Notes under the pieces: model-generated
Databases searched by the model: none
The model's input: the letters and a program-made list of their open reading frames with translations, nothing else
Told to the model about the DNA's origin: nothing
In this document: piece after piece, positions 1 through 45,798 of the stretch
Layout: every line of letters starts with the position of its first letter
Position numbering within the stretch: position 1 is the stretch's first letter
Made by a program: the position numbers and the translations under genes
Origin: Candidatus Parcubacteria bacterium
GTDB taxonomy: Bacteria; Patescibacteriota; Minisyncoccia; JACPXH01
Assembly: GCA_016196625.1 (NCBI GenBank)
Contig: JACPXH010000003.1
Location: 1-45,798 of the forward strand
Direction: 5' to 3'
DNA: 45,798 nt

Positions 1-140
1 TCCGGAAATCGCGCCTCCCGATCTACCTCGGAGAGTACGTGTGGCGCTACAACCATCGCCGTGAGCCGCAGATCCGCAAGCTAATGCGACTTTTGAGACT
101 TCTCAAAGAACAATCAGGTGTCTAAATTGAAACTTTACCC
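1..140 (+). mobile_element. Right end of an IS1595-family (ISXO2-like) insertion sequence; transposase C-terminus 3..125, truncated by the window edge
   Basis: Frame 3 reads RKSRLPIYLGEYVWRYNHRREPQIRKLMRLLRLLKEQSGV* (TAA 123-125). YLxE..WRYNxR is the typical IS1595 C-terminal motif. A candidate terminal IR (..TTGAAACTTTACCC) ends near 140; its partner is not visible. Confidence 0.75.
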
Positions 141-151
141 TCACAAAACCG

Positions 152-1117
152 ATGGCAGAGCTCAAAGAAGCATTTGTGCAGGGCCGGTTCGCCGAAGAAC
201 CGTACTATGGGACCCGCCACATCGAAAAATGGCTCGTCAGTCAACGCAAGGCGAGGCAACCCGACGAAGGTCGGTGGAACCACTGCTTGTGTTCTGATCG
301 GATGATATTCTGCCTGCAGGGTCGGGAGCTCCCGACGCTCATACGGTACGCCGATCCCTCCCTGACAATTCCCGAACCGGCATCCGAGTATAGTCTCGAA
401 CTCGAACACTGGCGGCGGATTGCGCCACTGCTCCGGAGTCTGGATCCTGCCAAGGCCCAGCTCTACTACGGTCATGTGTTTGGCACCATAGCCGTATGCG
501 GGAGTGGGCCTACTGCTCCAGCATACGTGTTCGTCCAAGAACACGATGCGAACGGGAAAGCGATTACTGTTTTGAAGCCGCTTGTGTCCTTGTACGCGAT
601 GGACGCGATCTACGCGACCTGGAGGCGCGGCGGGCCGAAAGCCGAGGCGGCGCGGGAGTTTCTGTGCAACGAATTGGCGCGGGAGATCGCCACGGTGCGC
701 GCCGAAGCCGGGGCTGACTTCGATCGGGCGGTCGCGGTGTCGGCAGACGGTCGGAAGATCGTGCATGCGGATTGGGTGGTGGTCCCTGGACCCCTCGAAG
801 AGAAACCAGGGGTGGATTCGCCGATGTTTTCGGGGGCCACCGTGTTCCGTGGGGATGCGTTCCATGAACGGAAAATCTTGCGCTTCTGTCTCCGTCGCGC
901 CAAAGACTCCGACTCTCGAAAGCCTACGCCGGAGATCGTCGTTTTGACCGCGCGGCACACGGATCGTTGCCATTCGGAACAATCGGGACCGCTGCTCATC
1001 GAGGTCTCGCCGTGGTCTAGTTTTGATCGGTCAGGGGGTTATACCGTCTTGATGGCTAGCCGGGAGCTCTGCCCCGATCCTTTGCCGGATGGAGGGGTTG
1101 AGGTATCTCTCCGGTAG
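152..1117 (+). CDS. Hypothetical protein (321 aa), directly downstream of the IS end
   Basis: Long ATG ORF followed by a strong hairpin; no recognisable motif. Confidence 0.6.
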   Translation: MAELKEAFVQGRFAEEPYYGTRHIEKWLVSQRKARQPDEGRWNHCLCSDRMIFCLQGRELPTLIRYADPSLTIPEPASEYSLELEHWRRIAPLLRSLDPAKAQLYYGHVFGTIAVCGSGPTAPAYVFVQEHDANGKAITVLKPLVSLYAMDAIYATWRRGGPKAEAAREFLCNELAREIATVRAEAGADFDRAVAVSADGRKIVHADWVVVPGPLEEKPGVDSPMFSGATVFRGDAFHERKILRFCLRRAKDSDSRKPTPEIVVLTARHTDRCHSEQSGPLLIEVSPWSSFDRSGGYTVLMASRELCPDPLPDGGVEVSLR

Positions 1118-1142
1118 CCAGAACGCGTATGGTGTAGAAAGT

Positions 1143-1180
1143 GCGGCCAGCGACGAAAGTCGCTGGCCGCTTCGCTTTTC
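1143..1180. terminator. Intrinsic terminator-like hairpin between convergent genes
   Basis: GCGGCCAGCGAC-GAAA-GTCGCTGGCCGC is a perfect 12-bp stem with a GNRA loop, followed by TTCGCTTTTC. Confidence 0.75.
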
Positions 1181-1182
1181 TG

Positions 1183-3168
1183 TCATACCCCGAAAATCCG
1201 ATCGAGATCCACGACTCGCTCCGCAGCTGGGTGCGGTCCGGCAATTTCAATGAGTTCCGGGGGGATCTCGTTCAAAAACCGCGAAGGAGGGTTGACGCGG
1301 GTTGAGCCAAACAAAGTGCGGGTGCGCGCAACCAGTAGCGTGAGATACTGCTTGGCGCGGGTGAGGCCTACGTAGGCAAGCCGGCGCTCTTCTTCTAGTT
1401 CTGCCGGATCAAGCAGGCTCCGGCTGTGCGGAAAAATTCCTTCTTCCAGGCCGATCATGAAGACTGCTTCAAACTCAAGGCCCTTGGCCGCATGCAGCGT
1501 GAGCAGATTGAGCCGATCTTGGGGCCGCGTCAGTTCGTCAGAATCGTCCACCAGACTCGCCTCTTCCAAGAGCGCTTCGAGCCCGTGAGGCGGCGCTTTG
1601 GCATCGTATTGGCGAGCGACGCTGATGAGTTCGAGCACGTTTTCCCAGCGTTCGGCCGCGTCCGCAACATTCGCCTTGAGGTGCTCTTCATACGCAATGG
1701 TCCGTAGCAGTTCTTCAATCAGCTGGGCGCCTTTAGTGCGCTGGGATTTGGTGTGGAAGCTGGTCAGAAGCGAGAAGAGCGCAGAGGTACCTTCAGTGGG
1801 CGCGGCACCTTGTTGAACCCAAGCGGTCTGAGCCCGTTCTATGCCCCGGGGCCCCAGCCCTCGCGCCGGCACATTGGCGATTCGCCGGAACGAGACCGTA
1901 TCAAGCGGGTTCAGTATGAGCCGCAGGTAAGCAAGAACATCTTTGACTTCGCGGCGCTGGTAGAAAGAGACACCACCCACCAAGGCATAGGGCACTTGAG
2001 CCTCCAGGCAGGCCTGTTCCACCGCGCGCGATTGGGCATTGGTGCGGTAGAGCACTGCCATTTCGGAGAGCTTCAGGCGGGCTTCGTGCTTTAGACGCAG
2101 CGTTTCTTCTAAGACGGCGACGGCTTCTTCGCGCTCGTCAGCGACCAGCCGGAGGGTAATCTTGGGTCCCTGAGCATTTTGCGTGGTGAGCTCTTTGGGT
2201 TTCTGGAGGGCGTTGTGGCTGATGAGTCGGGCAGCCGCAGCGAGGATCGTTTGCGTGGAGCGGTAGTTCTCGTTGAGCACAATGACGGTGGCATCGGGCC
2301 AGTCGCGCTCGAAATTAAGAATGTTGCGGAAATCAGCCCCGCGGAACGAATAGATGGATTGCGCGTCGTCGCCAATGACGAATAGGCGCCGGTGGCCGGC
2401 GGCGAGCTTATGGAGCAGGACGTATTGAGCGTGGTTGGTGTCCTGGTATTCGTCCACGAGGATGTGCGCAAAGCGTCTCTGGAGGCGCGAGAGCACTTCG
2501 GGGTGTTCGGTCAAGATCTGGACGGCGAACCCAATGAGGTCGTCGAAATCCACGGCATTGGCTTGACGTAGTGCCGCCGCGTAGCCCTGCCAGATGCGGG
2601 CCACAGTTTCTGGCCAGAGTCCCCTGCCCGTAGCTTCGTACTCCGGGCAAGACTTGAGCTCCTGCTTCGCCCGGGAAATTGTGGCCAGCACCGCGGCCGG
2701 AGCAAACTGCTTGGGATCTAGCTCCTCGGCCTTGATGACTTTTTTTACGACTCCCAGCTGGTCGTCGGCGTCGTAGATGGTGTAGGGCCTCCGGTAGCCA
2801 ACGAGGTTCGCGTGCGCCTGCAAGATGTGGTTGGCGAGTCGGTGGAACGTGCCGATGAAGGGCCGCATCCCGCCTCCGGCACCGGAGGCGGGATGCGGCA
2901 AGCCCTTGTGGCCGGGCCGAAGGCCCAATAGCTTAGTTACTCGTTCCCCAACCTCGCGCGCTGCCTTGTTGGTGAAGGTAACGGCCAGAATTAGGTGAGC
3001 CGCTACCCCGCGGCCGATCAAATACGCGATCCGGTGCGTAAGCGCCCGCGTTTTCCCGGAGCCGGCCCCTGCCAGTATCAACACCGGACCGTCGGGTGCG
3101 GTTACGGCGGCGCGTTGGCCTGCGTTTAGGTCCTTGAGGATTGGGTTGGGTACAGCCGACATGCCCAT
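1183..3168 (-). CDS. pcrA: ATP-dependent DNA helicase UvrD/PcrA (true start possibly 3162)
   Basis: SF1A motifs AGAGSGKT, TFTNKAA, VDEYQDTN, GDDAQSIYSFRGA, ENYRST, TLHAAKGLEF, EERRLAYVGLTRAK. Confidence 0.96.
   Translation of the reverse strand: MGMSAVPNPILKDLNAGQRAAVTAPDGPVLILAGAGSGKTRALTHRIAYLIGRGVAAHLILAVTFTNKAAREVGERVTKLLGLRPGHKGLPHPASGAGGGMRPFIGTFHRLANHILQAHANLVGYRRPYTIYDADDQLGVVKKVIKAEELDPKQFAPAAVLATISRAKQELKSCPEYEATGRGLWPETVARIWQGYAAALRQANAVDFDDLIGFAVQILTEHPEVLSRLQRRFAHILVDEYQDTNHAQYVLLHKLAAGHRRLFVIGDDAQSIYSFRGADFRNILNFERDWPDATVIVLNENYRSTQTILAAAARLISHNALQKPKELTTQNAQGPKITLRLVADEREEAVAVLEETLRLKHEARLKLSEMAVLYRTNAQSRAVEQACLEAQVPYALVGGVSFYQRREVKDVLAYLRLILNPLDTVSFRRIANVPARGLGPRGIERAQTAWVQQGAAPTEGTSALFSLLTSFHTKSQRTKGAQLIEELLRTIAYEEHLKANVADAAERWENVLELISVARQYDAKAPPHGLEALLEEASLVDDSDELTRPQDRLNLLTLHAAKGLEFEAVFMIGLEEGIFPHSRSLLDPAELEEERRLAYVGLTRAKQYLTLLVARTRTLFGSTRVNPPSRFLNEIPPELIEIAGPHPAAERVVDLDRIFGV
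2862..2899. repeat. Perfect 18-bp-arm palindrome inside the pcrA coding sequence
   Basis: GCCGCATCCCGCCTCCGG-CA-CCGGAGGCGGGATGCGGC encodes part of an extra Gly/Pro-rich segment (LPHPASGAGGGMRP) before IGTFH. Confidence 0.85.
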
Positions 3169-3371
3169 GAGTATACCAGATGTAGGTCGGGGCGGTTTGG
3201 TGTATGGAGTGGTCTGGATAAGATGGGTAGATGCTGTGGACGGTCAATCTTGACACCACCCCCCCGTCTCCCTAGCCTAGAAGGGTGGGTACCCTAGGTC
3301 AGGGTGCTTTTCGCTCTAAGCCAGAAGAAGTGGCACAAGTACAGCAGATCGCCCGTGTGTGAGCCAATATT

Positions 3372-4511
3372 TTGGTTTGCGGGAGCCGACGCATTTTTAC
3401 CGAAACACAATACCATCGCTTCATCAAGCGACTGCGGGAACTGTCGGGCTGGTTTACCGGTCAAGCCGTATGGGTGGGACTCGCCGCAGTCGTTTTTGTA
3501 ATGGTCGGCACGGCAAAATCTGGCGATTTGGGCGGGCCGGCAGGGTTCGGCATTTTTGGTTTGCAGGGGGGCGTGGACGCAACGCTCATTGAAGACGCCT
3601 TGGTGCCCAGCGCCGATGCTCAAAGCACGGCGCCCGCGCACTTCGAGGCGCGAGGCGGAGTGTTGGCTCAAGCTGAAACAGAGAGCGACATTGAAGCTTT
3701 GCTGTTGAGCGGTGATTCCATTTTGGTGCCGCAAAATCCGCTGACGACTGAAACGTCCAGCCAGGCTCGGGCCGGCATCGTGAACTATGCGGTTGAGCCG
3801 GGCGATACGATTTCGGCCATTGCCGCCCGCTTCGGTGTTACCATCAACACGGTCCTCTGGGCGAATAATCTGCGCGAGAGTTCAACCATTCAGCCGGGGC
3901 AGGTTTTGGAAATTCTCCCGGTGTCTGGTGTTCGCCACGTGGTTAAGGACGGCGACACGCTTACAAAGATCGCCAAACGCTACAACGCATCAGTAGATGG
4001 AATCATCGGGTTTAACGTGCTCCCCGCCAATGAGGGTTCAGTGTTACACTCCGGCGAGACGTTGGTGGTTCCTGACGGCGAGATGCCCGCACCCCCGCGG
4101 CCGTCTTCGCAAATCGCTTCGTCCAGGTCCGGCGGGGCTGGGGTCGGGCCGAATACTCTGGGCTACTTCATCTTTCCGACCACCGGTTACAACTACGGCC
4201 GTCGGCACGCATTTAACGGTACTGACATTTCGAATTCGTGCGGCACGCCGGTTTACGCCGCAGCCGCAGGGGTGGTGGTGGAAGCCAAAATGAACAGCTG
4301 GAATGGCGGTTACGGCAACTACGTGAAAATTCAGCACCCCAACGGTCTCGAGACGCTCTATGGCCACTTAGAATCAGAGGCCGTAGCCGAAGGCGAGACA
4401 GTCGGGCAAGGCCAGCCGATTGGGCTCATGGGCAACACCGGCCGATCTACCGGTTGCCATCTGCACTTTGAGGTGCATGGCGGCAGGAATCCGTTCATTC
4501 GGTACCGGTGA
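3372..4511 (+). CDS. LysM x2 + M23 family peptidoglycan endopeptidase (start uncertain)
   Basis: N-terminal TM segment; LysM repeats YAVEPGDTISAIAARFGV and HVVKDGDTLTKIAKRY; M23 motifs GYGNYV, YGHL, TGRSTGCHLHFEV. Confidence 0.92.
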   Translation: MVCGSRRIFTETQYHRFIKRLRELSGWFTGQAVWVGLAAVVFVMVGTAKSGDLGGPAGFGIFGLQGGVDATLIEDALVPSADAQSTAPAHFEARGGVLAQAETESDIEALLLSGDSILVPQNPLTTETSSQARAGIVNYAVEPGDTISAIAARFGVTINTVLWANNLRESSTIQPGQVLEILPVSGVRHVVKDGDTLTKIAKRYNASVDGIIGFNVLPANEGSVLHSGETLVVPDGEMPAPPRPSSQIASSRSGGAGVGPNTLGYFIFPTTGYNYGRRHAFNGTDISNSCGTPVYAAAAGVVVEAKMNSWNGGYGNYVKIQHPNGLETLYGHLESEAVAEGETVGQGQPIGLMGNTGRSTGCHLHFEVHGGRNPFIRYR

Positions 4512-4551
4512 GAGGGGGGCGAACCCCAAGTTTAAGTGAGCTTGATTAGTG

Positions 4552-4578
4552 GAGCCGCCGCGCTGAGCGCGGCGGCTC
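4552..4578. terminator. Hairpin between convergent genes, probable terminator
   Basis: GAGCCGCCGCGC-TGA-GCGCGGCGGCTC, a 12-bp stem. Confidence 0.6.
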
Positions 4579-4631
4579 TCTATTTCGTGTAGACGACTCA
4601 TCAACCCCACAACTGCTTAAGCCGATTTGGT

Positions 4632-6158
4632 TTACTCGTTTCGCAGCCGGTACTGGAGCGCCTCAGACACGTGCTGCTCTCCGACCCGCTCGGCAGCCTC
4701 GAGATCGGCAATGGTGCGGCTTACCTTAAGCAATCGGTGGTAGGCGCGGGCAGAGAGCGCCAGTTTTGCTGCTGCTTGTCGCACGAACGCATCGGCTGCA
4801 GCTTCCAGCCTGGAGGCGGCACGGAGTTTGGCAAACGGAAGCGCGCTGTTGAGGCCTACGCCAAAGGCGCGGTTGCGTTCAAGCCCGAAGGCTCTGGCGG
4901 CGGTGATTCGCGCTCGGACAGACTGGCTTCGCGGCGCGTTGGGCGCACTCTCGAGCTGTGCTATGTCCACCGGCGGCACGTCAGCCACCAGATCAATTCG
5001 ATCTAGGAGCGGCCCTGATAGTTTTCGTCGGTAGCGCATGACTGCTGCCGGCGGGCAGGTGCAGGCCAGAGACGGGTGTGTGAGGTTCCCGCACGGGCAG
5101 GGGTTCATCGCCGCGACCAACGTAAACCGCGCCGGGAAGATCGCCCGGCCCTGGCTGCGCGAAACAGTCATGGTGCCCTCTTCGATGGGTTGGCGCAGAG
5201 TTTCCAGAACGTGTCGAGGGAATTCTGCAAGTTCGTCCAGAAACAGCACGCCTCGGTGCGCTAGACTGATTTCCCCTGGTTTGGGGTTGGTGCCGCCGCC
5301 AATGAGGGCCGCTTCTGATGCGGTGTGGTGCGGTGAGCGAAATGGCCGCGTTTGGACTACGCCTACCCCTGGATCCAGGATGCCGGCCACACTGGCAATG
5401 GTGGTCGTCTCCAGCACCTCTTCGGCTGTAAGTTCGGGCAGGATGCCGGCCAGGGCCTTAGCGAGGAGCGTTTTTCCGGTTCCGGGTGGGCCGGTGAAGA
5501 GCAGGTTGTGTCCGCCAGCAGCTGCAATCTCGAGCGCGCGTTTGGCTGACTCCTGTCCTCGGATGTCGGCCAGATCAATCGTGGGACCGCCTGCGGTTGA
5601 CTGTGGGAACGTCTGCGGCTGCGGCGCTATTTCGGCGGTACCTTCAAGGTGGGCGATGAGGCTTTGCAGGCTTGGGACCGGTCGGATGTTTAATCCCTCC
5701 ACCAGTGCCGCCTCCCGCGCGTTGCCAGTTGGGACAAAGAGGTCATCAAAACCGTGCGCTTTGGCCATTTGGCTCACGGCGAGTACTCCACTTATAGGTC
5801 TAACAGCGCCGTCGAGCGCCAGTTCGCCCACGAAAAGCGTATGTTCCAGAGAGCGCTGGGGCCGAAGTTGATCTGAAGCAACGAGAAATGCGGTGGCAAT
5901 GGCCAAATCATAGGCTGACCCTTCTTTTTTGAGGTCAGCTGGGGCGAGATTGACCGTAACCTTGAGGTTTAGTCGGTCTGGCGGTTGGGCTCCGCTATTG
6001 CGAATGGCCGCGGCAATACGCTCGCGTGACTCGCCCACTGCTTTGTCCGCCAGCCCCACCAAATGAAAAACGTGGAGCCCGGCTACGGCATCGAGCTCGA
6101 CGTCAATGGGTTCAGCTCTAAGGCCCACTACCGCCGCTGAAGTCAATCTGACCGGCAT
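4632..6158 (-). CDS. comM: YifB/ComM family Mg-chelatase-like AAA+ ATPase (competence branch-migration helicase)
   Basis: VNLAPADLKKEGSAYDL, GELALDG, GPPGTGKT, PFRSPHHTAS, GEISLAHRGVLFLDE, AMNPCPCG, SGPLLDRID. Confidence 0.93.
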   Translation of the reverse strand: MPVRLTSAAVVGLRAEPIDVELDAVAGLHVFHLVGLADKAVGESRERIAAAIRNSGAQPPDRLNLKVTVNLAPADLKKEGSAYDLAIATAFLVASDQLRPQRSLEHTLFVGELALDGAVRPISGVLAVSQMAKAHGFDDLFVPTGNAREAALVEGLNIRPVPSLQSLIAHLEGTAEIAPQPQTFPQSTAGGPTIDLADIRGQESAKRALEIAAAGGHNLLFTGPPGTGKTLLAKALAGILPELTAEEVLETTTIASVAGILDPGVGVVQTRPFRSPHHTASEAALIGGGTNPKPGEISLAHRGVLFLDELAEFPRHVLETLRQPIEEGTMTVSRSQGRAIFPARFTLVAAMNPCPCGNLTHPSLACTCPPAAVMRYRRKLSGPLLDRIDLVADVPPVDIAQLESAPNAPRSQSVRARITAARAFGLERNRAFGVGLNSALPFAKLRAASRLEAAADAFVRQAAAKLALSARAYHRLLKVSRTIADLEAAERVGEQHVSEALQYRLRNE

Positions 6159-6164
6159 AGGGGG

Positions 6165-6524
6165 CTATTTGCACTTCAGGCACGTGGTTGCCTCTGGGAG
6201 CGCTTCGAGGCGGCTCTGTTCGATGGGGTTGGTGCAGCGCTCGCACGTCCCGTAGGTCCCCTGCTCAATCTTTTTTAAGGCCTTAGCAATGAGCGCTAGG
6301 CGCTCTTCGAGGCGTTTTTCGAGGGGCAGGATATTTGCAAACTCTTCAACCTCATCAGCTCCTTCATCTGGGTCTACGTCGTTGCCAAATTCAGGATAGG
6401 CGGGATCGAAGTCGCCAGCACCCTTCGGGTTTTCTCTGGCAATCGTTTTAAGCTCCTCGCGGATGCGGGTTCGGTCGGTTTCAAGTCGGGCTTTGAATTG
6501 ACCGATGGTTTGCGCGTCTAGCAT
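6165..6524 (-). CDS. TraR/DksA C4-type zinc finger protein
   Basis: Coiled coil with acidic tip (DPDEGADE); GTYGTCERC...RLEALPEATTCLKC. Confidence 0.9.
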   Translation of the reverse strand: MLDAQTIGQFKARLETDRTRIREELKTIARENPKGAGDFDPAYPEFGNDVDPDEGADEVEEFANILPLEKRLEERLALIAKALKKIEQGTYGTCERCTNPIEQSRLEALPEATTCLKCK

Positions 6525-6566
6525 CGTTTAATTGTAGGCATAACCGATTCCAGGCGCAATGGCCGC

Positions 6567-6876
6567 AAAAACAAAAGAGCGCCTTCGAGGTGGCTCGACG
6601 TGGCGCCCTTGATGCGGACGCGTCCAGTCCCGCAACGTTTGAAAAGGGAGGGTCGTCTGGCCCAATTGGTGGTGTATCAAGGGGCCGACTGCCCTCCTGC
6701 TTTCCCTCGGAAGGGAAAGCATAGTGCGTCTGGAGGCAGGTCCGAGACATCGGACGCTGCCATCACACGCTTGGGGTGTTTCCTACCGACCTGTGGTCCG
6801 CGGCTAGCGGACCTCATTGGTTAAAGAACAAGGAAAGAGCCAAAGGAAGGAACAGGCTCGCAGGTCCGTAAGGAAC
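6567..6876 (-). ncRNA. Candidate ~300-nt structured ncRNA or attenuator leader upstream of the dksA/traR-comM genes
   Basis: Lies between a TTGTAT-17-TATAAT promoter and a hairpin + U-tract (6567-6608). Contains at least four stems, e.g. the perfect 10-bp TGCTTTCCCT/AGGGAAAGCA at 6698-6721. No convincing ORF. Confidence 0.5.
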
Positions 6877-6882
6877 AACTCC

Positions 6883-6940
6883 ATTATACTATAGGGACAC
6901 CCTAGATACAATAAGGACATCCACTGTGTCCTTATTGTAT
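6883..6940 (-). promoter_or_regulatory. sigma70-type promoter overlapped by a palindromic operator-like site
   Basis: On the minus strand: TTGTAT (6911-6906), 17-nt spacer, TATAAT (6888-6883). An inverted repeat ATACAATAAGGACA-N7-TGTCCTTATTGTAT spans 6906-6940. Confidence 0.7.
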
Positions 6941-7053
6941 AAAGTTGGCTTATTGGGCCAATTTTATCGATGTGGGCTTACTTTTTATCCACAGAATGCT
7001 CACAGTAGAACCGGGTCGTTAGCGCGCGTGTCCTAAAGTTGTCCCCATCTTAT

Positions 7054-8367
7054 TTATTCTTGTTTCGATAGTGCCGCATCAATAAGGCCATACATGTTCT
7101 CGCGCGAGGTGGCGATGAGCAGAAGGTTGTCGCCAGAAAGGACAGCGTAATCAATGCTTTGATCTGCCAGCGGGAAGTTGGCGTAGCGAATTTGGATCCC
7201 GCGGTAATCGCTGTCGTGCCACCCCGGTTGTTCTGCGGCAGGCCCGAAGCGCCCGGTCCGCAGGTATCGATCCAGGTCTGCTGGCATGGTTTGTTCCCAG
7301 GCGCGCAGGTTTGTCGTGGCGTTGGCGATAGAATGCAGTTTGACGACCAGACCAAAACGGCTGCGCTCGGGGATTGGTCGAGCTGATAGAATTTCTGATT
7401 GTCTATGCCAGACAAGGTTGAGGTCTGTGATGTCCGGGCGGATTTGTTCAGGGATACGCAGTCCGTAGCCGTCCATAATGTCCGCAGCCGTGGCGTAGCG
7501 GGTGGCATCAGCCCCTTTGATTTTTACAAATACAACTTGGTTCGCGGTGCCGGCGGCGAGCGAACCCAAAAGGCCGTCTACGCCTCGGGGAATCTCTGGT
7601 ACGGTAGCGACTTCAACGTTCTGGCTAGCAAAGCCGGGCAGGAGAGGCGTGGGGGTTGTAACCGGTGGAGGCGGGGGTGGCTGGGGTTGTCCGCCTGCCG
7701 GCGGAGTTGAAGGCGAGGGTTTGATCCAGAACCACCACAACGCTCCCCCGCTTCCGGCAAGCACCAGTATTGCGGCCAGAACAATGGCGACTATCTTTTG
7801 GCGGTCGGTTTTGGTTGGCGGCGGTTTAGGGACCGCGTTCGCTGGCGGGCGAGGTAGTACTGTTTTGGAGACTTGTGCGGGCGGGAGCGTGCCTGCTGGA
7901 TGCGAAGGGGGCTTGGGAGGCGGCGGGGGTTTTGGTATGTTCGCGAATGCCGGCCGGACCGGATCAGTCAGCGGACCCGCTGGTCTGGGTGTTGGCTTTG
8001 GAACTTCTGGGGTCGGGGGTTTTGTTTGAAAAGACGGAGGCCCTGGAGGGGTTGGAGGTTTGCTCGTTGGCTCTGGCGGGAGCCAGTGTGGTCGGGGAGG
8101 TATTGGAGTTGCTCCGCCGGTACTAGGCGTAGGACGCGGCACTGGCCTAGGCGCCGCTGGCGTCGGCTGTGGGCTGTCTTGGACGGCGGCCGGAGCAGGT
8201 GGCGGGCTCGGTTTAACCTTAAGCCCAAGTGGTTCAACTGGCAGAGTTTCTGGCGGATTGGGCGTAAATGGCTCTAGGCGCGCGGTTGGCTTCGCGCCTT
8301 TTTTAGCTGCTTCGAGGTCCTGGCTCATCGTGCGAATGGCGACGGCGAGCTGGTTTTTGGATATCAT
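7054..8367 (-). CDS. Proline-rich single-pass membrane protein with a C-terminal globular domain (hypothetical)
   Basis: About 170 aa Pro-rich region, TM helix IVAIVLAAILVLAGSGGALWWFWI, folded C-terminal domain; start overlaps the pnp stop (ATGA). Confidence 0.8.
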   Translation of the reverse strand: MISKNQLAVAIRTMSQDLEAAKKGAKPTARLEPFTPNPPETLPVEPLGLKVKPSPPPAPAAVQDSPQPTPAAPRPVPRPTPSTGGATPIPPRPHWLPPEPTSKPPTPPGPPSFQTKPPTPEVPKPTPRPAGPLTDPVRPAFANIPKPPPPPKPPSHPAGTLPPAQVSKTVLPRPPANAVPKPPPTKTDRQKIVAIVLAAILVLAGSGGALWWFWIKPSPSTPPAGGQPQPPPPPPVTTPTPLLPGFASQNVEVATVPEIPRGVDGLLGSLAAGTANQVVFVKIKGADATRYATAADIMDGYGLRIPEQIRPDITDLNLVWHRQSEILSARPIPERSRFGLVVKLHSIANATTNLRAWEQTMPADLDRYLRTGRFGPAAEQPGWHDSDYRGIQIRYANFPLADQSIDYAVLSGDNLLLIATSRENMYGLIDAALSKQE

Positions 8368-10544
8368 CGAAACCGGGGGGTGCGACTGGCGGGGCGGCGG
8401 TCTCGACCTCTCGGGTGATGGGGGCGGTCTGAATGTGGCGGCCGATCCGGCTGGCTGTCCGGAGCGTCGGGGTAACGCGCCGCTTTAAGTGAAAGACTGA
8501 TTTTTCCGTTTGGGCCAAGCTCTTTGACCTTGACGGGCACGGCATCCCCCACTTTTACGATATCATCAACGCGCTCCACGCGCCACGGCGCGAGTTCTGA
8601 GATGTGGACAAGTCCGTCTTGACCGGGCAGGATTTCTACAATTGCGCCAAAATCCATAAGCCGCGTAACCTTGCCTTCGTAGATTTCTCCCACTTTAACC
8701 TCTCGGGTAATGTTGTTGATCCACTGAACGGCTTTCTGGGCCGATTCTTCAGATGTCGAGCCGATGAAAATAGTGCCGTCGTCTTCGATGTCAATGGTGG
8801 CGCCGGTATCGGCAATGATGGCATTGATCATTTTGCCGCCCGGACCGATGACTTCGCGGATTTTGTCTGGGTCGATTTTCAGCGTGATTATGCGCGGGGC
8901 GTACGGGGAAAGTTCGGCTCTGGGGTTTGGGATGCAGCCTGTCATGACTTCCAGAATCTGCATCCGTGCTGTCCGGGCTTGAGCGAATGTTTCCTCCACC
9001 ATGGGGAGCGTTACTCCCTCGATTTTTACGTCCATCTGTACGGCGGTGATGCCGTCGGCAGTGCCGGCCACCTTGAAGTCCATATCGCCGTGATGGTCTT
9101 CCGGCCCCTGGATATCGGTGAGCACCACGTAGCGGTCGACGTCGTTCATCATGAGCCCCATGGCGACCCCGGCTACGTGTTTGGCAATGGGGACTCCGGC
9201 ATCCATGAGCGCCAGGCTTGACCCACAGACCGAAGCCATGGACGAGGAGCCGTTTGAGGAGAGGATTTCAGAGACAATACGGATCGTGTAGGGGAATGCA
9301 TCCGCATTGGGGATGAGGGGTTTAAGAGCGCGTTCAGCCAGCGCGCCATGCCCAATTTCGCGCCGGCCCGGCCCACGCATGGGCTTAATTTCCCCGACCG
9401 AGTACGGCGGAAAATTGTAGTGGTGCAGAAACCGCTTTTTGCCGCGGATTTCGATGCCTTCGATAAGCTGCTGGTCAGATGGTGTACCCAAGGTGAGAAT
9501 CGAAAGTGCATGTGTTTGTCCGCGCATGAAAAGCCCCGAGCCGTGCGTGCGGCTGATGAGGCCAACTGTGGCGCGTAGCTCTCTGAGTTCGCTCGCCGTT
9601 CTTCCGTCCGGCCGCTTGCCTTGTTCGATCACGGCGCGGTGCACCGCGTCGTTGACGGTTGACTCAAAGAGGCTCTCAGTTTCGGTGCGTCTGTCTTCGC
9701 CAAGTGCTTTAACCAATTCTTCCTTGAGCGCGGATATTTTGGTCGCGAGTTCTGTTTTTGTGGGTGCGTTTAGGGTTTGTCCAAGGCGGTCGCCCGCGAT
9801 TTGCTCGAAGCGAGCCTTAAACTCGGGATCAGGTTCGGCCAAAACCACTTTTGCCTTGGGTCGTGCCTGCGCGGCGAGGATCTCTTCTTGGAAGTCGATG
9901 AGTTCTTTGATCGCCGCAAAACCAGCGCCAACGGCCTCAACCATTTCGGCCTCCGGCAGTTCTTTGGCGCCGGCTTCCATCATGTTGATGCGCTCTTTCG
10001 TGCCGGCCACAAAGAGGTCGAGCGCGCCCTCTTCGCGCTCCTTGAACGTTGGGTTTGGTGTGAAACCGGCGGCCCCACCGCCCACGCGCACGCCAGCGAC
10101 CGGCCCCTGCCACGGAATGTCTGACGTGGCGAGCGCAAGCGATGCGCCGATGAGCGCAGGCACATCAGGGTCATTTTCTTCGTCAATGGAAAGGACCGTG
10201 ATAACCACCTGCACTTCTTGACGCATGCGCTGGTCAAACCGAGGGCGGATGGCTCGGTCAATGAGTCTGCCGGTCAGCGTGGCCTCTTCTGACGGGCGCG
10301 ATTCTCGTCGGATGAAACGTGAGCCGAAGATTTTTCCGGCAGCGTAAAAACGTTCTTCGTACTCAACGAGGAGTGGCAAGTAGTCAACGCCCTCACGTGC
10401 CGTCTTTGACATGACGGCAGTGGCCAAGACCGTGGTTTGTCCGTAGCGAACGATCACCGATCCGTTCGCCTGTTCGGCCAGATTCGAGAATTCCACGACC
10501 AGTTCCCGACCGGCAACTTCCTTCCGAAAGATGGTTTGTCCCAT
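8364..10544 (-). CDS. pnp: Polyribonucleotide nucleotidyltransferase (PNPase)
   Basis: GRLIDRAIRP, RREIGHGALAERAL, SNGSSSMASVCG, GDMDFKVAGT; KH (VIGPGGKMI) and S1 (GLVHISEL) domains. Confidence 0.98.
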   Translation of the reverse strand: MGQTIFRKEVAGRELVVEFSNLAEQANGSVIVRYGQTTVLATAVMSKTAREGVDYLPLLVEYEERFYAAGKIFGSRFIRRESRPSEEATLTGRLIDRAIRPRFDQRMRQEVQVVITVLSIDEENDPDVPALIGASLALATSDIPWQGPVAGVRVGGGAAGFTPNPTFKEREEGALDLFVAGTKERINMMEAGAKELPEAEMVEAVGAGFAAIKELIDFQEEILAAQARPKAKVVLAEPDPEFKARFEQIAGDRLGQTLNAPTKTELATKISALKEELVKALGEDRRTETESLFESTVNDAVHRAVIEQGKRPDGRTASELRELRATVGLISRTHGSGLFMRGQTHALSILTLGTPSDQQLIEGIEIRGKKRFLHHYNFPPYSVGEIKPMRGPGRREIGHGALAERALKPLIPNADAFPYTIRIVSEILSSNGSSSMASVCGSSLALMDAGVPIAKHVAGVAMGLMMNDVDRYVVLTDIQGPEDHHGDMDFKVAGTADGITAVQMDVKIEGVTLPMVEETFAQARTARMQILEVMTGCIPNPRAELSPYAPRIITLKIDPDKIREVIGPGGKMINAIIADTGATIDIEDDGTIFIGSTSEESAQKAVQWINNITREVKVGEIYEGKVTRLMDFGAIVEILPGQDGLVHISELAPWRVERVDDIVKVGDAVPVKVKELGPNGKISLSLKAARYPDAPDSQPDRPPHSDRPHHPRGRDRRPASRTPRFR

Positions 10545-10559
10545 GAGCGTACGGCCCTG

Positions 10560-10732
10560 GACCTTCAGACTTTAGACAACGTTCTTGTATCTCGCTAGAA
10601 CGTATTGTCTACCCCGTTAGAAAATCGCCAGTCGGCGGTTTTCAGCGGGGCAGGTTAACGAGGAAAGCTTGCGTCGAGTAAGCGGCAGCTCCGGCGCAAA
10701 TTTTCTAAACGGGGTCTACCTGTCTGAAGGTC
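10560..10732. repeat. Nested inverted repeats in the pnp 5' region
   Basis: Outer stem GACCTTCAGAC (10560-10570)/GTCTGAAGGTC (10722-10732). Inner element ACCCCGTTAGAAAAT (10611-10625)...ATTTTCTAAACGGGGT (10700-10715), with GGGGCAGG at 10647-10654. Confidence 0.75.
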
Positions 10733-10789
10733 AGATCCAGAGTTTAAATTAGTTGTAATTCACACGACGACAGACGACTTTTTATTTCG

Positions 10790-11386
10790 TTAGTGATGGA
10801 AGCGAATTTGCTTTTCAGCTGTGTCTGATTCGCGGGTAGTGCGGGGTAGTCGCTGGCGGCGGACTTGCATCTCGAGGCGTTTTGAGCGGATGAGGAAGCG
10901 GCTTGGATCTTGAGACAAATCAATGAAGTCATCCGCTGTTTCTTTGAGTCGGCCCGAGGACGATTCGCCAAAGGCCAGCACCTCAACTTGCTTGCCTTGG
11001 TTTTTTAGGTATTCGACCACCGGCACGAAGTCTCCATCGCCCGACACGAGCACGACTACGTCGAGCGTTGGCGCAAGACGCACGGCATCCACTGTAATCC
11101 CCACGTCCCAGTCGGCTTTTTTCGCGCCGCCGTAGAACACCTGCAGATCTTTGATTTTGGTTTCAATGCCGAGGCGCGTCAAGGCGTCAAAGAAAGTTTT
11201 TTCTTCTTCTACATCTGATTTGACCACGTACGCAATGGCCCGAATAAGCTTTCTGTCAGCCACCCCAGCCTTGACGACCTCATCAAAGTTCACCCGGGCC
11301 TTAAAAAGATTTTTGGCCGAGTGATACATGTTTTGAACGTCAATGAGCACGCCCACCCGTTGTTCCTTGTGTCGAACGATTGGCAT
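10790..11386 (-). CDS. NYN domain (LabA/DUF88, PIN-like) protein
   Basis: VLIDVQNMY, KADWDVGITVD, LVSGDGDFVP, GKQVEV, ADDFIDL. Confidence 0.92.
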   Translation of the reverse strand: MPIVRHKEQRVGVLIDVQNMYHSAKNLFKARVNFDEVVKAGVADRKLIRAIAYVVKSDVEEEKTFFDALTRLGIETKIKDLQVFYGGAKKADWDVGITVDAVRLAPTLDVVVLVSGDGDFVPVVEYLKNQGKQVEVLAFGESSSGRLKETADDFIDLSQDPSRFLIRSKRLEMQVRRQRLPRTTRESDTAEKQIRFHH

Positions 11387-11411
11387 GGCTGCGATTCCGC
11401 GTGAAACCGGA

Positions 11412-11684
11412 TCAGGCTTTGGCCTTGAGCCCGATTTTGCGCACGATTGATTGGTAGCGCTTTTTGTCTTCGGCCAGGAGGTAGTCGAGGAGCCGTTTGC
11501 GCTTAGCCACCATTTTTAAGAGTCCCCGGCGCGAGTGGTTGTCTTTCGTATGTTTTAAGAGGTGCTGGCGGAGCTGTTCGATCTCTTCGGTAAAGAGTGC
11601 GATTTGAACTTCCGACGAGCCGGTGTCTTGGTCGTGGAGTTTGTATTTTTTTATAACCTTTTCTTTCTCTTGCGGTTGCAGCAT
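11412..11684 (-). CDS. rpsO: 30S ribosomal protein S15
   Basis: [13 protein letters not shown]...[29 protein letters not shown]. Confidence 0.98.
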
Positions 11685-11794
11685 GATAGTAATGCAAGTC
11701 TAGCACGCTCCGTGTTAATGAGCAAGGATTTTTTGGAAAGGAGTAGCGCCCAGCCGTACTTGTGCGGCTGGGCGCTAGGGCTCGCGTCTCGCAG

Positions 11795-12325
11795 CTATGA
11801 AAGGTGCACGAGCGCGAGGCAGTTGTAGCCGTGATGGAACAGATGAGACGGCGCTTCTCCTTTTGCGGCGAGGTCAAATATCCCCTCTGTGCCTTCACAG
11901 TCGCTGAAGCTATGCGGCCGGTTCAAAGTCAACAACCCGTTCAGGTATGAGAGCGTCTCGTCCTCAACACGGAAGCTCTTCGGGCCGCGGCCGCCCACGA
12001 AGATGCGATTCTCGTAGGCGTACCGGAGCGCTCGCCTGAGAAAGGGGATTGCGCGCTTGTCTTTGCACCAACCCCGATACTGCATGCCCCAGACCGGGCC
12101 GGACCGCAGCTCTTCGTGCCAGATACCGGTTTGGCCGAAGCTCTTCTCGCCAACCGAGAAGTAACAATCCACATACAGGAACGGCGGCTTCTTGTATCGG
12201 AGGACCCGTGAGCCGGGTAGCTCAACAATGGTCCTCTTGGCCATGACTATGTCGTCCGCGCAGATTTCCATCCCCGCCTCGAAAAAGAAGTCGAGCACCT
12301 CTTTTTCGGCGAGTTCGATTCCCAT
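11795..12325 (-). CDS. Hypothetical protein, DUF5680-like
   Basis: Pattern LYVDCYF...SFGQTGIW...PVWGMQYRG...FLRRAL...GRGP...GTEGI resembles DUF5680. A hairpin follows at 11743-11778. Confidence 0.6.
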   Translation of the reverse strand: MGIELAEKEVLDFFFEAGMEICADDIVMAKRTIVELPGSRVLRYKKPPFLYVDCYFSVGEKSFGQTGIWHEELRSGPVWGMQYRGWCKDKRAIPFLRRALRYAYENRIFVGGRGPKSFRVEDETLSYLNGLLTLNRPHSFSDCEGTEGIFDLAAKGEAPSHLFHHGYNCLALVHLS

Positions 12326-12371
12326 CGCTGCGCAGTATTTTATTTGTACACTCCTTATTTTACTTCGTCAA

Positions 12372-13689
12372 GTGCAGAATACTTAAAATAGTTCGAACGC
12401 ATTTCGCCGCCTTCGGCGGCGAGGAAAGCCCCCCGCGAAAATTCGGAAAGGCGGCGGAGCCGCACCGCTGACAATTTCAAGTTTTTCTAATGAGTTGATT
12501 TTAACTCATTGCAGTAAATTTTTCAATCAAAGATTATTGAAAAATTTACTGGTTTGGCGGCAAATTCTTTGAAAAAATAAAAAGAGAAAGGCACCGTCAA
12601 CTGAATGAACGGTGCCTGTGATGGACAACACTTGGTGGGGCGGTTGTCCGTTAACCCCTACTGCGCCTACCACTCCGGCCCGCGAGTGCCCCATGATCTC
12701 GGGATGTCCGTCGCGGTGATGCCATACTGGCTACGCCGCGGCTTCTTCCAGAGCATGAGACGACCCGAGTAGCGGAAGCAGAGCGTCAGTAGCTTGATCC
12801 GGTCGTTCTTCACGAACCGGGCCAGAGCCACTTCCACGTCTGCCTGCTTCCACGAGGCCACCGTCAGTTTCTCGTCCTCGCGGACGGGAAACGGATACGG
12901 AAGCTCCTCGTGCGCCGTGCCGTAGGCGTAGTACTCGCCGTCGCCTGGGTCGAGACGGAGCGTGATGTCGCCGAAGTTGATCTTCGGACGATACACCACA
13001 CTTTGCCGGTTCGACCAGATCCCGAAGAGGAAGAAGAGAATCGTTTCCCTCCACCTCGACTCTGGGAACTCCTGCGACGGGAGACCGCTCACCTGGATAT
13101 CGTTGGAGATGATCCCGGCGAGACGCTGTACGAGCTGGTTCATGGCGAACCTCCTTGGGGAGGTGCTCCGCAATACCACACTACTGGACAATCCAGCAGG
13201 TGAATTGTGGAGGCAGCCGCATTTCTGCAGCAACAAGCGAGAAACTAAGGAATAATTTCCCATTTGTTGCCGCAGAAGCCAAAAATCAATGTACTTAATT
13301 TACTGCAATGAGTATAGCATATATGAACCAGTATGTCAAGCCAAGGGCAGAACAATCAAAAAAGCCCTTATTTTAGGCTATTTTCTCTGCTTGCTATCAA
13401 CAGACTTTTTGGGAACATCCCAAACTTTTGAATAAGTGCCAGGAGGTGATGGAAAGGCGCGGCAAGCAAAAAGAAATCAGAAAACACTATTTCGCTTTTC
13501 TTGGCCTTATGAAATGTGGCTCATGTGATTGTTCTATCACCGCCGAAAAGCAAAAAGGGCACAACTATTATCGCTGTACCAAAAAGAAAGAGAACTGCCA
13601 AGAAAAGCATTACCTCCGAGAAGAAAGTTTGGTTGGTGGCCGAGCGGCGCGTTCCGCGCCGCGAGGCATTGACTTTTCCTGATTGGTGC
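12372..13689 (+). mobile_element. Degenerate large-serine-recombinase (LSR) island integrated at the 3' end of tRNA-Lys
   Basis: GTGC core at both junctions (12372-12375 and 13686-13689). Joining the ends restores an in-frame recombinase-like C-terminus FPDWC|RILKIVRTHF. Intergenic DNA is low-GC. Confidence 0.65.
12667..13143 (-). CDS. Hypothetical cargo protein (158 aa from ATG 13143)
   Basis: Strong SD (AAGGAGG) upstream of ATG 13143, high GC3, and a terminator hairpin at 12589-12616 with a T-run on the minus strand. Confidence 0.7.
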   Translation of the reverse strand: MNQLVQRLAGIISNDIQVSGLPSQEFPESRWRETILFFLFGIWSNRQSVVYRPKINFGDITLRLDPGDGEYYAYGTAHEELPYPFPVREDEKLTVASWKQADVEVALARFVKNDRIKLLTLCFRYSGRLMLWKKPRRSQYGITATDIPRSWGTRGPEW

Positions 13690-13698
13690 CCCCACTAG
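13410..13698 (+). pseudogene. Remnant of a large serine recombinase (Zn-ribbon region plus frameshifted C-terminus)
   Basis: FNKCQEVM...FLGLMKCGSCDCSITAEKQKGHNYYRCTKKKENC is a recombinase zinc beta-ribbon. Another frame gives ..LTFPDWCPH* reading into the tRNA. The catalytic domain is absent. Confidence 0.8.
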
Positions 13699-13758
13699 GA
13701 ATCGAACCTAGATACACGGATTAAGAGTCCGCTGCTTTACCGATTAAGCTATGGGGGC
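13684..13758 (-). tRNA. tRNA-Lys(CTT), CCA encoded
   Basis: GCCCCCATAGCTTAATCGGTAAAGCAGCGGACT-CTT-AATCCGTGTATCTAGGTTCGATTCCTAGTGGGGGCACCA folds as a cloverleaf. Confidence 0.95.
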
Positions 13759-13764
13759 TTGGGC

Positions 13765-14490
13765 TTATAAGTTAACAGGCCTGACGGTATTTCTCAAAGA
13801 CTGCCACCTTCGTTCGGTTAGCGTAACTTCTGGGTCCAAGTTTTTTAGCGCTGCCTGTAACCACCCAAATATTCGATAATGGAGATTAACGCTCTTCGGC
13901 ACTTCAATCCGTGCTGTTCCGTAATAGAGATTGTTCTTTTTGAAGCCTTTGCTTCTCGGTTTTACAAAGGTTTTCCCGAAGTTGCTAATCGGAATATCGG
14001 TGAGATCTGACCAAAACTTCTTTATGTTGGCCTCGTTTTGTTGCGGATAGATATTCAAGCGCATTTTGAGGTTCGCCGGGAGAATCGAGAACATTGAGGT
14101 AATCCAACGAACCATGAATAGGATGAGGCGCGGGTCTGAATTGGTTATCTCAAGCATTTTCCCCTTGCTGCCCTCGGCCCAGTAGAGCGACGTACCCATG
14201 AGGCGTAATGCCTCGTGCGATACAGGAAGGCAAACCTCCTTTTTTGCTGCTGTGATTATCGCGTCGACCTCTCTTTGTCGGCGGGCTTTTTGGCTTTGAG
14301 GCCCCCGCGAAAGTATGGCGATTTGCTTGGTATAAAGCCTTTCCTTGTGTTCTGGCTTAAGTGGCAATCCCTTCAGCCAAGAACTCAAGGCGCTTTTTGA
14401 TACCGCTACTTCCTTCCGTATTTCTCCGTAGCTCCACCCTTGTTTTCGTAACGAAATCGCTTTTTGTCTGGCGACAGTGTAATTTTCCAT
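13765..14490 (-). CDS. HTH plus LAGLIDADG-like domain protein between two tRNA genes (putative)
   Basis: N-terminal HTH (LRKQGWSYGEIRKEVAVSKSALSSWL), then GTSLYWAEGSK...ITNSDP. AT-richer than its neighbours. Confidence 0.7.
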   Translation of the reverse strand: MENYTVARQKAISLRKQGWSYGEIRKEVAVSKSALSSWLKGLPLKPEHKERLYTKQIAILSRGPQSQKARRQREVDAIITAAKKEVCLPVSHEALRLMGTSLYWAEGSKGKMLEITNSDPRLILFMVRWITSMFSILPANLKMRLNIYPQQNEANIKKFWSDLTDIPISNFGKTFVKPRSKGFKKNNLYYGTARIEVPKSVNLHYRIFGWLQAALKNLDPEVTLTERRWQSLRNTVRPVNL

Positions 14491-14568
14491 GTACCACCAT
14501 CGTACCACACAGGAAAGATGAACTCAACACTGTATTTTTACAGGCGAACGGGTGGTCGATTTGGTCTG

Positions 14569-14640
14569 TGTCCCCGAGAGGACTCGAACCCCTAATAACT
14601 GCTCCGAAGGCAGTTGTGATATCCATTTCACTACGGGGAC
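14569..14640 (-). tRNA. tRNA-Arg(TCG), no encoded CCA
   Basis: GTCCCCGTAGTGAAATGGATATCACAACTGCCT-TCG-GAGCAGTTATTAGGGGTTCGAGTCCTCTCGGGGACA. Confidence 0.93.
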
Positions 14641-14717
14641 GGACAACGACCAATTATAGGCGTTAGTGCATTGAGCGGTCAATTGAAGCATGGCAGTGCC
14701 TGCGGTAGAATTGCGAC

Positions 14718-16208
14718 ATGCCCAGCCAGAAAACTCCGAAAGAAGTTGCCGCCTTGATTGAGCAGCTCACCACTGCTGGTTTTGAAGCTGTTGTGGTGGG
14801 TGGGTGCGTGAGGGATCTTTTGCTCAACGCGAAACCGGCGGATTGGGATGTAGCCACAGATGCGATTCCCGAAGAGATCCAGCGGGTTTTCCCGGAGAGC
14901 GTATATGAAAATCAGTTCGGCACCGTGGGCGTGAAAACCGGCAGCGATGATCCATCGCTCGCGATTGTAGAAGTAACCACGTATCGGGTGGACGAATCAT
15001 ACTCTGACCAGCGTCACCCGGATCGGGTGCGGTTCACCAAGAGTCTTGAGGAAGATTTGGCGCGGCGGGATTTTACGATCAATGCCATCGCACTGAAAAT
15101 CAAAAATCCAGATCAAAACTCCAAAATAGCGGAAGACTACGAAATTGTTGATCCGTTTGGCGGGCAGGCCGACCTTGAGGCGAGGCTTATCCGCGCGGTG
15201 GGGGAGCCGACCACACGTTTCCGGGAAGATGCGCTGCGGCTCATGCGGGCGGTGCGGCTGGCCACACAGCTCGGGTTCACGATTGAGCCGGAAACCACCG
15301 CGGCTATCAAGGCGAATGCGCGGTTACTCAAAGCCATCGCCGCAGAGCGCATCCGCGACGAACTCACGAAATTGGTCATGGCAGATAAGCCCGCTCTTGG
15401 TTTCACGTTGCTCAAGGATTTGGAGTTGCTGGAATACGTCTTGCCTGAACTTGCCGAGGGGGTTGGCGTGGGCCAGAATAAGCACCACATCTATCCGGTG
15501 TTTGAACATTCAATCAATTCGCTTGAGTACGCAGCCCACGCCAAGTACTCGCTCAACGTTCGGCTCGCCGCGCTCTTGCACGATGTCGGCAAACCAAAAA
15601 CCAAGCGGGGCGAAGGGCCGGATTCCACGTTTTACGGCCACGAGATGGTGGGGGCAAAGATGACGCGTCAAGCTCTTCGCCGCCTCAAATTCTCCAAGGA
15701 TATCGAGGAGCAGGTAACGCATCTCGTGCGCTACCACCTCTTCTATTACAATGTGGACGAGGTAACCGAAGCCGGGGTCCGGCGGCTCGTGCGCAAGGTT
15801 GGGCCGGAGCACATGGCTGATCTCATCAAGTTGCGCACCGCAGACCGGAAGGGATCGGGTGTGCCCAAAGCCATGCCGTATAAACTTCGGCATTTGCAGT
15901 TTTTGATCGAGAAGGTTTCGCGCGATCCCTTGACCGTCGGAATGCTCAACATCAGGGGCGATGACATCATGCGGATTTTGAAGATTGACCCCGGGCCAAA
16001 GGTCGGTCTAATATTGAAAGCCCTCATGGACGAAGTGCTTGATGATCCGGGGAAAAACACCACAGAATATCTTGAGGCGCGCATTGCCGAGCTCGGTGCG
16101 CTATCAGAGCCAGAGCTCCGAAAATTTGCCCAAGCCGGGGAGGGGAAGGTGGAGGAGTTCGAGGCCGGGGCAGTCGCCGAAATAAAAAAGAAGCACTGGG
16201 TGCAGTAA
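14718..16208 (+). CDS. cca: CCA tRNA nucleotidyltransferase (class II) with HD domain
   Basis: VGGCVRDLL, DWDVAT, EVTTYR, EDLARRDFTINA, FREDALRLMRAVR, ALLHDVGK. Confidence 0.93.
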   Translation: MPSQKTPKEVAALIEQLTTAGFEAVVVGGCVRDLLLNAKPADWDVATDAIPEEIQRVFPESVYENQFGTVGVKTGSDDPSLAIVEVTTYRVDESYSDQRHPDRVRFTKSLEEDLARRDFTINAIALKIKNPDQNSKIAEDYEIVDPFGGQADLEARLIRAVGEPTTRFREDALRLMRAVRLATQLGFTIEPETTAAIKANARLLKAIAAERIRDELTKLVMADKPALGFTLLKDLELLEYVLPELAEGVGVGQNKHHIYPVFEHSINSLEYAAHAKYSLNVRLAALLHDVGKPKTKRGEGPDSTFYGHEMVGAKMTRQALRRLKFSKDIEEQVTHLVRYHLFYYNVDEVTEAGVRRLVRKVGPEHMADLIKLRTADRKGSGVPKAMPYKLRHLQFLIEKVSRDPLTVGMLNIRGDDIMRILKIDPGPKVGLILKALMDEVLDDPGKNTTEYLEARIAELGALSEPELRKFAQAGEGKVEEFEAGAVAEIKKKHWVQ

Positions 16209-16262
16209 ATTGTAAGAAATCATCGCGTTGTTTACACAAACAGACATGATACGATCTGACAC

Positions 16263-16394
16263 CAAGCCGGGCAGGCTCTCGCTACGCGAAAATCCCCAGC
16301 GAGGATTTTCGCTGCTCTTCGGCCTCGCTCCTCCGCCTGCTGGCGGAGACCCTGCCCGCTCGGCCTCAGAAGCCACTCGAGCCTACCCGGCTTG
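16263..16394. repeat. Stem-closed palindromic element, related to the nusA leader element
   Basis: Terminal IR CAAGCCGGGCAGGCTC/GAGCCTACCCGGCTTG (15/16 match). Internal CCTGCCCGCTCGGCCT (16351-16366) is identical to 29737-29752. Confidence 0.7.
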
Positions 16395-16462
16395 ATGCAA
16401 ACAACGCTAGCCTTTCTTACAAGTAGTGATGCCCACGTGAGTCGAAGCGGGGCGAGCGAAGG

Positions 16463-16646
16463 CGGGCTGTAGTGGACCGGTACCACGCTTGGCCCGCCCC
16501 GCACCAATTCGCCGGGGATTAGTGTAGCGGCAACATGCATGGTTCGGGACCATGATACGGTGGGTTCGACTCCCACATCCCCGAATGAAGAATTTGGTGC
16601 GGGGTGAAGGACCAAGAGGCAGAGGGTTCAATTCCCTCCAGCCCGA
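16463..16646 (+). pseudogene. Interrupted tRNA-Pro-like gene; 5' half 16463-16492, 3' half ~16605-16646; anticodon loop holds a ~112-nt insert
   Basis: Acceptor CGGGCTG/CAGCCCG + A73, D-stem GTGG/CCAC, anticodon stem CTTGG/CCAAG, T-arm GAGGG-TTCAATT-CCCTC, all fully paired. C1-G72/A73 are Pro identity elements. Confidence 0.85.
16513..16584 (+). tRNA. tRNA-Pro(CGG), nested inside the interrupted tRNA above
   Basis: CGGGGATTAGTGTAGCGGCAACATGCATGGTT-CGG-GACCATGATACGGTGGGTTCGACTCCCACATCCCCGA is a complete cloverleaf. Confidence 0.93.
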
Positions 16647-16756
16647 CTGAACAAAGTGAAGGAGGGTGGAGCACGCAAACTGCTTTGCGTGCGGAGGGCG
16701 GAGCCGCCGACGTTCCCCTGGGCTGGGCTTCCGGCCCGACATATATCGAACGTTGC

Positions 16757-16827
16757 GGGCCTATAGCACAGCGGTAGTGCGCCGCATTCGCATTGCGGAG
16801 ACGGGAGTTCGATCCTCCCTAGGTCCA
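16757..16827 (+). tRNA. tRNA-Ala(CGC)
   Basis: GGGCCTATAGCACAGCGGTAGTGCGCCGCATT-CGC-ATTGCGGAGACGGGAGTTCGATCCTCCCTAGGTCCA, with the G3:U70 pair. Confidence 0.93.
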
Positions 16828-16881
16828 CATTTCAAGATTTCAAGACTTCGCAGTGCATGTTTTTGTGGCAACCATAGTCGC

Positions 16882-16910
16882 TTGACATTTTCTTGATATC
16901 ATAATACTGT
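16882..16910 (+). promoter_or_regulatory. sigma70-type promoter for the SDR gene
   Basis: TTGACA-17 nt-TACTGT. Confidence 0.55.
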
Positions 16911-17031
16911 TTGCGTCGGAGTTTAACTTGGTAATTCCGCGTAGTCTTGCTGCGCGGTCATGCCGCGCGGAGGGTCATCTGACCCATCAGGCGGCCGTGG
17001 ACATGGACTTGTATCGAAGGAGGGCGGGAGC

Positions 17032-17778
17032 ATGGGTTCTTTCGATGGGAAGCACGTTCTGGTAACAGGCGGGGCGAGCGGGATCGGGCTTGCGTGCGCA
17101 AGGGAATTTTCAGGTCAGGGAGGGCGGGTTGGCGTCCTCAATAAGCAGCATCCTAGGTCTGAAGTGTTCGCAGAAATACCTAAAGACTTCAGCACTTTTC
17201 TGACGGTGGATGTTTCACAGCGGCTTGAAGTCGACCGAGCGTTCCGCCACCCGGCATTTCACGCAGGCGTTGATGTACTCGTCAACAACGCGGGCATTGA
17301 GGAGCAGTTCTCTCTTGCGGATCCAGACTACGATGTTTGGACGCGCGTCCACGAGGCTAACGTGAGGGGCGCGCTCTACGTGACCGAGTTCGCTCTCAAG
17401 GTGATGAGTTCTGGGGGCGCGATTGTCTTTATCACGTCGGTCCATACGATTCAGGCGTGGAGGGGTAATGCCGCGTACGATGCCTCCAAGCACGCGCTCT
17501 TGGGGGTCATGCGGTCGCTGGCGCTCGATCTGGCGCCGGCCGGCATTCGGGTCAATGCGGTGGCCCCCGGCATGATCTACCCGACTGGTATTACGAGTCG
17601 GCTATCGCCAGCGCAGGCTGATGCTCTTGGTCAAAAGGTGCCAGTGGGGCGCTACGGTCGGCCCGAGGAGGTGGCCAAGGTCGTCGCGTTCCTTGCTTCG
17701 GACGAGGCAAGCTACATTACGGGCCAGCAGATCGTGGTGGACGGGGGATTGACCATCACGAACGTCCTAGGTACTTGA
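17032..17778 (+). CDS. SDR family NAD(P)-dependent oxidoreductase
   Basis: [14 protein letters not shown], catalytic [37 protein letters not shown] upstream of ATG 17032. Confidence 0.93.
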
Positions 17779-17820
17779 TCCAGTGTGCGCCGCGGCCCTT
17801 GGCCGCGGCGCACCTTCATT

Positions 17821-17979
17821 ATTTACCCAACGCACCACAAGGCCATCGTCTCCTGCTCGCCTCGCTTCGCGGGCGAAGCGGGCCGGTGGATGAATGGTTG
17901 GTGCGTAGGCCTTCGGTGCGGGGTTCCGTTCCGCCACCGAAACACGAGGTGCCGCCGACTCCCGTCGGCGGGGCTCCAC
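17821..17979 (-). repeat. 159-bp palindromic repeat element, an inverted copy of the element inside tig
   Basis: Reverse complement aligns closely to 34624-34791; the tig copy has an extra ATCCACCGG duplication. Confidence 0.9.
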
Positions 17980-18018
17980 CGTGGCCCCATCTTGTTTTAG
18001 TTTTAGTCTATCAGTATA

Positions 18019-18795
18019 ATGGCTCTCGCACGTTCAATGGCGACCAAAAATCTCTCTGAAACCGAACTAAAAATTCCGAACCACGTAGCCATCATTCCTG
18101 ATGGCAATCGCCGCTGGGCAAAAGAACGCGGGTTGCCCGGGTGGATTGGGCATCGCTATGGCGCGCGGGCCTTCTTGGCGAACGTCCGCGAGGCGCTCAA
18201 GCTCCGAGTGCCGAATGTGTCGTTCTGGGCATCTTCTAAAGACAACATCACAAAGCGCGAGGCAACCGAGGTGAGGCATCTACTCGCGATTTATAAGCGT
18301 GAGTTCGCACGCCTCGCGAAATCCCACGAAATCCACGACAACAAAGTCCGGGTGAATATCCTTGGCGAGTGGCGGCGGCTGTTCCCGGACGAGGTGTGCC
18401 GGGTTTTTGACAAGGCTATTGCGGCCACGAAAGAGTACGCTCGCCACAACCTTAATTTTTTTATGGCCTATGACGGTCAGACCGAGATGTTGCGCGCGGT
18501 CGAGAGTATCGTCGCGCAAGCATCCGGAGTAGCTGGCCGTGGCGCAAAGACGGGGACGGCTGTTGCCGTAACGCCGGCGTTGCTCAAAACGAATCTCTAC
18601 ACGCGCGAGCTCCCGCCGGTGGATCTGGTGATTCGCACGGGTGGCGAGTCGCATTGGTCAGCTGGGTTCATGATGTGGGATTGCGCGAACGCGCAACTCT
18701 ACTTTACCGATAAACTCTACCCGGACTTTGGGGCCAAAGAGTTCCACGCGGCGATCGAGGATTACTCCCGCCGCGAACGACGGTTTGGAGCATAG
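18019..18795 (+). CDS. uppS: Undecaprenyl diphosphate synthase (start possibly 18037)
   Basis: IPNHVAIIPDGNRRWA, GHRYG, DLVIRTGGE, LYFTDKLYPDF, RERRFGA. Confidence 0.95.
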   Translation: MALARSMATKNLSETELKIPNHVAIIPDGNRRWAKERGLPGWIGHRYGARAFLANVREALKLRVPNVSFWASSKDNITKREATEVRHLLAIYKREFARLAKSHEIHDNKVRVNILGEWRRLFPDEVCRVFDKAIAATKEYARHNLNFFMAYDGQTEMLRAVESIVAQASGVAGRGAKTGTAVAVTPALLKTNLYTRELPPVDLVIRTGGESHWSAGFMMWDCANAQLYFTDKLYPDFGAKEFHAAIEDYSRRERRFGA

Positions 18796-18913
18796 GCATA
18801 AACTGTTGGGGCGGGCGCCGGTGCCTCCGAGGCGACATCCGCAGTCGAGCGGCATGGTCCGTGCACTCATCGTAGTGAGTGCACGGCACCCACCCACCCA
18901 CAAAATTACCCCC

Positions 18914-19300
18914 ATGCCCCAAACCCAGAAGCAGTTTATCGGCCGCCACGGCGAAGAGGCCGCCGCGGCTTTTTTGCGCCGCCTCGGTTATCGCATCATT
19001 GAGACAAACTGGCGACCTAGGCGGGGCAGGGGAGAGCTTGACCTCATCGCTTCGCATCGCGGGGCGCTGGTGTTTGTCGAGGTAAAGACGCGCCACGCCG
19101 CAGTCACGCCTTTTCCGGCCGAGGCGAACATCACGCCGACAAAAATCCGCCATCTCCAGCAGCTCGCCGCCCGGTACCTCTTGGAGCATCCCGTTTGGCA
19201 GTCAGGCCCCGCACAGATTGACGTCATCGCGGTTGAGTTTACAGAAGGGCGCGCGCCAGTTATCCGGCATTGGCCGCGCGCAGTCGGAGCGCCGCGGTAG
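18914..19300 (+). CDS. yraN: YraN family (UPF0102) endonuclease-like protein
   Basis: GRHGEEAAAAFL..GYRIIETNWR..GELDLI..LVFVEVKTR..QIDVIAV. Confidence 0.92.
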   Translation: MPQTQKQFIGRHGEEAAAAFLRRLGYRIIETNWRPRRGRGELDLIASHRGALVFVEVKTRHAAVTPFPAEANITPTKIRHLQQLAARYLLEHPVWQSGPAQIDVIAVEFTEGRAPVIRHWPRAVGAPR

Positions 19301-19385
19301 GGCCTGTGTATTACCGCGGTGTGCTCATGTGGTATAATAGGATGGTTGTGACTGCGACGATTTTGCTTTTGGTCGTCACCCTCCA

Positions 19386-22300
19386 ATGAAATTTTTCCAA
19401 CGTCTGCGCGCGCGCCCTTTCTCCGAGCGGGGCTTTACCGCGCGAGAACGCCGCCAAGTCCTCGCGGCAACAAGAAATAAAGACGTTGCGGGCGTCGCAC
19501 TGCCGCTCGCAGCGAAATCGCCAGCGCCCGCTCGGGCGGGGTTTACAATCGTGGAGGTGCTCATTACGATCGGGCTCCTTATTTTGGTCATGTTCGGGAT
19601 TTACGGCGCCTACAGCCTCATGATCCGGCTGACCGGCCAAAGCCGGGCGCAGACCGTGGGGCTGCAGCTGGCTCAGGAAAAAATTGAATTTATCCGTAAC
19701 CTGCCCTACCAGAGCGTGGGCGTGGTCGGCGCCGTCCCAGCCGGGGTCGTGCCGGCAAGCGAGAGCATGTCACGCAGCAGCGTCCAGTTTACCGTCAATA
19801 CCACTATTCGGAACATTGACGACCCCTTTGACGGAGATGCGGCCGGGTCCATTCCGGGCAAGCCCGTGGATACCGACCCGGTTGATTATAAACGCGTGGA
19901 GGTTCAGATAACATGCGCAGCGTGTCCGAGCGGTTCACCCATTGTGCTTACGACCAATGTGGTGCCCAGAGGCGTGGAGGCTGGTGCGAGTACGGGATCG
20001 CTCCTTGTGAGGGTCATCAACAAATCCGGTCAGCCCGTCGCGCAGGCCGCCGTGGGCATCAAGAACGCCGGCGTCTCGCCCACCGTTGATTTCACCGACA
20101 CGACCGATGTGAACGGCAAGCTCATGGTCGTGGGCATGCCGGCTGCTTCGGGCTACCGCCTGACGATTGCCAAGCCCGGCTACTCGAGCGACGGCACGCT
20201 CCCGCCGGGAGATCCCAAGAATCCCAACCCGGTTAAGCCCGACCCCACGATTGTGGCCGGTCAGATAACGGAGCTCACGTTCTCTATTGATCGGGTGAGC
20301 ACCCTGGTCGTTAAAACCGCCAATCAGGCGTGCGAGAGTATCGGCTACGTGAGCGCGCATGTCCAAGGGCAGACGCTCATCGGCACCAATCCCGACGTGC
20401 CCAAGACCTCATTTGAGCTGGCGACAGACTCTTACGTGGGCGGCGTTGCGACCCCCCCCGCTAACCCAACCGTGGCGGGATCAGTCAACGACTCGACAAA
20501 TTTGTCCAACCCCATTTCCGTCTTCGTTTCCGGCCCGTATGCCTATGTGGCGGCATACTCCGGCAACCGCCTGACTGTGGTTAACGTCTCCAATCCTGCG
20601 AGTCCAACGGTAACCGGTTCGGTCATGGACGCAACAAGGCTAGGGGGATCTTCCTCCGTCTTCGTCTCCGGCCAGTATGCCTATGTGACCGCAGACTTCG
20701 GCAACCGCCTGACCGTGGTTAACGTCTCCAATCCTGCGAGTCCAACGGTAACCGGTTCGGTCAAAGACAATACCAATCTAAGCAGACCCATGTCCGTCTT
20801 CGTCTCCGGCCAGTATGCCTATGTGGCAGCACACGAAGGCAGCCGCCTCACTGTGGTTGACGTGCTCAACCCTGCGAGCCCGACCGTGGTTGGCTCGGCC
20901 TACGACGCGACAAATTTGGACGGTCCCTACTCCGTCTTCGTCTCCGGCCAGTATGCCTATGTGGCACTAGACTATAGCAACCGTCTGACCGTGGTTGATA
21001 TCTCTAACCCTTTAAGCCCAACGGTAGTAGGTTCAGTGAGTGACGCAACAAATTTGGACAATTCCGCCTCCGTCTTCGTCTCCGGCCAGTATGCCTATGT
21101 GGCGGCAACCATTGGCAACCGCCTCACCGTGGTTGACGTCTCCAACCCCTCCAGTCCCACCGTGGTGGGTTCAATCAACGACGCGACCAACCTGTACGGA
21201 GCTCGCTCCGTCCGCGTCTCCGGCCGGTACGCCTATGTGGCAGTAAGCGCTGGCAACCGTCTCACCGTGGTTGACGTCTCCAACCCCTCCAGCCCAACCG
21301 TGGTGGGTTCAATCAACGACGCGACCAACCTGAACTACCCCGTTTCCGTCTTCGTCTCCGGCCGCTACGCCTATGTGGCGGCATTCGACGGCAGCCGCCT
21401 CACCGTGGTTGACCTCGGGCAGTGGGTTGACACGTCGCCCATCTCGCCCGCCGTCGTCGGCAGCGTTAACGACGCGACCAATCTGAATTTCCCTGCCTCC
21501 GTCTTCGTCTCTGGCCGGTACGCCTATGTGGCAGCGGCCACTGGCAACCGCCTCACTGTAGTTGATATCTCTAATCCCTCAAGTCCAACTGTGATGGGTT
21601 CGGTCAGAGACGCGACCAATCTGAACAACCCTATCTCCGTCTTCGTCTCTGGCCGGTACGCCTATGTGGCAGCATTCAGCGGTAACCGCCTCACCGTGGT
21701 TGACGTCTCTAATCTCTCAAGTCCCACAGTGACAGGTTCAGTCAACGATGACACAAATTTGAATGGCGCCTATTCAGTCTTCGTCTCCGGCCGCTATGCC
21801 TATGTAGTGGCACAAACCGGCAACCGCTTGACCGTGGTTGACGTCTCCAACCCCTCAAGTCCCACAGTGGTGGGTTCAGTCAATGATGCCGTAAATCTGA
21901 ACACCTCTTACTCCGTCTTCGTCTCCGGCCGGTACGCGTATGTAGCAGCATTCTCCGGCAACCGCCTCACTGTAGTTGATATCTCTAATCCCTCAAGTCC
22001 AACTGTGGTGGGTTCGGTCAATGACGCGACCAATCTGAACGGCGCTATCTCTGTCTTCGTCTCTGGCCGGTACGCCTATGTGGCAGCATTCTTCGGCAAA
22101 CGCCTCACGGTGGTTGATATCTCCAATCCCTCAAGTCCAACTGTGGTTGGCTCGGTCAGAGACACGACCAATCTGAGCGGCGCCCGCTCCGTCTTCGTCT
22201 CCGGCCGGTATGCGTATGTGGCGGCATACTCCGGCAACCGCCTCGCTGTAGTTGATATCTCCAATCCCTCAAGTCCAACTGTGGTGAGTTCAGTCAATGA

Positions 22301-23354
22301 CGCGACCAATCTGAATTTCCCTATCTCCGTCTTCGTCTCCGGCCGGTACGCGTATGTGGGGGTATACACCGGCGACCGTCTCACGGTGGTTGATCTTGGC
22401 AGTTACGTTGAGACGCCCACAACCGCCGGTACCTGGCAGAAGGTGGTGCCGAACCTGGAGGCGGATTCGTATTCGGTTAGCCTCACGCCCCTGCAGCAGT
22501 ATGACCTTGCGGGGACGATTCCGATTTTGCCGGTGAATCTGCTGCCGAATTCGAATCAAGACTTGACGCTCGTCTTGGCCAATAAGACCGCTCACAGCCT
22601 CCGGGTTTCGGTGCGCGACAGCGCTACCGGCTTGCCGCTTTCTGACGCCGCGGTAACGCTCCAGCGCGGGCCGTTTAACCAGACGATTCAAAGCGGCGCA
22701 GGCTACTTTAATCAAACCGATTGGTCCGGCGGGCCGGGCCAAGACACCTATGGCAATTACACTCGGTACTGGGCTGATGACGGTAACGTGGATACCACCG
22801 GTTCAGCGGCCGGAAAGATCGCGCTCAAAAAAATCGGCGGGCAATACCCGGCCTCCGGCACCTTGATTTCTTCCACGGTTGATTTTGGCGAATCCGTAAA
22901 TCCAATTTCGATTTTGTGGAATCAGAGCGTGCAGTTCATTGAAGGTCCGCCGCCGCAGAAGTTTCAAATTGCGACGAATAACGACAATGCGACCTGGAAC
23001 TTCCTTGGTCCTGACGGGACAGCAAATACCTTTTATACGGTCGGTAATACTTCCCTCAATGCGATCCATAATGGTTCCCGCTATCTTCGCTATCAGGTAA
23101 TGCTCAAGGCGCCGCCCGGCGGGGTTGCCGAAGGGGGGGTGGGGCAAGTCGTTGCCCAAGCGCCGCAGGAGATCCATGATATCGCGGTTACGTATGCCAA
23201 GGGCTGTGCTACACCCGGTCAGGCGTTTTTCTCGGACGTGCCCACCGAAACCTATAACCTCAAGATACGCAAAGACGGGTATCAGTCCTTGACGAATCAG
23301 GTGACCGTACAGGGCGCCACTTCCGTAGACGTGGTCTTAAGTCCGCTCCAATAA
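19386..23354 (+). CDS. Giant prepilin-type (PilV/PulI-like) protein with carboxypeptidase-regulatory-like domains and 14 LVIVD repeats
   Basis: GFTIVEVLITIG N-methylation motif. Paralogous to 25501..27378 except for a ~660-aa repeat insertion. Confidence 0.88.
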   Translation: MKFFQRLRARPFSERGFTARERRQVLAATRNKDVAGVALPLAAKSPAPARAGFTIVEVLITIGLLILVMFGIYGAYSLMIRLTGQSRAQTVGLQLAQEKIEFIRNLPYQSVGVVGAVPAGVVPASESMSRSSVQFTVNTTIRNIDDPFDGDAAGSIPGKPVDTDPVDYKRVEVQITCAACPSGSPIVLTTNVVPRGVEAGASTGSLLVRVINKSGQPVAQAAVGIKNAGVSPTVDFTDTTDVNGKLMVVGMPAASGYRLTIAKPGYSSDGTLPPGDPKNPNPVKPDPTIVAGQITELTFSIDRVSTLVVKTANQACESIGYVSAHVQGQTLIGTNPDVPKTSFELATDSYVGGVATPPANPTVAGSVNDSTNLSNPISVFVSGPYAYVAAYSGNRLTVVNVSNPASPTVTGSVMDATRLGGSSSVFVSGQYAYVTADFGNRLTVVNVSNPASPTVTGSVKDNTNLSRPMSVFVSGQYAYVAAHEGSRLTVVDVLNPASPTVVGSAYDATNLDGPYSVFVSGQYAYVALDYSNRLTVVDISNPLSPTVVGSVSDATNLDNSASVFVSGQYAYVAATIGNRLTVVDVSNPSSPTVVGSINDATNLYGARSVRVSGRYAYVAVSAGNRLTVVDVSNPSSPTVVGSINDATNLNYPVSVFVSGRYAYVAAFDGSRLTVVDLGQWVDTSPISPAVVGSVNDATNLNFPASVFVSGRYAYVAAATGNRLTVVDISNPSSPTVMGSVRDATNLNNPISVFVSGRYAYVAAFSGNRLTVVDVSNLSSPTVTGSVNDDTNLNGAYSVFVSGRYAYVVAQTGNRLTVVDVSNPSSPTVVGSVNDAVNLNTSYSVFVSGRYAYVAAFSGNRLTVVDISNPSSPTVVGSVNDATNLNGAISVFVSGRYAYVAAFFGKRLTVVDISNPSSPTVVGSVRDTTNLSGARSVFVSGRYAYVAAYSGNRLAVVDISNPSSPTVVSSVNDATNLNFPISVFVSGRYAYVGVYTGDRLTVVDLGSYVETPTTAGTWQKVVPNLEADSYSVSLTPLQQYDLAGTIPILPVNLLPNSNQDLTLVLANKTAHSLRVSVRDSATGLPLSDAAVTLQRGPFNQTIQSGAGYFNQTDWSGGPGQDTYGNYTRYWADDGNVDTTGSAAGKIALKKIGGQYPASGTLISSTVDFGESVNPISILWNQSVQFIEGPPPQKFQIATNNDNATWNFLGPDGTANTFYTVGNTSLNAIHNGSRYLRYQVMLKAPPGGVAEGGVGQVVAQAPQEIHDIAVTYAKGCATPGQAFFSDVPTETYNLKIRKDGYQSLTNQVTVQGATSVDVVLSPLQ
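20461..22400 (+). repeat. 14 tandem 138-bp (46-aa) LVIVD repeats in two blocks of 7
   Basis: Unit NPSSPTVVGSVNDATNLxxxxSVFVSGRYAYVAxxxGNRLTVVD(I/V)S; each block of 7 ends in VVDLG. Confidence 0.95.
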
Positions 23355-23472
23355 GCAGCGCGTGACCGACGGTGAACATGGCATTCTGCTCTGCGGGCAA
23401 TCGGCGGGAGGGGCAGCTTGGCATGTTCCTGGGTGCGCCGAGATTTTTTTGCGAGGAGTTCCTCGTGCCGCG

Positions 23473-24111
23473 ATGCGTACCAAACACATGAGTTGCGCTT
23501 GGCCGCACCCTGCCACGGACAGACGCAGTGGTTTTACGCTCATGGAACTGCTTGTGGGGATGACGATCGTGATAACCGTGGGCATCGTGGCATTCGCCTT
23601 TGCCAATTCCACCATCACCACAAGCGGCTTTTTGTCCAGACGCACCTTTGCCCAACAGGACGGCCGGCGGGTGCTCGAAGCGTTCAGCCTGGAATTCCGC
23701 AAGGCCGCGCTTTCGGCGGTTGGTTCGTACCCCATCGAAGCCGCTTCTTCAACCAGCGTGGTGTTTTACGCGGATATTGATCGCGACGGCTTGGTGGAGC
23801 GGGTCAGATATTTTGTGGACGGTCCCACGCTGAAAAAAGGCGTGCTTCGTCCTTCGGGGGCGTTGCCAACCTACGACCTGGCCGCAGAAAAAGTGAAGGC
23901 AATGGTTCCCTTTATCGCGAACCCCCAAGTGTTTCGCTACTACGACAGCACCTATACCGGTACGGAAGCGCCCCTGCCCGATCCGGCTGACCCGCAGAAA
24001 GTTCGGTATGTCGCGATGCAGCTTGTGATTGACGAAAACCTGGCCGTCCCACCCGAGGCCTTGGTGCTTAGCACGACCGTTGCCCTGCGTAACCTAAAAG
24101 ACAATCTATGA
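23473..24111 (+). CDS. Minor pilin / pseudopilin (PilW/PulJ-like), copy 1 (start 23473 or 23488)
   Basis: GFTLMELLVGM motif; C-terminus LRNLKDNL; paralog of 27469..28119. Confidence 0.85.
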   Translation: MRTKHMSCAWPHPATDRRSGFTLMELLVGMTIVITVGIVAFAFANSTITTSGFLSRRTFAQQDGRRVLEAFSLEFRKAALSAVGSYPIEAASSTSVVFYADIDRDGLVERVRYFVDGPTLKKGVLRPSGALPTYDLAAEKVKAMVPFIANPQVFRYYDSTYTGTEAPLPDPADPQKVRYVAMQLVIDENLAVPPEALVLSTTVALRNLKDNL

Positions 24112-25499
24112 ATTGGGGGACGGTTGGCAGACGGGCCAAACGTGGCAATATTCTGTTTGTGGTGCTTGTGCTGGGGGGGCTAGCCGCGTTTCTCATCGGC
24201 GGGCTCGTGCAGCTGGGGGTTTCAGAGTACCGGGCCGGCCAAACCAAGACGGCCAAGGAAATTGCGTTTAACCTCGCCGAGGCTGGCGTGGAATACTATA
24301 AATGGCATTTGGCGCACGACCCCAATGATTTCCAGGACGGCACTGGTCAGCCAGGGCCGTACGTACGCACGTACACCGACAAGAACGGGATCGTCATCGG
24401 GAGCTTTTCTTTGGACATTACTCCTCCGCCCGTGGGTTCGAGTATCGCGCAGATCCGCTCCACCGGCTGGTCAGTGGCCGCACCGTTTGTCCGGCAGTCG
24501 GTGGTCGTGCGTGTGGGGCGTCCATCACTTGCTGAATACGCGTTCGTGACGAATGCAAATGCGTTCGTTCCCGCCGGCGCCTTTCACGGCAAGCTCCATG
24601 CGAACGGCGGCCTTCGGTTTGACGGTACGGCCGACGCCGCCATTACGAGCGCGAAAGACACCTATGTCTGTGAGCCGGCTGACGGCTGCGACCCGTCAGA
24701 GGTGAAGCCCGGGATCTGGAGCGCTGCGGGTGCGCCGACCACATTCTGGCAGTTTCCCGCAGCCAGCGTTGACTTCGGAGCCATTGCCGCGGACCTTGCC
24801 AGCTTGAAGAGCCTCGCTCAAACCGATGGATTGTACCTTGCGTCCTCCGGCGCCAACGGCTATCTGCTGCAGTTTAACCCCGACGGGACATTCAGTATTT
24901 TTACCGTTACCGTGCTTCAACCCCCGGTGGTTGGCACTGACGTGAACGGTATCGTCCACACTGATTCTAACGACATCCAAAGCACCACGTTTGTGGAAAC
25001 GAGAGCACTCCCGGCGAGCGGCATCGTCTTTGTTGAGGACCACGTGTGGGTGGAAGGCACGGTTTCCGGGTTGGTTACGATTGGTTCGGGCCGATTTCCA
25101 GACAACCCGGCGACGCGCTCCAATATTGTGATTAATCGTGACATTACCTATGTCAGAAAAGACGGTTCTGCCGCCCTCGGGTTGGTGGCACAACAAAACA
25201 TCCTGATTCCGTACCTGTCGCCTGTTGATTTGGAAATTGACGCGGCGATGGTGGCGATCAATGGGAGCGTTCAGCGGTACCTCTACGCCGGAGACATCAA
25301 AAACCGTTTGAGTATCTACGGCAGCGTTATTTCTTACGGGAAGTGGATGTGGACATGGATGAGCGGGGGAGGCGGGCCGGTTGTGTCCGGGTACAGCAGT
25401 TCGGATACGGCCTACGATGCGCATCTAGCGAGCGTCCCACCGCCCGGATTCCCGCTCAAAAGCTCATCCTATCAGCTCATTTCTTGGCAGGAGGAATAA
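24108..25499 (+). CDS. PilX-like minor pilin / assembly protein, copy 1
   Basis: RGNILFVVLV leader without E5; AFNLAEAGVEYYKWHL; ends ISWQEE. Confidence 0.85.
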   Translation: MNWGTVGRRAKRGNILFVVLVLGGLAAFLIGGLVQLGVSEYRAGQTKTAKEIAFNLAEAGVEYYKWHLAHDPNDFQDGTGQPGPYVRTYTDKNGIVIGSFSLDITPPPVGSSIAQIRSTGWSVAAPFVRQSVVVRVGRPSLAEYAFVTNANAFVPAGAFHGKLHANGGLRFDGTADAAITSAKDTYVCEPADGCDPSEVKPGIWSAAGAPTTFWQFPAASVDFGAIAADLASLKSLAQTDGLYLASSGANGYLLQFNPDGTFSIFTVTVLQPPVVGTDVNGIVHTDSNDIQSTTFVETRALPASGIVFVEDHVWVEGTVSGLVTIGSGRFPDNPATRSNIVINRDITYVRKDGSAALGLVAQQNILIPYLSPVDLEIDAAMVAINGSVQRYLYAGDIKNRLSIYGSVISYGKWMWTWMSGGGGPVVSGYSSSDTAYDAHLASVPPPGFPLKSSSYQLISWQEE

Positions 25500-25500
25500 C

Positions 25501-27378
25501 GTGAACGCCATAAGCCCCATAAGTCCGCAAAAAGGTGGAGCCCCACGCGCAGAGCCCGTGGCCCCCTGGTGCGCGGGTAGGCGAGGCGCGGGTATCAGCC
25601 TTGTCGGGGTCGTCATTGCCGTCGGCATCTTCGCCTTCTTCTCCGCCGGAATCTACGGCGCCTACGTTCTTATGATTCGGCTGAATGCCCAGAATCGCGC
25701 TACGGTCGTGGGGCTGCAGCTGGCCCAGGAGAAGCTTGAGCTGGTGCGCAACCTTCCGTTCGTTGACATCGGGGTTGCGGGCGGCGTCCCCTCCGGGGTG
25801 CTTCAGCAAACCGAGGAGGCCAGTCGCGATGGGATTAATTTTACGATAACGACGACCGTGCGCAACATTGACGATCCGTATGACGGCGATTTCGGGGGCA
25901 CGGTGCCGGGCAAGCCCCGCGATCTCGCGCCGGCAGACTATAAGCGGGTCGAGATTCGGATACGTTGCGTCGTGTGTCCCGCGGACCCGCCGATCCTGCT
26001 TACTACGAACGCGGTACCCAAGGGGCTCGAAGGCGCTTCGGCGAACGGCGCGCTTTTTATTACGGTGTTCGACGCGAATGGTCAGGCGGTTCCGCAAGCG
26101 ACCGTGCGCGTTCAAAATCCGGATGTTTCCCCGCCGATTGACTTTATCGATACGACCGATAACGGAGGGAGGCTGCAGATCGTGGACATCCCGCCGTCGG
26201 TTGAGCGCTACGAGATTATCGCAACGAAGTCCGGGTACTCGTCAGATTTCACTCTGCCGCCGGGCGCGCCCGCGAACCCCAACCCCGCAAAACCCCACGC
26301 GACCGTAGCCGCACAAACCATAACCGAGATCAGCTTCGCGATTGATCGCGTGAGCACAGTGAATTTGGCGACGGTCAACCAACTCTGTCAGGCGGTGGGT
26401 TCAGTCGGCGTGCACCTGGAAGGCGCGAAAGCCATCGGTCAGAACCCGACCCTGTTTAAGACCGTGATTGACACGACGACCGCTGCGAACGGCCGCCGGA
26501 CACTGACTGACCTCGAGTGGGACTCATACAGCGTGAACGTGACCAGCGCCGGCTACGATATCGCGGGTACGATTCCGCTCTTGCCATTGAATCTCCTGCC
26601 GAATTCTTTGCAGAACGTAACATTGGTGCTCGCGCCCAACACAGCCAATTCGCTGCGTGTGCTCGTGCGTGACAGCATGACGGGTTTGCCTCTTTCGGGC
26701 GCCCAGGTGCGGCTCCAGCGCGGCACATTCGACGAGACCCGCGAGACGGGCAAGGGCTATGTCCGGCAGACCGACTGGTCCGGCGGCGCAGGCCAAGCGC
26801 TGTTTACCGACCCCAGCCGGTACTGGAGCGACAACGGCGATGTGGACGTAACGAGCTCCGGGCCCGGGCCGGGCGGCAGCATCAGGCTGCGCCGACTAGC
26901 GGGAAATTATCTCACGCCCGGCATACTCGAATCGTCCACCGTGGACTTCGAGGGCCCCACGAACCCGGTGAACATCGTCTGGAGTCCGGGCAGCCAGCCG
27001 CCGGAGACGGGTACGAGTTCGGTAGCGTTCCAAATCGCATCGAACAACGATAATCAAACGTGGGTGTTCCGCGGCCCGGACGGCACGGCCAGCACGTCGT
27101 ATACCGTGATCGGGAGCGCCATCAACCCAATCCACAACAGTACCCGCTACCTGCGCTACCGGGCGACGCTCACGACCGAGAGTGCCACGAACACTCCGGA
27201 GGTGTCGGATGTCGCGCCCACATTCACGGCTGGCTGCTTGTCGCCGGGTCAGGTGTTCTTTCCGGGGCTCGCGAACGGGTCGCACGATCTCACCGTGAGC
27301 TACCCGGGCTATCAGTCTTTCACCGGCGCGGTGGACATCAGCGGGGATGCGGTGTTCGAGGTAGTTCTTAGTCCATGA
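25501..27378 (+). CDS. Prepilin-type PilV-like protein with carboxypeptidase-regulatory-like domains, copy 2 (no LVIVD block)
   Basis: Degenerate motif GISLVGVVIAVG; colinear with the N- and C-terminal parts of 19386..23354 (LAQEKLELVRNLP, RNIDDPYDG, QTDWSGG). Confidence 0.85.
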   Translation: MNAISPISPQKGGAPRAEPVAPWCAGRRGAGISLVGVVIAVGIFAFFSAGIYGAYVLMIRLNAQNRATVVGLQLAQEKLELVRNLPFVDIGVAGGVPSGVLQQTEEASRDGINFTITTTVRNIDDPYDGDFGGTVPGKPRDLAPADYKRVEIRIRCVVCPADPPILLTTNAVPKGLEGASANGALFITVFDANGQAVPQATVRVQNPDVSPPIDFIDTTDNGGRLQIVDIPPSVERYEIIATKSGYSSDFTLPPGAPANPNPAKPHATVAAQTITEISFAIDRVSTVNLATVNQLCQAVGSVGVHLEGAKAIGQNPTLFKTVIDTTTAANGRRTLTDLEWDSYSVNVTSAGYDIAGTIPLLPLNLLPNSLQNVTLVLAPNTANSLRVLVRDSMTGLPLSGAQVRLQRGTFDETRETGKGYVRQTDWSGGAGQALFTDPSRYWSDNGDVDVTSSGPGPGGSIRLRRLAGNYLTPGILESSTVDFEGPTNPVNIVWSPGSQPPETGTSSVAFQIASNNDNQTWVFRGPDGTASTSYTVIGSAINPIHNSTRYLRYRATLTTESATNTPEVSDVAPTFTAGCLSPGQVFFPGLANGSHDLTVSYPGYQSFTGAVDISGDAVFEVVLSP

Positions 27379-27412
27379 AGACACGCGCGCGAACACGAGA
27401 GCGGGGGTTTAC

Positions 27413-27545
27413 CCCGACACCTTTAGAGCGTAGAAGTGTCGTCTCTATTGCAGCACCACGATTGAGCCATGTGGCATAGCTACACCACGAAATGGGAGAC
27501 CATATCGGCGCGCTTCGCGCAACGCTCCAAAGGTGCGGGGTTTAC
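27413..27545 (+). mobile_element. 133-bp stem-closed insertion at a prepilin GFT site
   Basis: Direct repeat GGGGTTTAC at 27404-27412 and 27537-27545; terminal IR CCCCGACACCTTTAGAGCG/CGCTCCAAAGGTGCGGGG. Confidence 0.8.
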
Positions 27546-28119
27546 GGTGGTTGAGCTTATGATCGCCATGGCGGTCTTATTCGCGGTGGGGATGGTCGTG
27601 GCTGCGTTCGTGAGTTCGACCGTGCGCACAAGCGGTTTTTTCTCGCGCCGAGCTGCAGCGCTCCAAGACGGCCGGCGCACGCTGGAAGCCTTCGGCCGCG
27701 AGTTCCGCGAGGCAGCGGCGTCCTCGATCGGCTCCTACCCGATCGAAGCTGCATCCGCCTCAAGTTTCACGTTCTTTGCGGACGTGGATGCCGATAGTTT
27801 CCGCGAGCGGATCAGGTACTTCCTCGATGGAACGACGCTGAAGAAGGGGATCACGAAGCCGTCGGGAACGCCGCTGGCGTATAACCCCGCGACCGAATCG
27901 GTCCAGCCGGTGGCCGCGCATGTGGCGACGACTACGAGCTTTGCGTACTTCGACGGCTCCTACACCGGTACCCAGCCGCCTATCGTAGCGCCCGTGGATC
28001 CCGTGAGAGTGCGTTACGTCGTGATGACGCTGGTCATTGACGATAACCCCGACGTGCCGCCCGACCCCGTCGTGCTCAGGTTGACCGCGACGAGCCGAAA
28101 CTTAAAGAGTAACCTGTAA
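27469..28119 (+). CDS. Minor pilin (PilW/PulJ-like), copy 2; ancestral start probably ATG 27375
   Basis: GFTVVELMIAM motif. ATG 27375 gives MKTRARTRERGFT, which the insertion throws out of frame. Confidence 0.85.
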   Translation: MWHSYTTKWETISARFAQRSKGAGFTVVELMIAMAVLFAVGMVVAAFVSSTVRTSGFFSRRAAALQDGRRTLEAFGREFREAAASSIGSYPIEAASASSFTFFADVDADSFRERIRYFLDGTTLKKGITKPSGTPLAYNPATESVQPVAAHVATTTSFAYFDGSYTGTQPPIVAPVDPVRVRYVVMTLVIDDNPDVPPDPVVLRLTATSRNLKSNL

Positions 28120-28121
28120 CC

Positions 28122-29489
28122 ATGCGCCGCCACCGCCAACGCGGAGACGTCCTCATTGCCCTGCTCATTTTCGGGGGGATCGCGGCGTTCCTTGTTGGCG
28201 GGCTCGTGCAAATGGCGGTCTTAGAGCATCAGGCTGGCCGGGCTAAAGTGGCCAAGGAACTCGCCTTTCAGATCGCCGAGGCGGGCCTAGAATATTACAA
28301 GTGGCACCTCGTGCATAACGCCAGCGATTTCCAGGACGGCACCGGCGGGCCGGGCCCATATGAACACGGTTACACCGACAAAGACGGCAATGTCGTGGGC
28401 AAGTTTTCTCTTGAGATCACGCCGCCTCCGGTTGGTTCGACCGTAGTGCAGATTCGTTCGGCCGGCTGGTCCCTCGCTTACCCCGCGGTGCGCCGGACCG
28501 TGGTCGCGCGCGTCGGGTTCCCCTCCTTAGTGGATTACGCATTCTTGACGAATACGGACGCCTGGATCGGCGATACCGAAACCATCCATGGTAAGTTCCA
28601 CGCGAACGGCGGCATCCGGTTCGATGGGGTGGGGGATGCGCTCATCACGAGTGCTAGGGCGACGTACGTGTGCCGGCCGTTCCACGGCTGCGGCAACCAG
28701 GAGCGACCAGGCATCTGGGGCGACGGCGGCCCCACGTCATTTTGGCAGTTTCCCGTGCCGGCGCAGGATTTCACGGCGATTACCGTTGACCTTGCGAATT
28801 TGCGTACACTCGCGCAGACCTCCGGCATTTATCTCGGTCCCTCGGGCACGAACGGGTATCGCCTCCGGTTCAACGCCGACCGCACCGTGAATATCGAACG
28901 CGTAACCGCCCTCCAGCCGTCGGTTATCGGCTGGGACATCAATGGCGTTCTGCGCGTAGAGTCCAACGACATCCAGACGACTCAGCTCATTGAGATCAGG
29001 GCTATTCCGGCGAGCGGCGCCATCTTTGCCGAAGATAAGGTCTGGGTGGATGGGACCGTGTCCGGGCACACGACGGTTGGGTCCGGCCGTTTCCCGGACA
29101 ATCCCGCCACGCGTACCTCGATCGTTATCAACGGCGACATTCGGTACGTCGCGAAAGACGGCACCCACACGCTCGGGCTTATCGCCCAGCAGCATGTGCT
29201 TATCCCGCGGTATTCACCCGATCAGCTTGAAGTGGACGCCGCGGTTCTCGCCCAGAACGGGAGCGCCCAGCGCTACTACTATCCGGGGAATATTCTTGAC
29301 CGGCTTGTCATCTATGGCAGCGTCATCTCAAACGGGCTCTGGACATGGTCGTGGGTTTCGGGCGGAGGGGCAATCGTGTCTGGGTACCGGAACACCGATA
29401 CCACGTACGACGCAAACCTTACTTACGGCCCTCCCCCGGGGTTTCCGGTTGGCAACGCTTACAACCAGATTTCGTGGCAAGAAGAATAA
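28122..29489 (+). CDS. PilX-like minor pilin / assembly protein, copy 2
   Basis: RGDVLIALLIFGG, AFQIAEAGLEYYKWHL, ends ISWQEE; paralog of 24108..25499. Confidence 0.87.
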   Translation: MRRHRQRGDVLIALLIFGGIAAFLVGGLVQMAVLEHQAGRAKVAKELAFQIAEAGLEYYKWHLVHNASDFQDGTGGPGPYEHGYTDKDGNVVGKFSLEITPPPVGSTVVQIRSAGWSLAYPAVRRTVVARVGFPSLVDYAFLTNTDAWIGDTETIHGKFHANGGIRFDGVGDALITSARATYVCRPFHGCGNQERPGIWGDGGPTSFWQFPVPAQDFTAITVDLANLRTLAQTSGIYLGPSGTNGYRLRFNADRTVNIERVTALQPSVIGWDINGVLRVESNDIQTTQLIEIRAIPASGAIFAEDKVWVDGTVSGHTTVGSGRFPDNPATRTSIVINGDIRYVAKDGTHTLGLIAQQHVLIPRYSPDQLEVDAAVLAQNGSAQRYYYPGNILDRLVIYGSVISNGLWTWSWVSGGGAIVSGYRNTDTTYDANLTYGPPPGFPVGNAYNQISWQEE

Positions 29490-29494
29490 GGGGG

Positions 29495-29523
29495 TTGACA
29501 GCGGTTTTTGGGCGGCATATACT
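29495..29523 (+). promoter_or_regulatory. sigma70 promoter upstream of nusA
   Basis: TTGACA-17 nt-TATACT. Confidence 0.8.
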
Positions 29524-29589
29524 CTGGGCACTGGTTGGTCCGTTCCCGCGAACGGGCCATCATTTTTACCCACACTTCTCCAGTAGATA

Positions 29590-29963
29590 CTTGCGCGGTC
29601 TGGTCTTGAGGCGACATCCGCAGCGGGCTGGCATGGTGGTCCGCCGTTGCCGCGTCGCGCGGACGTGTCGGCCCGCCCAGCGAGCGGGCCGCACTCTCGC
29701 TCGGCCTCGCCCCTCGTTGCGGCTCGGGACTCGGCACCTGCCCGCTCGGCCTGCGCGACGCCGCGCGAGCGGCAAGCGGCGGCCCGGTCAGCGAGGGTGA
29801 GGAGCCACCTGCGTGGCTCCGAACGGGCGGCGCCGGCCGAGCTTGTCCCGATCCGCCAGCCGGCGGAGAGGGACGCGAGGCCGAGTGCGCCGCCCCGGAG
29901 CATTCCTTGATCCGCGAGTCGCTGGACGAGCGAACGCTCGCCGAACAGACCAGACCGCGCAAG
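29590..29963. repeat. 374-bp GC-rich stem-closed element in the nusA leader
   Basis: Perfect 17-bp IR CTTGCGCGGTCTGGTCT/AGACCAGACCGCGCAAG; internal 16-mers shared with 18829-18844 and 16351-16366. Confidence 0.8.
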
Positions 29964-29972
29964 ATCACCTTC

Positions 29973-31424
29973 ATGTTTCACGACCACAAACAATTTATTG
30001 CTGCCCTGGAGCAGATTGCCGATGAGAAGGGTATCAGTCGCGAGCGGGTGCTCGCGACAATTGAGCTTGCCATTGCCGCAGCCTACAAGAAGGACTATGG
30101 CAAAAAGGGCCAAGTTATCCGCGCGAAGCTCGACCCAGCCACCGGGACCATCTTAGTCAAGCAGGTTAAACTGGTGGTGGATGAAGCCATGCTTAAACCC
30201 GCCGAGGAAATCGAGGCCGAGGACGAGATGCGTTCAGAGACGTTGAGCGAGGAGTTCTTGTCTGAAGCGGCTCGGGCCCGGCGCGCAGCGCAAGAATCCG
30301 AAGACGAGACATTGGGCGAGGTGGGCGAGAAGAAAATTCGATTCAACGCCGAAAAGCACATTATGGTCGCTGACGCCAAGGTTCTCGACCCCGCGCTTGA
30401 AGCGGGGACGGAGCTGGAAATTCCATTGGAACCCCACGAGTCTTTCGGCCGCATCGCCGCGCAAACGGCAAAGCAAGTCATCATTCAGCGGATCCGCGAA
30501 GCCGAGCGGGAAGCGGTTTATAGTGAATACAAGGACAAGGAGGGCGAAGTGGTCTCCGGTGTCGTCCAGCGCGTCGACGGCCGGAACGTGTTCCTCGATA
30601 TCGGTAAAGCGGTCGGGATTCTGCCGGCGTCCGAGCAAATCCCATCCGAACGCTACCACGTGGGTGAGCGTCTCAAGGTGTATGTGTTGGCAGTGGAGAA
30701 GGAGACGCGGGGGGCGGGACTGGTGCTATCGCGGGCCCACCCGAAGTTGATTGAAAAACTTTTTGAGATGGAGGTGCCGGAGGTAGCCTCGGGCGCGGTA
30801 GAAATCAAAGCGACCGCGCGGGAAGCTGGGGCGCGATCCAAGATCGCCGTCGCTTCACACGAAGAGGGCGTTGATCCGGTTGGTTCGTGCGTGGGCCAGA
30901 AAGGCACTCGAGTTTCCACCGTCATCAACGAGCTCTCCGGTGAGAAGATCGACATCATCCAGTGGTCGGCTGATTCGGATCAGTTCATAGCCCAGGCGCT
31001 CTCGCCCGCAAAAGTAAGCGAGGTGGTTGTTGACGAGGTCGAACATCGCGCCACGGTTGTTGTGCCCGAAGAGCAGTTGTCTTTGGCCATCGGTAAGCGC
31101 GGCCAAAACGTGCGCCTGGCCGCAAAGCTCACCGGTTGGAAAATTGACATCCGTGGGACCGGCGGCACCGTGCCGCCGGTCGAAAGCGCCGCAGCGCCTG
31201 GCGAAGGCTCTGCGCTGCCGCCTGCTGACGGCGACGCTTCAACTGCCGAAGAAGCAGGCGGTACGCTGCCACCTGCTGATAGCGCCGCGGCGCCAGTCGC
31301 CGAAGGCGACTCTCCGCCACCTGCCGCAAACGCCGAAGAAGTCGAAGCTTCTCCAGAGGTTGACGAGCCCAAAGCCCAACCAGCCGGCCCGGCCGAGCCA
31401 GAGCCAACGTCTACTGCTCAATGA
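29973..31424 (+). CDS. nusA: Transcription termination/antitermination factor NusA with an acidic insert and an Ala/Pro-rich tail
   Basis: [23 protein letters not shown]1 domain, [47 protein letters not shown]. Confidence 0.97.
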
Positions 31425-31434
31425 TCTTCTTGAC

Positions 31435-33435
31435 ATGACCAGCACGGCCCAAATTTTGTGGTTCATCTTTGGAGCCTCGGGACTTGCGGTTGTCTATGGA
31501 GCCGGACTCGCCGTCTGGGTTTTGGGGCGGACGGCAGCCCATAAGGAGCGTCTTCGCATCGCGGCCGCAATCCAGGAAGGTTCACGCGCTTACCTCAACC
31601 GGCAATACCGCGCGGTGGCTGTCGTCGCCGTGCTGGTCGCGGCAATTCTGTGGTATGTTCTGGGCGCAACTGCGGCCGCCGGTTTTCTGATCGGTGGGGC
31701 CGCTTCGGCCGTGGCTGGATATGTGGGCATGATGGTTGCGGTGCGGGCGAACGTGCGCACCACGGACGCGGCCGAAGCTGGCCTTGCGCCGGCGTTCCTC
31801 ACGGCGTTCCGGGGCGGGGCGGTCACGGGGATGTTGGTGGTCGGGCTTGGGCTTTTGGTTGTGGCCGGTTTTTACGCTATCACGCGCGATGTGGGGGCGC
31901 TTATTGCGCTTGGGTTCGGCGGCAGCCTCATTTCGGTTTTTGCGCGTCTAGGCGGGGGTATTTATACCAAAGCAGCTGATGTGGGCGCGGATCTGGTTGG
32001 CAAGGTGGAGGCCGGAATTCCGGAAGATGATCCCCGCAACCCGGCCGTAATCGCTGACAACGTGGGGGACAACGTGGGTGACTGCGCCGGCATGGCTGCG
32101 GATCTATTTGAAACGTACGCCGTGACCATGATTGGGGCGATGCTGCTCGCGAGTTTCGTTGCCGGCGGCGAAACACAGGCCGCGTTCTATCCCTTGGTGC
32201 TCGGCGCGACCGCCATTTTTACCTCCATCGCGGGCACCTTCGTGGTGCGTCTGGGAAAGTCCGGAGCGATCATGCCCGCGCTCTACCGTGGGCTTGCGGC
32301 CAGCGCGGGCCTTGCAGCCGTCTTTTTCTGGCCGGTAACAACGCGTTTCTTTTCGGTAGCCTTGGCGCCCAGGATCTACTTGGCTGCCCTCGTGGGTCTG
32401 GTTGTAACGTCGCTCCTGATGGTTGTTACCGACTACTACACCTCCAAACGTTTCCGACCCGTGCGCGCAATTGCCCAGGCCTCCGAAGCTGGCCACGGAC
32501 CCAACATCATCACGGGCCTCGCCGTTTCCATGGAATCGGTCGTGCTGCCGGCGATTATCATTGGCGCAGGCATGATCGCGGCGTTTTCCTTGGCCGGTCT
32601 CTACGGGGTCGCTATTGCTTCGGTGGGGATGCTGTCGCTCGCGGGAGTTATCGTGGCCATTGACGCATTCGGGCCCATCACGGATAACGCTTCCGGCATC
32701 GCCGAGATGTCCGGTGCTTCCGAGCGGGTCAGAGACGAAGTGCTTGATCCGTTGGATGCCGTGGGCAACACCACGAAAGCCGTAACCAAGGGTTACGCGA
32801 TTGGCTCGGCCGGGCTCGCAGCGCTCGTTCTCTTTGCGGCCTATACCGAAGAGTTAGGCAAGCTCGGCTTTCAGCTCAACTTCAGCCTGGCCGATCCGCT
32901 CGTCGTCATGGGGTTGTTCGTGGGGGGTGCGGTGCCGTATTTGTTTGGGTCTCTCGCCATGCGTGCGGTCGGCAAAACCGCTTCCAGCGTGGTCGCCGAG
33001 GTGCGTCGGCAGTTTCGGGATATTCCGGGGATCATGGCTGGTACGACTCGGCCGGAGTACGGCCGGGCAGTTGATATTGTGACGCAGGCCGCACTGCGCC
33101 AGATGCTGTGGCCGGCCCTGCTGCCGGTGGCTGTACCCATTGCGGTGGGTTTGGTACTCGGGCCTACGGCGTTGGGCGGAGTGCTTGTTGGCGCGCTCAT
33201 CACTGGTTTCTTTATCGCAGTTTCCATGACGTCAGGGGGGGCCGCATGGGACAACGCCAAGAAATTCATCGAAGCCGGCAACCACGGGGGCAAGCGCTCG
33301 CCTGCCCATCAGGCCGCGGTAACGGGCGATACGGTCGGGGACCCCTACAAAGACACTGCCGGCCCGGCCATGAACCCCATGATTAAAATCATCAACATCG
33401 TAGCTCTCCTGATTGCGGCGTGGCTTATTCGATGA
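31435..33435 (+). CDS. hppA: Membrane-bound pyrophosphatase, K+-independent H+-translocating type
   Basis: [42 protein letters not shown] (Lys marks the K+-independent type), [14 protein letters not shown]. Confidence 0.93.
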
Positions 33436-34871
33436 AGACAGCCGTCGTCAAACACACCGGATCACGGGTTGCGCTTACGGTTGAGCTCACCCCGGAAGAG
33501 TTTGAACCGTACTGGGAGCGAGCGGTCTCGGTCCTCGGGCGTGAAGTCCACGAGCCCGGGTTTCGGCCGGGCAAGGCGCCGAGCCAGATCGTGGTGGGCA
33601 CCATAGGCGAGGGCGCGGTCCTTGATCGTGCGGCCCGCTTGGCGGTGGGGAAAACCTATGCCCGCGCGCTCGAAGAGCAGGACTTGGAAACCGTGGGCGA
33701 GCCCAGAATAGAGGTTCTCAAGGTGGCGCGGGCGAACCCCTTTATTTATCGGGCGATGTTTGCGGTTCCGCCCGAGATTATCCTGCCCGATTGGCGAAGA
33801 ATCGCCCGAGGCATTCCCTTGGAGGCGGCTGCGGTCACCGAACAAGAACTGTCTTCAGCCTTGCGGTATCTGTGCGAGGCTAGGGCTGTGTTTACAGCCG
33901 TCAGTCGGCCGGCCGCGCGTGGCGATCGGGTCCATGTTGATTTTGTTCTTCGTATCGAGGGGAAGACGGTGGCAGGCGGGGAAAGCAAAAATCACCCTTT
34001 CATCTTGGGCGAGGGTCGGTTTCTTGCGGGCTTTGAAGATCAGATCATCGGCATGCAGGTGGGTGAGGAGAAGTCGTTTTTTCTCTCGGTGCCCCCGGAT
34101 TTTCCCCAACGTACGATCGCTGGCCAGACCTTGGATGTATCGGTTGCGCTGCGGCAATTGGAAGAGCGATCCGTGCCGGAGTTGAACGATGAGTTCGCCC
34201 GTTCGGTGGGGAGGTTTGCGGATGCGGCAGCTCTCTTCGGCAACGTGGCTGAGGGGTTACGTCTTGAGAAGACTGAAGCGGCCAAGGTTGCTCGGCGCAG
34301 TGCCGCGATTGAAGCCATAGCCGAGCGTGCCCGCCCTGAAGTGCCGGCCGCACTCATCGAAGCCGAGCTTGACCGGATGATCCATGAGTTTGGGCATTCA
34401 CTCGAGACCTACGGGCGTGATCTATCTCTGTACTTGGTCGAAGTAGGTAAAACCGAAGCCGAGCTGCGCGCTGATTGGCGCACCCGCGCCGAGCGCCGGA
34501 CCAAGGCCGAGCTTATTATCCGCGCCATAGCCAAGGCCGAACTCATCGCGCCCGGGCCCGGCGAAGTTGAGGCGCGCATGCAGCAGGTGCTCCAGTAGTT
34601 CCATGCGGTTAAAGCAGCAAACAGTGGAGCCCCGCCGACGGGAGTCGGCGGCACCTCTCATTTCGGTGGCGGGGCAGAACCCCGCACCGAAGGTCTACGC
34701 ACCAACCATCCATCCACCGGATCCACCGGCCCGCTTCGCCCGCGAAGCGAGGCGAGCAGGAGACGATGGCCTTCTGGTGCGTTGGGTAAATTTGACCCCG
34801 CGCAACTCGAGGCGTATACTCGGGGCGTGCTGAGGGCGGAAAAAGTACTTGAACTGCTGGATTCAGCATAA
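33432..34871 (+). CDS. tig: Trigger factor; ORF stops at TAG 34596-34598 but the frame stays open to TAA 34869-34871
   Basis: PGFRPGKAP ribosome-binding motif and FKBP domain (GFEDQIIGM). A C-terminal helix-like segment [22 protein letters not shown] lies downstream of the TAG and an in-frame insert. Confidence 0.88.
34624..34791 (+). repeat. 168-bp palindromic element inserted in frame in the 3' part of tig
   Basis: 56 codons with no stops in the tig frame; second copy at 17821-17979. Confidence 0.9.
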
Positions 34872-34914
34872 CCAGTTTTTCTGGACAGCCAAAGAAATCC
34901 ACAAAGAAGTTTTC

Positions 34915-35023
34915 AATGTCAAAATCCAAATTTCAAATCAAACTCAAAGCTTAAAATCCAAAACGCGTTTTGACATTAGAGTTTTGGATTTCATTTGATA
35001 TTTGAGCTTTGGCATTTGACATT
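34915..35023. repeat. AT-rich imperfect long hairpin of short AAATCCA/TGGATTT-like units immediately before clpP
   Basis: AATGTCAAA...TTTGACATT termini, with an A-rich 5' arm and a T-rich 3' arm. Confidence 0.7.
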
Positions 35024-35028
35024 TACGT

Positions 35029-35658
35029 ATGTATCTCATCCCCACCGTCATCGAAAAATCCCAGTTCGGCGAGCGGGCCTACGATATCTATTCGCGCCTC
35101 TTAAAGGAACGGATTATCTTTTTGGGGGGTCCCATCACTGATCCGGTGGCCAACACCGTCATCGCCCAGATGCTCTTTTTGGAGTCGCAGGATGACACGA
35201 AGCCCGTCTACCTCTATATCAACTCACCCGGCGGGGTCGTAACCTCAACACTCGCGATCTACGACACCATGCAGTATTTGAAGTGTGAGGTGGCCACCAT
35301 TTGTATCGGTGTCGCGGCCTCCGGAGCGGCGATTTTGCTCGCCGCAGGCACCAAAGGCAAACGGTACGCGCTACCCAACGCCGAGGTGATGATCCACCAA
35401 GTCATGGGCGGGGCAGAAGGACAGGCAGTGGAGATTGCGATTGAAGCCGACCACATCATCCAGATCAAGCAAAAACTGAATCAAATACTCTCCAAGCACA
35501 CTGGCCAAGTACTTTCCAAGATCGAGAAAGACACTGACCGGAATCTCTACATGTCGGCGGAAGAGGCTAAAGCCTACGGCATCGTGGACGAAGTTTTTTC
35601 GGTGAAAAGCAAAGCCCGGCTCAAAGCAAACAAGCCCGGCAACGCCAAAGAAAGTTGA
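35029..35658 (+). CDS. clpP: ATP-dependent Clp protease proteolytic subunit
   Basis: [37 protein letters not shown]. Confidence 0.98.
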
Positions 35659-35703
35659 TGGTTCGACCCAACTCACCATCAATCCCGAGCGAAGTCGAAG
35701 GAT
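35658..35703. repeat. REP-like palindromic sequence
   Basis: ATGGTTCGAC..CTCACCAT..CCCGAGCGAAGTCGAAGG; a similar GTCATCCTGAG..CGAAGGATCT occurs at 39416-39460. Confidence 0.5.
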
Positions 35704-35748
35704 AGATGACAACCAAAAGCGCCAGAGCACCCGGGAGGGTGTTTTTGG

Positions 35749-37320
35749 TTAGAGAAATTTGAGCAAGCTCTGACCCGTCATTGCCTCTGGCTGCGGGATG
35801 CCCAGAAGCTCGAGCACCGTGGGCGCGACGTCGGTCAAAAGTCCGCGCACTTCCTGCTTGGCTTGATCAATCTGTTGCGGGCTCTTGGGGCGTTCAAAGC
35901 CGCGGGCGACCAGGTAGAATGGCACGGGGTTGGTCGTATGGGCCGTGCGGACGTGGCCGGTGTGGGGATCGAGTTTTTCTTCCGCGTTGCCGTGATCAGC
36001 CGTGATCAAGAGCGCCGTTTCAGCCGGGTTGAGCGAATTTACAATTTCGGCCAGCGACCGATCAACAGCCTCGACCGCCCGACGCGTGGCCCCCAGATCG
36101 CCGGTATGCCCAACCATGTCGGCGTTGGCAAAATTCACGACCATGAAGTCGAACCCAGCACCCCGCAGCTTCTCGATAAGGGTGGCGGTAATTTCCGCTG
36201 CTTTCATCGCGGGGTTTTCATTGGGTTGAATCGGTTCAGAGGAGGGGACCAGGATGCGTTCCTCTCCCGGAAATGGTTCTTCGCGTAGCCCGTTGAAAAA
36301 GTAGGTAACATGCGCGTACTTTTCCGTCTCGGCCAGATGCAGCTGTTTTCGACCGGCTTTCGCAATGGTTTCGGCCAGGCAATCCGTAACCAGCGGCGCC
36401 GGGAAAGCCACCTGCATAGCGAGCCCCTTTTCGTATTCGGTCATACTCACGAGGGTAAGGTTCTCCGCAGCCGGTCGCGCGAATTTAGTGAAGGCTGCAT
36501 CGGCGAGCGCGTGGCTGATTTGGCGCATGGAATCTTGACGGAAGTTGAAGCAGATGACCGCGTCGCCCGCGCCAATCCGGGACTTAGGCTGGCCATTAGC
36601 ATCGACAATCACGGTGGCCGGGATGAGAGAGTCCGTGAGTTCTTGCTGGTAGTAGTCGCGGATGGCTGCCGCCGCGTTCGGATACGGTTTGCCCATAGCT
36701 TCAAACAGGCAGCGCCAGGCAGCCTCGGTGTGCTCCCAATTTCCGTCCCGGTCCATGGCAAAGTCGCGGCCGATAAGGGTCGCAATGCCGCCTATTTTGG
36801 CCGCGCTCACTTTGGGCTCCAGATGTTCAATCAGGCCGAGGCCTGCCCTCGGCAAGCTGTCCCGGCCGTCGGTGAACAGGTGCAGGTACGTTTGCGTGAT
36901 GCCGGCGCGGCTGGCAAAGTCAATGAGCGCCTCCAGGTGTTCGCTCGAGGCATGTACGATGCCGGTGGTGAGGAGCCCGACCAGATGCAGGCGAGAGTTG
37001 TTGCGCCGGACGTGCTCGGCCGCAGCGCTGAAAGCGGGGTTCGTGAAAAATGAGCCGTCTTTGATGGCATAGTTGATGCGCAGTGCGCTCTGGTAGATGA
37101 CGCGCCCGGAGCCGATGGCCAGATGCCCCACTTCTGAATTGCCAGCCTCGCCCCAAGGCAGACCCACCGCAATGCCGGCAGCTTGCAATTGGGTGAAAGC
37201 CCACTGTGATTCAATGCGGTGAATCGTGGGTGTTGCAGCGTTGGCGATGGCGTTGCCCTCGCTGTCCGGCCCCACGCCCCAGCCGTCCATGACGACGAGG
37301 ATTACTGAACGGAATGGCAT
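35749..37320 (-). CDS. gpmI: 2,3-bisphosphoglycerate-independent phosphoglycerate mutase
   Basis: MDGWG, GNSEVGH, DGRD, AMDRD, AETEKYAHVTYFFNG, NADMVGHTG, TADHGNAE, TAHT. Confidence 0.97.
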   Translation of the reverse strand: MPFRSVILVVMDGWGVGPDSEGNAIANAATPTIHRIESQWAFTQLQAAGIAVGLPWGEAGNSEVGHLAIGSGRVIYQSALRINYAIKDGSFFTNPAFSAAAEHVRRNNSRLHLVGLLTTGIVHASSEHLEALIDFASRAGITQTYLHLFTDGRDSLPRAGLGLIEHLEPKVSAAKIGGIATLIGRDFAMDRDGNWEHTEAAWRCLFEAMGKPYPNAAAAIRDYYQQELTDSLIPATVIVDANGQPKSRIGAGDAVICFNFRQDSMRQISHALADAAFTKFARPAAENLTLVSMTEYEKGLAMQVAFPAPLVTDCLAETIAKAGRKQLHLAETEKYAHVTYFFNGLREEPFPGEERILVPSSEPIQPNENPAMKAAEITATLIEKLRGAGFDFMVVNFANADMVGHTGDLGATRRAVEAVDRSLAEIVNSLNPAETALLITADHGNAEEKLDPHTGHVRTAHTTNPVPFYLVARGFERPKSPQQIDQAKQEVRGLLTDVAPTVLELLGIPQPEAMTGQSLLKFL

Positions 37321-37358
37321 TGTCCGTATCGTACCATAGCTGGGGAGAGTTCTGAATT

Positions 37359-37387
37359 TTGACAGCCCACGGGCGCCCTGCTATACT
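37359..37387 (+). promoter_or_regulatory. sigma70 promoter of rny
   Basis: TTGACA-17 nt-TATACT. Confidence 0.8.
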
Positions 37388-37431
37388 GAAAATCTCTACT
37401 CTACCCATGACCAGAACATCTCAAAAAATCC

Positions 37432-38961
37432 ATGGAACAGTTTTTCATCCTGGCCGTGAGCCTGGGCGGACTTGTGGTGGGGTCCGTTGCCGGCTACTAC
37501 GCGCGCCAGACGATAGCCAAAAAGCAGGCTGGTTCAATCGAGGCCAAGCTTTCGAAACTCGTTGAAGGCGCTAAGACCGAAGCTCGGGAGACGCTGCTGC
37601 AAGCCAAAGATAAAGCCGTCAAAATCCTCGAAGAGGCCAAGCGCGACGAGAAAGAACGCGCGCAGGTTCTTGAACGGCACGAGGAGCGGCTTTTGAAGCG
37701 GGAGGAGATGCTCGAGCAGAAAATGGCGGGCATCGAAAAGACCGACCTCGAACTCGCTGAAAAAATCGAGCGGGTGAAAGCCATCCGGGAAGAAGCAGAA
37801 AGCCTTCACGGTAAGGCCGAAGAAAAGTTAGCGCAGGTAGCCAAGTTAAGCGAAGCCGAAGCCAAGCAGGAGATCGTCCGGCTGGCTGAGAAAAAGCAGT
37901 CCGAGGAACTCGCGCACCACCTGCAACGTTTGGAGCAAGACAAGCTTGAGGCCGTTGAGAAGCGGGCGCTTGATGTCATGGCCACCGCCATCCAGCGCTA
38001 CTCCCGCACGCACGTCGCCGACATTACGACGTCAGTCGTGACGCTCCCTGATGATGACATGAAGGGACGCATCATCGGCCGCGAGGGCCGCAATATTAAG
38101 GCGCTCGAGCGCCTCACCGGCGTGGATATCATTGTGGACGATACGCCCGGTGCGATCACGCTCTCCGGGTTCGATCCAATCCGGCGCGCAGTTGCCAAAT
38201 CCGCGATTGCCAAGTTGGTGGCGGACGGCCGCATCCAGCCGGCCCGGATCGAAGAGAAGGTGGAAGAGGCCAAGGCCGAGATGAAAAAGAAAATCCAGGA
38301 GGCCGGGGAGGCCGCGGTCTATGAGACGAGCATTCTTGATTTCCCGCCGCCCTTGGTGCAGCTCTTGGGGCGCTTGGCCTTCCGGGTATCCTACGGCCAG
38401 AACGTTTTGCTTCACTCCATCGAAGCGGCGCATCTTGCCGGCATGATTGCCCAGGAGTTGGGGGCGAAGGTGGAAGTGGCCAAGAAAGCGGCGTTGCTTC
38501 ACGACATCGGCAAAGCCATTGATCACGAGGTCGAGGGGTCGCATTTGGAGCTTGGTCGCAAGATCCTCGCTAAGTATCACATACCGGAGGCCGTGATTCA
38601 GGCCATGGAGGCCCACCATGAGGATTATCCATTTATGACTCCGGAAGCCATGATTGTTGCGGCCGCAGAATCAGTTTCCGCTGCCCGGCCTGGCGCGCGG
38701 CGCGATACGGTGGAGAACTACATCCGGCGGCTAGAGGAGCTTGAAAAAGTGGCCAATTCCTTTGAAGGGGTGGATAAATCTTACGCCATCCAGGCGGGGC
38801 GCGAAGTGCGGGTGTTTGTTGTTCCCGAGAAGGTGGACGACTATGCAGCCATGAAGCTTGCGCGCGACATCGCCGACCGCATTGAAGAAGAACTCCGCTA
38901 TCCGGGCGAGATTAAGGTTAATGTAATTCGGGAGTTGCGGGCGGTTGAGTACGCAAAGTAA
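37432..38961 (+). CDS. rny: Ribonuclease Y
   Basis: N-terminal TM, coiled coil, KH domain (KGRIIGREGRNI), HD domain (LLHDIGKA), YAIQAGREVRV. Confidence 0.97.
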   Translation: MEQFFILAVSLGGLVVGSVAGYYARQTIAKKQAGSIEAKLSKLVEGAKTEARETLLQAKDKAVKILEEAKRDEKERAQVLERHEERLLKREEMLEQKMAGIEKTDLELAEKIERVKAIREEAESLHGKAEEKLAQVAKLSEAEAKQEIVRLAEKKQSEELAHHLQRLEQDKLEAVEKRALDVMATAIQRYSRTHVADITTSVVTLPDDDMKGRIIGREGRNIKALERLTGVDIIVDDTPGAITLSGFDPIRRAVAKSAIAKLVADGRIQPARIEEKVEEAKAEMKKKIQEAGEAAVYETSILDFPPPLVQLLGRLAFRVSYGQNVLLHSIEAAHLAGMIAQELGAKVEVAKKAALLHDIGKAIDHEVEGSHLELGRKILAKYHIPEAVIQAMEAHHEDYPFMTPEAMIVAAAESVSAARPGARRDTVENYIRRLEELEKVANSFEGVDKSYAIQAGREVRVFVVPEKVDDYAAMKLARDIADRIEEELRYPGEIKVNVIRELRAVEYAK

Positions 38962-39132
38962 AGGAGCAGCGGAAGCAGAATCTATCCACAGGTGCCAAGG
39001 CGACGCTTGCAAGCCAAAAAGCTGCTCGGTACAATGGAGGATGCGTGATATTCCGTCACGGCGCGTGTGCCGTGTCCAATATGGCAAAGGTCGAGCATAC
39101 TTCTCGAATACAGCAATTCCCATATTATGAGC

Positions 39133-39405
39133 ATGAACAAAGAACAGTTGCTGGAAGCGATTTCGGCCAAGGTGGGCTGTTCGAAGAAAGAAGCCGGCGA
39201 TGCGGTGGAAGCGATGACCGATATCGTAACGTCCGAACTTTCCAAGGCCGGGCAGGTAACACTCACGGGCTTCGGGACTTTTTGGGTTTCGAATCGCGCT
39301 GCGCGCCAAGGGGTGAACCCGCGCACTGGCCAGAAGATTCAGATTGCGGCGATGAAAGTGCCGAAGTTCAAGGCTGGCAAAGGTCTCAAAGACGCGGTCA
39401 GATGA
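39133..39405 (+). CDS. hup: HU family DNA-binding protein (start 39127 or 39133)
   Basis: MNKEQLLEAIS...GFGTF...RQGVNPRTGQKIQI...PKFKAGKGLKDAV. Confidence 0.96.
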   Translation: MNKEQLLEAISAKVGCSKKEAGDAVEAMTDIVTSELSKAGQVTLTGFGTFWVSNRAARQGVNPRTGQKIQIAAMKVPKFKAGKGLKDAVR

Positions 39406-39685
39406 CCCCGGCGGGGTCATCCTGAGTGAGGGGCGTCGATCGTCCCGAAACGAAGGATCTCGCGACCCAGCTCGAGCTGGTCTCGAGCGCAAAGGAGCTC
39501 CCGAATGTTGAGGGGGGCTTTTTTGTTAGTTTTCGTCCGCCGCGGGGTGGGTCGCAACATTGGTGCCGGGATTGCCACATAAATCATTGACAGCTCTATA
39601 TATGTAGTGGTATGGATGATATTCCGACTCAATAGACCGAGTGAGGCGTTCCTGAACAGCCCGCCAGTTGGCGGAGGAGGGGAAA

Positions 39686-40423
39686 ATGCCGAAGTCCAGT
39701 CGATTGTTCGTTGTCATGGCGGTGGCCTTCGCCGTGGCGTCCGTGCCGATGGCGTGGGCGGACGCGCTAGAGCCGCCGGAGCCGGATATATGCGCTTCGA
39801 TCAGAGCGCAGATGGCGCAGCTCCAGAGGGCGTCCGTGTTCCCCGAGCGCAAGTCGCTCTGGGGGTTCATCTACGGACTCGGGGTTCGACCGGGCGCAAG
39901 TCCTCTCGAGTCGGCGTTTAACCTGACTGGTTGGTCCCGTCAGGAGAACGTGCATCTCGAGGTTGAGGGCAACGTTGCCACTTTTCTCCTCGGGTTGGCG
40001 CCATCGAGGTTCCATCCTGTCGACGGCCCGCCGAAGGTTGGGGGAACCGGGTTCATCAAGTTTTATGAGGATAACCGTTCGAGGATTGTCCTCTACGAGC
40101 CGGGCGACATCGAGCGGCAGCGGCCGTACCCGATTCCGCAGATAAACGTCGGCCTCGAGGGGTCGGCGTTCTACACCGACGCTGCTGCCTTCGAGGCCAA
40201 TGTTACCCGGCCGCTCGTCTGCGCCGTCTTCGAAGCGGTGCGGTCCGGTCGGGTTGACCGGCCGGTCGTGGTATTGGCGGTTGAGTCTGTGGGGTTCTGC
40301 CAGGATTTAAGCGGCCCAGAACCAAAGATCTGCGGACTCAACATTGGAGGCAGGATTGTTGGGATCTCCTACCGGCCCGAGATCCCGCCGCCTCCGCCTT
40401 GTCCTCCCGGCGGCTGCCGCTAA
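39686..40423 (+). CDS. Hypothetical secreted protein
   Basis: SD GGAGG; signal peptide MPKSSRLFVVMAVAFAVASVPMAWA; downstream hairpin at 40448-40473. Confidence 0.7.
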   Translation: MPKSSRLFVVMAVAFAVASVPMAWADALEPPEPDICASIRAQMAQLQRASVFPERKSLWGFIYGLGVRPGASPLESAFNLTGWSRQENVHLEVEGNVATFLLGLAPSRFHPVDGPPKVGGTGFIKFYEDNRSRIVLYEPGDIERQRPYPIPQINVGLEGSAFYTDAAAFEANVTRPLVCAVFEAVRSGRVDRPVVVLAVESVGFCQDLSGPEPKICGLNIGGRIVGISYRPEIPPPPPCPPGGCR

Positions 40424-40546
40424 ACTTTGTGTTCCTTCGTGCTCCGAGCACCCCGATCAAGAGGTCGGGGTGCCTGTCTTCGTAGTCTTCCACGTCTTTC
40501 ACTCAACGTGCTACATTCTAGCTACTAATCGCTAGCTACTCGTTCA

Positions 40547-41827
40547 GTGTCTTCCCGCACTATTTTCGCCATTGTCGCCGTTCTCCTCGTCGCCGCTGGT
40601 ATCGGCGCCTACTTCCTGTTTCAAAAACCTGCCGGCGTTAGCGCCGCCGAACTCGAAGTGCTCCAGGGCGAGGTCGAGGTGCAGCCAACGCCACAGGCAC
40701 GCAGCCTAGTGGCGTCAGCGGCGATGTCGCTTTCGGCCACAGCACGGATCAAAACCAAAGCCGGCGGTAAAGCGGTGGTGCGTTTTAAGTCGGGTTCGCT
40801 GATCCGGCTCGACGAGAATACTGAAATTGTGCTGGCCGAGGTCGCGGAAACTGCCCGGGCCAGTCGTATTCAGGTCAACCTGGAAACCGGGCAGGCGTGG
40901 GCGCGAGTCAAACAGCTGCTCGAGACAGATTCATTTTCCGTAACCACCCCCAACACGGTGGCCCACGTCCGGGGCACGGCCTTCAATGCGCGCTATGAGG
41001 CGCCGACCACTACTCTCTTGATTTGGAAGGGTGTTGTCGGCGTGGCCTTCCGTGATCCAGTAACGAAGCAAATAAATACGCGGTTGGGCGAAGTGCGGGT
41101 GGGCGAACGCAAATCCGTGCGGCTTGATCCGGAAACGCCGGCAGTTGGCATCCGCCCCGTAGATGTTACGGTCGAGGAAGTTGAAGATCCGTGGGTGGCG
41201 TCGAACCGGGCTCAAGATCGAAAGGTTGACGCATCCCAGGGAGTGCGGGAGGAGCAAGAGCAGGTGTTTGGCATATCAGGCCAGGCCACCCCAACTCCCC
41301 CTACCACTCCAGCGGAAGATCAGGTTGAAAAGTTCAAATTGTCACCTACCCCCAAGGTCGAGCTGCAAGCGCATGAGCCCGAGCCGTCCCCGCCTAAAAC
41401 AACAACTTCGTCCAAACCAGACGTTGGGCTGCCGGTGCTGCCAGCGGTGCCGGACGCGCTTGAGATCACCCACGATTTTCCTGAAGACACTGTTTTCTTC
41501 CCAGGCGACAGCGCCAACTTCTCGGCTTGGCTGGTCTTTTCTGATAGGCGCCGTGAGGGCGCGACCGACCGGGTGCAGTGGGCCGTCAGTTCGGCGCTGG
41601 GTACGATCACGAAAGAGGGTTTTGCAAAGTTCAACCGGGCTGGCACCGGAGCGGTTACGGCCTCAATCGTCATCGAAGGCAAGATCATGCGCGCGAGCCA
41701 CGCGGTTACAGTTAAGGCAGTGATTCAACCCCCGCCGCCTCCAAAAGGGGAGCCACCCACAGCCCTTCCTCCAGAACAGTACCCCGGCCCTGATACATAC
41801 GATCAGTTCTACCAGTATCCTCGTTGA
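40547..41827 (+). CDS. Membrane-anchored FecR-domain protein with a C-terminal Ig-like domain
   Basis: TM anchor; FecR-like pattern IKT..GKAVVRF.SGSLIRLDENT...VTTPNTVAHVRGTAF. Confidence 0.82.
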   Translation: MSSRTIFAIVAVLLVAAGIGAYFLFQKPAGVSAAELEVLQGEVEVQPTPQARSLVASAAMSLSATARIKTKAGGKAVVRFKSGSLIRLDENTEIVLAEVAETARASRIQVNLETGQAWARVKQLLETDSFSVTTPNTVAHVRGTAFNARYEAPTTTLLIWKGVVGVAFRDPVTKQINTRLGEVRVGERKSVRLDPETPAVGIRPVDVTVEEVEDPWVASNRAQDRKVDASQGVREEQEQVFGISGQATPTPPTTPAEDQVEKFKLSPTPKVELQAHEPEPSPPKTTTSSKPDVGLPVLPAVPDALEITHDFPEDTVFFPGDSANFSAWLVFSDRRREGATDRVQWAVSSALGTITKEGFAKFNRAGTGAVTASIVIEGKIMRASHAVTVKAVIQPPPPPKGEPPTALPPEQYPGPDTYDQFYQYPR

Positions 41828-41829
41828 GC

Positions 41830-43800
41830 ATGCCTCGTCGTTGGCGAAGGCAGAATCGAGCGTCTCGCTGGGGGTGGCCGGCGTCCACAGTGGCCGCCGT
41901 GGTGTTGGCCATAGGCGCTTTGGCGTTTCTTGATGTTTTTCAGTCAGTTGAAGCTCGGCTCTCGGACCGATTGTTTCTGTCGCGCGCTCCGCGATCCGAC
42001 ATTGTCATCGTGGCCATTGATGATGCAAGTTTGCAGGCGGTGGGACGCTGGCCCTGGCCGCGCCGGGTGCACGCCGAGCTTATCGGCATCCTCAAACCCG
42101 TTGAGCCGGCGGTAGTTGCTTTCGATGTCGCCTTTTTTGAATCCTCGAGCGCCGCTGACGATGAAGCTTTGGCCAAAGCCATAGCGTCTGTCCCGACCGT
42201 GCTCACAGTTGAAGCGCAAGATTTTACCGCACGGCAGAGGCCTTGGCAGGGGAGTGGCTTGCTTCAACCGATTCTGGTGTTGCGCCAAGCCGCCCGGGCT
42301 CTGGGGCACGCGCACACGCCGGCTCAAGGCGACGGAGTGGTGCGCGTTTTTCCGGACGAGTTGGTTACGCCCGAGGGTGAGTTCCCCCCGTTCGCCTTGG
42401 CGGCAATTGCGAGCCGTGGCGGTAGACGGGATTTCAAGTCGGACCGGATTAATTTCGTTGGTCCTCCGGGCACAATAAAAACCGTCTCGTACGCCGATGT
42501 GCTGGCGGGGCATATCCCGGCCGAACAGTTTCGCGATGCGTTTGTGTTCGTGGGCGCCACCGCCCCGAGTCTGCATGATACGGTTTTGACTCCTAGTTCG
42601 CGGGGGAATGGGCTTGCCGGTGTGGAGCTGCACGCGCAGATTGCCGAGCAGGTGCTTCGAGGTCTGCCCTTGCGGGTGGCTCCGAAACAGGCGACCGTCG
42701 GCGTCGTCGTGGCGCTCGGGCTCCTGATTGCTTTCACCTTTCCTCGCGGCCGGCGTTTGCGCCACGCCGCGCTCGTAGCCCTTGTCTTTGGTTTGGCCTA
42801 TAACGGGCTCGTACTCCTGGCCTTCAGCCGGGGGTTGATCCTTAACATTTTCTGGCCCAACGTGACGATCATGGCCGTGGTGGTGGCGATGGTGGGGGTT
42901 GAGTACCTTGCCGCCAGCCGCGAGCGCCGCTTCATCCGGGAGACATTCAGTCGGTACGTATCTCCTGAAGTCGTGGCGCATCTCCTTGAGCATCCCGAGC
43001 ACCTGCGGCTCGGCGGCGAGGTGCGCACGCTGACGATTCTCTTTTCTGACATCCGCAGCTTTACTTCTATTTCGGAGCGGCTTGCCGCCGGCGAACTCAC
43101 GCAGCTTTTAAACCGGTACCTGACCGCAATGTCGGCCGTTATCCTGCAGGAAGGCGGCGTGCTCGACAAATACATTGGCGACGCCATCATGGCTTTCTGG
43201 GGCGCGCCCATTCCCATGGCCGATCATGCTGCCCGAGCTGTCCGGGCAGCGCTCGGCATGCAGAAGGCACTCGAAGGCCTCAACGCCGAGTTGGCCCGCG
43301 AAGGCAAGCCCAAGATTGCGATCGGCATCGGCATCAACACGGGCGAAGTGGTGGTGGGGAACATGGGGTCTCAACAGCGTTTTGACTACACCGTGATCGG
43401 CGACGCGGTCAATCTTGCGTCGCGCCTTGAGGGTTTGAATAAGATCTACGGCACTATGATGCTAGTGTCGGCTGAGACCGAGCGCGAGTTGCCGCTGGAA
43501 GTTTTTAGGCGCGAAGTTGACCGGGTTGCGGTTAAGGGGAAGTCCGGAGCTGTTACTGTTTTTGAATTGATGAGTGGAGAGGAGTTTGAAAAAAATAAGC
43601 GAGCCCTCGCCGTTTTTGCAGAGGCGCTCGAGCACTATCGTGCCCAGCGCTGGGACGAAGCCGAGGCAGCGCTTGCGAACGTTCTCGCCCTCCGGCTAGG
43701 CGATGGGCCGAGCGAAGTTTTCCTTAAACGAATTAAAGTATTCCGGCACAACGCGCCCCTGCCCGGTTGGGACGGCAGCTGGCAGGCGGAAACAAAGTAA
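41830..43800 (+). CDS. CHASE2-domain class III adenylate cyclase
   Basis: CHASE2 motifs IVAIDDASL..GRWPWPR and GVELHAQ, three TM helices, FSDIRSFT, DKYIGDAIMAFWGAP (Lys), DYTVIGDAVNLASRLE (Asp; ATP-specifying pair). Confidence 0.93.
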   Translation: MPRRWRRQNRASRWGWPASTVAAVVLAIGALAFLDVFQSVEARLSDRLFLSRAPRSDIVIVAIDDASLQAVGRWPWPRRVHAELIGILKPVEPAVVAFDVAFFESSSAADDEALAKAIASVPTVLTVEAQDFTARQRPWQGSGLLQPILVLRQAARALGHAHTPAQGDGVVRVFPDELVTPEGEFPPFALAAIASRGGRRDFKSDRINFVGPPGTIKTVSYADVLAGHIPAEQFRDAFVFVGATAPSLHDTVLTPSSRGNGLAGVELHAQIAEQVLRGLPLRVAPKQATVGVVVALGLLIAFTFPRGRRLRHAALVALVFGLAYNGLVLLAFSRGLILNIFWPNVTIMAVVVAMVGVEYLAASRERRFIRETFSRYVSPEVVAHLLEHPEHLRLGGEVRTLTILFSDIRSFTSISERLAAGELTQLLNRYLTAMSAVILQEGGVLDKYIGDAIMAFWGAPIPMADHAARAVRAALGMQKALEGLNAELAREGKPKIAIGIGINTGEVVVGNMGSQQRFDYTVIGDAVNLASRLEGLNKIYGTMMLVSAETERELPLEVFRREVDRVAVKGKSGAVTVFELMSGEEFEKNKRALAVFAEALEHYRAQRWDEAEAALANVLALRLGDGPSEVFLKRIKVFRHNAPLPGWDGSWQAETK

Positions 43801-43829
43801 CAGTTCGCCTCGGCGAGCTGTTACTGTTC

Positions 43830-43971
43830 TGGAGCGAGTAGGGGGAACCCCGCACCGAGTTCCGAAACGGGGTTGACTCAACTCACGTTACTGCCTCGGT
43901 AACGCCTGCGGCTTTGCGTCATCTTCGCACCGCTTCTTCCCCGAGAATTGGTGCGGGGCAGGTCGAACCCC
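43830..43971 (-). pseudogene. 3' fragment of a tRNA-Gly-like gene (att remnant), with a 115-bp insert (43848-43962) in its T-loop
   Basis: Minus strand reads GGGGTTCGA|insert|TTCCCCCTACTCGCTCCA; the insert is CCTGCCCCGCACCAATTC...GAACTCGGTGCGGGG. Confidence 0.65.
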
Positions 43972-43984
43972 ATGCTTGAGTATA

Positions 43985-44125
43985 TTTACAACAAAGCTCG
44001 AAACCATTTCCTGCAAAATTGCTGACGCAATTTTGCTTTCCGAAATCCGCTCGGGCGGCGCGGGAAGGAGGGGTGGGGGGAGGAATGCCCGCGCCGCCCT
44101 CGCTTGGAAAAAATTACCGCCGCCG
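43985..44125 (+). repeat. 141-bp perfect inverted repeat, left copy
   Basis: Exact reverse complement of 45658-45798; covers most of the recombinase-tail-like MLEYIYNKARNHFLQNC* (starts 43972). Confidence 0.92.
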
Positions 44126-44185
44126 AAAGCTTTTCGAAAAAGAAAAAGGGCGTTGCCGAGTAAACGACAACGCCCATGGGTCGGA

Positions 44186-45562
44186 CTACAATCCGAGTTT
44201 TTGCTTCCATCGTTCCGCGACCGTCTTTGCTTTCTTGCCGGCAATGCCGGTGTAAAGAGACGGGTTCGAGAGAATCTGCCGTTGGTACGGAGTCATCCTT
44301 TCGAGATAGTCCTTCATCTCCGCATCGCCGACAACGACTTCTTCGAGTGGTCGCGCCTCGCGTTGGGCTTGAAGTGTGAGCGTCCGTACCTTCTCGTGCG
44401 CGTCGGGATGTCCCTGCGCGGCGAGAATGATGTAGAGCGGCTCGGCAACCACCAAACCTTTCTGCATGGCGAGGTTGCGTTCCAAGTTGGCGCGGTCAAC
44501 AGTGAGTTTCTTCATCGTGCGCGTCAGTCGCTTCGCGGTCGAAACCACATAGGCGACAACCTCGCCATAGGTTCGCGCGGACGCGGAATTGGTAAGGTCG
44601 CGTTGATGTTCACTGATTTGATCCATGAACACCGTCATGATTCGCGGCGCGACGATTTTCCAACAGCTCTTGGCATTCTCGAAGTTGATGGGGTTGCGCT
44701 TTTGCGGCATGGTCGAGGAACCGACTTGCGCCGCTTCAAACTCTTCTCCCACTTCTCCGATCTCCGTCCGTTGGAGATTCCGCATATCGTCGGACAAGTT
44801 AGCGAGAACACCCGCCGCGATTGTGATTTCGCAGAAAAGACGGGTCAACGCCTCCGGTGGCACGATTTGCGTCGAGTGTTCGGCTGGAGCGAGCCCCAAC
44901 TCGGCGAGTACTTCCGTCTCGAAACCCTCGGGGTCATCGAAGAACAGCGAGGAGGCATTGTACGCTCCAACTGCTCCCGAAAACTTTCCGGGAAGTTCCG
45001 TAGCGAGCGACTTCAACGCTTCGATAGAACCGCCGAGACGGCTGACATATCCGGCGAGCGCGAAGCCGAACGTAATCGGAACCGCGTGCTGGCCGTGAGT
45101 TCTGCCGACTTGTACTGTCTCCGCTTCGCGGAGCGCGGTAGTGATGAGTACTCCTTCCAACTTGACAAGAGATGGAACAAGCACTTTCTGCACCGCGTCC
45201 TTGTAGCGAGCGGCGTTCGCCGGATCAATGATGTCGTACGAAGTCGCCGTCATATGGACATACGGCTTCGCGTTCTCGCTGACTTTGGCGCGTACGCAAT
45301 TCACGAGCGCACGAATGTCGTGGCGAATCCGGTCTTCCTCCTCGTACACTTCCTCGGTCGTCACTTGACCGCAAGCCGCCTCAACTTCTTGGACGGCGAC
45401 TTCGGGACAAATTCCGCGGCGATGGAGTACCTTCACGAGCGCAAGCTCCACGAGGAGCTTGTAACGGGTAAACCCGTTCTCGGAGAGATACTTCGCCACT
45501 TCTTCATCCCAGTACCGGTAGTCAACCGGCGAAAGACTGTCGAACTGGTCGCGTGTTTTCAT
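44186..45562 (-). CDS. purB: Adenylosuccinate lyase
   Basis: LSPVDYRY, RHDIRA, HMTATSYD, GRTHGQHAVP, SGAVG, signature GSSTMPQKRNP, HQRDLTNS; SD GGAGG. Confidence 0.93.
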   Translation of the reverse strand: MKTRDQFDSLSPVDYRYWDEEVAKYLSENGFTRYKLLVELALVKVLHRRGICPEVAVQEVEAACGQVTTEEVYEEEDRIRHDIRALVNCVRAKVSENAKPYVHMTATSYDIIDPANAARYKDAVQKVLVPSLVKLEGVLITTALREAETVQVGRTHGQHAVPITFGFALAGYVSRLGGSIEALKSLATELPGKFSGAVGAYNASSLFFDDPEGFETEVLAELGLAPAEHSTQIVPPEALTRLFCEITIAAGVLANLSDDMRNLQRTEIGEVGEEFEAAQVGSSTMPQKRNPINFENAKSCWKIVAPRIMTVFMDQISEHQRDLTNSASARTYGEVVAYVVSTAKRLTRTMKKLTVDRANLERNLAMQKGLVVAEPLYIILAAQGHPDAHEKVRTLTLQAQREARPLEEVVVGDAEMKDYLERMTPYQRQILSNPSLYTGIAGKKAKTVAERWKQKLGL

Positions 45563-45657
45563 TTTTCCTCCTGTAAAAGAGCGTTTTCCCAGAACAAAAA
45601 ACTGGGATGTTCCCAGTTACAATTTACCAGTTTTTCCTTATTTTTTCAATGGTTATA

Positions 45658-45798
45658 CGGCGGCGGTAATTTTTTCCAAGCGAGGGCGGCGCGGGCATTC
45701 CTCCCCCCACCCCTCCTTCCCGCGCCGCCCGAGCGGATTTCGGAAAGCAAAATTGCGTCAGCAATTTTGCAGGAAATGGTTTCGAGCTTTGTTGTAAA
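45658..45798 (-). repeat. 141-bp perfect inverted repeat, right copy (runs to the window end)
   Basis: Exact reverse complement of 43985-44125. Confidence 0.92.

Follow-up and report, generated by a model that had tools for sequence, protein, structure and literature searches.

Correia elements of Neisseria and the Rickettsia palindromic elements are short non-coding hairpin MITEs that end in inverted repeats, duplicate a short target and are found in leaders and, in frame, within genes, where they are often tolerated. The inserts that we describe here, from an ultra-small groundwater Patescibacteria genome (roughly 0.8 Mb, 818 kb, 94% complete; G000 from here on), resemble them in being short and non-coding, in forming hairpins and in lying in leaders and in frame within genes. 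They are unlike them in their CCCCG… ends, in a 4-bp TNNA duplication, in that no parent insertion sequence was found and in having a branch with entire tRNA genes as cargo, itself lodged within tRNA genes. The REP/REPIN sequences with their RAYT and the IS200/IS605 elements (IS608) have hairpin ends and a tetranucleotide and make no duplication, and their enzyme, where there is one, is encoded elsewhere. The tRNA-hosted cassettes of G000 share with them the hairpin ends, the adjoining tetranucleotide and the absence of a duplication, whereas the main family has 4-bp duplications and true terminal inverted repeats, and no link with Y1 appeared in the loci examined. Integrative islands, for their part, target the anticodon or T loops of tRNA genes and restore the gene, carrying their integrase and duplicating only the 3' part of the tRNA. 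The cassettes prefer the same sublocations and also supply a replacement sequence, but what is nested here is a full second tRNA gene, and no recombinase travels along with it.

In the tRNA-dependent lysogeny of actinobacteriophages (Guerrero-Bustamante and Hatfull, 2024; PMC10865867), an essential host tRNA gene is not rebuilt when the phage integrates into it; the mobile element there is a whole phage, with a tyrosine integrase and with an attP/attB core ~10 bp long. The resemblance lies in a mobile element within an essential tRNA gene that is not rebuilt; unlike the phage, the cassette is gene-less, ~110 bp long and bounded by inverted arms, is placed centrally in the anticodon or T loop and leaves the outer gene as two halves. 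In Thermoproteales, tRNA introns transpose between tRNA genes (Fujishima et al., 2010, as cited in PMC10714607). These introns are similar in inserting into anticodon loops and at non-canonical positions such as the T arm and in having relatives in several tRNA genes, but the cassettes have no bulge-helix-bulge and no EndA, exist as alleles at the DNA level, carry a tRNA as cargo and sit in outer genes that are changing or lost. We found no description in the literature of nested tRNA genes with the same anticodon.

Classification of the six inserts

The window, that is, the whole stretch of 45,798 nucleotides that was analysed, had been predicted to contain six copies of a single family of palindromic elements. 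All six inserts are present, exactly where they had been placed or within 2-4 bases, and they are indeed short, transposase-less, derived from insertion and in some cases loaded with cargo. The single family does not hold: sites 1 and 4, sites 2 and 6, and sites 3 and 5 make up three groups, and we give a probability of about 0.7 to the reading that the six are insertions from three different families of repeats without a transposase. The distinction between empty and filled alleles that the original prediction proposed to look for is real, since presence/absence alleles exist in a genome of the same genus (G001) and in metagenome contigs of run X4; the comparison set also included other relatives, among them G040, L120, L130 and L133. 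Like MITEs, the elements are short (56-190 bp), non-coding and multi-copy, with terminal inverted repeats that are present at sites 1, 2, 4 and 6 and absent at sites 3 and 5. The closure of the inserts by a stem, also predicted, stands for sites 2, 4 and 6 (fold z-scores of -4.2, -4.8 and -2.2, respectively) and is seen at site 1 in the centroid structure only.

The termini are enriched over shuffled background, as had been anticipated, both in the window and genome-wide. Within the window CCCCGCACC occurs 7 times against 1.13 expected, a number that 0 of 100 dinucleotide shuffles reached. Genome-wide there are 35 CCCC..GGGG pairs (40-450 bp spacing, at least 12 of 14 terminal bases complementary), compared with 4 for the GGGG..CCCC control and 3-9 in five mononucleotide shuffles. 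The 11-mer CCCCGTTAGAA has 12+12 copies in G000 (0 for a reversed-sequence control) and was found in 111 of 201 genomes from the class, about as often in forward as in reverse orientation. Flanking 4-mers are identical in 12 of 48 CCCCG..CGGGG pairs versus 1 of 48 in a displaced control (TCAA five times, TTTA, TTGA and TTCA twice each and TAAA once) which, together with a true TATA duplication within the tRNA-Pro(GGG) of a relative, points to insertion by staggered cuts. The TTTAC or TCTAC junctions before CC, likened at first to the tetranucleotide of IS608, turn out to be a 4-bp target duplication followed by the first base of the element (at sites 1 and 4 and in the CCCCG..CGGGG pairs).

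Sites 1 and 4 (family 1) are probably classical miniature inverted-repeat elements of 90-130 bp, with ends that read CCCCG…CGGGG and 4-bp target duplications. The first (10609-10714, ends CCCCGTTAGAAAAT… and …ATTTTCTAAACGGGG) lies in the 5' leader of pnp, flanked by TCTA at 10605-10608 and at 10715-10718; the PNPase identity of 8364-10544 was assigned by Pfam. Its left 43 bases are a mini hairpin, then CAGG, and because this left part is also found in G001 the insertion predates the split of the two genomes. The element occupies the apex of a long hairpin of the pnp leader (10560-10732, minus strand, arms 10560-10570 and 10722-10732; z of -5.0 for the minus-strand fold of 10545-10745), the arms of which are conserved in G001. 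At site 4 (27412-27540, ends CCCCGACACCTTTAGAGCG… and …CGCTCCAAAGGTGCGGGG) the flanking TTTA, at 27408-27411 and 27541-27544, falls within the leader and cleavage-site codons of a pilin-like gene (27375-28119, plus strand, taken from the sequence and the list of open reading frames). The original start at 27375 leads to MKTRARTRERGFT, interrupted by the element, and an ATG at 27469, internal to the element, gives a new leader, MWHSYTTKWETISARFAQRSKGAG, joined to FTVVELMIA…. Excision in silico restores MKTRARTRERGFTVVELMIAMAVLF, and in G001 the site is empty, exactly the 133-bp block being missing. The product had no Pfam match, so that its label of prepilin comes from the motif. As to the class of enzyme, we infer one acting in trans that would insert family 1 by 4-bp staggered cuts at T-rich TNNA targets, the copies persisting in those host RNAs or genes that tolerate them; the pilin copy would itself provide a new in-frame start codon.

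Sites 3 and 5 (family 3) are oppositely oriented copies, 88.9% identical, of a repeat of ~160 bp with 9 copies (BLAST and alignment). The termini of this repeat, GTGGAGCCCC… and …GTTGGGTAAA, do not form an inverted repeat, no target duplication flanks it, and the 9-mer common to these two sites and the other families lies internal to it. It is likely to be a structured repeat unrelated to families 1 and 2, one copy of which entered tig in frame. The intergenic copy at site 3 (17822-17979, minus strand, long form) comes directly after a terminator-like hairpin and is absent at the syntenic place in G001. The copy at site 5, also of the long form (34624-34790, plus strand), does lie within coding sequence, as both translation and alignment to G001 confirm, in frame and with no internal stop. 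The host is the trigger factor gene tig (33420-34871, plus strand; Pfam Trigger_N, FKBP_C and Trigger_C, the last match ending at profile position 123 of 162). This gene now ends at a TAG (34596-34598) eight codons upstream of the repeat, where G001 has CAA, and its old last 27 codons (34791-34871) are displaced behind the repeat, still in frame.

Nested tRNA genes of the same anticodon

Sites 2 and 6 (family 2) are cassettes of ~110 bp with CCCCGCACCAAWT arms that lie within tRNA loops and have no target duplication. Their ends at 16493 and 43962 are near-identical and the interior of site 2 is a tRNA, both as claimed; that the interiors differ completely is contradicted by site 6, related to other ~111-bp copies, in G000 and in relatives, in which its core is conserved. 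The site 2 cassette (16493-16608, plus strand) reads CCCG, left arm CCCCGCACCAATTCGC, cargo tRNA, right arm …GAATTTGGTGCGGGG and TGAA. ARAGORN and Rfam (57.9 bits) identify its cargo as a tRNA-Pro(CGG) gene (16513-16584, plus strand). In G001 a tRNA that stands free at the corresponding syntenic position shares 83% identity with it, and in the G000 assembly no other intact tRNA gene has a CGG anticodon. Around the cargo is an outer, split tRNA-Pro(CGG) gene (16463-16646, plus strand; 5' part 16463-16492, 3' part 16609-16646) that gives, upon excision in silico, a clean cloverleaf with the loop CCCGGGA. Site 6 (43848-43962, arms CCCCGCACC…GGTGCGGGG plus CAGG) is a cassette without tRNA. Of the tRNA-Gly predicted as its host, the T-loop split is there (TTCGA/…/TT) and the complete tRNA is not: the host (43830-43975, minus strand) is a T-arm and acceptor 3' fragment with CCA that resembles tRNA-Gly(TCC), no 5' half was found, and brute-force excision rebuilt no tRNA across the junction.

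Both arm types are used by cassettes that carry a tRNA. A 4-nt head stands beside the stem, CCTG/CAGG in the Asp, Pro(TGG) and Val cassettes, at site 6 and in the relatives L130 and L133, and TGAA in four other cassettes; the left flanks vary (TTCG, CTTG, GTGA, GGAA, CTCC). A common arm sequence is what would unite families 1 and 2. The duplication that is the hallmark of family 1 is missing from the tRNA-hosted cassettes, which may therefore move in another way.

Cargo and outer anticodon match in all four nests of G000 that can be read (Pro CGG, Pro TGG, Asp GTC and Val CAC), and in each of them the cargo is the sole intact gene for that anticodon, in an assembly from which nine expected tRNA species are absent. 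Across the metagenome contigs and G001 we found empty, nested and cargo-only alleles. Three contigs of run X4 have an empty outer Pro(CGG), in which TTCG joins 16492 to 16609 to make the loop TTCGGGA, and in contigs of this run the outer-type gene lies 23 nt downstream of the upstream gene. The same run also contains the cargo-only arrangement, as in G001, where the outer halves are gone and the cargo type alone is kept. The outer Pro(CGG) of G000 has C32 and C33 where the empty allele has TT, that is, U33 is lost. The tRNA-Pro(TGG) and tRNA-Asp genes are uninterrupted in G001 (loops TTTGGGA and CTGTCAC, respectively), and these empty alleles show no target duplication at the junctions; if exactly the element and its CCTG are removed, both genes regain a canonical 7-nt loop. 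In G000 the outer Pro(TGG) has a stem mutation (GCAGG to GCAGC), and in the outer Asp the 5' half is foreign and the acceptor stem has a mismatch, C2·C71.

On sequence grounds, we consider it likely that the tRNA nests represent gene replacement at the DNA level and not an intron or a fold-out from RNA. A cargo of ~75-80 nt, either a complete tRNA gene or a conserved non-tRNA core, would be brought by a cassette that lands in, or recombines into, the anticodon or T loop of a tRNA gene. Within an essential single-copy gene the cassette would persist only when its cargo is the same isoacceptor; the cargo, presumably expressed, would become the working gene, and the split outer gene, presumably silent, would decay and eventually be deleted. 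More tentatively, with odds slightly short of even, the arms-plus-tRNA cassettes could form a class of their own among the selfish elements of ultra-small bacteria, each being gene-less, ~110 bp long and able to break the anticodon loop of an essential single-copy tRNA gene and supply its sole working replacement, so that the host could not lose the cassette. If this is true, we infer that the route to the cognate gene may be through the tRNA sequence itself, with the outer halves as portable homology arms after DNA uptake, or with an enzyme that reads the hairpin loops. Over many such rounds, tRNA genes would be replaced throughout the class and shells of dead genes left behind.

Other explanations for the inserts

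Homologous recombination is a possible, if rather unlikely, alternative. There would have been one primary insertion per tRNA type and then an enzyme-free spread, the outer tRNA halves acting as homology arms for DNA taken up, hence an outer gene that always matches its cargo. The outer Asp gene is in line with this, being chimeric: its 3' half is 100% identical to the G001 gene, and its 5' half and spacer belong to another allele, whose changes compensate one another (D stem GCTT/AAGC versus GCTC/GAGC). So are the Pro(TGG) and Asp junctions, which show no duplication, the recurrence of the Asp junction architecture in the distant genome L120, and the Val nest, 98% identical between G000 and G001 across ~190 nt versus 75% for the flanking gene, although tRNA conservation alone inflates this identity. 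However, the case is built on three loci and one relative, and the arms and 4-nt head common to different tRNA types and to the T-loop require a mobile unit.

Single-strand transposition, in which a Y1/HUH enzyme of the IS200/IS605 or RAYT/REPIN style reads a hairpin and the adjoining tetranucleotide, was the mechanism put forward in the original prediction by analogy with IS608, and we regard it as improbable. Cassettes without duplication and a recurrent 4-nt head adjoining the stem would suit such an enzyme, and the tRNA-hosted cassettes may have moved by this route; Y1 genes of ~230 aa are present in four of the five copy-rich relatives tested, and G000 has a truncated IS200-like (Y1) frame of 107 aa. 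The 4-bp target duplications nevertheless contradict it for the elements that bear them: in family 1 they are true duplications that differ between near-identical copies, and simple terminal inverted repeats form the ends. Among the cassettes the left-flanking tetranucleotide varies, none of the 8 Y1 genes examined in relatives has a CCCCG-type motif within 1.5 kb, the motif-rich G040 (16+16 copies) has no Y1 match, and CCTGCCCC is not enriched genome-wide (62 observed versus 54.5 in shuffles). The observation that no cognate transposase is visible in the window could be extended to the G000 genome, which has no IS1380-type match, a single DDE gene whose own ends are unrelated to these elements, and no autonomous element with the same ends (exact or near-exact) at 450-5000 bp spacing. 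In three copy-rich relatives the exact 11-mer pairs were all 20-210 bp apart among the matches listed, with no autonomous element.

Less probable still is an intron-like behaviour, in which a closing stem would loop the insert out of a pre-tRNA or an mRNA, to be removed or tolerated at the RNA level, both tRNAs being made. The end-closing stems are strong, the outer genes fold as good cloverleaves once the insert is excised in silico, exact excision gives the canonical loops of Asp and Pro(TGG), the RtcB ligase is present in G000, and the conservation of the Val nest extends to its arms and spacers. Against this, no match to EndA (PF01974) was found in G000 at its 94% completeness, the positive control matching in 4 of 4 archaea; by inspection the junctions have no bulge-helix-bulge, 7 nt and 4 nt being unpaired between the anticodon stem and the closing stem; and a gathering scan of the window with Rfam returned four tRNAs only and no intron family. 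The excised outer Pro(CGG) would carry C33, G001 retains the cargo type alone at that locus, the outer Val of G001 has a second insert of ~90 nt in its D-loop, the outer Asp has its acceptor mismatch, and the pilin reading frame through the insert meets a stop. The predicted fold-out from the host RNA is not supported at the tRNA sites, with outer genes that are mutated, chimeric, re-inserted or lost and with no EndA. Among specific candidates, group I and II introns were rejected (inserts of 106-167 bp, no ribozyme core matched in the window by Rfam covariance models), and an archaeal-type (BHB) tRNA intron is unlikely, with neither bulge-helix-bulge nor EndA. The well-folded outer cloverleaves and the Val nest with its less similar flank would also be consistent with constraint acting on the nested unit in its entirety.

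Host-serving palindromes (terminators, RNase III sites or uptake-type signals under selection, the insertions being local duplications) are very unlikely: the 11-mer end is conserved across numerous families of the class, intergenic copies are common and the pnp-leader copy is old and kept in two genomes, but presence/absence alleles come with exact 4-bp duplications, insertions fall within coding sequence and tRNA genes, and the 12+12 copies of the 11-mer in 818 kb are far below the densities of uptake signals.

Sorting of the six inserts

All six inserts of the original prediction are present where it had placed them, and the enrichment of their termini was borne out: the window has seven occurrences of CCCCGCACC where 1.13 are expected, a count reached in none of 100 shuffles. 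The assembly to which the window belongs as contig C10 (G000; 818 kb in 25 contigs, 94% complete, 0.5% contamination) has a gene content that includes tmRNA and, among the protein genes assigned by Pfam, a bacterial PNPase, trigger factor and ClpP. Its DNA was present in four DNA runs, all of one groundwater study. Genome-wide, CCCCGCACC is found 45 times; sorted by context, nine copies are internal to a repeat of ~160 bp and ~12 are the first nine bases of the arm CCCCGCACCAAWT, so that the 9-mer is shared by different kinds of sequence. In a scan of G000 for CCCC…GGGG pairs (spacing 40-450 bp, 12 or more of the 14 end bases complementary) 35 pairs were recovered, against four for the GGGG…CCCC control and three to nine in shuffles, and most had ends of the CCCCGTTAGAA… or CCCCGTACYACAAC… type.

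The single family that had been proposed for all six inserts does not survive this sorting. We have separated sites 3 (intergenic) and 5 (tig), as family 3, from the other inserts, a distinction that is new here. They are copies of the ~160-bp repeat, whose ends are not inverted and which makes no duplication (fold z-score -2.6). Of the nine copies found in G000, with 88.9-100% identity to the query copy, four are of a long form and five are without 36 of its internal bases. The site 3 insert is absent from the same-genus genome G001. That at site 5 lies, as anticipated, inside the trigger factor coding sequence, in frame and without an internal stop; behind it the reading frame continues into the final 27 codons, which match the G001 C-terminus. 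The trigger factor now terminates eight codons ahead of the insert, at a TAG that corresponds to CAA in G001, and the Pfam Trigger_C match stops at position 123 of 162. The remaining inserts fall into family 1 (site 1 in the pnp leader and site 4 in a pilin-like gene) and family 2 (the cassettes of site 2, in tRNA-Pro, and site 6, in a tRNA-Gly-like fragment). Abutted, the cassette arms would read …GGTGCGGGG / CCCCGCACC…. Viral contigs scanned with the 14-mer CCCCGTTAGAAAAC gave 60 single matches and zero inverted pairs, and a scan of genome contigs with the 15-mer CCTGCCCCGCACCAA gave matches in all phyla, as chance predicts in 596 Gb.

tRNA genes nested in tRNA genes

At site 2 the layout is CTTGG/CCCG-CCCCGCACCAATTCGC-tRNA-Pro(CGG)-…GAATTTGGTGCGGGG-TGAA/GGACCAAG (slashes at the junctions). 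Flanking it are the halves of a second tRNA-Pro, which after in-silico excision join in a perfect cloverleaf with the loop CCCGGGA. Further same-anticodon nests in G000 are Asp(GTC) in Asp(GTC), Pro(TGG) in Pro(TGG) and Val(CAC) in Val(CAC); the anticodons of the enclosed tRNA (the cargo) and of the split outer gene agree in all four nests whose outer anticodon is readable. The Ile(UAU) and Thr(CGU) genes are enclosed in more degraded shells, and every cargo in G000 is the sole intact gene for its anticodon. Ile(UAU), whose anticodon is rare in bacteria, is the cargo of a cassette on contig C16 (11200-12000, minus strand). The host of this cassette is a degraded tRNA with the acceptor CGGTCCG/CGGACCG, interrupted in its T-loop, and a further CTTGG-CCCG-CCCCGTACC junction precedes the host in turn, so that there are several shells. 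The intact tRNA genes found in G000 number only 38, with none for Phe, Tyr, His, Asn, Trp, Thr(GGU), Ala(GGC) or Arg(UCU/CCU) in the assembly; these nine species may be interrupted or, since repeats break contigs, unassembled.

The same nesting was seen in two of the first 40 relatives searched. One relative has Pro GGG nested in Pro GGG with the same arms, another a Pro(CGG) gene in a degraded tRNA-Pro-like shell with arms of the family 1 type, and an arm-tRNA junction is present in a third. The partner arm was present at 9 of 28 loci fetched from other genomes by an arm 11-mer, and four of these nine two-armed loci have a tRNA between the arms (Pro, Asp, Met and Leu). Single excision rebuilt no outer tRNA in four relatives, because of further inserts. 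CCA is not encoded in the cargo tRNAs seen here; it is encoded in several outer genes of relatives.

The site 6 cassette (43848-43962) carries no tRNA. Its host had been described as a tRNA-Gly split in the T-loop, and the T-loop is indeed split (TTCGA/…/TT), but all that is there is a T-arm and acceptor, similar to the 3' end of tRNA-Gly(TCC), and no whole tRNA could be rebuilt across the junction. The interiors, said to differ completely, are not all unrelated: that of site 6 shares a core around CTCGGTA(T/A)CGCC with other ~111-bp copies in G000 and three relatives. A perfect hairpin, GCAAAATTGC-GTCA-GCAATTTTGC, lies nearby (about 44010-44035).

Empty and filled alleles, which the original prediction had proposed to look for, were both found, together with a cargo-only state, among G000, G001 and one groundwater metagenome run (X4). 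In G001 the Pro(CGG) locus consists of the CCA-adding-enzyme gene, 5 nt, a cargo-type tRNA-Pro(CGG) 83% identical to the cargo, 5 nt and tRNA-Ala, the outer halves being absent. The comparison with X4 contigs covered window 10500-30499 (sites 1-4). Among the joints listed, at least three contigs join 16492 to 16609 via TTCG, that is, an empty outer gene with the loop TTCGGGA; at least one has 23 nt between the upstream gene and the outer gene, and at least one has the cargo-only arrangement of G001. At the Pro(TGG) locus G001 keeps an intact outer-type gene (loop TTTGGGA); the insert in G000 adds 105 nt without duplication, and the stem has changed there from GCAGG to GCAGC. At the Asp locus, where G001 also has an intact outer-type gene, the 3' half in G000 is 100% identical to it, and the 5' half and spacer belong to another allele, whose D stem is compensated and in which C2·C71 is a mismatch. 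The Val nest is 98% identical over ~190 nt between G000 and G001, against 75% for the flanking gene, and the outer Val gene of G001 has an additional insert of ~90 nt in the D-loop. New here are the finding of all three states at a single locus and the insertion of cassettes without duplication, proved by the empty alleles.

We propose that the cassettes replace, at the DNA level, the host tRNA gene that they break. The alternative, that the insert is folded out of the host RNA, as in the original prediction, and removed as an intron, seems unlikely. RtcB is present in G000, as it commonly is in bacteria (10 of 14 controls). EndA gave no match in G000, though the control finds it in four archaea; Rfam finds only tRNAs in the window; the junctions, tried by hand, form no bulge-helix-bulge; the outer Pro(CGG) would be without U33; and outer genes are mutated, chimeric, inserted again or deleted. 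We infer that the nested tRNAs are not introns. For annotation, each would then be treated as one live gene plus pseudogene halves rather than an intron-containing gene.

As to how the cassettes move, recombination through tRNA halves is a further route of spread suggested by the chimeric Asp gene and by the close identity of the Val nest. At one end the cassettes carry an additional four bases, either CCTG/CAGG or, at the opposite end, TGAA, so that the flanks sum to the host loop plus four, yet there is no duplication. This absence and the polarity of the ends mean that a single-strand or site-specific route may operate as well. Simple IS608-like target rules did not fit the junctions examined by hand, and CCTGCCCC showed no enrichment across G000.

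Replacement of broken tRNA genes by cassettes would, if true, be a concrete and testable route for the horizontal replacement of essential tRNA genes in minimal-genome bacteria. It would account for split or fragmentary tRNA genes missed or miscalled by automatic annotation of these genomes, and a minimal "break it and replace it" strategy would join the known ways in which mobile DNA secures its own retention. In the accessible portions of the literature on bacterial tRNA introns, nested or disrupted tRNAs and Patescibacteria MITEs we found no description of such cassettes. Among the sources consulted in part, the nearest functional analogue is tRNA-dependent lysogeny (PMC10865867); transposition of archaeal tRNA introns is cited in the consulted part of PMC10714607.

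Elements with four-base duplications

This analysis adds a link between the cassettes and a family of elements that make duplications and are spread across the class. We have examined 48 CCCCG…CGGGG pairs (at least 11 of 14 matches) for identical flanking 4-mers, which were found in 12 and in one of the 48 controls displaced by four bases. The duplicated 4-mers were TCAA (five), TTTA, TTGA and TTCA (two each) and TAAA (one). GGGG stands just 5' of the 4-mer in 4 of 14 duplication-bearing copies, which gives the target a resemblance to the element's own terminus. A clean case of true duplication is the family 1 element between positions 9 and 10 of tRNA-Pro(GGG) in a distant relative, where TATA is duplicated. 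Of 201 genomes of the class, 111 have the 11-mer CCCCGTTAGAA, with nearly equal forward and reverse counts (12 + 12 in G000, reversed control 0); in three copy-rich genomes the pair spacing, among the matches listed, is 20-210 bp for all.

The site 4 element (27412-27540) has TTTA on both sides, and in G001 exactly the 133-bp block is absent. When the element is excised in silico together with one TTTA, the prepilin-like N-terminus MKTRARTRERGFTVVELMIAMAVLF reappears. Read from the sequence, the old frame hits a stop within the element, and an ATG at 27469 inside it opens a frame that reaches the same G/FTVVELMIA junction. As Pfam gave zero matches, it is by this motif that the gene is a putative prepilin. 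The original start ATG (27375-27378) overlaps the stop of an upstream 625-aa ORF (ATGA). A "GFT hot spot" in pilin genes was discarded, as the other two GGGG-TTTA insertion sites are not in pilin genes. The site 1 element (10609-10714), with TCTA on both sides, is predicted by folding at the tip of a long PNPase-leader hairpin; its left part is shared with G001, and the insertion is therefore old. The duplication-bearing relatives illustrate tolerance in a regulatory hairpin, a signal peptide and a chaperone gene.

Candidate enzymes and further repeats

Profile searches (PF01797, PF13701 and PF01609 in G000, PF01797 in five relatives) revealed no cognate transposase in the window, as predicted, nor in G000, and none of the transposase genes matched was linked to the repeats. 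A truncated IS200-like Y1 frame (C8, 1599-1805; 107 aa, from profile position 40) and a 477-aa DDE_Tnp_1 gene with its own unrelated ends, GGTAAGTACTT…, on a 1.7-kb contig (C7, 1-1744) were found in G000, with no IS1380-type match. Four of the five relatives have Y1 genes of ~230 aa, with no CCCCG-type motif within 1.5 kb. Among long-range end pairs in G000, two inverted family 1 copies at C12:53527-56474 merely flank a 2.7-kb stretch of genes of ordinary appearance and each have TTGA on the outer side, a layout like a composite transposon that may be coincidence. Three other long inverted repeats enclose ORFs, as read by eye.

The surroundings of site 2 contain other repeats. The CCA-adding-enzyme gene (PolyA_pol head, HD, tRNA_NucTran2_2; 14718-16208) is directly upstream of the tRNA-Pro/tRNA-Ala locus, and between it and the outer tRNA-Pro lies a dispersed repeat of ~215 bp (16206-16421), found at no fewer than seven other places in G001 with 78-93% identity, one of them beside the pnp gene. 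Downstream of the outer tRNA-Pro, a small perfect hairpin with the core ACGCAAACTGCTTTGCGT (16672-16691) was seen again on C16 (about 11810-11840), in the D-loop of a degraded outer tRNA. Finally, 29604-29944, 34915-35023 and 18809-18888 each match from 4 to more than 12 places in G001, so that the window has more repeat families than those of the six sites.

Follow-up and report, generated by a model that had tools for sequence, protein, structure and literature searches.

Among described elements, MITEs and REP/REPIN sequences are small, have inverted ends and no open reading frame (ORF), occur in many copies that spread in patchy bursts, lie at intergenic sites within operons and give hairpin-forming transcripts. 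Tyrosine-integrase islands and phages enter tRNA genes and restore their function from element-borne sequence; such elements are kilobases long, carry an integrase and rebuild the same gene through a direct repeat of its 3′ part. Group I introns interrupt the anticodon loop of bacterial tRNAs, and in the engineered tRNA scaffold a cargo-bearing stem takes the place of the cloverleaf's anticodon loop. The mobile bulge-helix-bulge introns of archaea can hold functional RNA, a box C/D RNA lying within the archaeal tRNA-Trp intron; several may occupy one gene, and they have apparently moved between tRNA genes. For the archaeal Thermoproteales, PMC10714607 describes tRNA intron transposition, with mobile introns at anticodon, D and T loops.

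Here we describe a locus in a Candidatus Parcubacteria bacterium at which an intact tRNA-Pro(CGG) sits at the tip of a ~16-bp stem within the cloverleaf of a second tRNA-Pro (Table 1); the window referred to throughout is the whole 45,798-nt stretch of DNA that was analysed. The 116-nt insert belongs to a family of cassettes that resemble MITEs and REP/REPIN elements in being small (90–210 nt), free of ORFs, bounded by terminal inverted repeats, present in many copies, burst-like in distribution, intergenic within operons and able to form a hairpin in the transcript. Unlike those elements, however, the cassettes carry a variable cargo that can be a whole functional tRNA gene; their targets include tRNA-gene loops, the pairs beside their core covary, and neither a cognate transposase nor a related autonomous element was found, while the window insert replaces four loop bases with no target duplication seen. 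A single arm, in contrast to a REP unit, is not itself a palindrome. Whereas integrase islands rebuild the gene they enter, the cassette has inverted rather than direct repeats, is too small to hold a gene and supplies a whole tRNA of its own, with the two halves of the old gene left standing on either side. It matches no intron model and, at 116 nt that are mostly tRNA, has no space for a group I catalytic core. With the archaeal introns the cassettes share loop sites, multiplicity within a gene, apparent movement between tRNA genes and the capacity to hold functional RNA, but the host is bacterial (tmRNA; C1-G72 in tRNA-Pro), no splicing endonuclease or bulge-helix-bulge was found, the window's outer loop is not restorable and the inserted tRNA shares the identity of the interrupted one. 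The nest can be seen as a natural counterpart of the engineered scaffold, from which it differs in having arisen by insertion and in showing no sign that the shell is put to use.

Direct reading, ARAGORN, Rfam and folding all bear out the nested pair with perfect stems that a sequence-only reading had proposed. Each outer stem pairs completely on direct reading: acceptor (16463-16469/16639-16645, 7/7), D (16472-16475/16483-16486, 4/4), anticodon (16488-16492/16612-16616, 5/5) and T (16622-16626/16634-16638, 5/5), with C1-G72 as the first pair and the discriminator A at 16646. The long stem formed by the two arms contains one G-T pair and one bulged T, the rest pairing. The inner tRNA scores 57.9 bits against RF00005 (cut-off 29), is called Pro(CGG) by ARAGORN and has the 7-nt anticodon loop TTCGGGA, with U33 and a purine at position 37. 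The minimum-energy structure of 16463-16646 is the nested double cloverleaf itself (-87.7 kcal/mol, z = -4.47), and none of 200 shuffles folds as well.

Table 1. Features of the nested tRNA locus, its neighbours and a second cassette in the window
Feature	Position	Strand	Basis
cca, CCA-adding tRNA nucleotidyltransferase, upstream neighbour	14718..16208	+	Pfam PolyA_pol head, PolyA_pol_RNAbd, HD, tRNA_NucTran2_2
Unrelated ~200-nt repeat with inverted ends, between cca and outer tRNA	16205..16462	not assigned	
Outer tRNA-Pro, 5′ part (D arm with the 5′ strands of acceptor and anticodon stem)	16463..16492	+	direct reading, fold
Inserted 116-nt cassette (flank CCCGC, left arm, spacer, inner tRNA, spacer, right arm, flank GTGAA)	16493..16608	+	
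Left arm of inverted repeat, invariant core CCCCGCACCAA	16495..16510	+	
Inner tRNA-Pro(CGG), intact, sole Pro(CGG) gene of the genome	16513..16584	+	ARAGORN, Rfam, genome-wide tRNA list
Right arm of inverted repeat, core TTGGTGCGGGG	16590..16606	+	
Outer tRNA-Pro, 3′ part (GGA as the final three loop bases, variable loop, T arm, 3′ strands of anticodon stem and acceptor, A73)	16609..16646	+	direct reading, fold
Second unrelated small insert, 3′ of outer tRNA	16648..16756	+	
tRNA-Ala(CGC), downstream neighbour	16757..16828	+	ARAGORN, Rfam
Second family member, non-tRNA cargo with invariant CGCCT..GGCT motif	43842..43964	+	

Transfer RNA genes and repeats misassemble easily in metagenome bins, and such a nest might be an artefact joining reads of two tRNA-Pro genes; we consider the chance of this negligible. 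Logan contigs of run X2 (16337-16626 and 16598-16830) and run X3 (16341-16542) cross the junctions of the nest with zero differences, and the same architecture and arms recur in many independent assemblies; run X1 covers 16319-17000 as well but may be the source sample and hence not independent. The insertion is real, with exact limits, and an empty allele exists. Three contigs of run X4 skip precisely the 116 nt, joining 16492 to 16609 through TTCG (depth 57.5) or TTTG (depth 8.1), these joints being metagenome contigs at 90% likeness, some with short sides (26–31 letters), that may come from related populations rather than the window's own strain. The uninterrupted outer tRNA of those populations has the loop TTCGGGA and the anticodon CGG, the insert standing in place of loop bases 32-35 (TTCG); no target-site duplication marks the window junctions, where 4 nt are replaced instead. 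One X4 contig lacking the insert matches 16392-16492 apart from a single letter and a single gap. Run X2 also has a related uninterrupted tRNA-Pro(CGG), and in the same-genus genome G001 cca is likewise followed by a plain tRNA-Pro(CGG), about 10 nt and tRNA-Ala, whose window copy is 93% identical to it.

Further inserts lie on either side of the nest. The repeat between cca and the outer tRNA has 14 other BLAST hits in the window's own genome (G000), at 74–100% identity, and is absent from one X4 allele (joint 16204 to 16463, with 23 other letters between). The small insert on the 3′ side ends in a degenerate repeat of a tRNA-Pro 3′ end, and its first ~50 nt match sequence 3′ of tRNA genes in G041, G052, G043 and G009; it too is missing from one X4 allele (joint 16647 to 16757, 34 other letters between). 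A scan of 16100-16950 returned 0 promoters and 0 terminators.

We favour, with a probability of about 0.7, a self-compensating gene replacement in which a cassette-borne tRNA-Pro(CGG) replaced the resident gene and left its outer shell freshly killed. A non-autonomous cassette, two inverted arms around a complete tRNA-Pro(CGG), would have entered the anticodon loop of a resident tRNA-Pro(CGG) between cca and tRNA-Ala, taking the place of the four loop bases. The outer gene would be dead now, because its loop cannot be returned to 7 nt with both U33 and an anticodon, and its perfect stems would be the mark of recent insertion rather than of selection, because a near-identical uninterrupted allele exists. 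The inner tRNA may be transcribed from the outer gene's promoter within one precursor, whose 16-bp leader-trailer stem a double-strand-specific or dedicated nuclease could open, after which RNase P, 3′ trimming and the neighbouring CCA-adding enzyme would complete the molecule. One option of the sequence-only reading, a palindromic element that struck a tRNA-Pro gene and makes good the loss with a tRNA-Pro of its own, thus finds support in the uninterrupted alleles, in the multi-copy arms and in the genome-wide tRNA list, where the inner gene is the sole Pro(CGG) gene of G000. That gene is 95% identical to the free-standing tRNA-Pro(CGG) of G047, from a different family, and only 83% identical to that of G001. 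Two more sole-copy tRNAs ride on cassettes in G000: Asp(GTC), within an Asp shell, and Ile(TAT).

A mobile intron-like element, with a nuclease recognising the stem, RtcB joining the outer halves and both tRNAs maturing from one transcript, would instead leave the outer gene functional. We rate this explanation as very improbable, and outer tRNA splicing in the window as unlikely. ARAGORN makes no call for the outer gene as it stands, introns allowed or not; after in-silico removal of the insert it calls a tRNA across the junction for 63 of 99 boundary combinations, with an anticodon that varies with the boundary and is Pro-CGG in only two. No boundary choice restores the TTCGGGA of the empty allele, whose TTCG is gone: the leftover is TGAAGGA, or CC plus GGA, and excision yields at best a loop with C33 or TGAAGGA, in agreement with the earlier observation that clean excision leaves a loop lacking U33. 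Rfam and the fold likewise confirm that intron hallmarks are missing, the scan of the window at gathering scores yielding four tRNAs only and no group I or II core, and 16463-16646 folding into a continuous helix with small internal loops and no bulge-helix-bulge. A search of G000 (94% complete) for the splicing endonuclease PF01974 gave no match, whereas 4 archaea were hit as the control.

On the side of RNA-level removal, an RtcB gene (G000:C12:58875-60161, 561 bits) is retained in this 818-kb genome, but RtcB is also present in 10 of 14 control bacteria without introns and is therefore not diagnostic. The stem core is invariant while adjoining pairs covary, and nests occur in anticodon, T and D loops, as with the archaeal mobile tRNA introns described in PMC10714607. 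In the Asp nest of G000:C16, moreover, removing the stretch from flank through right-arm end gives back the loop CTGTCAC exactly. Between the window and nest L135 the outer anticodon stem differs at 4 of 5 pairs, yet it pairs in both; two independent insertions explain this equally well, because the inner tRNAs differ throughout. Against splicing, the T-loop nests L127 and L089 have lost the loop's conserved TT, many shells contain additional insertions, mismatches or missing halves, and interrupted genes are redundant with the cargo or another copy wherever checked. The nest of G337 was considered as a sole-copy tRNA-Glu and rejected: among 50 Rfam tRNA hits an intact tRNA-Glu(TTC) is present and the outer genes are Ala-like, so that the sole-copy test gave splicing no support. 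It is a triple Ala nest, in which the outer genes carry a G3-T70 pair, a mark of Ala identity, and have flanks that best match tRNA-Ala; intact tRNA-Ala genes lie elsewhere in G337.

The literature searched, in which sequence motifs are not searchable, yielded no description of nested tRNA genes in bacteria or of cassettes of this kind. This agrees with the sequence-only reading, which knew of no natural bacterial nested tRNA pair, but the window is one member of a recurrent class, the cassette family giving rise to nested tRNA genes, often with matching amino-acid identity, in many ultra-small bacteria. We collected 33 tRNA-carrying cassettes, 30 of them unique, and in 20 of the 30 the tRNA that the flanks match best has the same amino-acid identity as the cargo. 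Among the 21 with a score of at least 50, cargo and flanks agree in 18, a count that treats nests in related genomes, which are not independent events, as separate; label shuffles average 3.4 matches with a maximum of 12, and 0 of 20,000 reach 18. Such a pattern may reflect survivorship, cassettes persisting mainly where a resident gene of the same identity was destroyed, because the cargo is then indispensable, a gene-replacement ratchet of which the triple Ala nest would be the outcome of repeated rounds. The near-identity of inner and outer tRNAs in L113, the L181 Val nest and L041 counts against the gene-replacement reading, as it fits a local or homology-guided origin better than foreign arrival. 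In six nests that share an orientation the insert takes the place of the loop's first four bases, and on the 3′ side TGAA precedes the final three; no single junction rule could be derived for all nests, those of the other orientation and the Gly and Asp nests deviating.

The decay of shells bears on whether selection maintains the outer gene, dead as a decoder, as a scaffold that aids processing or stability of the inner tRNA, which we think quite doubtful. The four perfect outer stems and the nested minimum-energy fold are compatible with such a role, as are the nine nests whose shell ARAGORN still calls (around 9 of 136 arm pairs). The almost identical uninterrupted allele, however, implies that there has been no time for decay, so the stems are uninformative on selection; in G088, G033, G060 and L115 the shell is decayed or half missing and the cargo still intact, and cassette L116 has no tRNA shell at all. 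Both the scaffold and an aminoacylatable non-decoding RNA, the other options raised from sequence, had the perfect stems as their sole support, and recent insertion explains these. Shell decay is frequent in other genomes (G033, G060, G088, G103 and G248).

The arms belong to a multi-copy family that spans several phyla. Of 401 genomes in the class, 177 contain the exact 11-mer arm (382 matches in total), with 13 copies in G000 (control 1), 16 in G337 and 19 in G385, the reversed control, read off the table, never exceeding 2 per genome; the paired-arm pattern is found in 19 of the 401 genomes (reversed control, 0) and in at least 120 stretches among species-representative genomes. No Rfam model matches the arm family. 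Across 33 aligned members the core CCCCGCACCAA/TTGGTGCGGGG is invariant and the pairs beside it covary, one being C-G in 15, U-A in 15 and mismatched in 3, with double changes in 5 of 18 predicted stem pairs. The cargo is either a tRNA or a conserved segment of ~85 nt, as in the second member in the window, which is flanked by a CHASE2/cyclase gene and an unnamed ORF, each on the + strand. Rfam searches at permissive E-values returned chance-level matches only for window 43700-44150 and for L076, and promoter cargo was rejected, sigma-70 hexamer scores over the 33 non-tRNA members averaging 5.1, against 4.8 on the reverse strand and 5.2 in shuffles.

An RNA-level role for the stem is plausible. 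Conceivably the stem is chiefly an RNA processing signal for transcript punctuation, the cassettes being functional modules spread by recombination and the nest a by-product; we treat this as possible, at well below even odds. Non-tRNA members lie in sense to flanking genes in 17 cases and antisense in 3 (20 decidable, 13 of 33 undecidable), a bias that is overstated if several of the counted sites are inherited orthologous positions. The elements fit tightly between co-directional genes, ribosomal-protein operons included, and are followed by a second conserved hairpin that pairs with the next gene's start codon and covaries with it (AUG with CAU, UUG with CAA), just as the stem itself covaries. 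A processing signal does not by itself explain insertion into an anticodon loop, however, and the patchy, burst-like spread of the arms, which differs between close relatives, is typical of mobile DNA. Stem covariation and sense bias do suggest a constraint on the hairpin at the RNA or single-strand level, something that a plain DNA parasite does not need and that accordingly weighs against the gene-replacement reading. We also think it unlikely that an undescribed RNA-level cut-and-join or punctuation system of ultra-small bacteria recognises the conserved stem as its signal, in which case a dedicated nuclease would free the cargo between the arms, tRNA or ~85-nt RNA, from operon and tRNA transcripts and RtcB reseal the flanks, cassettes would spread like introns and some interrupted tRNA genes would stay functional.

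The gene-replacement reading is weakened further by the failure to find a transposase for the cassette, a target-site duplication or an autonomous copy. The recombination genes of G000 comprise only a truncated Y1 transposase, one tyrosine recombinase and two reverse transcriptases; no arms lie beside the Y1 fragment, which, with an arm that holds no internal palindrome, sets the family apart from REP/REPIN-RAYT systems. All arm pairs examined are short and none contains a protein-coding copy, nor do the five arm-richest genomes hold a long arm pair enclosing a gene; candidate autonomous elements at long arm pairs in G129:C14 and G385:C5 proved to be short elements with degenerate partner arms. 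None of the 136 arm pairs is an intragenic insertion, and excision restoring a protein ORF was rejected for L130 and L123, where adjacent genes just share a frame. In L130 the element separates the ATPase gene of an ABC transporter from the permease gene.

If the gene-replacement reading is right, tiny mobile cassettes replace tRNA genes in place in reduced genomes, bringing their own copy: a ratchet by which a selfish element turns indispensable and leaves Russian-doll fossils, and which would explain odd tRNA loci of candidate-phyla bacteria. For annotation, this means that outer shells escape notice or are called wrongly, and that sole-copy tRNAs might be cargo acquired horizontally. The family also adds a widespread conserved hairpin element that has no Rfam model, together with a second hairpin over the next gene's start codon, both bearing on operon-transcript processing and translation in these organisms; whatever recognises the invariant 8–10-bp core, as DNA or RNA, is now directly testable. 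In G000 itself, two tRNA anticodon loops have long interruptions of the sort that group I introns make.

Read directly, the outer tRNA-Pro of the nested locus is the cloverleaf that the sequence-only reading had described, with 7/7 acceptor, 4/4 D, 5/5 anticodon and 5/5 T pairs, C1-G72 and A73. In place of its anticodon loop stands the long stem, which has a single G-T pair and a single bulged T, and at the tip of the stem lies a complete tRNA-Pro(CGG), called by ARAGORN and scored by Rfam at 57.9 bits (cut-off 29). Folding of the 184 nt gives the nested double cloverleaf as the minimum-energy structure (-87.7 kcal/mol, z = -4.47; 0 of 200 shuffles as good). In its present form the outer gene escapes ARAGORN, even with introns allowed; with the insert taken out in silico, 63 of 99 boundary combinations yield a tRNA call that spans the junction. 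The ORF upstream of the outer tRNA encodes a CCA-adding enzyme. Contigs from sequencing runs X2 (16337-16626, 16598-16830) and X3 (16341-16542) are identical to the window, and one from X1 spans 16319-17000, but X1 may be the source sample. The nest is not an assembly artefact, and the original observation is confirmed.

Locations of features in the window (bare positions), in its source genome (G000) and in related sequences (L numbers)
Feature	Location
Outer tRNA-Pro gene with insert	16463-16646
Arms of the long stem	16495-16510 / 16590-16606
Inner tRNA-Pro(CGG)	16513-16584
Upstream repeat	16205-16462
Downstream post-tRNA element	16648-16756
Post-tRNA element in a relative	L005 ~1529-1715
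~47-nt G+C-rich repeat	~17898-17935; ~34675-34710
Non-tRNA family member in window	43842-43964
Nest in Moraniibacteriota	L135 ~1985-2200 (minus strand)
tRNA genes with long anticodon-loop interruptions	G000:C16 c4685-5026; G000:C21:24624-24906
RtcB, reverse transcriptases, Y1 transposase and tyrosine recombinase together	C12:58875-60161; C13:22665-23276; C14:18596-19144; C8:1599-1805; C21:85098-85577

The first explanation offered from sequence, that a palindromic element with its own tRNA-Pro struck a tRNA-Pro gene and compensates for the damage, is supported by an empty allele, by a family of such elements and by the sole-copy status of the cargo. Three contigs from run X4 pass from 16492 to 16609 via TTCG (depth 57.5) or TTTG (depth 8.1), leaving the outer tRNA uninterrupted with the loop TTCGGGA or TTTGGGA; 116 nt (16493-16608) therefore replaced loop bases 32-35. 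One of these insert-free contigs differs from 16392-16492 by one letter and one gap, and a related, uninterrupted tRNA-Pro(CGG) is present in run X2. Alleles were also seen without 258 nt upstream (joint 16204->16463) and without 109 nt downstream (joint 16647->16757), and a further allele resembles that of G001, a genome of the same genus where a plain tRNA-Pro(CGG) and tRNA-Ala come directly after cca. Since alleles exist without each, the locus has received three small inserts; the joints, seen in metagenome contigs matched at 90% likeness, some of them with short sides, show such alleles in related populations rather than a direct ancestor of the window. The upstream insert is a ~200-nt repeat with inverted ends, unrelated to the cassette, with 14 further BLAST hits in G000 (one copy near the reverse-transcriptase gene of contig C14) and very high contig depth in X4. 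The downstream one, missing from one X4 allele, is a short copy of a conserved ~100-220-nt element found behind tRNA genes (Pro, Arg, Met, His) in relatives (also L032, L033, L034, L036); this element resembles a miniature integrated element in that it terminates in a 17-20-nt direct repeat of the preceding tRNA's 3' end.

Because no choice of boundary regains TTCGGGA, the best being a loop with C33 or TGAAGGA, we infer that the outer gene is dead. Its perfect stems would mark a recent insertion, since the empty allele is near-identical. Nothing beyond those stems favours a shell retained as a processing or stability scaffold, and an aminoacylatable non-decoding RNA likewise found no support; the shell probably has no function of its own. 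RNA-level splicing of the outer tRNA is unlikely: against the presence of RtcB, the covariation of the stem and one Asp nest whose loop is exactly restorable stand a splicing endonuclease not found in G000, a 184-nt fold that contains no bulge-helix-bulge, the unrestorable loop of the window, the loss of T-loop bases elsewhere, shells in decay, and an interrupted gene that was redundant in every case tested.

The source genome (818 kb in 25 contigs, of which the window is C10; 57% G+C, 94% complete), whose relatives with named records are Patescibacteria, has a tmRNA and, according to ARAGORN, 38 tRNA genes (40 with introns allowed). Its proline isoacceptors are GGG (C14), TGG (C22) and CGG; because the last comes from the inner gene only, that gene is the sole Pro(CGG) gene of G000. 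Two further cassette-borne tRNAs, Asp(GTC) and Ile(TAT), are also sole copies, the former inside an Asp shell whose acceptor stem shows slight decay. As 116 nt is too short for a promoter of its own and none is predicted nearby, the inner tRNA is probably transcribed as part of the outer gene's transcript, from which it would be released by opening of the leader-trailer stem and then by RNase P and 3' maturation. It shares 95% identity with a free-standing gene of G047, a genome of another family, and only 83% with that of the congener G001, a pattern that fits horizontal arrival. Elsewhere in G000, two tRNA genes are likely group I intron examples: Phe(GAA), interrupted by 269 nt, and another, interrupted by 197 nt. 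ARAGORN calls neither unless introns are allowed, and both inserts contain a motif typical of such introns. The genome also retains an RtcB ligase, two reverse-transcriptase genes, a truncated Y1 (IS200-type) transposase and one tyrosine recombinase; we found no link between these genes and the cassette.

Among the sequences examined, tRNA-carrying cassettes occur in 33 cases (30 unique), counts that overstate separate events, related genomes not being independent. The nests have Pro, Asp, Ala, Glu, Val, Leu, Gly, Thr and Met identities, and the insert sites are anticodon loops, T loops (L127, L089, L072 and the Ile nest of contig C16) and, once, a D arm (G033); after in-silico removal, ARAGORN still calls an intact outer tRNA for 9 of 136 arm pairs. 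In 20 of 30 cassettes, and in 18 of the 21 scoring at least 50, the flanks best match halves of a tRNA for the same amino acid as the cargo; 0 of 20,000 label shuffles reach 18 (mean 3.4, maximum 12). Three high-scoring cassettes do not match; of these, the L181 Val nest and L104 are Val-like by eye, judging by the loop bases that remain and by an almost identical cargo. In the triple nest of G337, a genome with an arm within 35 nt of 11 of its 47 tRNA genes, both outer genes around tRNA-Ala(CGC) have a G3-T70 pair, a mark of Ala identity. One Moraniibacteriota nest shares the window's outer acceptor stem, junction type and arms; its inner tRNA-Pro(CGG) is quite different, and its outer anticodon stem differs at 4 of 5 pairs, all still paired.

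The identity match is best explained by survivorship: a strike on a single-copy tRNA gene would be tolerated only with the same tRNA as cargo, which would then be permanent, while streamlined genomes would lose redundant cassettes elsewhere. A homology-guided mechanism is also conceivable given the near-identical inner and outer tRNAs of some nests (L113, the L181 Val nest, L041), but those of the window are not near-identical. The importance of the locus is that it reveals a cassette family, both widespread and undescribed, and a way in which tRNA genes are repeatedly replaced. Our literature search found nothing comparable. Among known kinds, the cassettes come nearest to MITE or REP-like repeats, to integrase islands that restore the tRNA gene they enter, to the mobile tRNA introns of archaea and to the group I introns of bacterial tRNAs, none of which joins inverted arms, whole-tRNA cargo, tRNA-loop targets and identity match.

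We file the cassette as a non-autonomous inverted-repeat element. Pairs of its 9-nt arm cores at a spacing of 70-100 nt are present in 19 of 401 class genomes, against 0 for the reversed control, and the exact 11-mer arm in 177 of 401, with 382 matches in burst-like copy numbers (19 in G385, 16 in G337, 13 each in G000 and G239; at most 2 per genome for the reversed 11-mer, the table being read by eye). A 10-nt version marks at least 120 stretches among species-representative genomes, some of them, from G+C-rich genomes, probably by chance; those listed are mostly from Patescibacteria, with others from Planctomycetota, Omnitrophota, Elusimicrobia and Bdellovibrionales. Paired arms are spaced 90-210 nt apart; the only longer pairs examined proved to be short elements, none of them enclosing a gene, and no Rfam model matches the arm element. 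Arm pairs also occur without cargo: one adds a hairpin to the anticodon loop of an outer tRNA in G103 (L041), and a degenerate one lies in the D arm of an outer tRNA in G033 (L051). A ~47-nt G+C-rich repeat with a small hairpin (~9 copies in G000) partly resembles the arm core.

In 34 unique members the cargo is instead a segment of ~85 nt that contains the invariant motif CGCCT..GGCT. Across the 33 aligned, the arm core is invariant and adjoining pairs covary, with double changes in 5 of 18 predicted pairs; one pair beside the core is C-G in 15, U-A in 15 and mismatched in 3. These members are intergenic, frequently inside ribosomal-protein operons, and lie sense to co-directional flanking genes in 17 of 20 cases, 13 of the 33 being undecidable and some sites maybe orthologous. 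This orientation bias, with the covariation, makes an RNA-level role of the stem in processing or punctuation plausible, a role compatible with a self-compensating insertion. Just after many of these members lies a second conserved hairpin of ~45 nt that pairs with the next gene's start codon and covaries with it, AUG with CAU and UUG with CAA (L064, L067, L068, L073, L095, L108, L114, L119, L139); many of the downstream genes encode ribosomal proteins. A further small insert type of tRNA genes is a ~20-nt G+C palindrome, which several outer tRNAs that have decayed carry in their D loop or close to their T arm (L104, L122, L042, L195).
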